A stretch of 64,000 nt of DNA, from positions 1 through 64,000 of the forward strand of contig JYFJ02000861.1 in the NCBI GenBank assembly GCA_000934665.2, written 5' to 3'. Source of the DNA: Catajapyx aquilonaris. Its lineage: Eukaryota. The notes beneath the pieces are model-generated. The model searched no databases, was not told the DNA's origin, and saw only the letters and a list, made by a program, of their open reading frames with translations. Below, in pieces: positions 1-64,000 of this stretch (the first letter of the stretch is position 1; each line of letters starts with the position of its first letter). The translations under genes were made by a program, and so were the position numbers.

Positions 1-437
1 ATTGTATCTTCAATAATTTCGCGCATTGGTGGGTTTCTGCTCATCTATGGTGCAAATGTTCAGGGTGAGCGAATTACCATGCAGTTGGGCAAGTACATAC
101 AAGTGAGAGAAAACCAAGACAATTTCCTTCATAATTTTACAATCTGTTTACAGAGGGTGGGATATTATGTTGGCAATGTCTGATTTATACTAGATCAAGT
201 CAGATTTAGAACTTTGATTCGGTTACATTTTTGATATTCTTACTTATATTAATGCTCATTAATGCAGCCAACGTATGGTAAGTATATGTGCTCATCTGTC
301 ATGCTACTGTACAATTCTGGGTGGTATGACCACAATATTTAATCCTGGAACCACGTGGTGTCTTTTAGGACTCCAAAGGAATTAAAATGGATTAAAATGA
401 TAATTACAATGAACTGTTGCCAGTTTTAAAAAGTATA

Positions 438-855
438 CAGGGTTGCCGCTAAATGGCGCCCAAGCTTCAGGTAGAGAGAATCCTTGAGAAAAACCAGTGC
501 ATGGAAGTGAAGGTCCTATTGCTCTACAATGCGTGGTTAGAGCTCACGAGGTCTCCAAAGATTGGGCCAAATCATGATGTCACATCCGCCTGCGAAATTC
601 AAACACTACCGTATCGCTACCATACATGGTGCATTGTCATGTTAGCATGGCAACATGGCAACGCACCGTGTATGGTAGCGATACGGTAGTGTTTGAATTT
701 CGCGGGCGGATGTGACGTCATGATTTGGCCCAATCTTGGGACCTCGTGAGCTCTAACCATGCATTGTAGAGCAATAAGACCTTCACTTCCAAACACTGGT
801 TTTTCACAAGGATTCTCGCCCCCTGAAGCTTGGGCGCCATTTACCGATCACTCTG
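438..855. mobile_element. Palindromic MITE, Tc1/mariner-type, 418 bp, in the intron following the second coding exon of the V-ATPase G gene
   Basis: TA|CAGGGT...ACTCTG|TA termini with TA duplication (436-437, 856-857). The two ~200-bp halves are near-perfect reverse complements (e.g. AAATGGCGCCCAAGCTTCAGG / CCTGAAGCTTGGGCGCCATTT) around a centre near 645. No transposase ORF. Confidence 0.9.
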
Positions 856-1088
856 TATAACAGGAAGTGCATGTTTATTGTGAATTAGCAATCATTTTAG
901 GCATTGTTCCAAGAATGATTGCATATAGTCAATTAATTGAAAAGTATTATATAAAAATTAATAAAAATTAAAATATGGATGGGGACCTAAAAGACCCCAT
1001 GTCACGGTTGATGTAACTTTCAGGCATGTCACGGTTCCAGGGCTAATGAGCAGCCGTTACATCATGGTTATTAGCAATATGCACGTAC

Positions 1089-1189
1089 CTTAGCCTCAAA
1101 CTCCTTGAACTGCCTCTCCCTCTCCTGCCTATACTTCTCGACCTCAGCCTGGGCCTCCTCCTTGGCCTGCTTCAGCCGACGAGCCTTGC
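1089..1189 (-). CDS. ATP6V1G: V-type proton ATPase subunit G, coding exon 2 ([34 protein letters not shown])
   Basis: ttttgcag acceptor and AAG|gtacgt donor on the minus strand; 101 nt, phase 1 to 0. Translation is the conserved subunit G coiled coil. The final coding exon was not found in 1-1088, so it presumably lies left of the window. Confidence 0.96.
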
Positions 1190-1231
1190 CTGCAAAATCA
1201 GAAAACCCATGTCACAAATCTGCTACTACAT

Positions 1232-1241
1232 GTCATGTGAC
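1232..1241. promoter_or_regulatory. CLEAR/M-box-type MiT-TFE (Mitf/TFEB) site GTCATGTGAC in V-ATPase G intron
   Basis: Exact GTCATGTGAC, one base from the CLEAR palindrome GTCACGTGAC and containing the M-box core TCATGTG, in a V-ATPase gene, a known MiT/TFE target class. Confidence 0.6.
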
Positions 1242-1330
1242 TCCTGCCTTCCTCATTCACTCCCATCCCTCAAACCCGGCATCAACCCTCCAAAATTTCT
1301 GATCCCACACATGGGCCATAAATCACGTAC

Positions 1331-1412
1331 GCTTCCTGGCTTCCGAGACCTTCTCTGCGGCCCTCTTCTCCGCCGCCAAGAGCTGCTGAATTCCCTGCGT
1401 CTGGCTCGCCAT
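1331..1412 (-). CDS. ATP6V1G: V-type proton ATPase subunit G, coding exon 1 ([27 protein letters not shown])
   Basis: ATG at 1412-1410 in AAG ATG G context; 82 coding nt, then C|gtacgt donor. The exon begins at 1421 after a tttgcag acceptor. A probable 61-nt 5'UTR intron spans 1422-1482 (gtgagt donor). The sequence is the canonical subunit G N-terminus (Vha13/ATP6V1G family). Confidence 0.97.
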
Positions 1413-1438
1413 CTTCCAGTCCTGCAAATCAGCTGAAA

Positions 1439-1446
1439 TCACGTGA
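1439..1446. promoter_or_regulatory. CLEAR-type E-box TCACGTGA in the 5'UTR intron of V-ATPase G
   Basis: Exact TCACGTGA palindrome ~27 nt upstream of the ATG. A CRE palindrome TGACGTCA is nearby at 1485-1492. Confidence 0.55.
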
Positions 1447-1482
1447 GACGGACCAGGTTGGCCAGGCGAAGGGGACACTCAC

Positions 1483-2042
1483 TCTGACGTCATCCAATAC
1501 CGTCAACAACTCATCACCAGACAATTACTCATTCCGACGCCCAATTACTCAACAATTTATCTTTATTATCGGACCCAGCATTGTTGCTCATATTTCCACA
1601 CGGCACAGCATTTAAAAAGAAGGGGGGGCGCAACATTACACCAGCCCAGCACGCGCTTGGACCACATACTCATAGAGTTGGAACTGCAGACTCCCCAAGC
1701 AGTTTTCTAAAATGGTCTGGTGAGCATTGCTGCGTCGCATTAATTTTTCTTTTAATGTTTTTTGGTGCGTACGGTCTGTTGAATATTATACGGTCGGCCT
1801 TGAGCAGTGGCGCCACCTGCAGGGGGAGAGGTACAGGAACTTCCCGCCAGGTGGCAGCAGGAGCTGGGGTGTGGTTTTTTGACGAGGGCACGGACGAGAG
1901 ATTGGAACACTTTTGTACTGTGTACTATTATCGCCTATCGCCAGCCAGCCCCACCGTTTTATCTGCGGCTATAGCCAGTGGACTTTGATCCAGGCAAGGC
2001 TTATCAGGCTATTAGCGGACAAAAAGGTGGTATTTCTAGTCG
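1483..2042. promoter_or_regulatory. Probable bidirectional promoter region with the non-coding first exons of V-ATPase G (-) and PINCH (+)
   Basis: CpG-retaining, GC-richer segment bounded by oppositely oriented splice donors: minus-strand gtgagt at 1482 and plus-strand cg|gtgagg at 2043. Confidence 0.55.
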
Positions 2043-3103
2043 GTGAGGGGAGTGTGTATGAAAGGGAGGGAATGACGAAAATGAAAGAGAGAAAAAAGAG
2101 CTTGTGACCTAGAAGTGAGTTGTGGGCGGGGACGTGTGGATTGTGCACTCCTTTTATGGTCAGGCTTCGAAGGGCTTGGCCATTATTGTGTGCCCACACT
2201 TTAACTCGTTACTTGAGCCATTGTTGCGGGAAATTACAGACTTGCCGCTCTGAAAAGGTAGAGACATGACCACACGAGCGGTTAGTACGTGAAGGGCATG
2301 TAAATGACAGGTGTAGTTGCAGTGCATGGGAAGTCCGGATGGCTCATATTTAAATAAAGAACAAGTTGCAGACTTTTGCACAATTTTAGTACTGATTATT
2401 GCGTCGGTGTAAGTACCAGCATTGGCTTATCTGAGGTGAAATGTATTTGGACGTAGCTTTTAATTAATACGCAAGAAGTAAACACTAATTTTTAACAGTC
2501 ACCGTCATTAACTCTGGTGAGAACGTAACAATTAGTGCTCATCATTGTGTAACAAGAATGTGTAGATTTACCGTAACTTTGGGTCAGGTGTCTGTTAAAA
2601 AATAGTTTACTGAATGATCATTACCATGATGCATCATAATAATTATACTGATTACTAACAATATAAACTGACACTGCATACCTTGTGCCAACAAATGATT
2701 TCCAAACATAGCACACCCCTGAGCTAAGCTAAGGGTTTTAACACATACAGTCTCATTATAATTTAGAGAGCACAGTGGTCATTAATATTACTACTGTGGT
2801 GGAGTTACAACTCGATTAACATGGTTTTGTAGAGTATTCCAGTAAAGTAGGTGCTTGATAACATTTTTGGTTCACAGATTAAGTAAGGAAGAAGCAATAA
2901 CTATTACCATACGTCTTAACATTACATGTAAACAAAATATTAATGTGAAGGATAAAGGAATAACATAAATAACGTAGAAGATAAAGTGAGATATAACATG
3001 CGTTTCTGAATTGAAGTATCAATTTCTTTTGCAGTTTCTGAGCCAAGTTTGGCAACAATTTCTTGTAATCCCTTGAGAGGTCACCAAAAATTGCTTCTGA
3101 GAG

Positions 3104-3111
3104 ATGCCGGG
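3104..3111 (+). CDS. LIMS1: PINCH/LIMS, first coding segment (M-P-G) at the end of exon 3035-3111
   Basis: tttcttttgcag acceptor at 3034; ATG CCG GG|gtgagt. The phase-2 donor joins in frame to the exon at 3875, giving a total CDS of 1029 nt (342 aa). The in-frame ATG at 3888 is an alternative start. Confidence 0.7.
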
Positions 3112-3264
3112 GTGAGTAATATTAATGACACTGCCATTTTCTGCAGTAAAGCTGCCCATAATGACTGTACAGTACACATTGGGTGCCTTATCGCCCCATG
3201 GCTGCTTCTGAATGTTATCAGGGACTAGGCTGATAAGAGTGTATGAGTTTTGTGCCTGGTTGCA

Positions 3265-3509
3265 ATGTCGGATCAGGAGAGACTTTTAGGGGAGTCAGCC
3301 GAAAGGTTGCACTTGAGATCACCCACAGGGAGTCACTTGTGGCAGAGGAGGAAGCTCAGTAATGACGAGCTTGATAAGGGTACTAAGGGTGATTATGATA
3401 ATGTTGGAGCTGCTTCCCGCATGTGTGAAGATGAATCTGGGCCAGACTACCAACTGCTGGAGGTTCCTACTCCTGCTCCTTCCACTCGCACAAGCCGGAG
3501 AAAGCATGG
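3265..3509 (+). CDS. Candidate alternative N-terminal exon of PINCH (MSDQERLLGESAERLHLRSPTGS...RTSRRKHG)
   Basis: 81-codon open, charged and disorder-like stretch ending CAT GG|gtaaaa, a phase-2 donor compatible with the exon at 3875. Confidence 0.5.
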
Positions 3510-3874
3510 GTAAAAGCCATGAAGGTGGTAATATATATATATATATATATATCAATTCGGATGTGTGAACTGTAACCTCAGGATGGAAGGCACTGAAATT
3601 TTTCAGTTTGACAAGAGTCCTACTTATGAGTTGCAGTTGACAATAGAGAATGACCTGGCATTGCAACAGTATGGCAAGGTTATGCATCATTAATACAAAT
3701 CTGTGCAGTGGTCTTTGAAGAATGTGGCAGGTTATTATTACATCGTACACTGACCATACTATGAGCAGGAATTAGGTTTTAAGAGAATAGCAGGGTTTGT
3801 TTTATGATCCATATTTCAATTTATTACCTTTCAGAACTGTTAGATAAATTTTTAATGGAATATCCCTCTTTCAG

Positions 3875-3985
3875 TGTTGCTGAGAACATGGAGGTGATGT
3901 TCTGCTCCCGATGCGGAGAAGGATTTGAACCCCATGAAAAAATTGTCAACTCCCAGGGGGAACTGTGGCATCCACAATGCTTTGT
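3875..3985 (+). CDS. LIMS1: PINCH/LIMS exon, start of LIM1 (VAENMEVMFCSRCGEGFEPHEKIVNSQGELWHPQCFV)
   Basis: cctctttcag acceptor, GT|gtatgt donor, 111 nt, phase 2 to 2. LIM Cys/His spacing closely resembles Drosophila steamer duck (stck). Confidence 0.96.
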
Positions 3986-4383
3986 GTATGTATTGCAAGG
4001 ATATTAGTTTATAATTTGTAGTTAATAATATTAATGGTAATAATAATAGTAGTAGTAGTAATAAAAATAAAAATAATGCACTGACCTTATGTGAGCTACA
4101 TTTTGTGGATCATTCAAATAAGTAAGGTAATTTTGAAATGCCACAAGGTGTCTGCGTTAGAGAAGTTCATGCTTATAAACGGTCTGTCTGAAGTTCCTAA
4201 ATTATTGTCCTAAATAGTACTCTATAAGTTTCTGAAGTCCCTATGAATGGGCCATGATGAGCATCCTAAAATGCTCAGTGGGACTATGTACACAATTGTG
4301 GATTTTTTAAAAAGGATTGTAATATTTGTAGTACTGTATTATCAGGTGGACTAATTTTTGGCATACTCTTTATTTGTTTTCAG

Positions 4384-4948
4384 ATGTGCCCAGTGTTTTC
4401 GCCCCTTCCCTGAGGGTGTTTTCTATGAGTTTGAGGGACGCAAGTATTGCGAGCATGATTTCCATGTCTTGTTTGCTCCCTGCTGCAACCGTTGCAATGA
4501 GTTCATTATTGGGCGTGTCATAAAAGCCCTGAATGCCAACTGGCACCCTGCTTGCTTTCGCTGCCAGATCTGTGAGAAGGAGCTTGCTGACCTGGGTTTC
4601 ATACGCAACCAGGGTCGTGCCCTGTGCCATGATTGCAACGCTCGTGTCAAGGCAGAGAGCCTGGGCCAATATATTTGCCAAAAGTGCCATGGTCTTATTG
4701 ATGGAGCTCCATTGCGATTCAGAGGTGAAGTTTTCCATGGCTACCACTTCAATTGTGCAGCATGTGGGATTGAGCTGAATGCAGATGCTAGGGAGGTGAA
4801 GAGTCGTCCTGGATACACTGCCAATGATATGAATGAATTGTACTGCTTGCGGTGCCATGACAAGATGGGTATACCTATATGTGGGGCATGTCGCAGGCCC
4901 ATTGAAGAAAGGGTTGTCACTGCCCTTGGGAAGCATTGGCATGTTGAG
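4384..4948 (+). CDS. LIMS1: PINCH/LIMS exon, LIM1 end through LIM4 start
   Basis: ttttcag acceptor, GAG|gtaagt donor, 565 nt. Encodes [26 protein letters not shown]...[23 protein letters not shown], diagnostic of PINCH. Confidence 0.98.
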
Positions 4949-5035
4949 GTAAGTGTGTAGAAATGGCTGCCCATCTTTGAGCAACTGCACTTCTGTTAGT
5001 GCTATGGTGTGTTATATTCCAAGTAAATATTTCAG

Positions 5036-5177
5036 CACTTTGTGTGTGCCAAGTGTGAGAAGCCATTCTTGGGCCATCGCCATTATGAGAAGAAAGGGTT
5101 GGCATATTGTGAGATGCACTACCACCAGTTGTTCGGCAACCTCTGCTTTGTGTGCAATCAAGTCATTGCTGGAGATG
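5036..5177 (+). CDS. LIMS1: PINCH/LIMS exon, LIM4 to LIM5 start ([47 protein letters not shown])
   Basis: atttcag acceptor, G|gtgagt donor, 142 nt, phase 0 to 1. Confidence 0.97.
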
Positions 5178-5522
5178 GTGAGTCAATAGTTTCAATGTAG
5201 TGATCACATTTGTTTCTTCTGCACGAGAAGAATTGCCCAATAATGATGCTGCATTGAGAAAGGAATTTTAGTTTCTACCTGAATAAATTCTGATGTCATG
5301 TGCAATGATAACTTCAAAAACTTGGTGATAAATGCACAGACGTAAAGTGAAAGTAACAAACTTTATGAGAGAGCCATGACAGTTTTCTTATATTGCATAA
5401 TAAGGTGGCATAGGTGCTTTGAGTGTGCCCATTTTCCAGTTTTTTAAATGAATAATGCATTGTAGTGTTAATATCAGTGTGCCATTATGTAATGGAGCTG
5501 AAGGAAATGTTTTGTGTTTCAG

Positions 5523-5725
5523 TGGTGACTGCCCTGAATAAAGCATGGTGTGTGGACCACTTTTCCTGCTCCTTCTGCGATCAGAAACTGAATGCCAAAG
5601 CCAAGTTCTTCGAATATGACATGCGCCCAACTTGCAAGCGATGCTATGAGCGCTTTCCAGCAGAACTGCGTAAACGCTTGCGTAAGATGCATGAGCAGAC
5701 ACCAAGAAAGTCTCCCAGCACCTAG
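5523..5725 (+). CDS. LIMS1: PINCH/LIMS last coding exon, LIM5 and basic C-terminal tail
   Basis: tgtttcag acceptor, phase 1. Encodes [22 protein letters not shown]...[30 protein letters not shown], then TAG. Confidence 0.97.
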
Positions 5726-7205
5726 ACACAGGTGACAGGTCCCACCTGTGAGTTTCAATGGTTTCTCTTATAATGTAGTAGCATTCTCATTGATTATCTG
5801 AAGACCTCCAGTGTAAACCTGACCTGGGTTGTACACTTGGTATTTTATTAACCATCAGAGTTTCATCTGTTGTGTGGAGTACCATTTTTTTGGTTTATTA
5901 ATGTTCTTGACCAATATATGAGGATGTAGCAGGCGTTCAGGCCAGTGCTTTATTATTGTGACTACAACATAAACATGCTACTATGTGATTGTGATGCATT
6001 GATGGGTTTTGTAGATTGGGTAGATGTTACGCAGTGTTAGATTGCATGGAAAGCATAATTATCAGGAGTTCTGGAAACAATGAGAAAGGAAATTTTTTCA
6101 TGATAACTGCTGTGTAAGTTAATCGGAGCAGGTGAATAATGAAATGGAAAGGGTTCCAAATTTTTCTTGCCACAAGTGAAAGATTTACTGTAATTTCTCA
6201 TTATTTGTGAATGTTAGGGTGTTGATAGAACAACTTTCATGTACTTGCTTTGGCAGTATGTAAACTGTATTCTTTTTGGAAGAAGCATGGTTTCATTCTA
6301 CTTATTCGTGATGCTATATTTCATGCTAATACTGCAGCAGTCTTTCCAAGTGGAATAAAAACCCATCTGAGTTCATATTTCTTTCTTAGTAGTTGTTAGA
6401 GTAATAAGGCACTGACTGGTACTTCTGTTCTAGCTATTATGGATTGCCATGCTAGTATTTTAAAAATATTAATGTATTGCGCTTGGGATGTTGGGCTGCT
6501 GTGATTGTAATTCACTTAAGCTACTGACCCATGAAGCCTTGGAAAATATGAACGTAACTGATTCAGTTTTCCTAATTAGTGCCAAAGAAGGGGCCTTCCA
6601 ATCTGGGATTTTTTAATGAAATTATTTTTTATAGTGACTGCAATCACTTTTCACTAAGCAATCTACATATTGAATGATAAAGCTATAATTAATTTTTGTA
6701 GTGCTAGATAAGCATTATTGACATCAGTTATTCAACAGACTGTTCAAAGGCCATCTATATTATTTTATTCGTAAGCACTCAACCTGTATAATTTAGATTA
6801 TTATTTCAGTGTTATGCTGTTTGACTACCAAAAGTAAAGGCCCATTTACAAAGAAAGTGACATTGCACCAAGATAAGCAATGTTGCTACTAGCCTTGTGA
6901 TGACATATCTGCACAACTAATATCAAACATATTAGGCATTCGTCACTAGGGAGGCCTCCAAATGTTGCTGCTGACAAGCAGGTTACTTCTTTGTAAACAG
7001 GCCTGCAGCCTTTGGCTGTTGTGAAGTTACTGAATCATTTAAGTGCATATTTCAGTTACCTCATTCTATTTTGTTGGTGTACAATTTATTTAAGTTTGAT
7101 GTTTTAAAGTGGTGCCCCTGCATATGAAATAGTAATGCTCTCTTGTTTTGCTTTTGCTTTTCAAACCTTTCCTTCTCTGTAGGAGCAAATACCATTTTGA
7201 AATGG

Positions 7206-7917
7206 CACTCACAAGGGAAGTGTTTGTAGGGGTATCGGCCAATCGGCCCGAAAATTACACTTCTGGTAAATCGCAGGCCAGAAATTCATTGGTGAAAATA
7301 AAAAGTGCCAATAGCCAAGCGTTATGAGCAATGATAGGTGCATGGTAAACCTGCGCGGTGACAAGGGGTACATTCGGGGTAAGAAATCATAAACAGTCTT
7401 TGTGGCTCAGTCTGTAGAGCAACCGCCTCATGTTCCAAAGTCTCCCCATTCAAGTCCGTGGGAAGCGACTTTCTTTTCCCCCTCTCTCGTCTCAGAGCAT
7501 CGTTTTCTTTTTCTTTTTTTCCCCCCAACACCGTTTATCACCGCATATCTTCCCCTTTGCAATCAGCAGGAATAAAACAGCTTGCTGGGAAGTGCATTAC
7601 TTTTTTTTCTTCTGCTGATGCTTACCTACTCTCTCCATGGCTTCATATTCGGAAAAATGAATAGTCACAAGCTCAGTAAATAATAAAGTATTCATGTCCC
7701 TTCATAATTATTTGTTTACCTGTACACGCTTTCATTTACGGTTGCAGTTTCATTGAGCAGTTATTGCGAGTTGACATCTATCGTTGCTCATATCTCGAAA
7801 ACGCTTGGCTATTGGCACTTTTTATTTTCACCAATGAATTTCTGGCCTGCCATTTACCTGAAGTGTCATTTTCGGGCCAATTGGCCGATAACCTTACAGA
7901 CACTTCCCTTGTCAGTT
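7206..7917. mobile_element. Non-autonomous DNA transposon (712 bp) with ~115-bp terminal inverted repeats, probably CMC (CACTA/Chapaev-like) superfamily
   Basis: Left end CACTCACAAGGGAAGTGT...GTGCCAATAGCCAAGCGTT is the reverse complement of the right end AACGCTTGGCTATTGGCAC...ACACTTCCCTTGTCAGTT. TGG flanks both sides (7203-7205, 7918-7920) as a candidate 3-bp TSD. Superfamily is inferred from the CAC terminus and 3-bp TSD. Confidence 0.8.
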
Positions 7918-9741
7918 TGGTAGTGCTGAGTGTCAAGTCCAAATTTTTGTGTGTTGCATTACTAGCTGCTTTTGCAGTTAACGATAATTCTTACTTAGAC
8001 ATTAATTACTTTATTAGTTATGGCAACCCATTGTGACAAACTTAATGATTAGTCTTATTTACTTGGCTGACAATATGACATAAAGGGTTTGCTACTTGCA
8101 TATGAATCTAAGCACTTATAGCCTTGTGAGATTTATTTTAATTTTATGACACACTGATGCACTAAGGACACTATTTGTTAATACCATAGCTCTATACCAT
8201 AGATTATAACGTACATGTTATGAACACACTTCAAAGGGTTGGTGTTGCATCTACCATAATAATGACCATGCTTAATGCATGCTATGAAGGTGAATTGACA
8301 GGACACATGCTAGCACATTAGTTTCGTTCTACATGGTGTAATTCCCCAGTCAACATACCCTACCGTTTTGAAATTGGGGAAGACTGTCCACTACGCATAA
8401 AATGCTGACTGGATAATTTTGAATGAAATTAATGTCATCAGCATGTATCATGTGAACCCATCTTAATTCTGAAGCATCCAATGGTAATAGCCATTTGTTG
8501 CACAAAATCCTTGATATTTATGAACTGTTATAACAATATATAACATATTTTTAAGAATTTGTTAAATAACCTGATTCAAGGCTTGTCTGCAGTTGCTGTG
8601 ACAACACAGTGACTGAAGAACTGATTGTAAGCACATTTTCTACCCAAACAGAGTTCTGGTATTGTCAAAATTAGTTTGCCAATTGAGGGTATCCCAAATT
8701 TCAGCAATTGTCAATTATTATTAAGTGATCCTGGAACTTGAAAAATTGGAACACCAAGAGAGTACCGGTAGTAATTTCTACATTTTAGTACTCACAAATA
8801 ATGATAGCTTTTTGGAAGCTTAATAACTAACATGTCTCATAAAATTAGTGTTGTTGAAAGTACTGAAACATACTGCCCAAAACTCTGTGTTTGTAGTTAT
8901 GCTATTTTATAATCAAGTCCTTTTTGTCAATCAAAAATGCAATGCTTTTTGTTGTTTCATATATATGATTTTTACTGTCTCAGGATCTTTGGATGCTATT
9001 GTTTTGATTTTTTAATGCTGAGTGTGTATAATGATATTAACTGCATACAGTCCTAAAATTCAAGTGATGACTTATTTGAAGGACTGCACCATTTATTGCT
9101 TGTGGGTTAATTATTGTATGTTCGTTACATACAAGTCCAGGTAGTTGACAACTGGTTTCTCTGCCACCAAACCTCTTTTTTAGCAGTGCAATGTAGATGC
9201 ACATTGCAGGGCAGTGAAACAACCGAGAAGAAATTAGTAGATATTTTAGTACTCAGAATTATCTTGAGTGCTATGCTTGATATGGATTTGAAAATGCCTA
9301 AATTCAATAGTTTGTTTTATATAAAGATGTAAATTACATGATAAAATAACTTCATTGCTTCATGGGAGATTATAAGCCAGATGACTATGCAAATGCCTGC
9401 CTTTTGCCATGATCATTGGTCGTCCATGATACAGATTTATGAACTGACATGCCAAGTAATTTCCCCTAATATCCTGCAATTTTAACAAGAGTTTTTAGCT
9501 TGCCGTGACCACGAATAACAATATAAAATATTTTAATACTGTTGACTCAGATCCTGTATTCTTATAGTAGTTGTTTAGGGCACAAATGCAGTCCAGAGTT
9601 TATCAGATGGCTAAGCAAGTTTTTACAGGTTTGTAAACTTGTATGAATGAGGATAAGGGTTGAAATTTTAGCCTTGGCCCTACACACAATATTAAGAGAG
9701 TGACCCATAATTTGTGTGGGCTATTTAACATAACCACATCG

Positions 9742-9824
9742 AATAAAATGCCATTATTACCCTCTTCTAGTGCCTAAGAAACTGCCCTGCTTTAGAAATG
9801 TTATATTTTGTCTGTTTTAATAAA
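9742..9824 (+). terminator. Candidate distal polyadenylation signals of PINCH (AATAAA at 9742-9747 and 9819-9824)
   Basis: AATAAA hexamers coincide with the end of the AT-rich, CpG-depleted domain that follows the PINCH stop. A proximal AATAAA lies at 6354-6359. Confidence 0.35.
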
Positions 9825-11835
9825 TCTGACATCTATTCATGCCTATACCAAGGCGAAATCCTCCAACTTCTCAGCCCCTTTTATCGCAGATGATTCCCAA
9901 AAGGACCTCCAACCCCCCTGTTCCTTTCGGCGAGAAAATACTTTCAGAGCTGTTCGAAACCTTTTAGGAGCACAATGCGCATGGGAGCCAGTTGCGATTT
10001 TGAAAGCACTTTCATACCGCTGGCAATTCTTTGTCAGAGTTCACCTTTCCTTCGTTCGATTGTGGTGAAATAATGGAGGCTGGGATAAACTTTTTTTTTT
10101 CCTCAAGTCTCTTTTTCTTCTACCATGGGTCAGAGAGGGCAGAGTCTCCATGGTCGCGTCGTGAATGCCAAAGGGGTGTCTACAGCCCCCCCCCCCCCCT
10201 TTTTTTTGGGGGGTCCAATCGATAGGGTGGGCCATCTCCCAAAATTCCCGAGCCGCCAGCCAGCCGAAATTCCATTTCTTGAACCGTTCTGAAAATCAAT
10301 CCCATCCAGCATGGTTGCAAGTCAGACACAGTTTTTGTCCATTGCTTGGGCAGACTTGGAATGGACTGTAAAACAGCTGCTCCGGGCGTCTACCCCTAGA
10401 GAGAACTTGGGGGGTAACACGTGTATCACCAAGGAAGAAAATTGAGTTTGGTTGACGTCATCCGGAGTAAATGGGGCAGTAAAAATGGGGAGATTGGATT
10501 TCGCAATTGAGCCGCAGGCTGACTTTCTTCGGTGACCCTTCCGTGACATTTGACCTTTTGGTCCCGCACGGCAGCTGGTCAAGGAATAAAACCGTGGACG
10601 TAACTCAAGACTAATGAGGAAAAATGTCGCGTAAATAGTACCACTTTGCATCGGAACCTGTTGCCCTTTTAACTTCATTTTAGTTTTCCTATGTAAGGGT
10701 TGACGTTGGTTTTGTTAGCCTTGAGATCGGTACAAGACTGGTTTGAATTATTCTGAGGATCGAGCCAAGACGTAAATGAGTTCCGGATCCATGCAAGTCA
10801 AAGTCAACGGGGCCAAGTTGGCTCAATTTGATTTGTGGAATGGATCTGCCATCGAGTTCCTGGTAGGCTGGCTTTAAACTTTCAGGAAAGCATGTGCAGC
10901 GTAGCGTAATTGAAAACGGATTTCAACCCAAGGTGAGTACCGGAGGCTACTAAGGAATATTGCATCAGTTCAGCCCGTGTAGCTTGGTATTACGTGAAGA
11001 CAAGTTACGAATTTTTGGACACTAGTGATATCGATTAAGATGGGGAGGGCGCGCAATAATAACGCAAGTGTTAAGGAAGTAATAGAAAAAGTCCAAATCC
11101 TGATAAATGATACCATCCGTGCTGGAGGTGTTATCTGAAGTTCAAATACTTCCCACAAGAAAGTTTGCGAAAAGTGTGAAAAAGTAGGAAGATTTAGCGT
11201 CACGAAAATTGAGACAGTCTGAAAACTAGAAGAGATCAAGATATCTGCGAACTTGTAATGAATCCGATAAAATATCGCACAGAGACATGTTGCCAATTTA
11301 GTTTTAGTCGACTCTGCACTATAGCTGTGAAACAGTATGCCAAAGAAAAATGTGATGAGAGGCTTGGGTTGCAGTATAGAACCAAATTTATGTCACACCC
11401 TGTAAAAAGAAATCAATTTGAAGTCCGTGGCCCGATTTATCACTGTACGCCACGAATAATTTACCTCCTGCAATAACCCAGCACCTATTGGCATATTGTC
11501 CATTAATCATTTGTGCAGATCGGAGCCAACAATAACTCTGGAAGCATCCGCCGCGAGGAAGCTCTCGTCTGCCCTGGGCGCCTCGCGTCGGCTGGTTCCG
11601 GAATCAGCAAGCGACGTCGACGACGTCGAGATGCAGTGGCGCCTTCGAACCTCGCCTACCTACCCCACTGTCCCAGCCAGTTGCGTGAGTGGCGTCGCGG
11701 AGACGAGATGGTCCAACACGGGACGCCATCCGGACGCGGCTGGGTGGCCACGGGTCACCTGGATGACCTAGAGGGCGAGGCACCGGACGCCTGGAGGTGG
11801 TAGTGAGCGGGTGTACTGGGGCAGGAGGTACACAG

Positions 11836-12055
11836 ATGCGGGACTCGACGGCGGCGTGTCCGTGGACCCAGCAGCAGCAGCAGTCGCAGCCGCAGCAGCA
11901 CCAGAGAGACAACAGTGCCAGCAGCACCAGCAGCGGGGGGAGGAGGAGGAGGCCGGAAGATATGGTGGACAGCGTCCGGCTTGTGGTGCTCAAGAGGCCC
12001 CCGGATCAGTCCGGAGGGGGGTTCGGGTTCAGCATCAAGGGCGGGAGAGATGCAG
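11836..12055 (+). CDS. WHRN: Whirlin/dyschronic first coding exon, start of PDZ1 (…VRLVVLKRPPDQSGGGFGFSIKGGRDAG)
   Basis: GFGFSIKGG PDZ carboxylate-binding loop; G|gtagga phase-1 donor. The first in-frame ATG after the stop at 11764 is 11836; an alternative ATG is at 11962. The exon probably starts at 11519 (ttgtgcag), with an upstream non-coding exon ending at 10932 (aag|gtgagt). Confidence 0.85.
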
Positions 12056-12095
12056 GTAGGATCGATGCACCTAACACATGGTCAGCTACATTATA

Positions 12096-12311
12096 CAGGG
12101 GTGTACCCATGTTGACCCCAACTGTTCCGTCCTTGTGCAGTACCACACTTTGCAAACGTATTGAACGCGGGCCGGGCTATTGTTTCTTTTTTTTATTGGA
12201 ATCGATGCACAGTAGGCTTAATAAAACCTGATGGAGACACACGAGTCATGCGAAGGGGCAATAATGTTTGGGCCCCACATTTAGACGGCTGGGTCAACAT
12301 GTCCGCACCTC
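12096..12311. mobile_element. Degenerate Tc1/mariner-type MITE
   Basis: Left end TA|CAGGGGTGTACCCATGTTGACCCC, with an imperfect inverted copy GGGTCAACATGTCCGCACC near 12291-12309. The right terminus is eroded. Confidence 0.4.
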
Positions 12312-14442
12312 CCAAGTTGTAGAGTAATCCGATAAACCAAGCGCAAATATGCTTGCCATGCGCATTCTAGCAACTGTCAGCTCTAGTACTTTAGCCACCT
12401 ATCACGTGCCCCGTGTCCCAATAGCCGATAAGCCGGCTGCGAATTGAGATCCCGGCTAATTCCCCGTCCCGTAATCCCAGCTGGAAAAATGGACACAACT
12501 AATCTGACCATTGACGGCCATGCTTGACAAGCAAAGTGCATCTACAGGGACGTCACGTGGAGAGCAAGAATGGTGGACGCGCATTATTACCCGCGGCGCA
12601 GCTGAATTGGACCGTCCATGGGATTAACCTGCTCCGGTCATCCGGGACAGATATATACTAGGGGGCGTATAATCCGGGGAGCCCGGACAAGCACACTTGT
12701 ATGATGTTCATTAGAAGCTCTATTGGCGGCTAATGAATTGGGGATTCTGTCCGCACCAATGCCTTTCCAAATGTGTCTGGTTCTACATGACTCGTTGGCG
12801 CAACAGTTTGATTCCGGTTTAATCGGCGGCCAAGGTGACCCGGAATTGCGAATCCGCCCTTGCCGAGATGGCATAATTCTTGCCGTCATCTTCGTCCCAC
12901 GCCCACGGTCAACAGCTGATTTACAGGCAGATCAATAGCGCCCGAATGGGTGACCACTGACCACCCTTGAATTGTTGGCCAGCGCCTGTGAAGCATGCGA
13001 CCCGTTGGTTAAGAGAAGCTGAATAGTTGCATATGGGACAGGATGACATCGGACCAAGGTCGGGCTACTTGGCCTGACTAGCTATTTCTAGGCGCAGTGT
13101 CCGGTCTGCCGAGGGTTGGATTCGTGTAGTAATTAGCTAGCACTTCATCTACTTGTACCGGAGCTCTGGACTTATTGAGTTATACATGAGGCTGGACTGC
13201 AGACCCGTTCACGCCAACTTGCTGTTCAGACTCTGTGTCGTGGTGATTTGTGTAAGGGCAGTGTGGAACTCCGCTGAGGCTCTGATTTGCATGCAGGGAA
13301 ATAGCATTGTTTACGTATAGTGTTTTGGGAAAACTGCGTTGTGCAAGCCTAATGCATAACAAGTAAATTGTGGCAATGACGCAGCACATATAGCAGTAAA
13401 ACAGGGAAGATTAGGCAGGTCTTAGAGCCTAGATGTTTCAGCACTTTGCACTTTTAAAGCGTACCGTATAATTATGACGTGATCCGACAGTTACTTAGTG
13501 CGGGCTGTCACCAGGATATCATCTTGCTTTTCGCTTGCTGAAGGATACAAAGACGAAGAGTCGTAGATGTTTCTGTTTTCTCTCTCTTTTAAAATACAGT
13601 GTATAGTACTGTGCAACATAAAGGAAACAATATACAGTATGCAGCGAGGGAAGCAAATATGCTACAGATGCTACCTTTCGACTCGAGTTTACATTTATTT
13701 TGCTATTTACAGCCGATATGATACCTGCCCTCCCCAATATCCTGGTATGGCTTGTGGTACCGCCTGTGGTTTAGACCACATGCTGTATCGATTATTCGCA
13801 GTACGTGCGTGTATCTATATGCTGTGCATCGTGAATTACAATTTTATAACACTCAAAATAAGTATAACCGGTACTTTAAGTTTAAGGTCACCATTAGCGC
13901 TCTCCCAAGGTGAAGTTTATGGTTTAAAACACTGGAGTGCTGTTGATTGTGTAGCACAGAAGTTGAGTCAAAACCTTTTTACTTTGAAATCTAATATATG
14001 CACAGTAACTTTATTTTTTATGACCGAAGAAGGAGGCCTTGTCGCTCTTAGAACCATCGCAGATATTTATTCAGTGAAACCTACCTCCTACTATGTACTA
14101 TGTACTATGTAGTCTATGTGACAATTACGCCGGGATATAGGGGACGATAGAGAGTATAAGGAATACAATGATTGGCTAATGATCTACTATATTTACAGTA
14201 TTATGCATAAAACACAGAAGGGGAAGGAAGGATGGGAAGGAAGGTAGATCTGTTCAGGTCAAAGGATATGGATTGCGAAGCAAGAGAGGGCGAGCCCCTA
14301 GTCCACCCCATATTTATGGTGTCCCTAGCTCTGGGGGTCAAGCTAGGGTAGATTGGGTTGGAGGGACTCTGGGTCATGGCCGGAAGTAGAGGAGGGGAAG
14401 GGAGTAATTGGAAGGGTGGCGGGTGGTGAAGGGGAAGCTGAT

Positions 14443-14484
14443 ACAACAACACCAACACCAACAACAACAGCAGCAGCAGCAGCA

Positions 14485-14542
<58 letters not shown>

Positions 14543-14548
14543 ATAATA

Positions 14549-14619
<71 letters not shown>
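14443..14619. repeat. Compound trinucleotide microsatellite (ACA/CCA)9 (GCA)5 (ACT)19 (AAT)3 (GAT)23
   Basis: Read directly from the sequence. It accounts for the homopolymeric poly-T/D/L/M/H/S/V ORFs in the track. Confidence 0.97.
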
Positions 14620-17600
14620 ACCATCGAATAGAAATTCCGAGTGTTAGATTGCTCTTGCCTGGCCATTTCTCTGTGGTTTTTCTGATGTTAATTCCCTTGT
14701 TACTTCTCGGGATCTTGGGTTTCTCATTAGAGCAAACCGCCTCCGTCCGAATCCTATCCTTTCCGTTGGCAAATGGTCCTCCAAGGGCAGAAGGAAGGTA
14801 ACCTGACCAGAATATCATCGTGTCGAGCCCTTACAGGCTCACATCGCTCCATTTCATTCTCCTCGAATCATTTCCTTTTATTCATTTTTACCTGGAACCC
14901 AAATATTTGCCCATGAAGGAATCAGCCTAGTCCAGCACAGTATAACTTCTGGCAGTTTCTATTTGTTCATGGCAAGAACAGCCATAGATACGGGCCGAGT
15001 GGTGGAAATGTTTCACCTCAGCATCCCCCCTCTTTGTAGGCTAGATATATTCCGTGTCTGTAGTCTTGGCGCACCTGGATCCAGCCAACCAATCAATGAA
15101 CCGAGTTTCGCTCTCAAGGTTACTCCTCAATGCCAATACCTAACCTTGTGGAGTACTTTTCACGTGAGCAAGGTTATGCACCAGGTGATGAGGCTCCGGT
15201 TGGCCCCCCCTTTTGTTAATTAACAGAGTCCCCCGCTTGTTCTGACCGCTATTCAATATAAAGCGACCCCGTTTTGCAAGCAGCATTACAATTCAGAGAG
15301 CCTGAATATAACTGTTGGCGTCGTCGTAATAGGAAATGACCCCGGAGCATAAGCAACAAAACAGGGCCGGGGGAAGCTCATTTTTCTTCTCCCAGCCCTG
15401 CGGTGTCATTTGCCATTTCTCATGGATTCATTCATGGCATTAGGAGGGCTTAGTCGTCGCCAAATGGAAACGTCTTACTCTGAACTTATATAATTATGAC
15501 GTAAAATTTTAAAATGAAATAATTATAAATCGAACTCAAATAATTAACTCATTTTCTGTGTATTATGTCAGCAAGATCCATCCGGTTTTAGGATTAAAAG
15601 CTGATCCACGTGTTGCACGTCACGAACTGACTGAAAAGTAAAGTGACAGACCAAAATGTACGCGTTTCTTGGCATCTCAGTCTATACCTGCCTTCGTGTC
15701 ATAATGACAGCCATCCAACTGCACTCAGGTAGGCTGTAAAACGCGGATCGGTTTTCGCGGAACGGATCCGGACCTGCAAATAAGAGGAAATGCAGAAGCT
15801 CAGCTGTGATTTCCCGGGGGTATAATGCCTGCAGCCCATTTTTTCTCTCTCGTATGCTACACACGGTATCGGCTGGTAGTAAGTCACAGAATAGAGAACT
15901 ATCCTGCAGAGAAATATATTTACTGATTTACTTTTGCGTTTCTTCCTGGCCCTAATTTGCGAATTTGTTTTCTCTTGCTTTATGTGCCTTATTTTTCGGT
16001 CGATCCAGTAGGTGGTTGTAATCTCCGGAGAGTAAAAGTGGGAAGGAAGCTGGTTGTTGCTATTAGATTACCGTTCCTCCACAAAGTGTCTCTTATCTCT
16101 AGAGTACTGGAACGTATCCGGACTATAAAGAATTCCGAGACCATACATGTGACGGGCATGAATTTGCCATCTAATCGATACTGGGTAGGCGGATAAAAAT
16201 ATACGTACGTGAACACAGAGGAAAGAAAGACGTTTGCCGATGTCATGTTGCATATCAATTTTTCAGCGGTTTTGTTTATGCCTTTTTTTGGGGGAGGAAA
16301 GGAGAATGCGACGTATTCAGAATAATATTTACAGTACATTGAAGTGCCTTGTGATAAAGACAATGCGGTGTAGAATAGTACTTTTCACCCAATGCCAAAG
16401 CGGCATTGTCCACTTTTATCAAAGGGTTATTTAGTAGAACAATGCGAGATGAAATTGGCGTGATCGTCAGTCACTTTTACGTGCCAAGAAGAAGAAAAAG
16501 AAAAAAATTAAATAGATTAATATGAATATTTGGCAAAGAGAGCCAGTTGGCATCTACCCCAGAGTTGGATCGCTCTAAATCCCCGAAGTAAGGCACTCAT
16601 TTGCATCTGGACAATCCTTGAGGACTTCTAAATGTCCCTTGGATCCCCACCGGCACATTTGCACATTTAGCTTGGCGTGGTGAAGCAGGTAGAGAATTAT
16701 TCATGTGGGGGAACTGCGACATATGACCCTCACCGGGTCTTTGAAGTGAAAGCCTACTTTCCTTTTACAGACAAATTTGTGAGTCATGTGTCGTTCTAGC
16801 CCTAAAGTTAAAAATATAAACCAAAACACAATGAAGTAAAAAGGAATCATGTAACTTACAGTTTTCTCATCCACACCCTATATGGTACACTGTAAGATTG
16901 GCATCCATAAATGTGTACTGGCAGTATAGTGGATTGATGGGGGAATGAGATTACCTATACTGCACGCAATCCTAAGAGGAAATTGTAACCCAAACAGGCA
17001 ATATTCATGCTAAAAGACCCGTTCTGAATTGTTCATGGAGTACCGGCGGACGTTAATATATTTCTCGGAATGTTAAGGATTAAGGCGGACTGTAACGCAG
17101 AATTCGACATCAGAATTGCCTTTTAGACGCCGTGTTTGTGGCTGTGTCAAACACTGTGCTGACAAATAAGCAAATGCATGGTAATTTTTATGGAGAGGGC
17201 TAGGCCGCTTTTTGTTGTAAATGCCAGCATTTTATGTAACGCTGCGTCTGCAGTACTCGACCAACATGCTTTGTTCATTTGCTTGCCAATGGTTCACTGC
17301 AAATGACGCCCAAACAAAATATCGGTTACTCCAACTTTTGACGCGAAATGTTACTTCTAGTTTCGAACAACAAGCTGGCCATCACGCTCTCATTAGCATA
17401 TGGCGTCCAGATAAAAGCCTGATGCCTCACTACCTGCTTTTGTACCTTCATCGAATTACCTGCTATTTTGAAAACATTCCTGCCGCAATGTATGCAAATG
17501 TAACTTTTACAGGTGGTAATAATGACGTGGGTTATAAATGAACATGTGACATGTCGGACATGTTACGAGCTGCTGATGACTATACTAACATGTTTTTAAT

Positions 17601-19821
17601 GGATGAGCATGTATTCCATAAATAATATAGTCAATTTCTTTGTATATTATTGGATGTTAAATTTTTGCGCAAATATCTACTCGATGTGAGTTAATTTATT
17701 AAATAGCTGCAATAATAAAGAAGATATCTGTATATGAACATTTTCATAGCTATTTCCATTAGAATTTGCAACGAATTAATGGCTTATGTAACTTGACTCC
17801 GAAAAGCCTTATTGTTTGAAAGCATATAATCGCCATTCAATCCCTAAAACAGCAGCTGGAAAGGTTTTCGAGTGATACCTATCCAACCTGTTGTCCAGGT
17901 CTCAATCCCTGGATTTCCTTACTTGTGCGACTGAGCCTCTGCCAATGGACGGAGAAGAGGATTTTATCCTTCTCTGAATTTCAAATGCAAGGGTGAAGGA
18001 TTTTCTATCGGGAGTATGCGCTTTGTAGATAAGGAGACGGACTTGCAGAGAATTCTTGCTTATATAAAAAAGGACGTTTTAAAAAATGCGGCAGAGTTTG
18101 CTTGGCGGTTGAGATAGATGTGGGTCGGCGATGACGTTTTGCGTTGACTCTGCGGTCGATATTTGTTTCCTACATCGGGCTACATGTCAGGTCATGTTTG
18201 TTGTGCACCCATAAATTGATGTTATGCAACATGCGGTTCTTTCAACCGAGTTCCGAGATATATTGAAGGGATGATGTAATAAAGCGGTAAAAACAATGCA
18301 GCTTTGTGGAAATTGCTTTTGGGCGTATATGGAAAGGCATAGCAATTTTTTTCCAGTAAAAAGTGCTTGTAGAGGAAACAAAGAGGCAGAATCTTTAATA
18401 TCTTGAAAAGTGCTTTATCTTTACGAGCACATTCTATTCCCTTACTGCTGCAATGAAATGAGTCTACTTTTGCTCACACCATGATCTTTACCCAGAGTAA
18501 TGCTAGTGAATTATGTAATCCTTGCATATTAACCATTCAAAGCTGAATAGCGAGGAAACGCTATAGGCTGCGGAACACTGTGGCATTTATCCATGCTGGT
18601 GCACAAAATAGCCCTCTCTCATGTTATTGCGGTCAAGAAACGCCAAGAGTGCCAGGTTTTCACTCAGTTAATTAGTACTGAACTAAGGCGAAGTAGCCTT
18701 GGGCAATGTAAAATTGTACGTCTCTAAAAGGTATACATAGATATTTTAAAAGTAAAACACAAGCTTCTAATGCACATGCGATTCTTGTTATAAATGTGCC
18801 CCAGTTTTACATGTTACCGCGCTTTTTTGGATAGTAATGTCCTAAATGTCAGAGTGGACTGTTATCGTATGATGCTGTTTTCTGTAAGAATACCGCATCG
18901 TTGAAAAAGTGGGAGGCGTAATGCGGGGAGGAGGACAAAGAAAATGAGAAAAACAACCTCCAAGACATCGGCTGTCCGACACATTGCGACAGCTTCATAA
19001 TTCCTACTGAAATGAAGGCCAACCCGATAAAAATTTCAAAATGTTCTTTCATCCACCGCCTTCATTTTATTTTTTTTATCAAGAGAGGCGTGCTTCTGAA
19101 TGCCATTACAGAAATGTATTTTATTTTATGAATCGTCTTGAAAAAGTCTGTTGTACTCCTTCACATTCGCATACGAATAGAAATCCTTCCCACGCACTTG
19201 TCAAAATTTGGAAAGGAAAAATCCTAGGCATGTTTTTTCTAGTAGTTTGGATGCCCCATTGGGAATCTTGTCCCTTTGATGTGTGCACGCTCTGTGAACA
19301 CCCACTTCTTTTTTCTATCTCTAGAATTTCTATGGCTACTTCTCCAATGTCCTGAGGCTACTTGAGAAGTTCTGGGTCTTGGCTTGAAGGTGAAGGTCAA
19401 ATACTGTACAAGATTGGTCGAGAAACATGAAGTATGATAAAAGAGTGCCCCACCTCACATCCTGGACTTAATCCACATCGGATCGGATTTCTACCAAGAT
19501 TCCTTTTTTTTATTATAGGAGAGTAAAGAGACGGGTTTTTATCCCGCTCTGTTTTAAGAGAGCATCATTTGAAGAAAGTGCTGGTGCTGAAATGGAGGAA
19601 GTCTGTCGGCGACTTTCACGGTTCTTTCGGTGATTAAGTTAGAAGTTAGGTCTAAGCCTTAATGCCTTTCTGGCGAAGGGAATGAATGAATTATGGCGCT
19701 CCACTTCTTTCTGTCCAAAAACCTCGCCATCTTTGAAGAGCGCCTCAGTTTGCTTTGTACCCTTGTCAAATTTTTTTTTGTTCCATCCTTTTGTTTGACG
19801 AGCCTCGGTTTCCCATTTCAG

Positions 19822-19961
19822 GAGGGGTTGGCGGTGTGTTCGTGGCCAAAGTTGAAGTTGGGAGTCCTGCCGATCGTTCTGGCCTTCGACCTGGTGACCA
19901 GCTGATGGAGGTCAACGGCATACTCTTCACTGCTGGCATAGGCCATCAGGAAGCCCTGAAA
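19822..19961 (+). CDS. WHRN: Whirlin exon, PDZ1 core (GVGGVFVAKVEVGSPADRSGLRPGDQLMEVNGILFTAGIGHQEALK)
   Basis: cccatttcag acceptor, AAA|gtaggt donor, 140 nt, phase 1 to 0. Contains the GL-x-GD-x-EVNG PDZ motif. Confidence 0.95.
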
Positions 19962-22054
19962 GTAGGTTTCAAACCCAATTTTAGCTCTTTGCGTGGGAAG
20001 AAGGATTGCGTCTGCACGAAAGGTTAAACGATATCAATTTTTATTGCGACACACGGAGGGAACCGTGCTCAATAATTTGCTACGTGAATTTATTTTTCAT
20101 TCAGAAAAACATTGCTGACGCAAGTAATGGAGTAAAATTTGCAATTTTTTTGCGAGCACTTGATTTTGTCCGAACCCATGCTTGCGGCATGTAAGTACCC
20201 AAGGCAGTCCCTTGCGCAGAGCCATAAATTATATGATGTGATCGAAACGCAACCTGGGCTGGCAATTATTATCGGGGTATGGGCTACGAGCCTTGTGGGC
20301 TCCCATTCCGCCATTATTGCACATGTTTGAAAGTGGCGAGTCCGGCAGACAATCGGAAAGTTGGTGTCTGTTGGACGGAGGAAGATATTTTTTGGGTCCA
20401 GAGTAGCATGTGGTGCAGCAGCCAGGAATGAATGAGACAGGAGGAAGCTAAAGTTCTGCCTCCTATATATTGATTGAACTTGAAATAGGAGGACGGGCTG
20501 GCGGCGCCATTCTCCAAAAATGCCCATAAAATCTGCTGCGGGAACGATCAAGCGTATGGCCGAAGCGCAAAATCACCTATGAATAGTTATTCTGCTCCTA
20601 CCTTCGACTTCTTCCTTTCAATGAGAGGGTAGGCAGGCTTGGCTGCACCTTAAATTCGGCCTGGATGGATGTAATAGAGCTGGCTCGTGCCCGGGAAAGT
20701 CGGCTCCATGCCTCTGTGTTATTGTGTTTTTCAGGCCTCATTGCCTGCTTGAACGACAATTGCACCTGATTCGTGCCAGGATCCAATTGAAGCGGTGGTA
20801 ATGATAGGGGCTCGGGTCAAACCGGAGCGACGAATGTCGTGATGAGGTTGGCACATGATACTCTGTCATCAGGATAATCCTGCGTATATATGCCGACCAA
20901 TTTATCGCTATACTGGCCGTGATGATTCATCGTTGCAATTATTTCAAGAGCAAATATTACATGTAGTGAAATGGTGAAAGGGGTGCATGCCACGGATATA
21001 ACATATGACCTATAATATCTCTTTCAGGTCGGCAAAACGATAACTTGAGTGGGTCTATACATGATTGGAGCTGTGAGCTACTTGGCATTATGCTATACAA
21101 ACTATAGGTTGATTATTATTCATGTTTTAGCTTTTTGCGTTTAAATTGGGCCTATGCAATTGTGGGTAGGCTTTTCAGAGTGTCATTATAGACAATTTAA
21201 TCAGTGCCCCGAAAAATTATGCTTGTCGGTTTTGACTCTAGCGCATTAGGGATGCAATAGGTAGTCTACAGTACATTGTTGTTTCATGTGTGTTTCGTGC
21301 ATTTTTGTTCTCGCAATTCTACGTCGTTATACGAGATTTGTTTTTAGTTTTTAAAGAAGACTGGGGCATACAAGTGAGGCTCATTTTTAAACAAATCTGT
21401 GCCACTTTAAAAATATGGCTGAAACCAGGATTACTTAGAAACGTACTATAAAATGGTTGCGTTAATGACTGCTTTCCAAGGATTAGCATTCTCATTACAC
21501 TAGTTTTCAAAAGCAGTAGCCTACTGTAGGGTATAACTTTCTCTAGAGAATAATTACTGCAATTATGAAAGGGTCCTTACTCTACAGGTAACCACGTAAT
21601 CTATTACGCAGGTTATGATATTTAAATTTCATGTTACGCGCAAGGCGTTAGGTTCATGTAAACTTACATATAGGCAGGCGCAGCACGTGAGAGCCATAGA
21701 GGATACTGGAAACTTCCATCATGTTTCATAATTATATGTGTTTCAGTCTGACTGGAAAGATGGGGCCGGACTGGTTGTGTGAAAATGGAGGACGATAGCT
21801 GCAGGCTATTTTGACTTTAATTACGCTGAACAATGGATTTTCCCGTTTAAAAGCATCATCATTGTCTCCTAATATTTTCATTTTACTAAATGAACCCCCT
21901 TGTCCTGAAGCAGGTAAGGTTAAACCCACCCAAAACAAGTAGACTATTATTGGCTTACTTGTGGTATTATCACTAATTATATAGGAGCGGAGTGACGCTT
22001 TGGCCTTACCCAATGTACGCTGCATTTTCCCTCATTGAGAATGACTAATTGGCG

Positions 22055-22577
22055 TCGTGACAGTTGCTTTTTTCATGAAATCAATTACTGTGTATTTCAA
22101 ATTACTATGGATTTACTGGCCAGATCTACAGTATTGTTGGGAATGTTACCTGAAATTCAAATGTTACAACTTATTTCCACCATACTTTGGAAACCTTATT
22201 AAAATATAATATTTAAATTAAAATATATTAAAATATATTAAAATATATTAAGATATATATTAAAATATATTAAGATATATCTAAATATATTTTAATATAT
22301 ATCTTAATATATTTTAATATATTTTAATATATTTTAATTATTTATATTTTTATTAAATTTTTAAATTATTTTAATATATATCTTAATATATTTTAATATA
22401 TTTTAATATATTTTAATTTAAATATTATATTTTAATAAGGTTTCCAAAGTATGGTGGAAATAAGTTGTAACATTTGAATTTCAGGTAACATTCCCAACAA
22501 TACTGTAGATCTGGCCAGTAAATCCATAGTAATTTGAAATACAGTAATTCATTTCATGAGAAAAGCAACTGTCACGA
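22055..22577. repeat. Long inverted repeat (~210-bp arms) around an AT-rich TAAAATATAT-type minisatellite
   Basis: Left arm TCGTGACAGTTGC...TACTTTGGAAACCTTATT is the reverse complement of AATAAGGTTTCCAAAGTA...GCAACTGTCACGA with about four differences. Related AT repeats continue to ~22690. Confidence 0.92.
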
Positions 22578-25500
22578 TATTAAAATACTGTATATTAAGA
22601 TATATATTAAAATATATTAAAATACCGTATATTAAGATATATATTAAAATATATTAAAATACCGTATATTAAAATATATTAAAATATATTTATTAAATTT
22701 AAAATAATATTAGTTATTAACCTTTATTATTTTTATTACACTCTACATTGTTTACAATTAGCAAAGCGGCCAAAAGTATTAAATAGCGACGACGAAGATG
22801 ACTGCAGGCATTTTGATCCGATGTGGACGATTACTTTTAGGGTATATAGATGGAGTGCATTTCTGTTTTATCTCAGCACAGTTCAAACTTAGACACTGCA
22901 CATAATGGAGGGATTTAAAACTGGGTATAGTTGATCACTATCAGCTGGTGATATTATGATTCTTCATCTCACGTCATTAAAATTATCAGCAAGAATTCAC
23001 AGCCTGTAAAACAAGGTGCCGCTAGTTCGCATAATGTACTCATAATGCAGCAGCATTATACCGATTTTATGTTAATTTCTATGCAAGTTAGGTATTACAG
23101 TACACTGCATGAGCTACGTAACACAGCTGTTGACGCTGAAGGTCTTAAGTGTTCAAATTGTATTTAGCAGTTTCATTTAGATTTTAGAGAATTGGTTTTA
23201 GTGAATGCTTTCCTCTGATGTGCATATCAATAATTTCGTTTCATGTAAAGACTGGGTTCCTTGAAAGTACACATTCAACCCAAGACTCGTGTATCGTTGT
23301 TATTAATATGGTTGACTGCAGCTTATGAATAAGTAATGCCAAGGATAACCCGCAGGCTAGATACAGTGCAACCTGTGTTTTAAAGCAATATGAAACTTTT
23401 CCGTCGAGTTTTGGTTCATGCCTCCAGGAAAATTTTGAAATTTTAAAAGCTGGCAGATATTGGCTGGGGAAGTATGCCATTAAAATACAATTGTTACGCA
23501 TTAAGATAAAAGATAAGGACAATAAAATAACTTCGATAAATACATTACATGAGAGTAAATTTTTTTGCACCTGTCCTTTCAAGCTGAATAATAAGGTTTT
23601 TGCTACTTTGCATGCTTCTTGCACATTTTTGTGCGAGGAAGACTTTCTTTCTGGCTTCCAGATCAGGTGAAGATCGATAGTAGAAAGTCAGAGAGGCGTC
23701 TCGATTCTCTCCCAATTCGGTTTAATCCATCCGGTGAAGTTGATCCGGGATCTTTCATTAGCAAGTTGGCGGCGGAGAAAGGGTCCTTTTCAAAGGTAAT
23801 TAGACTGCTCCTTTCGAATTTGCTTGGTGGATTCATCCACAGTCCCGTCGTCTGCAGTAGAATTTTCCTATTTTCTTCTTCTCCCCATCCACTTGCAGTC
23901 TCAGCAATAAAAAGAGCCCTTGCGTCGCGGCTCCACAGGGGAAAACCAAGAACTAAGGCCTGAAATACTACCTGCAATTCAGGCTTCTTTTCCAGTAAAC
24001 TCACACCATATAGCGCGCACTTTTTTCCCTGACTTGTGCCCCAAAAGAAACTCTAGCACTTATTCTGTGAGTTACAACTGTTTGAAAAAGACCCCGCAGA
24101 CTTGAATTATTTTTTGTTCAACTTTTTTTTTTGCGAATAAATGAAGTACTAACACAGCAATTAAAAGTCTAACATTTGTACAAGTTTCCTATAGTAGGAC
24201 TCTACGCATATCTTGATTAATTAGCATCTTCCTGATGGGTAAACAGAATAGCTCACCTTGTTGTTGGAGAGTACAGTAAAGTTGGAGTATCAGCTAGGTA
24301 GCGTGCTCCTTGGTTGGAGTCAAGCTAATCTGTTTATCTTAAACGCCATATAGTCTGCCGTGACATTGGGTTGGAAGTACATCGATTAATCTGGGCATGG
24401 ACAGATTTGAAAAATTTAGTGCCACGTGAAAAAGTCTTTTGCGGTGCATTTTCGTATTCTAAACTCTGGTGGCATCTCATAAGTCACCGATGTTCGTGCC
24501 TATAAGCTCGAAATATTAGTCGGCACAGGACATTATCGCCGTGCCAAAGTTTCCCATCGTCCCCAAAGCGAAGGCGCAGCAGGAGAGGCTGGGTGGGAAC
24601 AAGGCTGAAGACAAAGTAACCCTCATAATCCAATTAAAACCCTGAGCCCACTAATTGGTTTTAAAAGGCAAGCTATTCGTGGAGCGGGAAAAATTTGTCC
24701 TGGAGTCCCGACCGTACAAGGAAATCGCTATTCCGATATTTCTTTTTTTGTCATTTTGTTTTTGAATGCATTTTGACTCATTTCGCCTAATATCCCGGGA
24801 ATAAAGCGACGTAGAATCCTGCAATGAAAAGGAGAGATGTCGTTCCTTTTGTGCTCTCACGCCATTTCGTTGTGCCTATTCACACAGTCTTTGCATACCA
24901 CTGCCGTCTGAATCCACCGCACGGTTTAATTTGCACCGCCACGTTGAGAATAAAGTGCGAAATAACTCGCAAAATTCATTGAGCTCTAAGGGGGAAATTG
25001 CGGAACATTCCGCTCACATGTGTCTGACGATCTTGAAACGGCAGGTAAACAACATGAGCTGCTTTATAGAGTAGACGTTAGTGGTAAAATCCGCAGTGGG
25101 CAAAGACGGACATCAGAGGGTCAAATGTGGCGTGTTGGCGTGCTGGGAAGAAGGGGCTGGCGTGATGATCGGCACACGAACTGGACTCACCCGATCTTGT
25201 ATACGGGGAAAGGAAGAAGTCCTTTGGGATTAGACCAGGTCGTTCTTTCCATGCGTCTCAGTACGTTGAGGAACTCGGAATTCCAAAAGGACCTAGACCT
25301 GGAAATGGGGTTGAAAACAGGACCGAGCCGGCATTTCTTGTAACATCTGTATAAAATCTTGACAAGTATCATAGCGCCTTCTTTATGGGGGATGGAGGAG
25401 GTCGGGTGGAAACTACCCCCTTTCGTCTATTTTTTTTTTTTTTTGAATGATTTATTTGGCTGAATTATAATGGTCGTTTCTGAATGTTTGACTGCAGCAG

Positions 25501-28500
25501 CCGGGGGACCTGTTATGGACGTCATTTTTCTCATTCGCTTTCTCGCTTAACTCACAAAAAATCCCTCGAGTGATATTAGAGCTGGAAAAAGGATAAGGAG
25601 AACGTGTTGCCTATTCCCTACTCCTTTTTTGTTTGATTGGAATGAAAGTAGTAACGTTTCATTAGTGCTGAAGATATACACTAACTGCCAAGTGTGCGTG
25701 ATTAATGGCTCTGTAGTACAAGTTGAGATTGCAGTCAACAGCGGAAGATGCCGTGACTGCTGGTTTTACTGTCTACTTGTTTTTTCAAGAAGATGGTTAT
25801 TGCATATACCGGTATGTCTGGTGTGATTGCTTTATATCAGGGAGATTTACAACTGCAGGCTTTACTCACTTGATATTTGTTATTACTTTGTATTCGCCTC
25901 TATATAGGTGCAGTTCTTGCGTAGGACAATTCTTGTTGACTACATGACTGGTATCGATTATTGAATGTGCCCTTTTCTACACTTTTATTGCAATACGCAC
26001 TCTGGAGTGCCATAAAAATAGAGCTGTATACTGTACATTCAATATGTGTTACAATCAGATATTTTTTTCTCCAGCGACCATAGAGAGATTTTCTAGAACA
26101 AAAGTGTACGGACTTGGCCCATTTCCCTTGTAGGCTCATGTTTTCATGGAAACAAAGGCTGACTATTTGGTACAATACTTTCCATCCAATTGACAATAGT
26201 AGCAGATTTGCTGATCCATTAACTTTACCTATGCACTGTGTATCCGTTTGCAGGCTTTGTCCTCCATCAATAGGACCTTCATCAAAATTGTAAATTGATT
26301 GCAAATTTTTGTACAGTTTGTTTATTGCAAATTATTTTACCTTATTGTATTTTCCTCGTCTTTTTTCCAACCGAATACCAGTTCTGTGCATTTTATCAAT
26401 ATTGTCTGTTAATCTTTGAGCAAAATGTGATTTAATGAGCAGTTCCAAACTGTATATGACATAATTAGTCCAACGTTATCACAAATTCCTTAATTTGCAT
26501 ACTAGTATACCCTGCTAATGCCAATAATTCTTTATATCTCTGCTGCAGGCCGACCTTTTGCCATCATGTCTTATAAGTTTAATTATGTTTCCCTATCCTG
26601 TGTCTGACTTCACGCTCCGGCACATAAATCTGTAGGCATAATTAATTGTGAGTGACGCAAAGGGAGTAATCACCGTTATTACATGCGCATGAGAAATTCG
26701 AGGCAGAGAGACGTAGAGTCTCGGACAATTCTCAGATAGTAATTCCAGGCTAATGGCTCAGAAAGGGGTGGTTCTACCCAACGCCTTGCGACTAATTGGG
26801 GCATGAATGATCAGAAGAGCAATTGCCACGTGACGTCACCCCGACCCACGGCTCCTGGCACTTTAGCAATGATCAGGTCAAGTGACTTCCTAATTGCCCA
26901 TGCGATCCATCTGACCAATTAGCTTCACCCAAAAGTTTAATGGAGACGCTGCAACGAGTGGAGCCACTAAAAATTATCACACTTTCATGCTGAGGAAAGG
27001 TTATAAATCTATGAAGATGTAATCGCCGGAGAGGAGCAAGGTTCCATCTGCAGTTCGTTTTCCATCCGCCAGGAACGAAATTATGATTTTTTTTTTAAAT
27101 CGATGATATATTTTCCACTTTCGGTCGGATTTCTTTGCTACGTATTTTCCCTTTGAACTACTGTAAGTTACAGCCACCAAAAGCATGGCCATTAATACAT
27201 AAAAAATCACAACATATTCGCATGCATCAAGTAACATAACTACGAGTAGATGACCACTAGATCACCACATACCAGCACCATTAAAATAACTTTATGACAC
27301 AGGGATATGTGTACAGGTACTGTACAGTACTATGGCCGTTACATAATATTTCTATAGCATTTTTATAGAATATTTAGACTCTTCACTGGGATGTGAAACA
27401 GCAGCTGTCATCGCGTGAAGATATAGCACTGGTGTCAGCATTAGCATTCCGATAATGGACGTGCGAGTGCACTGCACAGCGGGCGTTGTATTGCAATTTA
27501 TTAACAGTTTATTTCTCCAACGGGAGATTATCCTCGCACAAAAGCTTCTGCATTTTTGAAATGTTGGTGGTAATTGGCTACCATGTACTGTACTGAGTGA
27601 GCTTTAGCCTGAGATTTCACATCGAGTATTCGAGATTATTTAGTGGTGCAGTGCACTAATCTCCTTGGTTACTGACGTGCTCAGAAAATTGCGCGTAGCT
27701 TGAATTATAGCAGAACAAATGCACGGCTTTGCTTTGTCACCTACTACGCATTAGTACGCTTTTATTCAGTCAAGCTCTTGGTCGTAACAAGATCCGACCC
27801 TTTTAATGACACCTTTAACCCTTGCACGATGCAACCTTTGGTTGTTTCCTCCAGAGACCCGCGACTCGCCGCTGCAAGTATCAGGTTGCACTGTCATGGT
27901 TAACCTGCTGCACAGTGCATTCAATGAAGTGTCTGTGATACTCAAGTTACACGATTCAGTACTGTATTGTACAGTACATATAGGCGTCATATTGGTATAG
28001 GCTAGGGGTTTTAGGTTCAGGTGCTTGCTTTGCAATGCTGATATCCCTGGGATAATGGATAGTTAGCCTACAGTATTAGTAAACCGGGAGTTGAATTTTG
28101 CCAGGCACAAACACTGGCAAAATTTTAAGAAGGTTTAAGAATATGCTGCATATGTTATCCATCTCTCAAATGTTGAATTAAAAATGGTCGAAAAAATTGT
28201 CTGTAATATTTTGTAATAATGAGTTCATTACGTAAGACGATCTCATATTGGTAGAAGGGACTAGCTACCTGGCAAATTGCCATGTAAATGGTTCTATTTT
28301 TTCCCAACAGATTGCTGTGGGAGAAAAATGGTTTTGTGGAGATGTGATATATAGTAAGTTCTGCCGCAGACGTAACTCAAGGAACTTTTTGTCTCGACTC
28401 ACTTATCTTCATAATGATATTTTCTTCATACGCTCTCCATACCGGTTCCGTAAGTTTGAAGATTTGATAGCTCATCTTTTATGGTGAAGAATGAGAGTGG

Positions 28501-30898
28501 GTGAGATTTTTTTTTGCCTTGAAAAAATAAGGTGCTTAGGATAATCGACATGCAGCATGATTGTTCATTATATAGAGTGTGCTCCAGTAATATAAGATTA
28601 GGGGCGTAGTACCTGAGATATGTAGTCATTTCTGTAAGTGTAGATTGCTTGCAGGGAAAAGGTGCAACAGGAGTGCAGAATTGCTTGTGTATGATTTATG
28701 GGCTCGATTAAGCGCCCAAAAATAAACACACGACATTCTGAATAGTTTTCATCTTAACATGACATGGTGCCAATATATTTCTACTGAACATCATGCACAA
28801 TATTCCACTCATATTATATACCGTACTTTTTAAAACGGGCCACATGAGTAATGGGCTACATTCGGCACCGGGAGCAATTTGTAGAGTGTACTGGAATTTA
28901 TCTCAATTTGGACTAATATACTTGCTCGCAACAAATGCAAGCTATATCGAAGCAACTATTGCCGCAGTACGCATACATCAAAATAATATTTGAACACGGA
29001 CCATTATCATTGCGTTTTTGTCACGACTGCGGACTAATGAATGCTGATATTGACTGCAAAAGCGGATAAATTATTTATAAATACCGCGTGCTTGAACGTG
29101 ATAATTAATTATTTGACGACCTAGTGTCACGCCACAATTCTGATATAACGTGATAGGCTCAGAGCTTATTTGGAGCGTCACTTTTGGTTTTCCGCAGTAC
29201 ATTCAGTAATTCCCATCACGTGCTGCCCAATGATTGAACAAAATGAGTCTCTCACTGAGGGATTTGATAGAAAGGAATCGTTCAACCAGCGGGGAAAGCC
29301 TGTTCCCATTAATATAACGGATTATGATGGAGTGGGAAGCACATCTGCAATACTGTCAACCATTATTTTTCTGGACTCGTTTTTGTGTGCATTAGAAATA
29401 GGTCCAGAACGTATTCCGTGACCAAGCCATATTTACATTGTTCATAGAAGAGGTTTTTGACGCCCTATCTGCAGTTTGTGTCAAGCATTTTCGCCATGGC
29501 AACAAAATTGGCGATGAAACGCTTCCTTATACCGCTTGATCAATTCTAGAGCATATGTTGAAAAATAGAACATCAACTGTGGATGGCCGCCAAAGTGCAA
29601 AAAAATAGAGGGCACAAACATCCAAGGTCTTCAGCGTACCCAACTATGTGACCTTTCACTAAGCCGAGTTAGGGCGTCTCATCCATCTTTCTTTTTTTCT
29701 CTCTCTCTTGCTCTTCTAACTTTGCGCCTCCGTGGATATAAGTCATCCTGTACGGTTCCGATAAGATTCCTGCAGCCATCAGAAATGTCAACCGGATGCT
29801 CTACTTAAATTAATGACCTGAAGCTACGATTGGGTGCGGCCAGGTCTTGCACTAAGGGCAAAAAACCCACAACAACTTGGAAGTATTATGAACGCAAATC
29901 CAAGTTCATATTAGCCTTAAAGGAATGGGTGACTTTTCTCCAGGTGGCTTGGATGGATGAAATCATTTTCACGGGTTATAACTCATTTCATAAGTGTTTG
30001 GATCGATTTCAGACCCCCCGCAGAGACTGCGGGCCAAACTTTTCATGATCTTTGGCGGCACTCATGAAAACTTTTCGAAACCTGGAGCGGTTGTTTCGAA
30101 ATTGGAAAGTTTTCTTGCAACCAATATTTCCCCGTTGCAAATAAGAGGTGGTTTAATATACGTACTTCATGCGAGTCATGTTGCATCATTAACTCTTTGG
30201 AGTATGTTCGGCCAAAGTTTTAACAATCAGATTTAACAACAGAGCAAACTCGGCCAATTTTATAATAATGATTAATGAACTCGATGTGGAAAAATGAGGT
30301 TTTTTATTCAAAGAGCTTAACCCCCCTTTCCATTTGCTCATTATTCTGGAGAGGACCGAGTAGACCAATTCCCAAACCTCCTTTATGTGCAGCCATTCGT
30401 CTAGACGTGTCCAGATTGCCCAATCGGACTCCAGAATAATGGTAGAAATTAGTTTGACCACTTCTTGGCTGGGCTAGGATTGAAATTGCGGCTCCCACAC
30501 AGCAGCAAATCAGTGGGCCAAACTTTTGTGTTGGGAGAAACGACCCATGAGTTTTCGACTTAACACTGCCGGAAAGTGCAAAAAAATGCATCCGACATGC
30601 TCCAACCGGGAGATGGCTAGAAGAACGTGACTTGCATGAAGCAGAGGTTTGGATAACGAGTAAGGTGCCTGGGAGGCCATTAAGGTAGTAAGCGCGGTTA
30701 CATATACGGACATCGAAAACGTGTCCGGACTTGAGTCGGTATATACAGAATATTTTTGCACTAGAGGCGAATCGTGTCACGATTTGCGAGTCCAGGGCAC
30801 CCATTGGGAAACCATTTGTAAGGTGTGATACGATTCGCATGGGAGCCTGCTGGACACATTGTGATGGCATGATAACACAAGTGAAGTCATTCTTTCAG

Positions 30899-31117
30899 AT
30901 CCTCAAGTCGGCCAAGCAGCTAAACGTGACTCTGAGGCCTGGGGAGCTGTCGAGTGGACCCATTCCGGTCACGTCGCCTCTTCTTCAACCTATCCAGCAG
31001 AGGTATATGTGGCTGGATCGCCTGGGTCGACCCGTGTCTCCACCGCCCCAATATAACGCCAGCCCATCTCATCGGTGGGGCATCAACAGGCTACTCAAGG
31101 AGAAGAACGTCCGTCAG
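30899..31117 (+). CDS. WHRN: Whirlin exon, PDZ1 end and PDZ1-PDZ2 linker (ILKSAKQLNVTLRP...RYMWLDRLGRPVSPPP...KEKNVRQ)
   Basis: tctttcag acceptor, CAG|gtcaga donor, 219 nt, phase 0 to 0. Contains the Y-x-W-x-D-x-x-GR-x-x-SPP motif of the whirlin/PDZD7 family. Confidence 0.95.
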
Positions 31118-34100
31118 GTCAGAACTTTACAGTGCTATCTTAGACCCCGCTGCTGCGGCACACGCCTTTGAACTGACCAATTGAGTTACTGCTGGCATTT
31201 GAGAAAGGGTCTGTTAGAGGGAGGTTCTGTGAATATGTAGCAGTTCTGTGCATATGGTACCTCATAATCTGTATTGTTTAAGTTGTGTGGACGAGTGTGG
31301 ATGTTTCTCATATATGAAGAGTACTTGCCGGCCATGGAGTATATTTTTCCTGTTGAAACCTGCACGTGCTCTATATGAAGTGTTTTGCATATTAGGCAAC
31401 AGGAAGCTGCTCCTGATAACAGAAAACAGTGCACTGAAACCGTCACCTTTAAAATGTCACCTATTCATTCAGTTTAGCTGTAACACTGGAAACGGTCCAG
31501 TCGCAGGAAGTCCAAAAAGCTGACAGAACAACACTGCCACCCTTGCACGGCTTTTTTGCTGTCTTGTGGGTGGGCTATATAAATGGAGATTTGACACACC
31601 CTTGATCCCAGGTTGTAAAGTGGCCTTACACCGCGCATTTTCCAAAGACCACCATTTGGACAGTGCGGATAGTAGAACACATCCGATAGCAATGGTAACT
31701 ATCGAAAAATTCAAGTTGCAGTCATGAATTAGGTAGTTTGTGAACGATAAGCGAATAGGCAGAATGGGACATATGGTAATACATCTGCAGTGAGTACAGT
31801 ATTGTTTCAGGGTGTTCCATATTAGTTGAAATGTCTGCTTTATTTAACGATTTTTTTTGCACTAAACTGTTTATTGTAATCACGAATCAGTTGCTTTCAG
31901 TGGTTGTCACACCTATAGCGTATATTAGATGTTATTATTATAGGCTGAGGAGACTCGACAGACATCTTCATCCTTTGGTCTCTGATGATGTTTATCTCGT
32001 AGCAAGACTCTAAGGTCTCCGTGAGATCCGGACTTCCGTCATTCCTCCGGTGGCCGAGGTGTGTTTTGAATCTTAAAGGAGATGTATACCAACGGGTACT
32101 TCGAACGCCTCACCTGACGCAAACCTCATACAACACTCTCCCTAACATTCTTCATATCAGATAGAGAGAGAGAAAACTCCCAGTCTCCATTGAGTTATCA
32201 TTTTTCTTCGTTTCCAGGTGTAAAGGACCTTGATACGGCACATGATTCACACATAAAAAGGGGAGTGACAACTCACGGAATACAGTAATTCATCAACCGT
32301 AGAAATCCATTTGTGCATTACGTATTTTTTGGAACCTGGCCATTCAGTTGGTGGTATTATGTTTGGTTTGGTGTCACATGACGGGGATTTGTTTGTTAGG
32401 CTCGCATGCTTCCTCTCCCGTAAAATGTTTTAGTGGTGCAGTGGCAGGAGTAATCATTCAAAAGTGTATCGATAAACACTCTGCAATTGATGCAATCAAG
32501 TACACCATGCCACACCATTTACCTAATGCTAATACCTTAAACACACTCCATCACTACCATCACTACCATTCCATCCCACTCTGGTTTGGAAAGAGACAAA
32601 TAACTCTGTTACATATTTCATAAAGTCTACATCTTAAATTGATGACCGAGAGACGTTGCCTGAAAGTCAAGTTTCAGAACAAGATTTGCGACACGAGCAA
32701 AAAACGGAAGGTGTCGGCTTATATAAGGTATAGATCGGCTGTATAGGACGGCCGTGTGCACATTATTAGGCAATGTAGTGAGAAGGTCCGGTTTTTGTCC
32801 CCTATGGCCTTTACCCTCCCAACAAGTGGGGCTGCCACCGGACTCAGGCGACATCCCCGTAATGGATGTGTAACACGGGGACAGGCCATAAAACGTCTTC
32901 CAGATCTCCTTCCCTCCAAATGGCAACTGCAAGCAAATTGGGAGACTGTAGAGGCCTCTCACACACAAAAAAGGGGGGCAGGAAGGAAAGCAAAACGGGG
33001 CGTAATGGAAACGAGGTTCTTACTTCCGGAGGCCGCTTTTTGGCGCCGGCGTCTTGCCAACGTTTGAGGCCCGCTTGTGGGCAACCGTCCTTTCCGGGAA
33101 ATGGCGAGAAAACGCCGTGTTATTGCCGCCGTGGTGATTACTCGCTGCCACGGACCTTCTTATTATGCGGCCTCCCAGAAAGTTAGGGCCCGCTGTACTT
33201 TCGGCCTTGCTTTTGTAGCCACCTCAACCAGAATTTAAATGCGGGCATTTGTTTATCTCACTGCGGGCATGAGGCAGGGATTTCAAACCATTGCTCTGGG
33301 TTGTCTTAACCGGATTTATACAATATAGCTCAAAGGTCGGCAAGTATACCGGTACGGCATGACAGAGGCGACATCATCACGTTTGTTCCGTTATGTCCCG
33401 CGTTGCAGTTTTGAGAGCGTGACGTTGACAGGTAGATCAGACGGTGTTTTAATTCAGGTTGCGAAAAGTAGGTGCTTTGCCGCCAATCACTAGCCCCCTG
33501 AGCGAGTTCCAGTTGACCATTAGAGCTGGGACTGGCGGGCAGGAAACACTCACACCCCCCTTACTCTGCCGGCATAATAAGCTCTCTGCTTTATTTGCAT
33601 AATGGAGACGTGCTAATGGCGATGACTGTCAGGCAGGGATCGGCTCTTCTGAGCCTCTCACATCTATGGGCCACGTGGATTGCCCTGGTCCCTTTTTTTG
33701 GGGCCATAAATTGGAGCAAACTTGGACCATTTGAATATTTGCTATACCCGAATCGGGCCATCGGGGAGAGTGAAATGAGCGGACTTTTAGACCGGTAATT
33801 GGGCACTAGATGTTTCATTCCTTTAGGCGGGGAGGACTCTAGTGCTAAGCCCGTTTACATGTAAAGCCTGTGGTCGCCACGAGTCGCGACCGCAGTAAGG
33901 AAACAAACGAAACGTGTCCGAGTTGCCGGCGGGGACGAAGCTGAGGACTGGAGAACGACGGTATAGGACCAGAGAATGTGAAGGTCCCAAAGAAACGTCA
34001 TGCGGCGGCCAAATCTCCTAGGTAAAGCGGTCTTTACGCAGCCATGTTCCTGAATAATGGTCGTTCGGTTTGAACCAAGAAGGGTCCTTGGGAAGTGAAA

Positions 34101-34968
34101 GAGAAGAAGTGAGCTAGTTGTTGGCTGCTATCTATAGTTCAAGGGAGGAGTTGGGGAGTCGGACGGACGCTTGCTGGAGTGATTAAAGTGTGGGCGGGTC
34201 GTGGGTCGGCACACAAATCGACACAGAGCGGAATCTACCCTAATTTGATTAATGGCAGGATCGTGGCCGTGGGCGCAATTGATGGAGCCAGGACTCGGCT
34301 GAAGGAAGGAATTAAATAAATTCGTGGTCAGCGAGCTGCGTTATCTTGGACTTAACCCGCACTGACCCCTTTCTCCGGGTCTCTGCCGGTAGTGTGGATG
34401 GATTGAAGCCGATAATATGCCTTCAAGGACAAATCGTGTCATAAATATGCCTCGTTTTGGTCATAATCGTTAGGCCCTGCGACAAACTTTGCGCCGCATA
34501 ATGTCCTCGTCGTGGATGATTCTTACTTGCTACTCACTATCGGAAATTGTTTTACAGCCAGGAAAGTATAGGATATGTAAAATAATGTATTATCATCAAT
34601 CAGACAATACAGTGTTGATTTTTCAGCCGACTTGTTTCATTATAAGGCGGCTTTTTTAAAGCAGTTTCTTACTCTTAACGTAAGCCTGGTAATTATACTG
34701 CACCAGCGGCATCTGTGGTTAGTATTATTGCAATTTCTGCCGACAAGTTGGAATAATGCAGGCTTGATTAAGGCAGGATTAGAGAAGGAATCTCATATAC
34801 CTCTGATTCATAATGTCCAAGTAATGTTTTAGAAGTGAGAATACAGTGTTAGAAAAGCGGTGGAGGTGGCTCTTGCTATTATCCTTACTGTTAAGGGCAA
34901 CACTTCGTGCATGGTCGTTCGCCGGGCAGGTCTAATTGCCAGGATAGCCTCTAGGCTACGGAGTTGGT

Positions 34969-34995
34969 TACTGTACAGTACTGTACTGTACAGTA
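34969..34995. repeat. Stacked TA-CTG/CAG-TA units resembling repeated Tc1/mariner excision footprints
   Basis: TACTGTACAGTACTGTACTGTACAGTA read directly. The footprint origin is inferred. Confidence 0.55.
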
Positions 34996-37900
34996 CGTAT
35001 GACGGTATGAGTGTACGTTGGCAACTCCTCTGTGGAGTACCGAATTAACCGGTACTCTGTTACGTACTGTGCAGTGTTATCCGACAGCTAACAAGCCGTA
35101 AATAATAAATCCAAAGTTTTGTACTAAAGCGGCAATACAAGCAAAGTCATCAATTTTGTTTTCAAAACTATAGGACATTTCTTTGATGATACTTCTTCAT
35201 TTAGCTTGGCAGCGTTCCAACTAAGCTTACATGCGTTGACGACGACCCATTAGTTGAAAATACACATTTGGTTTTCCTCTCTCTTCTTACCTCTAGTGGT
35301 TCTGTGAAGCGTATACAGTACAGTGTCAATAGCATTATCAGATAGCATGTTGCAATGCACTTGACCCAGCTGGGTTAACCAAGTCATAGATAAGTGATGT
35401 GTTTATTTCAGCCTAATTAAAAGTACTGTGTTGGATGGAACACAACCCGTTGCTTAGTGATAGAGGTCATAATAGAAGGAGAGGAAGTATTTTTTCAGGT
35501 AACTAGAGTGGGGAGAAGTAAGGCAACTAGACCTCCTCGAGAGTATTTCTTCTGCCGGCTCCACAAATGTTTGCAATGTCGGACGAAATCTTAGAAAGAG
35601 CTCAAGTACACTTTGGTGGGAAACTGCTGAACTTTCGCATTTCTTTTATCTTCTGGCTGCTGAAGCTATCGATCAGAATTCTTCCCTCGAGCTCTTTTTG
35701 GTCCACATACATCGAAGATTATTGGAATAAATACGAAAGTAAATACCATGATGTAGATTTAAATCTATATATAGGGTCAGAATGACATTCGCTCCCAACT
35801 TTATTGCACATGCGGACATGTACTGTACCTCCCTGTATAGGCATGGTCTGGTTACTTTGTAATGTAATTGCGAACATCATATTGCATCAACAAAGTACGA
35901 AAAGGCATATATGTTGCCTATTTTGATGGGAGTTTCATGCAGTTGTGTACTGTACACGGAAAAAAGCGGAATATTTTTGTGCTCCTTTCAAGTATTTAAC
36001 TTTCGCTCCAAATCTCATTGCATCGCCCTGTATTGAGGGGTTCAAAGGTTGAATATAATTTTTTTCAGCTGTTGTATGTAATATTGCACGTTACGGCGTA
36101 TTCTGGCAGAAAATACCGAGAAACGCGAAGTTTCATTGCGACTGCGTTGCTTTTTCTTGCACAACGCAACAGTATTTTGTGCTTGAATTAGAACCACTCT
36201 CGCTCCCAGCTAACAGCTGTCAGGTGATTTACTTCTACACGATTTTCCCTTTTTCTAAATTTTCGGTCTGTTTTGGTAGGGGAAAAAATTATGCTGGTTG
36301 ACTGTAAGAGGATCCCGGAACCAGCTGAGTGGATGGAGCCTGTGGGTCTGACCAGTTTGACTGTCACGGACGAATGATCTGGCCGTGGCTAAAAAGTGGC
36401 TGCCATTAAAAAGGTTGTAACATTATGAACGCTGTTTCTCTGGGGAGCCTGCAGGAAGCAGGAACGAAGTCAGCATTGAAATGGGGAATCCAGGAAAAAG
36501 CAACAGGCGCGTATATTTCAGAACCCTTGGAAAATTCGCATATTCTGAGAGACATTTAGAGTGAAAGCTTTTTGCTTAATATTAAGTCTTATTAGTAAAG
36601 GCTTACCAAGTTTCACCTGGTGCCCACTTTTTTTTCACCAGCGTCTTGTGCCAAGGTCTGCTCCTTAACTTGGGCTTTATTGATCACACTCGGTGGTGGG
36701 TAGGTCTCAGAGAAAATCCTTCTTTTCGCTAAAAATTGGCCGCACTGCTTCGCCGTAAAGAGTCGCATATCGGGGAGCACAATGGCGGTTGATTTTTTAG
36801 CCGCGGTCACAAATTCGTCTCGGAAATCAATGGGGGCAGCTCCTTTCGTCTTGCACCAAACACAATAAGTCCGCTCTGGCGAGAAGCGAAAGAGGATTTT
36901 GGAGGAGATCCAGACAATCAGTTCGGGGTCATCTGTCCTGGGGGTCAAGGGAGCTTCAGCAGGATAATGTCAGGTCGGTGGGAGGGATAAAGGATCGGAG
37001 CCTCTGGTATATTCTGGTCATTCTATTCTGGCCGGGAAGGGAGATGTTATCATTTTGCACAGTGGCTGAATCCGCCGGGTTGATATCGCGTGACGCGTGG
37101 TGTGACATACACGTGCAGTATTCAGTGACTGCGACTTGACTCGTGTGTGCCAGAGAGTGCGCGGAAGTGTGGGTGGAAGTTGAAATTTATTTTCATTTTC
37201 TCACTTTTTTGGTCGGTAAATCAGCTCGACACCGCAAGTTTTTTTTGTGGATGGCTAAACTGCGCTGCAACTAGTCATGAATCAGTAACGGGTCGAGTGG
37301 AACTGTTTTAACTTGAACACTTCTTCCTTTTGAACTCACAGTCAGTGTTAGTGTTAGCTTACTACAGTGTATGTACGTGATACAGGAATTTCTTTCTGGC
37401 AAGAAGCCTATTTTGTGACCTATTCTCAGAAATACCATTATATTGTAATGTTCAGCCGAGCAATTCTTTAATGGCAGTTTTTGATGCCATGTTTGTATTA
37501 GCTGATAATATTTAATACCAAGTTCCTAATCGTAATATATAAACTGTAATAAAGATTGCTTTGCTGCAGTAAGTCTACTGAAGGTCACTCTTAAATGCAA
37601 TAGTACACCATGACCTCCAAAGTACAGCGCAGAGCGTCAGAGGGCCAAAAATACACGGTATAAATGTGAAATGTTATGGTAAGAGTGTCCTGCTGAAAGT
37701 ACTGCATTGCACACAGCAGTCGCATATATCAGGCGGTTTAATTATTGCAGTTGGACTTTTTCGCACACAATACTACACATCTGGTGAATAGCGCAGCAGT
37801 AACCATTTTACCCACTGCCGGTGTCCTGAGAATATTGATGCCATACTGGAATAGTTTAAGCAATAATGGAATTTTTGTGGCAGTCTGCATCGCTCCAGGT

Positions 37901-39237
37901 CCTCGCCAGGAAGTATTCGGGGTATTTGGGCCTTCGGAAACGCAATTGAAAACGATACCAACCTGACTTGACTCCTCTTTTGTGGGGACGCACTGCCTGC
38001 ATCCGAAAATGTCGGAGTTCGCGCATATGAAATAGTGGCGCCCAGGTCCCTGAAATTCAGGCCGCCAGCTTCAATCGCGCCGACGTTGGCCTAAAAATGT
38101 ATATAGCCAGGCAGGCCCATCTCTTTGGATGCATTGCAGGACGAGGGAATGTAGAATACGGCAGAAATGCAATATTTACTCTGGGAATGTTTTTCTGTTT
38201 GGTATGCACACATCGCGGATGTTGATCCACCTGGGAACACCCCCTGTCAACGTGTCCATTTTCTCCCGGGGATAAGTTGGTGGTCGAAGCCCCGTGGCTC
38301 GGGATTGGGCCGATACATCTGCTGCAGCATCCATTAGGAGTGATCGACCAGTTGATGTTTACAAGCATTTTGCAGGTGGTTACCAGCCCTGTGTTACCTG
38401 GGTAATGGAGTCGGTCCATCGCTTGCAGACGCTGAGGGACACGCTAATGGGAAAGGCTTTTCTTGGAGGAGGAGAAGGCGGAAAGAAGGTGCTTTTACAC
38501 TATCAGGCCCCTGCTTCTGGTGATTCATTATTTATGTAGGTGAGACTTATAGTAGGGTCGGGAGGGTAGGGGCCTATATACAACATCTGCTGAGCCCTTT
38601 TTCTTACACGGACTGGGACTGTACCGTACCGGCTAATGCCTTTGTCGTTGCGAGGGCTAATTAAGATGGAATCAGACCTTCATGGCAAGACTGAGGCGTA
38701 ATGAGATTACAATGGTACAGTGCGGCTCTTGGTTAGGACCTGAGGATATTCTGGTCTGAAGGGGAAAAAAGATTGGCAAATGGGGTCCTTTTGGTTATAG
38801 GCTAGCTCGACGGGAGGCCTGAAGTCAAGCAGGTTGGCAAAGTTTAGTTACGGTATGCTTTGTGAAGTATTACAGTGTGTACGAGTACGTAGTACCGCGG
38901 AGATGCTATCGTAATAAAAATTCTACGATTTAGTCCAAAATGACAATAATGATGTCACATTGATGAAGAAAAAATATATTGTCACTATAGGATGCTTCTC
39001 CATTTCAGAATGAAGGCATTACATGGACAATAGTGCATTACGACCTTTGACCAGCATGGATACTATACAGCAAGGGGACGTAAATATCAATGTTGGGAGA
39101 CCTTTTTGAGATTTTATGTGCACATATACTTTAGTTACCAACATGCAGCATTAAGCGAAAGCTTTCCCGTCACTATATTATACCTGAAGTTTCTCTGCAA
39201 GTTCTATGTGAACTGAAGTTCATGAATTATATATTAT

Positions 39238-39597
39238 TTTTATTATTATATATATTTTTTTCACTACCCCTTGCTCAGTACATTACGTCCTGCTTCGGGG
39301 GGTGGCATACCACCATCAGTTTTCTGTATATTTTCCACTTCATTCACCGGTGCAAGGAAACAAGGACAATGGGAAAGGATAGGGATTTTTGGGGAGGGAA
39401 CATGGGTGCAAGGTGCAATGTCGTAGCTAATGGGTCATGTGCTGTTCCCCAGGAGGTTAGGTTGCCAGACACCTCCTTGGTGCAGGTCAGAGACCCTCCT
39501 GACGCAGGTGAAAGGAAAGTTCCCCAGGCGGGGATCGAACCTGGGGCCTTTCACTCAGCAAGCCGAGACGTTACCATCACGGCCACCACACCTCCCC
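39238..39597 (-). mobile_element. tRNA-derived SINE (~360 bp) with a 15-bp target-site duplication
   Basis: Minus-strand head GGGGAGGTGTGG-TGGCCGTGATGG (A box)...GGTTCGATCCC (B box), with an A/TAA-rich tail. Flanked by identical TGAATTATATATTAT at 39223-39237 and 39598-39612. Confidence 0.9.
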
Positions 39598-42500
39598 TGA
39601 ATTATATATTATAAGTAGGGCCTATAACTTAATAAGACAGTGATATACTTTTCTGAAAAACAACCTTTGTTTGAACAGGTGTAGGGGCTCAGATAAGCTC
39701 AAAAAGACAAAAGCGCCCGCGGTAACACAATACTGCAAGAACGTACAGTACTTCACAAGAACGTAGACTATTCATTAATCAGAAAGTGGTGCCACAGGCG
39801 AGCGGCATTATAAAGTTATCACATGGAAATAGCAGCTCATTCTCTCCAAACAGCATGAGTAAACTTAAATAAACACACATTTGAGTAATACTCGTAATTA
39901 GATGCTACAACTTCTGCTCAACAACCACTGCACCGAAACTGAGAACACATATCGTATGAAAGCTGCATGAAAAATACGACTGATATTCAGAAATTCTGTG
40001 ATTGAATGACACAGTAGAATAAGGGATGAAGTCATCTCATCATATCAGAACCTCATCGTCACGAAGTGTTAGATATACGTAGTTCAAAATATCTCCTCAA
40101 ATGAATTTTCCCCTTCCAACCACGACTGCAGACTACTTTTTGCGACTTGAATCTGGTCTCCCATCCATTTATTGAAAATATTTTTCTATTCGCCATCAAA
40201 CTGAAAGCTTTAAATCCAGATAGGTTCTCTGCCAAAGCGTCTGAACTCAATTTCCATCTGATATCGAAGGACTCAAGAGGCATCACATGGGCGCCTCATA
40301 TTTCAAACCTAAGTCAATGGATTTGGGAGAGACTCACTTAGATTTTTATAGTGTCTTTTCAAAATAAAGAACTGTATTTTATGTTTGTACGTAGCCTACA
40401 TACAAGCATAATGCAATTTTTGTTGTTGGCTGTGTATCCCTCCACCATCGGGTAAATAATAAAACAAAATTTTTGTAATATTGATGCTAAATGCCATTTG
40501 CGAGTCTATAGCCAATAGACTGCCAGTCCCTTAGGGATAGACTATTGAAGTGATCCCCGAATAGGCACGATTGTTGAACGCTGCCCTGCACGCATCATTT
40601 GCACCAAAAATTCGCGCATTAAACCTGGCGCAGCATGTGCTAACTGATACGCCGAATCTCGACTAAATCACATGGTCGTTTAAACCCGAATTGCTAACCG
40701 GTTTTTGGGTTGAAAAAATGTCTACTCGGAGAGCATGCATTGTGGACAAGTGGGGCAACGCAGAAAGCTGCAGTTTCACTCACCGCAGACCAGATTAGAG
40801 CAGCACTCTTTTTGGAGACGAGTGAAGAGGGGGGCCCAAAGCGGGGTCCTCATTGTCCTTGCGAATTTGCAAAAAAAAGAGGGGGGGGGGAGGCAGCGGG
40901 GAATGGGGGAAGGGCTAGGACGAATGCGTTTAAAAGCTGATGCCATTGATTTGGGAATTATGGCCACCCCTGAGCTTTTTCGGACCCCGGATTAATTTAC
41001 AGGGGACAAAAGGGTGCTGGAAAAACAGGGGCCCGTGTGACGGTTTTGCGGGAAAAAAGAACCGGTGATTACAGAGCGGGACTTGTGGCAGCGTAGAAAA
41101 ACGTCTCCATGTCTGCCATGACTTTGCTTCATTTATTTCTTGCCGGCGGAGAAAAGGCGCGCTATCGCCTCCACTTCGCCAGCCATCGATCCACCAGGAA
41201 TTGTACATAAATCACCTGCTGGTGCAATTCAACAAGTCGCCCGAGTTATGGATGTTCTCTGTTTGAATGTAGAAAACTGTTGCCATTCATAACGAACAAG
41301 GGTGATAATATCGCCAAATGACAGCACACAGTTCAGTCAAGTTGTTAAATTAGAGGGAAGTTTGCGTCAATGTAGTATGGTGCCTACCAGCGTCAATATT
41401 TTTGTACACCTTAAGAAATGGGGGTTGTTTGCGAGCATGAGTTTCAGAATGTAGTTCACATTTGCATTTGTGAAAATCTCCCCATGCTCTGATAAGGCTG
41501 CAGGTAACTGATTAAACGTGAGCTGATTTAGAACAGACATTTTCATTTTGTGCAAGGATTATCTTGACTAAAAGTTAGCCACTGCACTTCCCTGATGGTG
41601 TTTACGGTGATATTTGAAGCATTGGCCATACCAAGGAGTAATTAGTAAGCTTATACGAAATAGTAATAGGAAATGCTGCCCGGACCTGACAGGTAATTTG
41701 TCATATGCTGCGAAAATAGCACACTTCAAAGCACTTTTTAAGCACTCATTCCCGGTTGTGACACACACACTCATTTGTCACCAGATCACATCCTTGCTAC
41801 TGTACGTGGCTTTCCGTTGTGTGTTTCAGTTTGCGTACTTTGTGATGTTTACGACTCCGTTCTCTCTGGTTTTTCATTTGTCATTTCGTAGACATGCTGA
41901 TTCGTAAATTAATTGCATGTCTCTCACCAGTGACTCATGTTACCATACTTTTATGATCTAATATACATGTCGCGAGTAGAGTCGAGCTTTGACATGGAAA
42001 CCCCACTTAGGCGTGACTTTAAAAAAAATCTTGGTAGGAAACAATATCTACAACGAATCTCCGGAGAGAAGGGCTTCTTGATGGCTTTATAACAGGATTA
42101 TGGATTCCTACGGTGCAGTGATAATGGCTCTGACGATCCAACAAAGTATACAATAAGGCAAGCAGCAGCTGATGGAACTAGCAGCAGTGTTGGGGCTGAT
42201 GAAAAGTGCAGAGATCCCCGATATCTATATAGACCGTGATGATCTTCCAGGCTTTCAATCAGTACCCTGCCTGGCATGGTGGAATATTAACTCCTCAGAA
42301 TGAAATGAGGCGTAGGATCTTTTCTGGGCCAGCAACAAGAGCTTGGAATCGCTCTTGAGTTTCCTCAATTACGAGACAAAAATTGCTGTGGACATGGAGT
42401 GGTTATTGTAGTTTGACTTGATTCGTGATATTATTACAGCATAGTTATACAAAATTTAATTGCATTGGTTCGGGCAATTGTACATTGTGCGCGGGCTTGT

Positions 42501-44403
42501 TTATTTTGGCATGTGGGTTAGAGTGATGATGAACCTCGGGACATGTAAAGAGCAATGAGAATGATTGCTGTAACCATCAGATGAGCAGGCCTTTCGAGAT
42601 CCAAATAATCCGCTTGTCCAAAGCCTGTAAAGGGATAGGAGAGGCTGTGATAACTCTGCATGAGGGAGTCGCTTACCAGCCTATTTGCTGTCCCATTAAT
42701 TGCCAATCACGTCGATCAGTTTGGCTTACGGACCCAAGCACAAACGACCCGTATCGATAGCACTTTTCGAACATAAAATCATTCGGCCTACTTTCATTGT
42801 TGACCGTTCCATCCCGACTGATTGAATGACTCGGATTGCATGGCCTGTATTGGAATCAAATACTCTGACTCCCATTTCCACATTGTGTTACACTTCATTA
42901 TTTTTCATTGTATTGCCACCCCTCCCTCCCCCATAAGTTATTTTTCACTGGTGGAGTCAATAACGATTGTTAGTGCTGTATTTGGCAGCGGCATATTTTA
43001 GCACGTGTGAAACTGATCCTACCGAGTATATCGCATAAACCTGGCATTGTTTTGCAGCTCCATGTTTCCCAGTTGGTCTAGGGTGAGTACAGTAGCTGCG
43101 CAGTACTTTGCACTTTGTTATTACCTCACTGACAACGAACATTTCTAATGCTTATTGGCAGTGGAAAACGTGTGGATTCCTATGTAAAGATCTGTTGCGG
43201 TGTATTTATTGCGCATAATTTTCTGCACGTGAGTGTGCTGAAATAATTAACATTGAACATTCCATGCAAATGATTTAAACAGTAATTCGCGGGGTCCTAT
43301 GTGCACTGGCCAATCAATATGATAATTTTATTTTTAAAAATCCCTGTCTATGGTCTCCCCACAAATCCAGCAGGCTCGTCTCTGTGAAGTACGTTAATTA
43401 CTCCACAATACCTTACACAGAAGAGCAACTCTAGCTGCCACGAACGGATCAGTGACTTGAGCTGGCCAGCCCACCCACCCTTTATCCCTTGCCCAGAAAG
43501 TTTGGCAGGCTTCCGACGAAATGAAAGCAGTTTAGAAAAAGGCGGGGGCGTACATCTTACCTTGCAGCCTTGCCGTCAGCCTGGAGATAAACGACCAATA
43601 TCACGGTTTTGTCCTCCGAGCCAATCAATTAGGCCAGCACACCGATTGTGGGCAGGTGAGAAGCATGCCAACGTCACCAGTCGGATTTTCCATAACTTGG
43701 AGCAGTATACACGTAGTCTATAAAGCTGGAGGGCGGCTTTATGGCAGGGTGTAAAAGTATAATGTCCTTTCAGTTGAGTGGATGTGTATCGGAGACACTT
43801 ATGTAAGTTTTGAGCCATGTCTCCTCCTCCTCTCTTCCATCATCAAGTGGCCGACTCCAATTAAGTTGCAGGGCGAGAGAAGGGCTTGCAAAAGCACGCT
43901 TGGCCTGTATTAAATTGTGCGGGGGATCTCCGTCATTCCGCCACTTCCGGATTCCGACGAATAGCCTTTTCCATAGGGGAAGGATGAGGAGGGGGGGGTC
44001 CTTATGAGATGTCCCAGTGCTTAATAGGCATTCATGTCGGAAGATAATGTTGTAGTTGTATGTAATGCTTGGCGGTGAGGGGATTCACGGTGCCTGAGCG
44101 CAGCCATGAATTATTGTGAGAGTCATCACTTTAGAGGCTGGGAGAACTGTGTACAGTGTACACTGTGGGTCAAAATATGCCACTCAATCCAATGATTGTT
44201 GCAGAATAAATCATGTGTCATTTGCCATACTCCTGGCCCAATCGGCATTGTTCTCTGACAACTGAATATGGATGTTTGGTGTGAAGTGCAGCAGACAACC
44301 CCATTAACCCTGGCTTAATAATTTTCCCCTTAGGCATCCAGCCTTCTATATTGACCCGTGAACGGAGGCGGTGGAACTGATAGAATTGATTGGATTTTTG
44401 CAG

Positions 44404-44529
44404 GTGGAACTGGCAGTGGAAAGCGGGCAAAGTCTGGGCCTGATGATCCGTGGCGGTGCAGAATATGCTCTGGGCATCTTCATTACTGGTGTCGATCCAG
44501 ATTCAGTCGCTGAAAAGGCTGGTCTTCAG
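44404..44529 (+). CDS. WHRN: Whirlin exon, PDZ2 first half (VELAVESGQSLGLMIRGGAEYALGIFITGVDPDSVAEKAGLQ)
   Basis: tttttgcag acceptor, CAG|gtatgt donor, 126 nt. The SLGL-x-IRGGAEY-x-LGI-x-ITGVDP signature matches whirlin PDZ2. Confidence 0.97.
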
Positions 44530-45729
44530 GTATGTTACACAGTATATTCAGTTTATGTCTCAACGTTCTACGATGAAACTCTTGGTTGTTATTAGCTCTT
44601 ACCGTAAGTGAAATAAATTAGAAGTTATGCAAACTACTGTAGAAGCTGTAAGCTGGAAAATATGCTTAGAATTTTTCAATAATTTTGCTATTAGTGAGCA
44701 TATCAGTGCCATTTGCATTTTATAAAGGCTTATGAGCTTTAAAACAAACTTGTGGTGTACAGTACATAGTAAAATTAAACTGATATAAATTATTTCGGAA
44801 TACTGTAGCTCATCTCATAATCCTGTAACTAACAAATTACGACAAAACTGAACTAATAAAATGTACTTAATGCTCAGCCATATTTACGAATTCGTGCCCC
44901 TGGGTCCGTAATTTAGATCCGACCCGTAAAGTCATAATCCCTGCTTCCATGAGAAACGACTCGGACCTAATCTCACCCAGACAGCAATGCTGCGTGGAGT
45001 TAACTTTTGCTTGAAAAAAGCACCAATACATATCTCACAAGTGTTTACCCGAGGTAAGATATGGACAGTAGGGCACTAATCTGAATATACATTAGACAGG
45101 GTAACCTTATATCAAGCAAATGTGAATTTTAAAGAATTCTGTCTCGCAGCTAAGTCAGCGCAATTTTTCCGCTGTTGTATTCATGGTTCGCTGCGGGCAA
45201 ATTTCACTGTATACAGGTGTTCAATAACTCCGTTAATTGCTTCAGATATAGCTATCCCTTGACCTATTGTAAAACGAAAGAACAGAACACTTGACATCAT
45301 TGTGTAATTGAGGCTTAATTGCAGCGTGCAATTAAGTTTTTCTTCTGTTAGAAGTGGTGATATAAGGAATATCACCTGCCAGTCAGGGTTGCTGGACGTG
45401 TGGCGTGCAAGATATTCCATATGCCGCCAATGGTAACATAATTTCCGCCGCACGCTCAAATTATGCCCCAATTCCAAATGTTATGTAGAATATTTTGGCG
45501 TATATAATAGACATGCGACAATTAGCGTTATCTGATGGTAGCCAGGGAGTTACTGACCACCCTGTATTATTGGTTGAATTTTGATAACGCTGTAATGTTT
45601 CCGAAATGTCATCATTATTATGCTAAATATGCACGTATCGAAGTGATTTGGTCCATTCAATTCATAATTGAATTGATTCGCGAATTTCACCATGCCGGTG
45701 AGTTAAACATAATTAAATTCAGTTAATTC

Positions 45730-45920
45730 GGGGAAGCACGATAGTGTAGTGGCTGGCGCTTTAGCCTTTTGCCTCAGTCTGAAGTCCAGAGTTCGATTCC
45801 CGGGTGGAACATGTGGAATGAGTTTTGATAGGATACTCTCCATGCTCACGTGGTTTTTAAAGGTTTCCACGTACCGTATTCTCCCGTAACGCTGGTCAAC
45901 ACCCAAAATATTATAAAATC
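45730..45920 (+). mobile_element. Older tRNA-derived SINE fragment
   Basis: GGGG start, TAGTGTAGTGG A box and GTTCGATTCCC B box, followed by a non-tRNA body. No clean cloverleaf and no TSD; the 3' boundary is approximate. Confidence 0.65.
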
Positions 45921-48900
45921 TGACAATTTTGAGCAACCTTATTATGCTGCATAAGAATATTACAGTTCAAAATAATACAGTAATTAGCTCGAGTTTCAAC
46001 GCAACATAAGGGTTTTTCGTAAGGTATTGAGTTTTTAAATATTTGGGATATTTTCGTACTAGGTATGGTCAATGTGGCAACCCTGCAAATTCTGAATTCT
46101 GCATTATGAAGTTGAATAAATTATATACACGCCGCTAATTGTTTAAAAATTATGTAAATGGTATTGCATGCAACTGCATTCCGTGGCTTTCTCTCTCTCT
46201 CATTTGTTCCAAATAAGTGTGTAATTAACAACTCATCATTATACGTAAATAATTTTCAGTTGACCTCCTCAACACCGTACTTTATTCGTATAATTACATA
46301 ATAGTATGCGCAGTAGCATGCCGTGGTCAATGAACTCATTCACCACACTGACTTAGAAGGGCATGGATATTTACTTTTCCTCTCATGACATTTTACGTTT
46401 TATCGCGCCCAAATGATTGAGCATTTGAAATCATATGCAACGATGTTTAACGGAAGATTCTCATTGCATTTAGTCTTATCAGCCGTTGAGAACTTATGCT
46501 GACAAGTCAAATTCGTCCTTGTCACCGGGAAGTGTTTGGACGGTCCCATCATCTTTAACCTATAGTGTGTGTCACTGTGGAATGCGCACTCTTGCATGCA
46601 AATACAGGATCAGTCCTTGGACACTTCAAAAATTGCACGCATTTGTACTGAAACACAGTATCCATGCAGATGTTCATGATTTTCCCGAGTTAATGTTGCG
46701 GCGCAATTGTTCCGAGTTCAGAAACTAGTCATAATAAGCGCGCCTCTGCTAATGCAAAAGTTTGATTTTAACCTCCACTCATTCCGAGTGATTATAAATG
46801 CAACCATAGTTTGGAGTTATTTATTACTTGCATAATCGTGATAATTACGAATGACCGAAGGTAGTTAAAAATTGACAGATTCGGCGGACATTTTTTGCGC
46901 ACTGGTCAGTCCACTACTGTCCCAGTTGGTGTACGAATTGACAATACAGATAAAAAATAGTAGCGTAGAAAATAGTGAGGCCGCATGGTGTTTGCCTCTT
47001 CTTCTCTCCTCCTCCTCCTCCTCCTCTTTCCCGCTTATCGCCAGCCCGTATCGATCCGGGAAGTTGGTGTGGGCGGATGGGTAATCCGGGGACTCGCAGT
47101 TGCCACGTTGCCCCTCCAAAGGCAGCACACCCCTAGTTTTTTGGCGTAGTGGGTGGGGGGGGGAGGGCAGGGTGCAGGACCCACCCCGTTCAAGGACCAG
47201 GGCGTTTGCCTGCATGGCACGTGCTCTCCTCATAGAGAATGTTGCACTTATGATCACATTTGCAGGCCAGATCGCGGCTCGGCCGTTACCGTCACTCATC
47301 CTGGAATGTATGCAACACATGTGGCCTCCGTCTGTATAGCTCGGCTCTCGTGGGTTTTGATTTTGTTTAGGACATTAGCGACATTCGGCTGCACTGTAGG
47401 CACTGCTGGGAGTGAGAGTGATAAACGGAGAGATCAGCATGTGGTTGACAGTAGCTTTAGTCGACATGATCAGATTACGTCATATCTTAAGCTTCACTGT
47501 AACCGATTAACCGACGATAAGTATCTAATTCGAGTTAAATTAATGGATAAAAGTAATGTGTTTTACAGTAATGGGGCTAATGACACCACTGTCTTATACT
47601 ATGCATGTAGTATGGGAAGTATTAATTATCAATATAACGGAGGCACACAGGCCGTGATAATGTGGATTCCAGAGATAAATAATGGCCCATAGGTGACATT
47701 CCACCAACGTAGTTTTTTGCTATCTTAATATACTTTATGTCTATAATGAATGGTTCCGAATTAAAGCTTCGTGTAACTGTGTGGAAACAGTGTACACAGT
47801 TACGAATTGCTCATTCAGACCGAAAGAACTAGCCTTGAAATGCGCCAGTAATTTATCTGTGTAGAACATGCAATCCTAATGAAGCAGCTCAACACTGCCA
47901 GTTGCCAATACCAATAAAGGCTCATGGAGTTAAGTACCCACGTTGTTTTTGTTACAGTGACCAAGGCTTACAGTGTTGACTTACAAAACTCACCTTTTTA
48001 TTAAGAAGGGATAAAAATTAGTGCCCTGATGGTATTACTAGTACTTTTGCTGCAGAGCCGTTTTAGTCTCCCGATTTTTGCGAAGCGTCTGGTGCTGAGG
48101 GACTTTGCGGAATATTTAACGCCTACCGCGAAAAAGTTAATGCAAAATTTACACACCGGTCTGTGAAGCAGTCTGAAGCGCTCGCTCCTCTCCCCCCATT
48201 TCCAGTGATCCAGAATTCAGGGAAGAGGTCCATATCAATAATATAGCAATTCCCAAGAATAGACAATCGATTCGCAACTTTTCCTGGCAAATGCGCCCGG
48301 TATAGGTAACGCGTTATTTTGACGTGAGGCAAAGTTGGCAGAGGAAAACCGGCCATTATAAAGCCATTAGTGGCTGTCTGGACCATAAAGGGGGCCTCCT
48401 TCAAGACAACCGTGAAACCAGACTGCCTATTTAACTACCATGCCGCATAAAATTTTGACTCCTGCGACTTGATCTAAATACCCGCAGTAGCTAGTCGTTA
48501 CAACACTTGACCTAATCTTGACATTATCAATATAACGACAGGGCTATAGTGAAGCACATTTGGAACGAGGCGGGGTTGATCATACCAATCGAAAGGGTGG
48601 CATTTGCCGGCCCTAATTAACGGTCAGTAATGGTGCTATTGACCCCCCACCCTTCTTCCGTGTAATCTTTTTTGCATTGGACTATTGGGCCTGAGGGGAG
48701 CGTACCTATTTGATTAAATTGTGTTGTTAGCTGATTGGCTCGAAATACGCAGTTGGACCGTGTGATAAGGGGACAAGTGGTGACGTTATTATGCGGGACG
48801 GCCTAATTCGCGCGTGGGATTAATTTTCACGTCCATCGCTGCTTCCGTAAGTCACTTTCGATCATCCTAATAACTAGAGGAGTCATGCCAAGTGACGTGT

Positions 48901-51391
48901 TCGCAGATATAAACTGACAAGGGCTGACGCATTGATGTCGAAGGACGAGGTGGTTGCCCCCCCCAGAAGGTCCCTTCAAGATATTCAACAGCTTCGTGCT
49001 TTTCTCCGGATTTCGTCAGCACTCCGAATGAGCCAGACCGCTTTAGGTAATGCGTCAACATCACGACCAAGGGTATTTCCGTATTCCGACACACCAGGAT
49101 AGGGCTATAGAGAGTGGCAGTTTAAATGCGTAGGTTTGAAACAATGTCAAAATATTCTCGCGTGATTGATGAAATCAGTGAACTCGGCAAAAATAATTTA
49201 TGCCACGAAATTCAGAATGAAATCTAGAAAGTAAGAGGTAGACTAATCGATGGCGAATTTCCGCTTGGGTCGTCTAGGAAACTCGCTTCCTGATACAACA
49301 TCGATCCCATGCAATGATTTGATGGCGTTATAAACCTTGGGATTCCCTCGCCGATATTCCGTTTTTAGTGAAATGCCTCCCCCTTTTCCCTCCCATTTTT
49401 ACTGGATCGTATTATACTTCATGCCCGTATTATCTCGAGATTGAAACATATATTTGCCTGAGGCTTTCCAGGTTCGTATTAAGTCGTTGGCAGAAATTCT
49501 CCAGCGCCGTTTATTTCTCCTGACCGATAGTAGATCGATTTTTAATGATTAGAGATTTATGGCTGACATTTTCCGTCATGAAAATTCGTCGTTGTTGCCA
49601 TTTTTAGGCAGTAAAATTAATTTTCATTTGTACAGGATCAGTGGTTGTCTTATTGAAATGTGAACGCTATGTAATAAATCGGTGTGGGTCACTGCTCATT
49701 GGAGCTTATATTAGTTGGATATGTTATCGGAATAGGTTTTTTTTGTAACACAATAATTTGATGTGACAACGTGACATCACTTTGAAGTTACGTAATTACT
49801 TTCGAAAATTAAAGCCTCGAGGCCAACCGTGCCTCTGAAATGTTCTCAATTTTATTCAAATTTTTTGCTGAACGTCTTCTGCCTTTAACTCCCCGAATTA
49901 GTGCTCCAGGCGTTGCCCAGGGGCTGATCATTGCATTCTTCGTCACGAAACCTATCCATCATGGGCGTACGCAGGGAAGGCTTTTCCAAGCATGAGCCCA
50001 AATCCAAATTCACTAACATTGTCCAGTACGTCCGAGGTCCTCCCTCCTCCACCTTTCCAAAATGGACTATCTTTCGCCTTTATACACACTTTTGAGCTAT
50101 GTTGAGCCAGGATGTGGAAGGGGGCCAGGAAAGAGAGGATGCTCCAGAATCTAGAACATCCTCCAAAATGAATATTAAATCCAAACCACAGCCACAGCCA
50201 TGATCCTGTCATTGAAATCATGTTGAAGGCTTCTCAGCCATATAGGATGTTCCTACTCTGATCCCATTTTTTAAACTTTGCAAATGGGGCTTAAATCTTG
50301 GCTCAGAAAGTAGCCTACTGGCGTATATCTTACTGTGCTTGAGGCATAGCACGACTGGCACTTTATAGTTATAATGTATAAAATCACGGTAAAATATAGA
50401 AGATTGTCGATATTAGTTCAAGATTTACACTGCTTACCAGATTGTCCAGATATCATGAGCTCATAACATTATTCTTTCTTTGTTGAATACACTCCACACG
50501 ATACACTGAACAAAGGTTTGCTTGCCTTTCTTTGGAATTATATCAAATTTTACTATCACTTACAGTGCAACTTTCAGATATGCTGGTTTAGTGGTTTGAT
50601 ACTGTACTATTACAGGGAATAATTATTGTGATAGCTTACTGGGTGTTGTTGAGTATTACATAATTCATGTGATTTATTTGTCTGAACTGAGAGTTTGACG
50701 AGTGAGTAGCCGTCACGCAGTCTAGGCTGATCATCAAGAGTGTTGTGCCAGGAATCGCTTTGGATGCTTGAGGCTTTAAATGAAAATAAACTGTACTATA
50801 CTTTTTTAAGGAATTTAAATCTAGAAATTTTCACAAACTACTTTTTGCACGTCATTGCGCGTTATTTTCTCGTCGGTCTTTGTTTGACTGAATGTTACTA
50901 ACGCCTTAAATCGCCTTAAATGCAGTTGCACTGTAGAATTTATTATACAGGCTATAGTTACCTTCTCTATAGTCTGGAGGCTAGGAATGTTTGAGTGCCT
51001 TTGCAAAGTGCTGTTCTTGCCCTTGGACCCCCGAATCAAGAGCCATCCTGGCAGTAAATTAACGGCCTGCTGGCGAACCTTATTTCGCCTAGGTTACGCA
51101 GATGAGGAGCCAAGATTTGCACCATTAGGATGGCCAATCCCGGCAGGGTACAAATTTCCTGTGGGGCTCTTTGCTTAATTAAAACACATTGATCCGACCA
51201 CGTGGAGTGCACTGCATGTAACATGTCGGGTCTAATTCTTCTTGTGTGAGTTGTGTATATTAGCTACTGTATAGTTTCACTGCCTCAGTTTCCCCCCAAT
51301 TTGTTGATCTGTCGATGCAGCCGGGCAACAATATCCAGATGATAATCACGTTGTGCTTGCGTCGGACCTGACCGAATTACGACTCTTTCAG

Positions 51392-51561
51392 ATGGGCGAC
51401 CAGATCATCGAAGTGAACGACCAGAGCTTTCTGGAGGTGACACACGACCAGGCTGTGCAAGTGCTCAAGTTTTGCAAGAGGATGAGACTGACTGTGCTGG
51501 ATGTGGGCAAGATCCCCCATTCCCTTACTGCCTACGAACCCATGGGAAGGCATAGTCCCAG
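51392..51561 (+). CDS. WHRN: Whirlin exon, PDZ2 second half (MGDQIIEVNDQSFLEVTHDQAVQVLKFCKRMRLTVLDVGKIPHS...)
   Basis: ctctttcag acceptor, AG|gtgagc donor, 170 nt, phase 0 to 2. DVG(K/R)(I/L)PH follows PDZ2, as in whirlin. Confidence 0.96.
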
Positions 51562-51926
51562 GTGAGCAAATCTTTTTAAAATATTTTAAAATATTTTAAT
51601 ATTTTAACTGTTTTATTAATCAATTAGTGTCGTGAGATTAAGACGCATTTAAAGCCAAACGTATATAGGTCGTGAATGAAATCAGATTGTTCTGTACACA
51701 ACCTGGACCTGTTGTGTGCCAAATATATGGTACAAATCTAATCTCCAAGTAAGGGGTCTAGACACGACACAGCATATTATCCCGGTCTAGACGCTACATG
51801 GCCCGGGTGTCACATTAGCACTAATTTGGTCAAAGAGGGGAGGTCCCCACAGGAGTATGGTGGAAGGAATGGTTCCAGCTGGCTGGGTTTTACACTCATG
51901 CGACATTTATTTGGCTAAATTTACAG

Positions 51927-52146
51927 CTCTCCCCGACATCGACAGAGCCCTTCGAAACAGCCCGGATCATTCGCAGTGTCTGAGAAGAGCCAAGTGCAGC
52001 AGATGATCGAGGAAAAGGCCACCACGGTGCTCACAAAAAACGAGCACGCTACTCTCAACTACTACCGAGCCGAATATCTGCGGAGACAAGTGCCAGTAGA
52101 AGCCTTCGTTTCATGTCTTCTGGAACTTCTCAACACACCAGATAAG
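51927..52146 (+). CDS. WHRN: Whirlin exon, harmonin-N-like domain first part (…MIEEKATTVLTKNEHATLNYYRAEYLRRQVPVEAFVSCLLELLNTPDK)
   Basis: atttacag acceptor, AAG|gtataa donor, 220 nt, phase 2 to 0. Not in the ORF track. Matches the EHAT-x-x-YY...L-x-ELLNT-x-x-K pattern of whirlin HHD2. Confidence 0.95.
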
Positions 52147-52403
52147 GTATAAGGAACAGACATCATCCGCCTCCAAACAAAGAGACAAACCTGCATTCTT
52201 GAATAACATTAGGAAAATTCACTGTAATCAAAAGCAAAACTTACTAGATGTATCCAAAAATATTGTGTCATGAGAGATCGATATACTGCAATACACTCAA
52301 GGTATGAAGCATGCAGTACACTAAAGTGTAATTGATTCGCCTGCATTGTACTCTGCGAGTTCTATGAAAGCGCGGTTAATTGATTTTCTGCTGTTGATTA
52401 CAG

Positions 52404-52589
52404 TACACCTTAATGACGGAAATTCGCGAGATTGTGGCTCCTGAAGATCGAAACCGATTCGACGAGCTGGTGTTCCGGAGATCAGGTGTCGACGAAAGGA
52501 GAAGCAAGGACCGAGAGAGAGACCGCCATTGGGAGCAGCGAGACTGGAGTCGGGACAGGGAACAACAGAGATATCGGGAAAGAGATAGG
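52404..52589 (+). CDS. WHRN: Whirlin exon, end of harmonin-N-like domain plus R/D/E-rich segment (YTLMTEIREIVAPEDRNRFDELVF...RERDR)
   Basis: gattacag acceptor, AGG|gtgagc donor, 186 nt, phase 0 to 0. Confidence 0.94.
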
Positions 52590-53180
52590 GTGAGCTCTAC
52601 ATTTCCTTTCCTTCTGGTTTTACTTTATTGCTGATTGTCTTGTTTTTGAGGGAAAAAGTTCAGATAGGTTCTGTAATAAAATGTGCAAATTGCAAATCGA
52701 AAAACTGAAGTCATGATATTGTTGTCAGAGGTTTTGATTCTTGTTGTGCCTCATTCGCCTCTGGAGATTTTGGCACCATTTCAGAATTTCTTGCGACTGT
52801 TGTAGGCAGGCCTTCCAAAGCAAGGAAGGTTATTGAACGCTCAAGGCTAAGCGGGATTTCTGAATAGCGCCACAAGCTATACGTGTGGTGTACTTCCATC
52901 CCGTTTCATTCCCCATTTAAAATTGCGAAGCACCGATTGATTACCCCGCAGTGCAAATATTGTCATGCTTTACGCGCTCTACGCGTTGCAATCGCCTAGT
53001 ACGTCATTAGTGCAAAATGAGTTTAATGAAGAACTTGTACTTCATGTTTGTGCACATTGCGGATGCTTCGTTAAGCTTTTAACTACTTCAATAAACGTTC
53101 GTTATTCATCTCTTCAATTGTTAGTAAATTCGATGAACTCTGTGCTTTGTTTCAACAGTTCGGTTACATTTTTTTTTCAG

Positions 53181-53249
53181 CGGAAAGGACCCACCTCACC
53201 TCTTCACAACGAGGGCCTTGTAAATGGTTACCACGAGGGTGCTTCAATG
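53181..53249 (+). CDS. WHRN: Whirlin linker exon (RKGPTSPLHNEGLVNGYHEGASM)
   Basis: Strong tttttttttcag acceptor and ATG|gtaagg donor; 69 nt, phase 0 to 0, open. Confidence 0.8.
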
Positions 53250-56200
53250 GTAAGGGAGCGAATTTTTATTCTTTCCCTTTTCTCCCCTTGATTCAAAGCT
53301 TATTTTCGGCTAAATCTGAAGTGTGCTGATCTGTGGATGTGCTCCACTATTCTCTGGCTACACCCTTGCCCCCCTCCCCTCCCCAGTTCTCCAAAAAGGG
53401 GGGAGTCGAGGGGGGTGAGTTTCCCCGCCTTCCCCCACCCACCCCCATCTTCCTTTGCGCTGTACGGAAGCATATAGTACGACTGGTAACGATTTCCTAG
53501 CTCGGAGATGGTGCTGGTTGGATGTCCACTAGGAAGCTTGGCAGGAATGATATGAATTTATTACACGCCGCTTGCCTGGAAGCTTTTTGGGGAGGGAAGA
53601 GTTGCGCACTAACAATTCCTCCTTTGCCTGCCTCCGCCTGCTTATTGTTATGGTTATTGCCGCCCGTTCCATCTACATACAGCAGCGGGAGGGATGGAAG
53701 ATGCTTCAAGAGTCTTGTTAATCTGCATTGCATCGTAAGTTGCGTTCATTTAGAGGTAGCCAGCATTTTTTGTATGGCCGAGATTTATTGCCTGGCAGAG
53801 GACAAATGGATTTCCGTACCGTCGGTCGTGCTAATAAGATGTCAACACCCGGTGACTTATAATCTGCATTTTCACAATGCCTGTTATGGGCCATAGAGCA
53901 ACGTAAAGTGCAATTTGTGCTTCTTTGTAGACTCTGGAAGTGTAATCTTGTTCAGTCACAAGTAATCTTGCAGGAGCACAATAGTGAATGAGTGATGGCC
54001 AATGATATGATCAGATGATCTCGTAATGACGTTCATCACTGCAACGTCAAATGTAGTCGATTAATTGCTAGTCTGATAATAATCAATAAGAAAGTCTAGA
54101 GCATGCACGAGATCCGCCGATTCCTCATGGAATGGCCTGGAAATTTTCTTGGTGGAACATTGCGACGGTATCTATCCCTGCCAACGTCCTGAGGCAAAAG
54201 AAGCGCTTCCAGTAGCTTAGCCAAAGTAATTGGGAAGAAAAGCATCTGGTGCAACGCGCCGCTAAACAAACCCGTAAAAAAATAGAAGAAACCAAATAGG
54301 GCAGGCTCAGGCACGTCCAGGCTTCTTGGAAATGAGATTGGCGCCGTTCGGGACTGGACATCCACCTCCACCTTGGTCCTTCTTTTTTTTTGGTTTCTAT
54401 TTTATTTTAGTTTCTCTTTGGCTCCCTTTGTTCTTAACGAGGCTCTCTGCTGGATGGGACTAATGCCAGAGAGCCACGAAAACCTCTTTGAACGAGGCTT
54501 ACAGAACGTTAGAGTAAACACCACTGAAGCTTGCATTTAGAGCGGGATAATTCTGACTTCCAGAGAGCTCATTAAGACCTGTTTCTTTTTTTATAACACG
54601 GTAATTGGTTTGTTGTTTCAATTGATTAATTTCTTGGTACATTATAAACTCCGGAATCAGACTTAACCTGCGAGACATGCTTTATGGCACACACTCTCCC
54701 AGATCCTGAGTATCCTCCTCGGGTTGGCTGCTATTATTGCAGAAAATTTGCATAGGAAAGCTTGCGATTCCAGCAGTATATAAGTTGAATCCGTCCATGG
54801 TTGCTCGAATTGGGTACTGGATTTCCATGCAGCTGGGGATAACACGAATTCATGCTGCGCATTTTAAAATGTTTTGGCACGCTCTAGAGGGCCCACGTTG
54901 AAATATTTTTTTGCGGTACAGGCTTATAGTTAGTTTTTTTTGTCGTTTAGTGTAGCGGTAGATGGTGATGCCTTTGTGGCTGAATAGATATTACGGCTTA
55001 GTTTGACAGCTTGTTTCGTGAGCGAGGCTCGCGTAGTTGCTCTTAGAAAACAATTTATTATTTAGGGTTCCGTAGCTTTGCATGCTGTGAAGCATCGTCC
55101 CTATAGGCGCAATTCCAAGACATTTCAGGAAGCTCGCGTCAATTCCCACGATTCTTGGAGCTTTTGCCATGATGGAAAACACTACCTTCATTTAGGTTAG
55201 ATGTAGCATACTGCTAGGCATGTTAAGTTTAAATCGGACGAGGAAATGTGACACCTTGTGTTTGACATGTGCATTTTGTTATCTAGTATCTATACTCATG
55301 TTCTTATTCATTTTCAGTGTGTGGACGTATAAGTCATACTGATTCTCGAATTGTGTCGTAATTGCCCTTTTGCAGTTACAGTAAAGTTCTACATTATAGG
55401 AATGGCAACACATTGTGCAATTTATATGGAAAAAAACGAAAATGTCAAAATCATAACTGCTGCGGTTAAATCTATAAATGTTCCTGCAGCTTCATTCATT
55501 AAAATGTGTGCCTTTAACTATCCTGACGGACCACATGTCGCGCAAAGGCTTATAACTTCTTGAAGGTTTCACGCAAATCGTCATTGAATAAATTGTTGGT
55601 AATGAAAATGATAATAACTGGGGAATGTACACACAAGGTCCTGAGGAGGAGACTTGGCTGGCATGATGGCGGCGAGTCCTTTGTATCACTGTGTAACACT
55701 GTACTTTGCTAATGCATGTTGAGGGACCAACGAGGCTTTTTAAGCAGAGAGAGACCAAATCAGAGCAAAAAATATGAAACATCCGTGCACTCTGTTATAA
55801 TGCGATCCTCACACAAACCCTTCCTGCGCACCGTAGTTTCAGCTTGAAAAACACCTCTACCTCCATATTCCTGGAACAAAACAAACCTTTCTACGAGACA
55901 AAAAGGGATAAACATGTCTTCGACACTTCGTTTGGTGCCGAAAGTCATGTAGCATTGTTATTTTGGAGTAGAAGTATAGTTGTAGTGCACACCCGCCAAA
56001 ATAACTATACTGTACATTATATCACAGTATTAACAACTGGGCTAATGTGACTGTTGCCTATATCTTCTTCTGGGACGTTAAAACTTTAACAAGAGTTACA
56101 TGTGAGGCGAATTTTGTATTAAATTATGACTTCTTAGAAGATGACAATTCCCGTCGAAAATGTGTAATAGCCTATTATTATACAGATATTGGAAATTGAT

Positions 56201-58807
56201 ACACCTGATACTGTATTTAACTGATATAATGGAATATAATGGAAAAGGATTAAAATGTAGAAGGTGACCGCTGCAGCATTGAGCTTATTGTTAGACCTAC
56301 ATGTTCATTACTTTTGCAATGATACGTTAAGGACTGGATTGAATGAAACATTTTACAGTAGTTCATAACTTTCAATAATTTTGAAGATCTATACCAGGGA
56401 GGTTTGACTTTTGTATGTTCGTCACCCTCACAATGAACAGAGGAGATCAATTTTTTTGCAGCTTGAATGTGTCATTATGTGGGGCTATTGTATTTTTCAG
56501 TACCGGTATTTTTAATAAGACTGTAGCATTAAAAATAGGTGCCCTACATTTCTAACGTAAGTTGTCGATTTAGTGGCCAATGAGATGTCATCAGAAAAAC
56601 CGACTGTACGAATGTTAAGGACATCACAAAGTGAAGCCATTTATTGCACTTAATCTACCGTAGTGCAAAATTGATTTGCACCAAATTACTCCATATACAG
56701 CTGTAGAAGGTCACTAAAAGTCAGTATTGATGGACGTCTAAAATTATTCCGCTTGTGTGACTCGCATGGGGCTTAACCCATACGCTGCCTGTCATACATC
56801 GGCAGGAAAGCAGTAAACAATATTTATGAAACTACAGTTTTCCCCGCAAATTTTGTCATCCAGTTCTAGCTCTGCTGTATAGAGAGCGACCACCTTACTT
56901 TAAGGTTACTGCAACAGGCCCTAATTCTGCAATAAATACTAATTAACAAAATTACAATAAGTAGTGGCGTAGACGCAGCATGATGGTACATTGTCCCTCA
57001 TCGTCTTATAGGTCCGTAGCCCTGTGCGTAGTAGGCCCCGGAAGCCCTCTCCTTACTCTGGTGCTGTGGCTCCGAGTAGTTCTCATCTCGAACCCCAAGG
57101 CTTCGGTACCCCAAGCGACGATTCAGGGGTCGATTTGGCCAATGGCAGCTCTAGGGGCAGTAGGTGAGCCCTTAGATCCTTTTATATACTCATCTACTAT
57201 CATCATTTCTAGTACTTCCTCGCTATACTTACTGCATCCCCCTTTTGTTCTTTTTCTCGTGCTGTAGTGGCAGATATTTCGGAGGGATTTAGGAATTCAG
57301 CGCTATCGCTCGTTTGTTGGTATTTTTTACGCAGGCACGCCTCTTTCAAATAGCAGGTGACCTCAGTAGACTGCAGGCCTTTTCTTCCATACCGCTATTT
57401 AAAGTATGATAGCCTGCTTAAAATTTTTAAATAAACCAGTAGCTGCTCGAAGACTATAAATCGCTCCGTATATGTAGATGTACTGTACACGTAGATTATG
57501 AACCCTTCTTTCATTTTTCTGGACTATAGATTAGAAGAAATATTATTAGTGCTTGTAGATGAGCAGGTTATACCAACCCCCGTACAGTACACATTCAATT
57601 AATTATTGTGATGTTTGTACATTTTTGGAGCCGGATTCACTGAGGGGAAATACGTCACGGTTCACGCTTGCATAACGAGCGATTGTACCAGCCGGGGCCT
57701 AAATACAGTAGTTACACTACATGCGCCGCTTCAGAGTGATTTCTGCAGAGATGAGAACAGAAATAGCGAATTCCTTTTTAAAATTATTTCCCATTAAATC
57801 GACTTATTCGGCTTAACATTGCTAACACGAAATTATTGCCTCAGTAATGTCAACCGTGCGGATAGTAGCTACTAAGTATCTATTTTGTATTACTGATTAG
57901 AAATAGTATTAATGCGAATAATTTGTTACGCTCTTCATATGAAACCATCATGTTCGAGCTCATATCTCGAGCCACTCCAATGAGTAACACCGTCCAATGC
58001 TCCTCCAGCAGTGCAAGGCATTACGGAAATGCTGTAATATTTGGAGTTACCAACTTTCATTACTCTCATATTCAAACACGCCCATTATGTGTTATGCCCA
58101 ATCGACATCATATCGTTCCTAGTGAATTGTGACTAAACGACTACGCAATAATGAAAGTGACCACATATTTCAAATTGTACATAGATGCCATTTTTCGATA
58201 TTTAAAACTACCAAAATGGTTTTTAAAGCCTCAGTTTATGCCTTACACTTACATTACTTTGAATGTTGGCAATTTTTTCTGGTAATTTATAGTGGAATAT
58301 TGCCTTTTGGGGTGGTCTACCAGGTAGGCCTACAATGCTACATCATGTGCAGGAACGGGGCATGTTCAAATCTATCCTCATGTAATAAGTTGGTAACGAA
58401 AATTAACTCTGCCGCCACACGCGTTAAGATATATATTATTAAACTGCACATCGACTCGATTTATTACGCGATGTTGCAAATGGGCCGTCACCGGAACCAC
58501 AGAGGCATTTCCGACTTTGATCGTCAATCATGTTACACAGATAAGCCTGCCAGCTCTTCAACTTGTTGCCGCCCGAGGGCCAAAAAAAAACTCTTCTTCC
58601 TAGTGAGTTTCATCAGTTTGCTCGCATATGAAGTACGCCTGCGAGAGCACTGGGTGGGGTAAAAATGTAAGGAAAAAAACTAGCAAATCCGATTTTCTCC
58701 CCGAGGTGAATCCGAGCCCTGTTGCATTGAAGAGACCAAAAAAAAATGCCGTTTCCCTCTGGAGAGTTCCAATTGACATTGGTTTTGTGCTCTGCCCGCT
58801 ATTTCAG

Positions 58808-58928
58808 AAGGCGCAGTAAAGAATCCCGACCATCCGAGTCTAAAGGTAGCCAAAGCCAATGGTCTCCTCTCACCATTACCTCTGATTTGGCGCTCTCTTT
58901 CGACGAAGAGATTGATTCTGCACATCAG
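58808..58928 (+). CDS. WHRN: Probable whirlin linker exon (RRSKESRPSESKGSQSQWSPLTITSDLALSFDEEIDSAHQ)
   Basis: atttcag acceptor (NAGNAG alternative at 58811) and CAG|gtactt donor. Entered in phase 2 it is open and exits in phase 0, in frame with the next exon. Confidence 0.7.
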
Positions 58929-59365
58929 GTACTTTACTTGTATGTCTCTCTCACTTGTACGTAACTAAACCTCGTTATCCTTTCTCTCTCTCTCTTTTCT
59001 CTCCTTTTTGATGTTTACACCTTCAAACAAAATAAGGGTTAAGTTGTTCCCTGCTGCTGCTGGCTTCCGCTCAATCTGAGTGCTTCACTCTCGTGTTCTT
59101 CGGTGTTCGTGTGTGGTGGGTGTTGCATGGCAGCTTGTTCGGTGTGTAAATGTTCTCTGTTTTAGCTGGGTCCTTTTTGGCGACGGTTTTCCACCCCACA
59201 TACTCATATTTTTTGATGTTCTGAAGAGAAGCGTTTTGAAGCACTCTCAGAATTTTTTTAGACCACGGATCGAAGTGTCGGAGTGAAGCGCTGACATATT
59301 TGGAGTGTTACGCTTCATTTGTGCAGTTTCTGTTGTCTTACATTGCTTGTGCACCGGAACTTTAG

Positions 59366-59590
59366 GAGTATGCTGCGGCCAGGGCGGGACGAATGCCAAC
59401 ATCAGTGTCGGCGTCGGCCAACGTTGGAGGCATCCCCCTCGACGAAGGCCCTTCTCCGATTCATGGACGAACCAGCAGAGGACCCATCGGAAGCCCCTTG
59501 TCCAGCAGGACGCCTCCTCCACATTCTATGCACAGAGAACCAGCCTACCAAACCTACGGAACCGTTGATGCGGGAGACTCCGAAGCCCTT
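59366..59590 (+). CDS. WHRN: Probable whirlin Pro/Ser-rich linker exon (EYAAARAGRMPTSVSASANVGGIPLDEGPSP...DAGDSEAL)
   Basis: ctttag acceptor, CTT|gtaagt donor, 225 nt, phase 0 to 0. GC-rich island with Pro/Ser-rich content, as expected between HHD2 and PDZ3. Confidence 0.75.
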
Positions 59591-60620
59591 GTAAGTATAT
59601 CCCATAATTATTAATAAATAGCAGTATTTGTCGAAAAAGCCATCAGCACTCGCCCAAGGTTTTGTAGCTCCAGGACCCATTTGTCCAAAACATTTCTACT
59701 AATATATGCTATTGTGAACCTTACATGGGCAATGGGCATATCCCCTTACATTCTGTAGTCATAATCCTGCTGCGGAGTAATTAAATTATCTGCAACGACC
59801 TTAAAGTCAATTGCACAATGGAAGAAAACCTAATGCTACGGGAGATAACGTTTTGTTGGGCGGTTTTAAAGAAGGCAGAAGGAGAAAAAAAAAGAATAAT
59901 CTAAAAGTGGTTGTTGTTGTGCCTTCCGGGATATCCGCCCCGCTGGCGAACCAGGTCAAAGGGAGAAGTAATTGTGGTAGGTGGAGTTTGTAGGCATATC
60001 TCTTCTTTTCTTTCTCTATCCTCTTCCGCGGTTATATTCATACGAGCGCTCAACTTGGCGAACTAGATCCGCAGTCGGTGTGGCAACTTGCGGAAAAAGT
60101 GATTGGATTCGATATCGCTCAAGCTTACCACCTCTTTTTTTTTGTCTTTGCATTTCCATTGGGGAAGTTTTATGGGTTGTTGGTATTAAATTACTTGCAT
60201 CCCTTGCGTGACTGCTGCTCCCCTTTTTATTTGTTCTGGAAGTTCATTAATGCCCTTACATGTTAGTTACACGCCTGACTGTACTCTCCAGGCGTTATGT
60301 TTTGCTGCAATTTATATACTTGTGATGAATTATTCATCAGAATGCAAAGCTGTAATTTCTCAAGGAGATATGGACAAGATGCTTATCAATTAACCCCAAC
60401 ACAGCAGTCTGCGCCATAAGAATGCTAGTTCATTACAGGCATAATTATCCCATTACTCCCCCGTTATCACACGTGACACGTCAACATTCGCACAGAAGTA
60501 AAGCACTGTCACAGATGCCCCCCACATCTATTAGGGGCTGGAGGAAATGTAAAACCCGGGTAGAAAATAACAGTCTGTATCACCGAAACAGTTTGTTAAA
60601 AGATACTGGTCACAATGAAG

Positions 60621-60824
60621 TCACAGCTTGTCTTGGACTGCTTTTCCAAGCTCTTCTGCAGCTTTGAAGATGTCGCAGGTCGTTCTCTTGGAGGTGTCGG
60701 AAGACATTCCGACACCGTCGTCGTAATAGTCCTTGGGCGGTTCTGCCGGGTAGGCTTTCCTGGAGTAGATTTTGGGTCGCGGGATCCTGACCCTCTTGCT
60801 GTCTTCCGTCAACCACGACTCCAT
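60621..60824 (-). CDS. Candidate nested antisense small protein (67 aa), or terminal exon of an unknown gene
   Basis: tcatttcag acceptor (exon start 60833) 9 nt before an AGT ATG G start. About 47 of 67 codons end in G/C by hand count, against AT-richer flanks. Minus-strand AATAAA at 60231-60226. Confidence 0.55.
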   Translation of the reverse strand: MESWLTEDSKRVRIPRPKIYSRKAYPAEPPKDYYDDGVGMSSDTSKRTTCDIFKAAEELGKAVQDKL

Positions 60825-63800
60825 ACTGATGAACTGAAATGACCAACCATATAATATTAAGCATGCATGGCAGATTCACAAACGAATATTCTGTGGCACT
60901 GTAGACAGCGAGGGAATATTGCTTTTTTTTCTGTTGGTATATCCATGCAGCGTACCCGTATATTGTAGTTGGAAATGAAGTCGGATGTTCTTTACGGTCG
61001 TGTTATCATAACAAGCGCTTTGTGAACGCCATTACACATGGAAGGTACTGGTTTTAAACCGATATCAAAGGGATGATCAAATGAGATAGATATTTGAAAT
61101 CTGCGCTGGGGCTATAGGGAAGCGTTAAGTAATGAATATGGAACTCAGGATCGATTTGCCCGTGAACCCAAACCTGCTGGTAATTTCAGAGCGTACTGTA
61201 CTTTGACCCAGACATCGTGACCGGCGGGACAGGACTAACCCTGCTGTATCGCACAAGCCAGAAAACCAGCTGCCCTTCCGTGTCTGGGTGAATTGATTCC
61301 AGACCTAAGACATTATTCTGGAGACGGCCGAACATAGTCAACACCGGCGTGACTAGCCCTGCCTTCTTGTATATGCATGGGGTCAATCCCTAAGGGAGAC
61401 TTTAACGGGAATTCTCGTTACACCCGATTCACTTTCCCTCCAGACCCTTCTGTCCAAAGAAACGGCAAACAAAGAACGCTTGTATATCGAGGTCGGCGAG
61501 GTCACCGTGTCCTTTCATGAACTGGTGATGGGATTTCATTCATAAACTGCGCAGTTTCTTTTCCGCGGTGTCTGCGCGTGTTTTTATCCCCTTAATTATC
61601 TCACGCAATGGTCAACACGATCCTAAGATCACTTTTGGTCACCATCTCCGGTCGAAAACGTGGACTGCTAGTTAGTACAATGCATGCTTCGAGAGCGATT
61701 CTCAAGAGGCCTGTCCGTCAGCCTTGAGGAGATGAATAGTTTATTCTTAACGAGTCCTTTTTACCTGAGTAATGGTTGTATTCAGAATTTATGCAAGCAA
61801 GGCTCTCGCAAGACACACTTTATGGTCAGTTTGATGTCTTCATGTTTCTTTCTTTAATGCTATCTCCTCAAGGCTGTTACACATTTGCGGATAACGGACT
61901 GGCAGAGAATGCTTCCCTTATTTGAACATGACGTGCTTTTATCAACGATGTGTCACGTACGGTATGACGACAACACTACGATCATCATTTCCTTCTGCCT
62001 GCTTCAAAAAAAAAAACATCCATTAGCCGCAGTAACAGACGGTTCAAAACAACAGATTAGGTGCGAATGGTATTTTGCAACCCGCGACGGCACCTTTCAA
62101 AGTCATTTAAAGCCGCTTACTCTCTCGCTCCAAACAAGTTTAGCGCTAAAGACATTTAGCGCCATTGTAAGGCCTGTAACCAATGGCGGCTAATGCGATT
62201 ACCCAACAGGTTCCCGTGTCTTTGATGTGGCCTGACATTGACCCTCCCAGAACTAAACTTCCCAACTAGTTTCAGAATCCCGTCCAGGATAACCTAGAAT
62301 AATTAAGTCCCACGACCATAAATCATTACCGCAGCCTATGATATTTTTGGCCCAAAATGTCACCACCCTGCAAGCTGATGCGGTAATACTTCCGTGATTT
62401 AGGCCCATTATGAGCAGCTTTAGAGTGAATCCCAGCCGTTTTCACCGAGTGGTAAAAGGAGACTATATACGGGCGCAATAAAGAATTTCATGCCAGCTGC
62501 TAATTCCCTAATAAATGCTGCATTATATATCACTGATTCAATTATTTTTAGCTGGCAATAGCATGTCTTATGCAGCAGTGACATGGGCGTGTCTAGCCCA
62601 AAATTGCAATCTAGAGTTAGAAGGGAAAAGCCGGCCAGACCTGTCTTTCACGCCCTTCAAGGCTCATGAAAACATTTCCGGCCACCAAATCCGGAGCGGG
62701 ATGGCAAAGGGACCAGAAACAGGTCCTGGTCCGCCTTCTGAATAATGCGTCGTCATATACGTGAGAACCTCCTTTTGCCCCACTAACTTGCAATTTAGGC
62801 AGGAGGGTAGGCTAATAATTTAAATTGCGTTTAGAAGGGGTGGGGGGGGGGCGATGACGGTCTTCCTTGTCACAGTGTGCTCACCATGCCGGGGAAATTG
62901 TACTGTACATGGAAAAGGATGAAAAAGCGCGTGACTTGCCTGCTGCTTCCGTAAGCCCCTGATAGAAGCCGTATGACACCTGACGTGTGACTACACGGTT
63001 TTGAGGGTGCAAATTTTTGCGCAATGTGGGTCTTGTCTACATGACAAATTGGCTGACGGGCCAGGATTTGTTCTGGTTTGTGTGCTGTGCCGGATTAATA
63101 TATTTCACTGCTGGGTGTGCACTGATAAGTTTGCTATTGTGCTATAAGAGCGGCGGCCTACCTGGGTAGTCACTTGTGTGGACTAATGATGCGAAATGAC
63201 AGGCACATCAAAATGGGGGAATTAATATCTGCCTAAATTCCCAGCACGACATCAGGGGTGTTTGCCAATATCCGAACTTTCACCAAAAATGCACCTGCTG
63301 CAAGGCTGAAATAGGCCGTGCTTAGACATGGATTAATTTCAGCCAGCAAAACTGTGACGTAATTAGAGGGTGTCCGTAGAAGGAGAAACAACGGTTTTTG
63401 ATGTCACACGGATTCACGGTCAGCCGGTGGAATAAAGAAAGCGCAAATGGTGTCATTTTCGTCGTAAAGTTGCTTCAAAATTATTACCACCGTACTTTGG
63501 CGAGGGTTTCGCAAAATTGTAATATCAATTTGTGTGTTTGTCCAGGTATATGGCAGGTATTTGGCCTATCCGGTACAATACAACTACAAGGAAGTGTGGT
63601 CATCCGACATGCGCTTTTACGGCCCCGCTGTGCACACTTGCAGACTTTTAGGACTTGAACAGTGGAATCGGGGGGTAATCTTGGAATTGCCTAATAAATT
63701 CTAGCCAGCCTTTTCAGCATGGCATAGGCGAGTTAGGGAAAGGATCACGACTGCCCAGAGGCTTGTAGGAAGTGGCAGCCATGCTCTTTTACCTGAGCAA

Positions 63801-64000
63801 CAGATGTTGGAAGCCGGCAAATGAAAACGGTCCCGTTACATCAGCGGAGCACTAACTAACCAACAAATCCGCCTTTTTTTTGTCTCTCCCGTCATCAATT
63901 TGAGCGTAATGGAGCTATTTTGCTGCCCTTTGTTGAGGGGGGCGGAGGAGGGCTCTTATAGGAGAAAGTCGTGAGGCCCTTCCCCATCCGTGACTAATGT

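Follow-up and report, generated by a model that had tools for sequence, protein, structure and literature searches.

The window analyzed here, a stretch of 64,000 nucleotides of the genome of Catajapyx aquilonaris (contig JYFJ02000861.1), carries the genes for V-ATPase subunit G (minus strand), PINCH (plus strand) and whirlin (plus strand), in that order. From ATG to ATG, the distance is 10,424 bp between subunit G and whirlin and 2,476 bp between subunit G and PINCH. Between these genes, none of 65 open reading frames of at least 50 amino acids reaches the Pfam cut-off (one weak match has an E-value of 0.003), and there are no Rfam matches in the window. Coordinates and frame search therefore agree with a preliminary description of this DNA, which placed subunit G and whirlin on opposite strands about 10 kb apart with PINCH as the only gene between them. 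The same description called the two genes head-to-head, a term that does not apply, as PINCH intervenes and itself faces subunit G, with whirlin standing in tandem behind it. A 5'-5' arrangement over a short spacer is found for subunit G and PINCH (2.5 kb) but not for subunit G and whirlin.

The first two coding exons of subunit G, exon 1 (1331..1412, minus strand, ATG at 1412) and exon 2 (1089..1189, minus strand), match Pfam V-ATPase_G (PF03179) above the cut-off, with 34.9 and 38.8 bits, respectively, and have GT-AG splice sites. Coding exon 3 is located on a separate contig (C2995:984-1151). The predicted product has 116 amino acids, and the three subunit G matches in the genome are the three exons of this single gene. 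The contig break falls within intron 2, where a 155-bp stretch (93..247) is 100% identical to C2995:739-585; as this overlap occurs at these two places only, the two contigs can putatively be joined, with unshared tails at both contig ends. Intron 2 also contains a MITE-like palindromic repeat (434..859) with inverted arms that are 89-93% complementary, and 137 matches to this repeat are spread over many contigs. Intron 1 is 141 bp long; intron 2 has a length of at least 1.2 kb, to which the MITE-like element contributes 0.43 kb. C2995 also carries a methyltransferase-like frame, for which all naming leads are under 0.9.

PINCH (3888..5725, plus strand), an orthologue of LIMS1/2, has four coding exons that encode 335 amino acids without an internal stop, and its top PDB matches are PINCH/LIMS1. 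Its coding introns are all shorter than 400 bp and the gene is CpG-depleted (CpG observed/expected 0.38). In the spacer that separates the divergent genes subunit G and PINCH (1413..3887), TCACGTGA at 1439-1446 and TGACGTCA at 1485-1492 are located immediately upstream of the subunit G ATG. An E-box in this vicinity would be a candidate Mitf/TFEB site, but the number of E-boxes in the spacer is not above chance (two observed; 20 of 100 shuffles reach two). In the PINCH 3' region and the DNA ahead of whirlin (5726..11835), the CpG observed/expected ratio is 0.33 up to about 9.8 kb and then steps abruptly to 0.85. Whirlin itself is CpG-rich, with a sharp border to the CpG-depleted side near 10 kb, and the CpG-rich DNA ahead of it is, judged by composition, likely to be its own putative promoter region.

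The whirlin model comprises 15 exons (11836-69981 of the contig) encoding 778 amino acids, with GT-AG sites at every intron, no internal stop, about 56 kb of intronic DNA and a provisional start codon. The window contains 11 of the 15 exons (11836..59590, plus strand), which encode PDZ1, PDZ2, HHD2 and a low-complexity region; exons 12-15, including PDZ3, follow on the plus strand of the same contig beyond the window (68508-69981). Domain matches at residues 50-139, 192-280, 312-392 and 672-762 give the order PDZ1-PDZ2-HHD2-PDZ3 that is common to Drosophila dyschronic and the vertebrate whirlin family, Pfam PDZ is found on three of the exons, and a single copy of the gene was detected in the genome. 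The identity across the domains with termite whirlin is 66%, although the C-terminal tail differs from that of winged insects. In contrast to other members of the family, the Catajapyx N-terminus is short: HHD1, present in deuterostome and mollusc whirlins, is absent from the model and was not detected upstream of it either, and a tblastn search of 5.8-11.8 kb with 10 insect whirlins found no upstream exon with the insect N-terminal motifs under E 1. In the domain tree set, the eight rows of the insect clade also lack HHD1, as do the millipede and the barnacle, which suggests an arthropod trait and is not evidence against orthology.

The assignment to whirlin rather than PDZD7 is upheld by phylogeny. 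In a domain tree (45 rows, 351 columns) the gene groups with WHRN with a split of 100/100; the whirlin clade holds one teleost and one amphioxus whirlin, and the other clade holds gar PDZD7 and a Saccoglossus PDZD7-like cluster. The trees use the domains only; their rows, 45 in one and 48 in the other, were chosen manually among the matches, with MPDZ-like and fragmentary rows excluded and no named vertebrate harmonin (USH1C) included. The PDB matches agree: in a search to E 1, whirlin is the sole match for the PDZ3 exon (4/4) and the HHD2 exon (1/1), counting one PDZ3 match titled KIAA1526, which we take to be whirlin. On sequence grounds, the PDZ gene is a true whirlin orthologue.

In human, WHRN and ATP6V1G1 are divergently transcribed neighbours on 9q32. 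In a mouse table without strands, Whrn and Atp6v1g1 are consecutive on chromosome 4, 48,886 bp apart (PMC4546649), and a window list for cattle also supports their adjacency in mammals (PMC12075139). These two sources support, for mammals, the adjacency that the preliminary description stated for human. The likeness between the Catajapyx locus and the mammalian AKNA-WHRN-ATP6V1G1-TMEM268 locus lies in orthologous whirlin and subunit G genes placed close together, and in their divergent orientation if the human arrangement given above is correct. Unlike in mammals, PINCH is located between the genes in Catajapyx, and the distance is 10 kb, against 49 kb in mouse. None of the neighbouring genes on the two joined contigs was recognized as AKNA- or TMEM268-like, and the sole Erf4-family match sits on a different contig, a position that is uninformative about linkage.

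A stronger signal than the pair itself may come from its surroundings. The same locus carries PPT2, VPS52, RPS18, endophilin B, SNAPIN, VAMP4 and IVNS1ABP, and the human orthologues of the neighbours are mostly placed in MHC paralogons, with nine of the 13 genes recognized over the two joined contigs on chromosomes 1, 6p21 or 9q. From the identity of these neighbours, the locus would be a segment of the proto-MHC linkage group in which gene order has changed little. In amphioxus, 432 genes of this group share a single chromosome that corresponds to human chromosomes 1, 6, 9 and 19; they are scattered along it and not clustered, in contrast to the Catajapyx locus (PMC13012124). VPS52 and RPS18 are arranged head-to-head about 1.0 kb apart, some 13 kb beyond the end of whirlin on the same contig, and correspond to bilaterian block 1148, found in seven species (Robert et al., 2022; PMC8851819, file 4). 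Old adjacencies thus do survive in this genome. No arthropod occurs among the 28 rows listed for the block, and its third members (FOXRED1, DDAH, WDR46, CEP350) were not recognized on the Catajapyx contig. The amphioxus VPS52 and RPS18 genes belong to two different blocks, and their gene numbers are remote from each other and from those of subunit G, so membership of the linkage group is not clean everywhere. The amphioxus gene numbers of SNAPIN, dynamin and subunit G are close to one another, and subunit G has dynamin on one side and on the other an unlabelled gene, Bfl_015349 / Alu_ref_016028 / Bbe_013126, in block 1048 of PMC13012124 Dataset S2; the Catajapyx dynamin gene lies on a contig other than the two joined ones, which is likewise uninformative.

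We favor the reading, with a probability of roughly 0.47 for the whole, that the locus is a little-rearranged part of the bilaterian ancestral linkage group from which the MHC paralogons of vertebrates arose. On that group, subunit G and whirlin would probably have been near neighbours, and their closeness in Catajapyx and in mammals would have been kept passively by slow local rearrangement, not by regulation of one gene by the other. PINCH would have arrived later from another linkage group and taken the place opposite subunit G, breaking any 5'-5' contact between subunit G and whirlin. The ancestral adjacency, taken separately, seems slightly better supported than its opposite. The orthology of whirlin together with the consecutive mouse genes, the VPS52-RPS18 pair and MHC-paralogon-type neighbours on the same locus, the nearby amphioxus numbers of SNAPIN, dynamin and subunit G, and the small subunit G and PINCH introns with the CpG border near 10 kb all argue for this reading. 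The dynamin and unlabelled flanks of amphioxus subunit G and the separation of VPS52 and RPS18 there weaken it. PINCH as an ancestral member, one of two options in the preliminary description, is disfavored, since its gene numbers are 4,000-11,000 from those of subunit G in all five amphioxus species; a later insertion of PINCH seems more likely.

The linkage itself is in hand for two lineages, the Catajapyx genome and the mouse table. Whirlin and subunit G are on the same contig in none of the five insect species having both genes, two of which are chromosome-scale. A metagenome set, in which 80 loci were retained of 116 confirmed among at least 595 pattern matches, gave no locus matching any neighbour at E 1e-4 (0/80), a weak result as only 15 of the 80 reach 5 kb. 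Further whirlin records were retrieved for a millipede (Chamberlinius GAB6021900), a horseshoe crab (Limulus XP_022243832), a crayfish (Procambarus XP_069160969), a barnacle (Pollicipes XP_037079236), an annelid (Owenia CAH1787596), a scallop (Argopecten XP_069121383), an abalone (Haliotis XP_048244992), a hemichordate (Glandiceps XP_077987158) and amphioxus (Branchiostoma XP_078685315), none of which yielded a subunit G record. Among the papers listed by our literature searches, none dealt with linkage of whirlin and subunit G in an invertebrate. Among the rows listed from the block table of Robert et al. (2022; PMC8851819), which spans 49 genomes and in which blocks need three genes, the subunit G orthogroup occurs once, in a vertebrate block. 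Ancient microsyntenic pairs are defined by Irimia et al. (2012; PMC3514665) by at least four lineages and at most four intervening genes, of which subunit G-whirlin has one. The proposed retention since the protostome-deuterostome ancestor is plausible but unproven: the orthology of whirlin held, and the link did not appear in the intermediate lineages examined (0/5 insects, 0/80 metagenome loci).

These absences also speak for coincidence within conserved macrosynteny, in which neither gene left the ancestral chromosome that they shared, each was moved about on its own, and the two came close on separate occasions in vertebrates and in this arthropod. We regard this as a serious contender at somewhat less than even odds. 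Under full mixing, 12-44 such coincidences are expected per genome (3-11 with matching orientation), and the pair was selected after the fact for its match to mammals. The three vertebrate paralogues of subunit G multiply the neighbours able to match, and subunit G and whirlin are not adjacent in Catajapyx. Moreover, as both genes apparently belong to one well-kept ancestral linkage group, a chance meeting is much likelier than the genome-wide null suggests. On the other hand, the chance per locus of one further human-adjacent pair among the 10 remaining close pairs is only 3-9%, assuming 432-600 genes on the linkage group and with inputs that are partly assumed, and a proven old pair, VPS52-RPS18, lies nearby. 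The orientation matches too, if the human genes are indeed divergent. Winged insects rearrange gene order heavily, so that the absent linkage there weighs little.

A constrained regulatory unit, either a genomic regulatory block (GRB) or a shared promoter, could also tie subunit G to whirlin, as the preliminary description proposed, but we consider this distinctly unlikely. Housekeeping-type, CpG-depleted genes do stand next to one CpG-rich gene with large introns, and the majority of conserved ancient pairs have a 5'-5' layout (Irimia et al., 2012; PMC3514665). PINCH, however, breaks the 5'-5' contact, the link is broken in the five insects, and in mouse the distance between the two genes is 49 kb. 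In a GRB, it is the bystander gene that bears the enhancer-holding introns (PMC3514665), whereas in Catajapyx the introns of subunit G and PINCH are small, one of them occupied in large part by the MITE-like element, and the extensive non-coding DNA lies within whirlin itself. Furthermore, whirlin is a PDZ scaffold and not a developmental transcription factor. Compared with the pairs and GRBs described by Irimia et al. (2012), the locus has neither a trans-dev gene nor a large-intron bystander.

Wrong orthology or a mis-assembled contig is hardly credible: the contig does break inside subunit G intron 2 with unshared tails, and harmonin is missing from the tree, but subunit G exons 1-2, PINCH and whirlin share one N-free contig, 95-100% of the words of 1000-6000 are present in four DNA runs (from one sample, possibly the source DNA, and so not independent), and tree and PDB both indicate whirlin.

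If the adjacency is ancestral, the known bilaterian microsyntenies, several hundred in number, gain one more pair, and this lineage becomes a useful, slowly rearranging witness to the local proto-MHC order that is scattered in amphioxus. The VPS52-RPS18 block would also be extended to arthropods. Such adjacency alone would reveal no new mechanism; only a demonstrated regulatory link to whirlin, a Usher-syndrome gene, would do so. A more far-reaching proposal, which we think unlikely, is that subunit G-whirlin is an uncatalogued bilaterian pair under selection for more than 600 million years, within a proto-MHC piece of about 115 kb (subunit G, whirlin, PPT2, VPS52-RPS18, endophilin B, SNAPIN, VAMP4 and IVNS1ABP) that is nearer to the ancestral order than amphioxus.

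Our exon models bear out the gene order proposed in the preliminary description, with V-ATPase subunit G on the minus strand and PINCH and whirlin on the plus strand. The window covers bases 1-64,000 of contig C342 (104,136 bases in all), in an animal assembly of 286 Mb and 20,583 contigs. Subunit G, predicted from a profile match and a splice-site model, occupies 1331-1412 and 1089-1189 (minus strand) with its first two coding exons; a genome search gave three matches, one for each exon, with the third exon on a second contig (C2995:984-1151). The two contigs have a 155-bp stretch in common at 100% identity, found at these two places only, and the unshared tails beside it (window 1-92 and C2995:1-584), inside subunit G intron 2, may stem from two alleles or from a local duplication. 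PINCH (3888-5725, plus strand, four coding exons, 335 aa) has PINCH/LIMS1 as best PDB matches. The predicted whirlin model (11836-69981, plus strand, 15 exons, 778 aa) has GT-AG at every intron and no internal stop; exon 11 ends at 59590, the end point of the preliminary description, and PDZ3 lies past the window edge. Its start codon is provisional, as a search upstream of the model for the insect N-terminal motifs found none. Between the three genes, none of 65 frames scored above the Pfam cut-off and an Rfam search gave no matches. The term "head-to-head" is loose: the strands of subunit G and whirlin are divergent, but it is PINCH that faces subunit G across a 2,476 bp spacer; whirlin comes next, in the same orientation as PINCH, and begins 10,424 bp away from subunit G.

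The identity of the PDZ gene as whirlin is upheld by a four-domain tree of 45 rows (harmonin is not among them), in which WHRN and PDZD7 clades split at 100/100. The window protein belongs to the whirlin clade, together with teleost, amphioxus, hemichordate, mollusc and arthropod sequences; the PDZD7 side contains gar PDZD7, a clam protein and a PDZD7-like cluster from Saccoglossus. A grouping outside the whirlins, the outcome that the preliminary description named first as refuting its proposal, does not occur. All four PDB sequences matched by the PDZ3 exon (to E 1) are whirlin, as is the single one matched by the exon of the whirlin domain HHD2. The genome search gave a single whirlin copy; the next-best PDZ match has 37% identity. 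Since deuterostome and protostome whirlins share one clade, the WHRN/PDZD7 split is, judging from these proteins, older than the protostome-deuterostome split. Among arthropods, the window whirlin is not part of the clade formed by the sampled winged-insect proteins: one tree places it as sister to eight insect-clade rows (six named; support 99/97), and a second leaves it in an arthropod fork without resolution, outside a 22-row insect clade. The aphid database proteins P0313 and P0470-P0473 group with the insect whirlins (P0313 in the second tree), so the name "harmonin-like" given by their source looks wrong.

Human WHRN and ATP6V1G1 are presumably located at 9q32 in divergent orientation. 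In a mouse table of a subset of expressed genes, without strands, Akna, Whrn (63,075,944-63,156,985) and Atp6v1g1 (from 63,205,871) are consecutive, the last two separated by 48,886 bp (PMC4546649), and a 0.8-Mb window tabulated for cattle includes both orthologues (PMC12075139). We tentatively favor, at a probability of roughly 0.47, the reading that subunit G and whirlin were kept near each other passively, as parts of an ancient chromosome segment, and that PINCH entered the interval at a later time. Coincidence within the linkage group follows closely.

The wider locus bears on both. Past whirlin, PPT2 (PDB E 2.5e-53 vs 2e-10 for PPT1) and endophilin B span C342:74600-92700. VPS52 (minus) and RPS18 (plus), identified by Pfam at C342:82444-84920 (L006:8444 to L007:920 in sub-pieces of the contig), are head-to-head, and about 1.0 kb separates their start codons, that of VPS52 being putative; their spacer holds two TGACGTCA motifs. 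On C2995, directly downstream of subunit G, lies an unnamed methyltransferase-like gene (sub-piece L010:2272-6988, minus) without a Pfam match, in whose intron a repeat-protein frame (5981-6298, plus) is nested. N6AMT1 is also found past subunit G, and SNAPIN (minus, Pfam), a synaptobrevin (plus) and a kelch gene, IVNS1ABP-like by its best natural PDB match, span C2995:9178-21755. The synaptobrevin N-terminus is what we take to be VAMP4-type; the best PDB scores are to longer VAMP2 chains. SNAPIN and VAMP4 are vesicle fusion proteins, and the two genes here are head-to-head, about 570 bp apart (L011:1251-1820 = C2995:11251-11820).

For nine of the 13 locus genes, the human orthologue presumably maps to an MHC paralogon (1q/1p, 6p21 or 9q), a pattern that N6AMT1 and PINCH, we assume, do not fit. 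The MHC paralogons correspond to a single amphioxus chromosome (432 genes; PMC13012124). In the five-amphioxus block table of that paper, gene numbers are ordered within blocks; the numbers of SNAPIN (Bfl_014937), dynamin (015347) and subunit G (015348) agree, and those of PINCH (022444), VPS52 (030064) and RPS18 (005420) disagree with subunit G. VPS52 and RPS18 are already published as a pair (PMC8851819: "Bilateria novel" block 1148, at least 28 rows, seven species), which occurs in echinoderms (two species), hemichordates (two), a limpet and a brachiopod, and in rows that bear Capitella-style identifiers and are labelled Capsaspora in that table; among the matches listed, none is from an arthropod.

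A common linkage-group origin changes the null for the meeting of a pair. In a chance sketch with assumed inputs (N of 432-600 genes), full mixing would leave a given human-adjacent pair separated by no more than one gene in 0.4-0.7% of cases, with 12-44 such coincidences expected per genome. Requiring the orientation to match lowers this number to 3-11. For one further pair at this locus, with VPS52-RPS18 set aside, the chance is 3-9%. Weighing the sketch against the 197-842 conserved pairs reported per genome (Irimia et al., PMC3514665), discounted for the negative lineage tests, gives an ancestry probability of 0.33-0.94. As the pair was chosen for matching and none of the other lineages lends it support, we set this slightly above even (near 0.55): the case for an ancestral subunit G-whirlin adjacency is fair but unproven.

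None of five insects with records for both genes has them on equal-sized sequence, a comparison that assumes one assembly per species: Periplaneta (209,230,887 vs 180,211,457) and Bacillus (48,679,402 vs 55,548,340) differ at chromosome scale, and Frankliniella, Nicrophorus and Gonioctena at scaffold scale. Among the matches listed, whirlin, PINCH or any other neighbour was found in none of 80 metagenome loci surrounding subunit G, of which 15 reach 5 kb. In amphioxus, subunit G (block 1048) has dynamin on one side and a gene without human label on the other, which could be whirlin or anything else, as the labels WHRN and PDZD7 are absent throughout the six files of PMC13012124. Among the matches listed from the PMC8851819 block table, whose blocks require three genes, the subunit G orthogroup appears once, in a vertebrate block of the elephant shark, and whirlin is absent. 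Among the papers listed by literature searches for the pair and the wider locus, none deals with an invertebrate whirlin-subunit G link. Taken together, these comparisons neither confirm nor exclude the link beyond this genome and mammals.

Low CpG observed/expected marks housekeeping genes in arthropods, through gene-body methylation. This ratio is 0.38 for PINCH, 0.33 for its 3' region, 0.38 for PPT2-VPS52 and 0.49 for RPS18. Over whirlin it reaches 0.80, and the rise comes as a step near 10 kb; read in this way, the contrast marks a housekeeping cluster surrounding one regulated gene, whirlin, with its own predicted promoter. A constrained subunit G-whirlin unit is unlikely. In a regulatory block, the target's enhancers sit in the bystander's introns (PMC3514665), and the small bystander introns here speak against the proposal of such a block (141 bp and at least 1.2 kb in subunit G, including a 0.43 kb MITE; below 400 bp in PINCH), whereas whirlin has about 56 kb of non-coding DNA of its own. 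A regulatory tie between the two genes has little support. The arrangement of the three genes is real, and an artefact is very unlikely.

A TCACGTGA at window 1439-1446, which precedes the start codon of subunit G by 27 bp, is a possible Mitf/TFEB (CLEAR) site, of the type that serves Mitf/TFEB control of V-ATPase genes; the count of E-box-type motifs in this spacer is not above chance. Inverted-repeat (MITE-like) elements lie at window 434-859 (subunit G intron 2; 137 genome matches) and, with 117-nt arms (93%), at 7207-7916 in the region 3' of PINCH. Window 10400-11835 is a possible whirlin promoter and 5' UTR. It contains the motifs CACGTG (10418) and TGACGTCA (10453); sequences resembling a splice donor and a splice acceptor follow near 10930 and 11519, and an upstream ATG opens an out-of-frame reading frame at 11631-11771. 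Four TCACGTGA copies occur in a short repeat at C342:100020-100240, and a stretch of several hundred bases is duplicated near the contig end (C342:101500-103300).

What the first reader, a model, noticed from the sequence alone, without database searches (positions are those of the whole stretch)
60226..60833. Unrecognised 67-aa protein gene nested antisense in a whirlin intron
Seen: minus-strand acceptor, strong start context, ~70% G/C at third positions (hand count), stop at 60621 and AATAAA ~390 nt downstream. The peptide MESWLTEDSKRVRIPRPKIYSRKAYPAEPPKDYYDDGVGMSSDTSKRTTCDIFKAAEELGKAVQDKL has a basic Pro-rich start, a PPKDY motif and a probable amphipathic C-terminal helix. Candidate upstream donors are at 61174 (cag|gtttgg) and 61765 (cag|gtaaaa). 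It matches no family I recognise. Inference: an unannotated microprotein, or the last exon of a longer antisense gene, since the frame is open back to the acceptor.
Basis: partly seen in the sequence, partly recalled or inferred. Interest (0 to 1): 0.7.

Follow-up and report, generated by a model that had tools for sequence, protein, structure and literature searches.

The report
Conserved arthropod microprotein gene, function unknown
The 67-codon reading frame is a real, spliced, single-copy gene for a small protein that is conserved across insects and crustaceans but has never been given a name or a function.

Summary
The minus-strand ORF 60824..60621 gives exactly the peptide quoted. It has an AG acceptor 9 nt before the ATG, A at -3 and G at +4, GC3 of 47/67 (70%) and AATAAA 390 nt after the stop.

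It is far more than a chance ORF. It has full-length relatives of 58-100 aa: 20 by single sequence, 253 clusters by profile. These occur in beetles, thrips, moths, bugs, cockroach, stick insect, flies, flea, ants, bees, wasps, crabs and an amphipod. Nearly all are labelled only "hypothetical" or "uncharacterized".

All share M-E-S-W-L, an invariant I-P-R-P-K core, usually P-x-E-P-P-K-D-Y, and a C-terminal helix ending K-L-stop. In five closely related metagenome loci only this frame is open, and pN/pS is 0.17.

A contig of an independent run covers 60290-60836 and departs from the genome at the predicted acceptor.

The "last exon of a longer gene" reading is rejected. Nesting in a whirlin-like intron is likely but not shown.

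I found no Pfam family, solved structure or paper for it. The model is disordered apart from one helix. It most likely docks onto partner proteins through short motifs; the partner is unknown.

The parts
60621..60824 (-). Coding sequence of the 67-aa microprotein (P0001), stop TGA at 60623-60621
   Evidence: Translation. Homologues. Single copy in the window.
60226..60833 (-). Coding (last) exon: 9 nt of 5'UTR, the CDS and a 3'UTR of up to about 395 nt. The 3' end is not determined (about 60290 or just below 60226).
   Evidence: A contig of run X5 covers 60290-60836 at 100%. AATAAA at 60231-60226 and TATAAA at 60316-60311. Contigs cannot show RNA ends.
60834..60850 (-). Splice acceptor (AG 60835-60834) with pyrimidine-rich tract; end of a 5'UTR intron longer than 3.1 kb, or a join to a leader from elsewhere
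   Evidence: The X5 contig runs on into 36 unlike letters beyond 60836, with 3 ambiguous letters (cag). The 30 printed letters are absent from the window. An acceptor lies 0-8 nt before the ATG in 6 of 6 orthologous loci.
60768..60824 (-). Motif 1, residues 1-19: MESWL...KRVRIPRPK(I/F); I14-P15-R16-P17-K18 are invariant
   Evidence: Alignments A1, A2, A3. pLDDT 77 for residues 11-20 without secondary structure.
60726..60752 (-). Motif 2, residues 25-33: Y-P-A-E-P-P-K-D-Y
   Evidence: P26, E28, P29, P30, D32 and Y33 are at least 90% conserved in A3. The motif is absent in the hymenopteran subfamily.
60624..60701 (-). C-terminal amphipathic helix, residues 42-67, ending ...Q-D-K-L-stop
   Evidence: AlphaFold2 helix 42-66, pLDDT about 90. 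T56, E57, L59, R60, K66 and L67 are at least 90% conserved in A3; this copy itself has A56 and G60. Nearly all members stop right after K-L.
58863..58926 (+). Exon of the plus-strand host gene (its 5' limit is not determined)
   Evidence: An X5 contig joins 58926 to 59364, skipping 437 nt with GT..AG ends. The DNA run X1 is colinear with the window there.
59364..59590 (+). Next exon of the plus-strand host gene, Pro/Ser-rich, ending at donor GTAAGT at 59591. The microprotein gene lies 0.6-1.2 kb beyond this donor on the other strand.
   Evidence: The exon end is inferred from the open frame and donor string; the contig itself stops at 59544.
51308..51562 (+). Open frame holding a PDZ-domain exon of the host gene (frame limits, not exon limits)
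   Evidence: Pfam PDZ 4.5e-07. The best solved-structure match is KIAA1526 protein PDZ, E 4.9e-12. That KIAA1526 is whirlin is recalled, not from a call.

Best explanation
This is a real, expressed, single-copy gene on the minus strand. Its whole coding sequence (67 codons, 60824..60621) sits in its last exon, and a 5'UTR intron ends 9 nt before the ATG. The product is an unannotated member of a stand-alone microprotein family found across insects and crustaceans, which exists in databases only as 'hypothetical' or 'uncharacterized' proteins. The protein is largely disordered and built of three conserved modules joined by variable linkers. Module 1 is an N-terminal MESWL...R-I-P-R-P-K-[FIMY] motif. 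Module 2 is a P-x-E-P-P-[KR]-D-Y motif. Module 3 is an 18-25-residue amphipathic helix that runs to a fixed C-terminus, [ED]-K-L-stop. Shown here: the gene, its frame, its splicing at the acceptor, purifying selection, family breadth and module architecture. Inferred: it works as a protein by docking these modules onto one or more larger partner proteins, as a small regulator, adaptor or subunit of a complex. It is not an enzyme, a membrane protein or a secreted peptide, since it has no hydrophobic segment, no signal-like N-terminus and no fold. The partner is unknown. The gene probably lies inside an intron of a whirlin-like PDZ-scaffold gene on the other strand.
For: ORF, context and composition. 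Homology: 20 of 20 scored candidates at E<=0.01, 49-58% identity over 100% of the query, lengths 61-103 aa. A profile found 63 representatives at E<=1e-3 (39 at <=1e-10) among 1.84 billion. A profile also found 253 clusters at E<=1e-3 among 4234 candidates, of which 120 were listed. Named members come from Coleoptera, Thysanoptera, Lepidoptera, Hemiptera, Blattodea, Phasmatodea, Diptera, Siphonaptera, Hymenoptera, crabs and an amphipod. Conservation: 28 invariant columns among 21 sequences, starting at Met1 and ending at Leu67. IPRPK is invariant in 39 and in 112 sequences. Linker length between modules 1 and 2 ranges from about 5 to about 90 residues. Selection: in 5 closely related loci the sense frame has no stop and pN/pS is 0.17 summed over 10 pairs. 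The other five frames all carry stops. 11 of 17 variable sites are third positions. Gene structure: an acceptor lies 8 nt (5 loci) or 0 nt (1 locus) before the ATG. Transcript: a 583-nt contig from a second sample covers 60290-60836 and then diverges at the acceptor. Another contig of the same run carries a GT..AG-bounded 437-nt skip that the DNA run lacks, so this run behaves like cDNA. Structure: residues 1-41 have no secondary structure, and helix 42-66 has pLDDT about 90. Stand-alone status: only 3 longer proteins were found.
Against: No experiment or annotation says what any member does. There is no Pfam family, no significant solved-structure relative (best E 2.7) and no Atlas neighbour. 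The kind of run X5 is not on record, and contigs cannot show strand, ends or level. The minus strand is inferred from the AG at the break. The upstream exon was not found, so an ATG further upstream cannot be excluded for this species; the 30 visible upstream letters carry no in-frame stop by my reading. This copy departs from near-invariant insect residues: one extra residue before K10, I19 for F, A56 for T, G60-K61 for R-R. Some functional drift is therefore possible. Two of the 63 profile hits (P0057, P0060) are long repeat proteins that match only by IPRP-like repeats, so the short core alone is not specific. The docking mechanism is inference from architecture only.
Confidence: 0.85

Rival explanations
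1. The ORF is the last coding exon of a longer minus-strand gene whose upstream coding exons lie beyond the acceptor.
For: The frame is open from the acceptor to the ATG. By my reading, the 30 visible letters of the upstream piece have no in-frame stop. Some database models carry N-terminal extensions of 10-140 aa.
Against: The extensions share no similarity with each other, and conservation begins exactly at Met1. RefSeq-type models of 61-82 aa start at the conserved Met. The acceptor-to-ATG distance is 9, 8 or 0 nt, so the phase is not kept. A search among proteins of 182-2000 aa gave 3 hits, none with a shared extra domain.
Confidence: 0.04
2. It is a chance ORF, a non-coding RNA exon, a transposon fragment or a plus-strand whirlin exon.
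For: ORFs of this size are common in the window: 351 frames of 60 aa or more. A plus-strand frame, 60600-60842, is also open.
Against: There are full-length homologues across arthropod orders. The sense frame has pN/pS 0.17, while the nearly open antisense frame has 6.6 and a stop. There is no transposase or other Pfam match on either strand here. It is single copy in the window, and the word depth of the DNA contig over it is flat. The break at 60833-60836 fits a minus-strand AG, not a plus-strand GT.
Confidence: 0.01
3. Functional variant A: the protein is a nuclear regulator. K-R-V-R within module 1 would act as a classical monopartite nuclear localisation signal, and the helix would contact a nuclear partner.
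For: K10-R11-V12-R13 fits the recalled K-[KR]-x-[KR] consensus and is kept in most non-dipteran insects.
Against: Flies have K-Q-L-R and crabs K-P-M-R at these positions, while the I-P-R-P-K core stays invariant. The constrained element is therefore not the basic cluster. No localisation data exist.
Confidence: 0.15
4. Functional variant B: the fixed C-terminus [ED]-K-L-COOH is a class III PDZ ligand. The microprotein would bind a PDZ scaffold, possibly the whirlin-like host gene's own product.
For: K66 and L67 are at least 90% conserved and the stop follows directly in nearly all members. The tail fits the recalled [DE]-x-hydrophobic-COOH pattern. The gene lies beside or within a PDZ-scaffold gene.
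Against: The tail is predicted with high confidence as the end of an alpha-helix, whereas PDZ ligands bind as extended strands. Linkage to whirlin could not be checked in any other species; the flanks of L002, L005 and L001 show no PDZ exon. Neighbourhood alone is weak evidence.
Confidence: 0.05

Closest known systems
Unnamed family of arthropod 'uncharacterized protein LOC...' or 'hypothetical protein' entries, e.g. Thrips palmi LOC117646947, Nilaparvata lugens LOC111064100, Harpegnathos saltator LOC109504587, Eriocheir sinensis LOC127004789 (names as given)
   Same: Same length class, same start (MESWL) and end (K-L-stop), same IPRPK core, PPKDY motif and C-terminal helix. 49-58% identity over the whole protein.
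   Different: This copy has one extra residue before K10. It also has I for F after the core, A for T and G-K for R-R in the helix. It is absent from the searched protein collection. None of the relatives has a described function.
Characterised insect smORF genes (tarsal-less/pri, sarcolamban, hemotin, purriato). Names are recalled; papers seen as a search listing.
   Same: Fewer than 100 codons, conserved beyond one order, overlooked by annotation, and acting as proteins or peptides on larger partners.
   Different: No sequence similarity was found to anything named. Unlike sarcolamban or hemotin (recalled as transmembrane), this protein has no hydrophobic segment. Unlike pri it is monocistronic and 67 aa long.
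CFAP43 (cilia- and flagella-associated protein 43), residues 1134-1197 of chain 8j07_i6
   Same: The only solved chain that aligns over motif 1, K-D-Y and the helix together.
   Different: E = 2.7 for the database, so not significant. It is a 1665-aa protein and there is no evidence of common descent. Kept only as a lead.
Whirlin / PDZD7-type PDZ scaffold (host gene, not a relative of the microprotein)
   Same: Shares the locus on the opposite strand. PDZ exons at 19737-20024 and 51308-51562, the latter best matching KIAA1526 PDZ at E 4.9e-12.
   Different: A different gene on the other strand with no sequence relationship.

Membership tests
Unnamed pancrustacean MESWL-IPRPK-PPKDY microprotein family | Stand-alone protein of about 58-100 aa that starts at M-[ED]-[ST]-W-L | tested here: met
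   67 aa starting MESWL. M1, E2, W4 and L5 are at least 90% conserved in 112 sequences.
Unnamed pancrustacean MESWL-IPRPK-PPKDY microprotein family | Invariant I-P-R-P-K core preceded by R | tested here: met
   R13-I14-P15-R16-P17-K18 are present. The core is invariant in A2 (39 sequences) and A3 (112 sequences).
Unnamed pancrustacean MESWL-IPRPK-PPKDY microprotein family | P-x-E-P-P-[KR]-D-Y motif (lost in Hymenoptera) | tested here: met
   P26-A-E-P-P-K-D-Y33.
Unnamed pancrustacean MESWL-IPRPK-PPKDY microprotein family | C-terminal helix K-A-T-E-x-L-R-R-x-x-Q-[ED]-K-L followed directly by the stop | tested here: met
   K54-A-A-E-E-L-G-K-A-V-Q-D-K-L67-stop, with three substitutions at near-invariant positions. 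Helix predicted at 42-66.
Unnamed pancrustacean MESWL-IPRPK-PPKDY microprotein family | Whole CDS in one exon, with a splice acceptor a few nt before the ATG | tested here: met
   Window: 9 nt. L001, L002, L003, L005 and L006: 8 nt. L004: 0 nt. The acceptor is used in the X5 contig.
Classical monopartite NLS (K-[KR]-x-[KR], recalled consensus) | Basic tetrapeptide conserved across the family | tested here: inconclusive
   KRVR is present here and in most insects, but it is KQLR in flies and KPMR in crabs. Import was not tested.
PP1-docking RVxF motif ([RK]-x(0,1)-[VIL]-{P}-[FW], recalled consensus) | Aromatic F/W two residues after the V/I | tested here: not met
   K-R-V-R-I has I, not F/W, at that position throughout the family.
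Class III PDZ ligand ([DE]-x-hydrophobic-COOH, recalled consensus) | Free C-terminal D/E-x-L and an extended conformation on binding | tested here: inconclusive
   The sequence pattern is met (D65-K66-L67-COOH). The tail is predicted helical. Binding is not testable here, because a whole PDZ domain of the host would have to be joined from separate exons.
Whirlin family (host gene on the plus strand) | PDZ domains most similar to whirlin's | tested here: met
   51308-51562 best matches the KIAA1526 PDZ at E 4.9e-12. That KIAA1526 is whirlin is recalled. 19737-20024 matches PDZ domains in general, with KIAA1526 at 1.6e-05 and not on top.
Whirlin family (host gene on the plus strand) | Third, C-terminal PDZ domain encoded downstream of the microprotein gene (needed to prove nesting) | tested here: inconclusive
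   None of the 41 plus-strand frames of 28 aa or more in 60838-63971 reached a Pfam cut-off. The exon may lie beyond the window.
Transposable-element fragment | Multi-copy sequence or transposase/RT similarity | tested here: not met
   Single tblastn hit in the window. No Pfam hit. No tandem repeats in 58000-64000.

The most novel reading that the evidence does not exclude
The microprotein may be a dedicated partner of the PDZ scaffold in whose intron it sits. Its strictly conserved free C-terminus [ED]-K-L would dock into a PDZ domain of whirlin, while the IPRPK and PPKDY motifs recruit a third protein. A host gene and its nested antisense gene would then encode two parts of one complex, conserved across insects and crustaceans. 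The evidence does not exclude this, but the only support is the fixed C-terminus and the neighbourhood in this single genome.
Probability: 0.05. Interest if true: 0.75.

Novelty: new member of a known kind. Interest (0 to 1): 0.45.

Why it matters
Conserved microproteins are still under-annotated. This one is missing from the searched protein collection for this genome. Elsewhere it exists only as unnamed models, some with spurious N-terminal extensions or misleading automatic labels; one 81-aa member is called 'C2 domain-containing protein 3'.

The family is old, shared by insects and malacostracan crustaceans, and tightly constrained. It has exact N- and C-termini, an invariant five-residue core and pN/pS of 0.17. 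Yet it has no Pfam entry, no structure, and no mention in the open literature that I could find by motif strings.

That makes it a clean candidate for a functional study in Drosophila or Tribolium, and for a new family entry. For genome annotation it gives a simple rule: a single coding exon, an acceptor 0-9 nt before MESWL, and a stop after K-L.

Tried and rejected
**Genome and earlier notes**
- The whole genome is not held.
- Earlier-findings look-ups by place, sequence and words gave nothing.

**Similarity searches that found nothing usable**
- ESM Atlas with P0001 and with P0006 gave no usable neighbour; the best score was 0.76.
- The PDB profile search gave only CFAP43 (E 2.7) and Rop (E 8), both not significant.
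- Rfam found 0 matches on the whole window.
- Tandem Repeats Finder found 0 arrays in 58000-64000.
- The bacterial-type promoter/terminator scan of 60100-60700 is irrelevant for a eukaryote; it found 1 site against 1.3 expected.

**Sequencing runs**
- No RNA holder is listed for 60200-61200. Four of the five holders may be the source sample.
- The upstream exon was not found: the 30 printed letters of the loose end have 0 matches in the window with up to 3 mismatches.

**Synteny in other species**
- tblastx of window 40001-64000 against all 7 loci matched only the microprotein ORF, in L001, L002, L003, L005 and L006.
- A Pfam scan of 104 flank frames of L002, L005 and L001 gave no hit above a curated cut-off; one weak Transposase_1 match appeared in L001. 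Whether the nesting is conserved could not be tested.
- L007 matches only residues 10-42 at 42% identity and was not counted as an orthologue.

**Self-association**
- A two-copy complex job gave no verdict: score 0.00 against a mark of 0.32, and the alignment was not used. This is no evidence either way.
- A whirlin-PDZ complex was not attempted. A whole PDZ domain would have to be joined from separate exons.

**Literature**
- 'MESWL' and 'RIPRPKF' matched 0 papers.
- Six motif strings matched 3 papers, 1 listed, with an unrelated title.
- 'whirlin / nested gene / intron / arthropod' gave nothing relevant in the 10 papers listed.
- For the Tribolium smORF paper PMC13670568 I saw the outline and abstract. 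Its 4 held supplement files have no RIPRPK or PPKDY, and one unrelated MESWL ORF.
- For the Drosophila smORF paper PMC11674832, the 1 held supplement file has none of 4 strings.
- bioRxiv supplements are closed, and subscription journals are not searched, so a description there could have been missed.

**Calls that returned errors**
- asked for more than 60 ids and was re-sent.
- One search failed because alignment A2 was too divergent for the locus scan; it was re-sent with A1.
Full report
**1. The observation**

The minus strand of 60621-60875 is an 84-codon stop-to-stop frame.

Just upstream lies ...ggtcatttcag|ttcatcagtATGG. That is a pyrimidine-rich tract, an AG at 60835-60834, nine exon bases, then an ATG with A at -3 and G at +4.

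G+C at codon positions 1, 2 and 3 is 47.8, 44.8 and 70.1% (47 of 67). The surrounding 4 kb is 45.7% and the putative 3'UTR 40.5%.

AATAAA is at 60231-60226, 390 nt after the stop. A TATAAA is at 60316-60311.

All items of the observation are therefore confirmed. An ORF of this size is not remarkable in itself, since the window has 351 stop-to-stop frames of 60 aa or more. The case rests on what follows.

**2. It has full-length relatives in many arthropods**

- A single-sequence search returned 20 proteins, all 20 scored candidates at E<=0.01. They are 61-103 aa, 49-58% identical, and each covers 100% of the query.
- Their alignment has 28 invariant columns. It begins at Met1 (M-E-S-W-L) and ends at the last residue (K-L). 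N-terminal extensions in some models are unrelated to one another.
- A profile search of 1.84 billion cluster representatives found 63 proteins at E<=1e-3 and 39 at <=1e-10. Two of the 63 (P0057, 356 aa; P0060, 818 aa) are long repeat proteins hit through repeated IPRP-like words. I regard them as false.
- A profile search of the 5.8-billion collection found 253 clusters at E<=1e-3 among 4234 candidates, with the best 120 listed.

Members that carry a name come from these groups:

| Group | Taxa named in the calls |
|---|---|
| Beetles | Cryptolaemus, Brassicogethes, Ignelater, Nicrophorus, Asbolus, Trypoxylus, Dendroctonus, Popillia |
| Thrips | Frankliniella, Thrips, Megalurothrips |
| Moths and butterflies | Pieris, Papilio, Spodoptera, Helicoverpa, Danaus, Arctia, Leptosia |
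| Bugs | Homalodisca, Nilaparvata, Lycorma, Kerria |
| Other insects | a cockroach (Periplaneta), a stick insect (Timema), a flea (Ctenocephalides) |
| Flies | Hermetia, Pseudolycoriella, Corethrella |
| Ants, bees and wasps | Harpegnathos, Anthophora, Odynerus, Ampulex, Microctonus, Cotesia |
| Crabs | Eriocheir, Scylla |
| Amphipod | Trinorchestia |

Every label is 'hypothetical', 'uncharacterized' or 'unnamed', apart from two automatic labels: 'C2 domain-containing protein 3' on an 81-aa protein and 'Paired domain-containing protein' on a 144-aa model. Nothing in the alignment supports either.

No returned protein is more than 58% identical to P0001. This genome's copy is therefore absent from that collection.

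**3. It is a stand-alone protein, not the tail of a longer one**

- A search restricted to proteins of 182-2000 aa gave only three hits among the 8000 candidates scored.
- The first is a 204-aa Timema model whose last 74 residues are the family member, behind an unrelated extension.
- The second is a 198-aa open-ended frame from a short contig.
- The third is a 184-aa crustacean-like protein in which motifs 1 and 2 are separated by about 90 residues.
- RefSeq-type models of 61, 64 and 82 aa begin at the conserved Met.
- In six orthologous loci recovered from metagenome contigs, an acceptor (...ttgcag or ...tttcag) lies 8 nt (L001, L002, L003, L005, L006) or 0 nt (L004) before the ATG. The window has 9 nt.
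- Distances of 9, 8 and 0 nt do not keep a reading phase, so the segment between acceptor and ATG is 5'UTR.

**4. This frame is the one under selection**

The five very similar loci are 93-99% identical in the CDS. Pairwise dN/dS runs from 0 to 0.32.

Summed over the 10 pairs, the sense frame has pS 0.094, pN 0.016 and pN/pS 0.17, with no stop. All five other frames contain stops in every locus. The nearly open antisense frame has pN/pS 6.6. Eleven of the 17 variable sites are third codon positions.

The numbers are small (222 nt). They agree with the deep protein conservation.

**5. Transcript evidence**

No run on record as RNA holds the stretch (see Tried and rejected). Run X5 comes from a second sample and its kind is not recorded. 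It holds two contigs here.

- One contig (583 nt) matches 60290-60836 without a difference and then runs on for 36 letters unlike the genome. The last three matching letters (c-a-g) can belong to either side, so the break is at 60833-60836, which is the predicted acceptor.
- The other contig joins 58926 to 59364, skipping 437 nt bounded by GT..AG on the plus strand. The DNA run X1 is colinear with the window there.

X5 thus behaves like cDNA. The 30 printed letters of the 36 have no match anywhere in the window with up to three mismatches. The upstream exon therefore lies more than 3.1 kb away, beyond the window end, or is a leader from elsewhere. The candidate donors at 61174 and 61765 are not the ones used.

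Contigs cannot show strand, ends or abundance. The strand is inferred from the AG, and the 3' end (about 60290 or beyond 60226) stays open.

**6. Anatomy of the protein**

Across 112 sequences, I14-P15-R16-P17-K18 are invariant. The following are at least 90% conserved: M1, E2, W4, L5, R13, F19, P26, E28, P29, P30, D32, Y33, T56, E57, L59, R60, K66 and L67.

Conservation falls into three islands:

- residues 1-19;
- residues 25-33;
- the last roughly 17 residues.

Linkers between the islands vary from about 5 to about 90 residues. Hymenoptera lack island 2 and have ...G-S-G-N-S-V-R-R-S-N-S... in its place. A few divergent members lack the helix.

AlphaFold2 with the 112-sequence alignment gives mean pLDDT 70.8. 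Residues 1-41 have no secondary structure, with pLDDT 77 over residues 11-20. There is one helix, 42-66, with pLDDT about 90.

There is no hydrophobic segment and no cysteine pattern. This is the architecture of a disordered protein that works through short docking motifs plus one amphipathic helix. The exact conservation of both chain ends suggests that the termini themselves are recognised. That much is inference.

I checked some recalled motif definitions against the alignment:

| Recalled motif | Result in this family |
|---|---|
| PP1 RVxF | Not met: I where F/W is required |
| Classical NLS K-[KR]-x-[KR] | Met here and in most insects, but not in flies or crabs |
| Class III PDZ-ligand tail [DE]-x-hydrophobic-COOH | Pattern met, but the tail is predicted helical |

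None of these identifies a partner.

**7. Surroundings**

On the plus strand:

- LIM-domain exons lie at 3783-5722.
- PDZ exons lie at 19737-20024 and 51308-51562, with a weak one at 44362-44592.
- The 51308-51562 frame best matches the PDZ of 'KIAA1526 protein' (E 4.9e-12), which I recall to be whirlin.
- The 19737-20024 frame matches PDZ domains generally.
- The spliced exons 58863-58926 and 59364-59590 encode a Pro/Ser-rich stretch. They end at GTAAGT at 59591 with the frame open.

The plus-strand gene therefore very probably continues downstream, and the microprotein gene would lie in that intron on the other strand. No plus-strand exon was recognisable in 60838-63971 (41 frames scanned), so the nesting is inferred, not shown.

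Whether the arrangement is conserved could not be tested. The 10-kb flanks of L002 and the shorter flanks of L005 and L001 show nothing recognisable.

**8. What is known**

- There is no Pfam family.
- There is no significant solved-structure relative. The CFAP43 alignment at E 2.7 is a curiosity only.
- There is no Atlas neighbour.
- Motif strings occur in no relevant open-access paper.
- Two smORF catalogues do not list it in the supplements I could search.

The family therefore appears to be undescribed, within the limits of those searches.

**9. Verdict**

The gene is real.

The finding is an unannotated member of a widespread but unnamed and unstudied microprotein family. It is useful for annotation and a good candidate for functional work, but it is not a new kind of biological system.

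- Confidence that it is a functional stand-alone protein-coding gene: about 0.95.
- Confidence that it acts by motif- and helix-mediated docking to partner proteins: about 0.6.
- Combined statement as written: 0.85, weighted toward the shown parts.

Noticed in passing
window 3783-5722 (+): Three open frames with LIM domains (PF00412; best E 9.3e-31, three stretches in 4355-4957). This looks like the 3' part of a LIM-domain gene upstream of the PDZ gene.
   Followed up: no
window 19737-20024, 44362-44592, 51308-51562 (+): PDZ-domain exons of a whirlin-like scaffold gene spread over more than 30 kb. The last one best matches the KIAA1526 PDZ. The 154-aa frame 11767-12228 has no solved relative.
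   Followed up: partly
window 58863-58926 and 59364-59590 (+): Two plus-strand exons are joined in a contig of run X5 (437-nt GT..AG intron). They encode a Pro/Ser-rich, probably disordered stretch that ends at a GTAAGT donor.
   Followed up: partly
window 60836 onward, upstream of the acceptor (-): The transcript contig carries only 36 further letters 5' of the acceptor, and the 30 printed ones are absent from the window. A short first exon far upstream and a spliced leader are both possible.
   Followed up: partly
window 14346-14687 (-): An open frame made of long Ser and Val runs (simple trinucleotide repeat), seen in the ORF list.
   Followed up: no
window 61437: The DNA run X1 reads G where the window has C, in one contig at depth 34.9. 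This is a single difference between the assembly and a run that may be its source.
   Followed up: no
Proteins P0040-P0052, P0065 (Hymenoptera): The hymenopteran branch of the family has lost the PPKDY motif. It carries G-S-G-N-S-V-R-R-S-N-S instead, which contains an R-R-x-S pattern (recalled as a basophilic kinase site). Motif 1 and the helix are kept.
   Followed up: no
Proteins P0024, P0080, P0073 (crustacean-like): Longer forms (106-184 aa) start M-D-[AS]-L-[LI] and have about 90 residues between the IPRPK and PPKDY motifs, with no clear C-terminal helix. The modules can be spaced far apart.
   Followed up: no
L001 5786-6040 (+): Weak mariner-type Transposase_1 fragment (E 3.8e-4, below the curated cut-off) about 3 kb downstream of the orthologous microprotein gene.
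   Followed up: no
PDB chain 8j07_i6 residues 1134-1197: Human CFAP43 aligns over the whole family profile (D-x-x-R-x-x-I-P-x-P-x-F ... K-D-Y ... helix), but at E 2.7, which is not significant.
   Followed up: no
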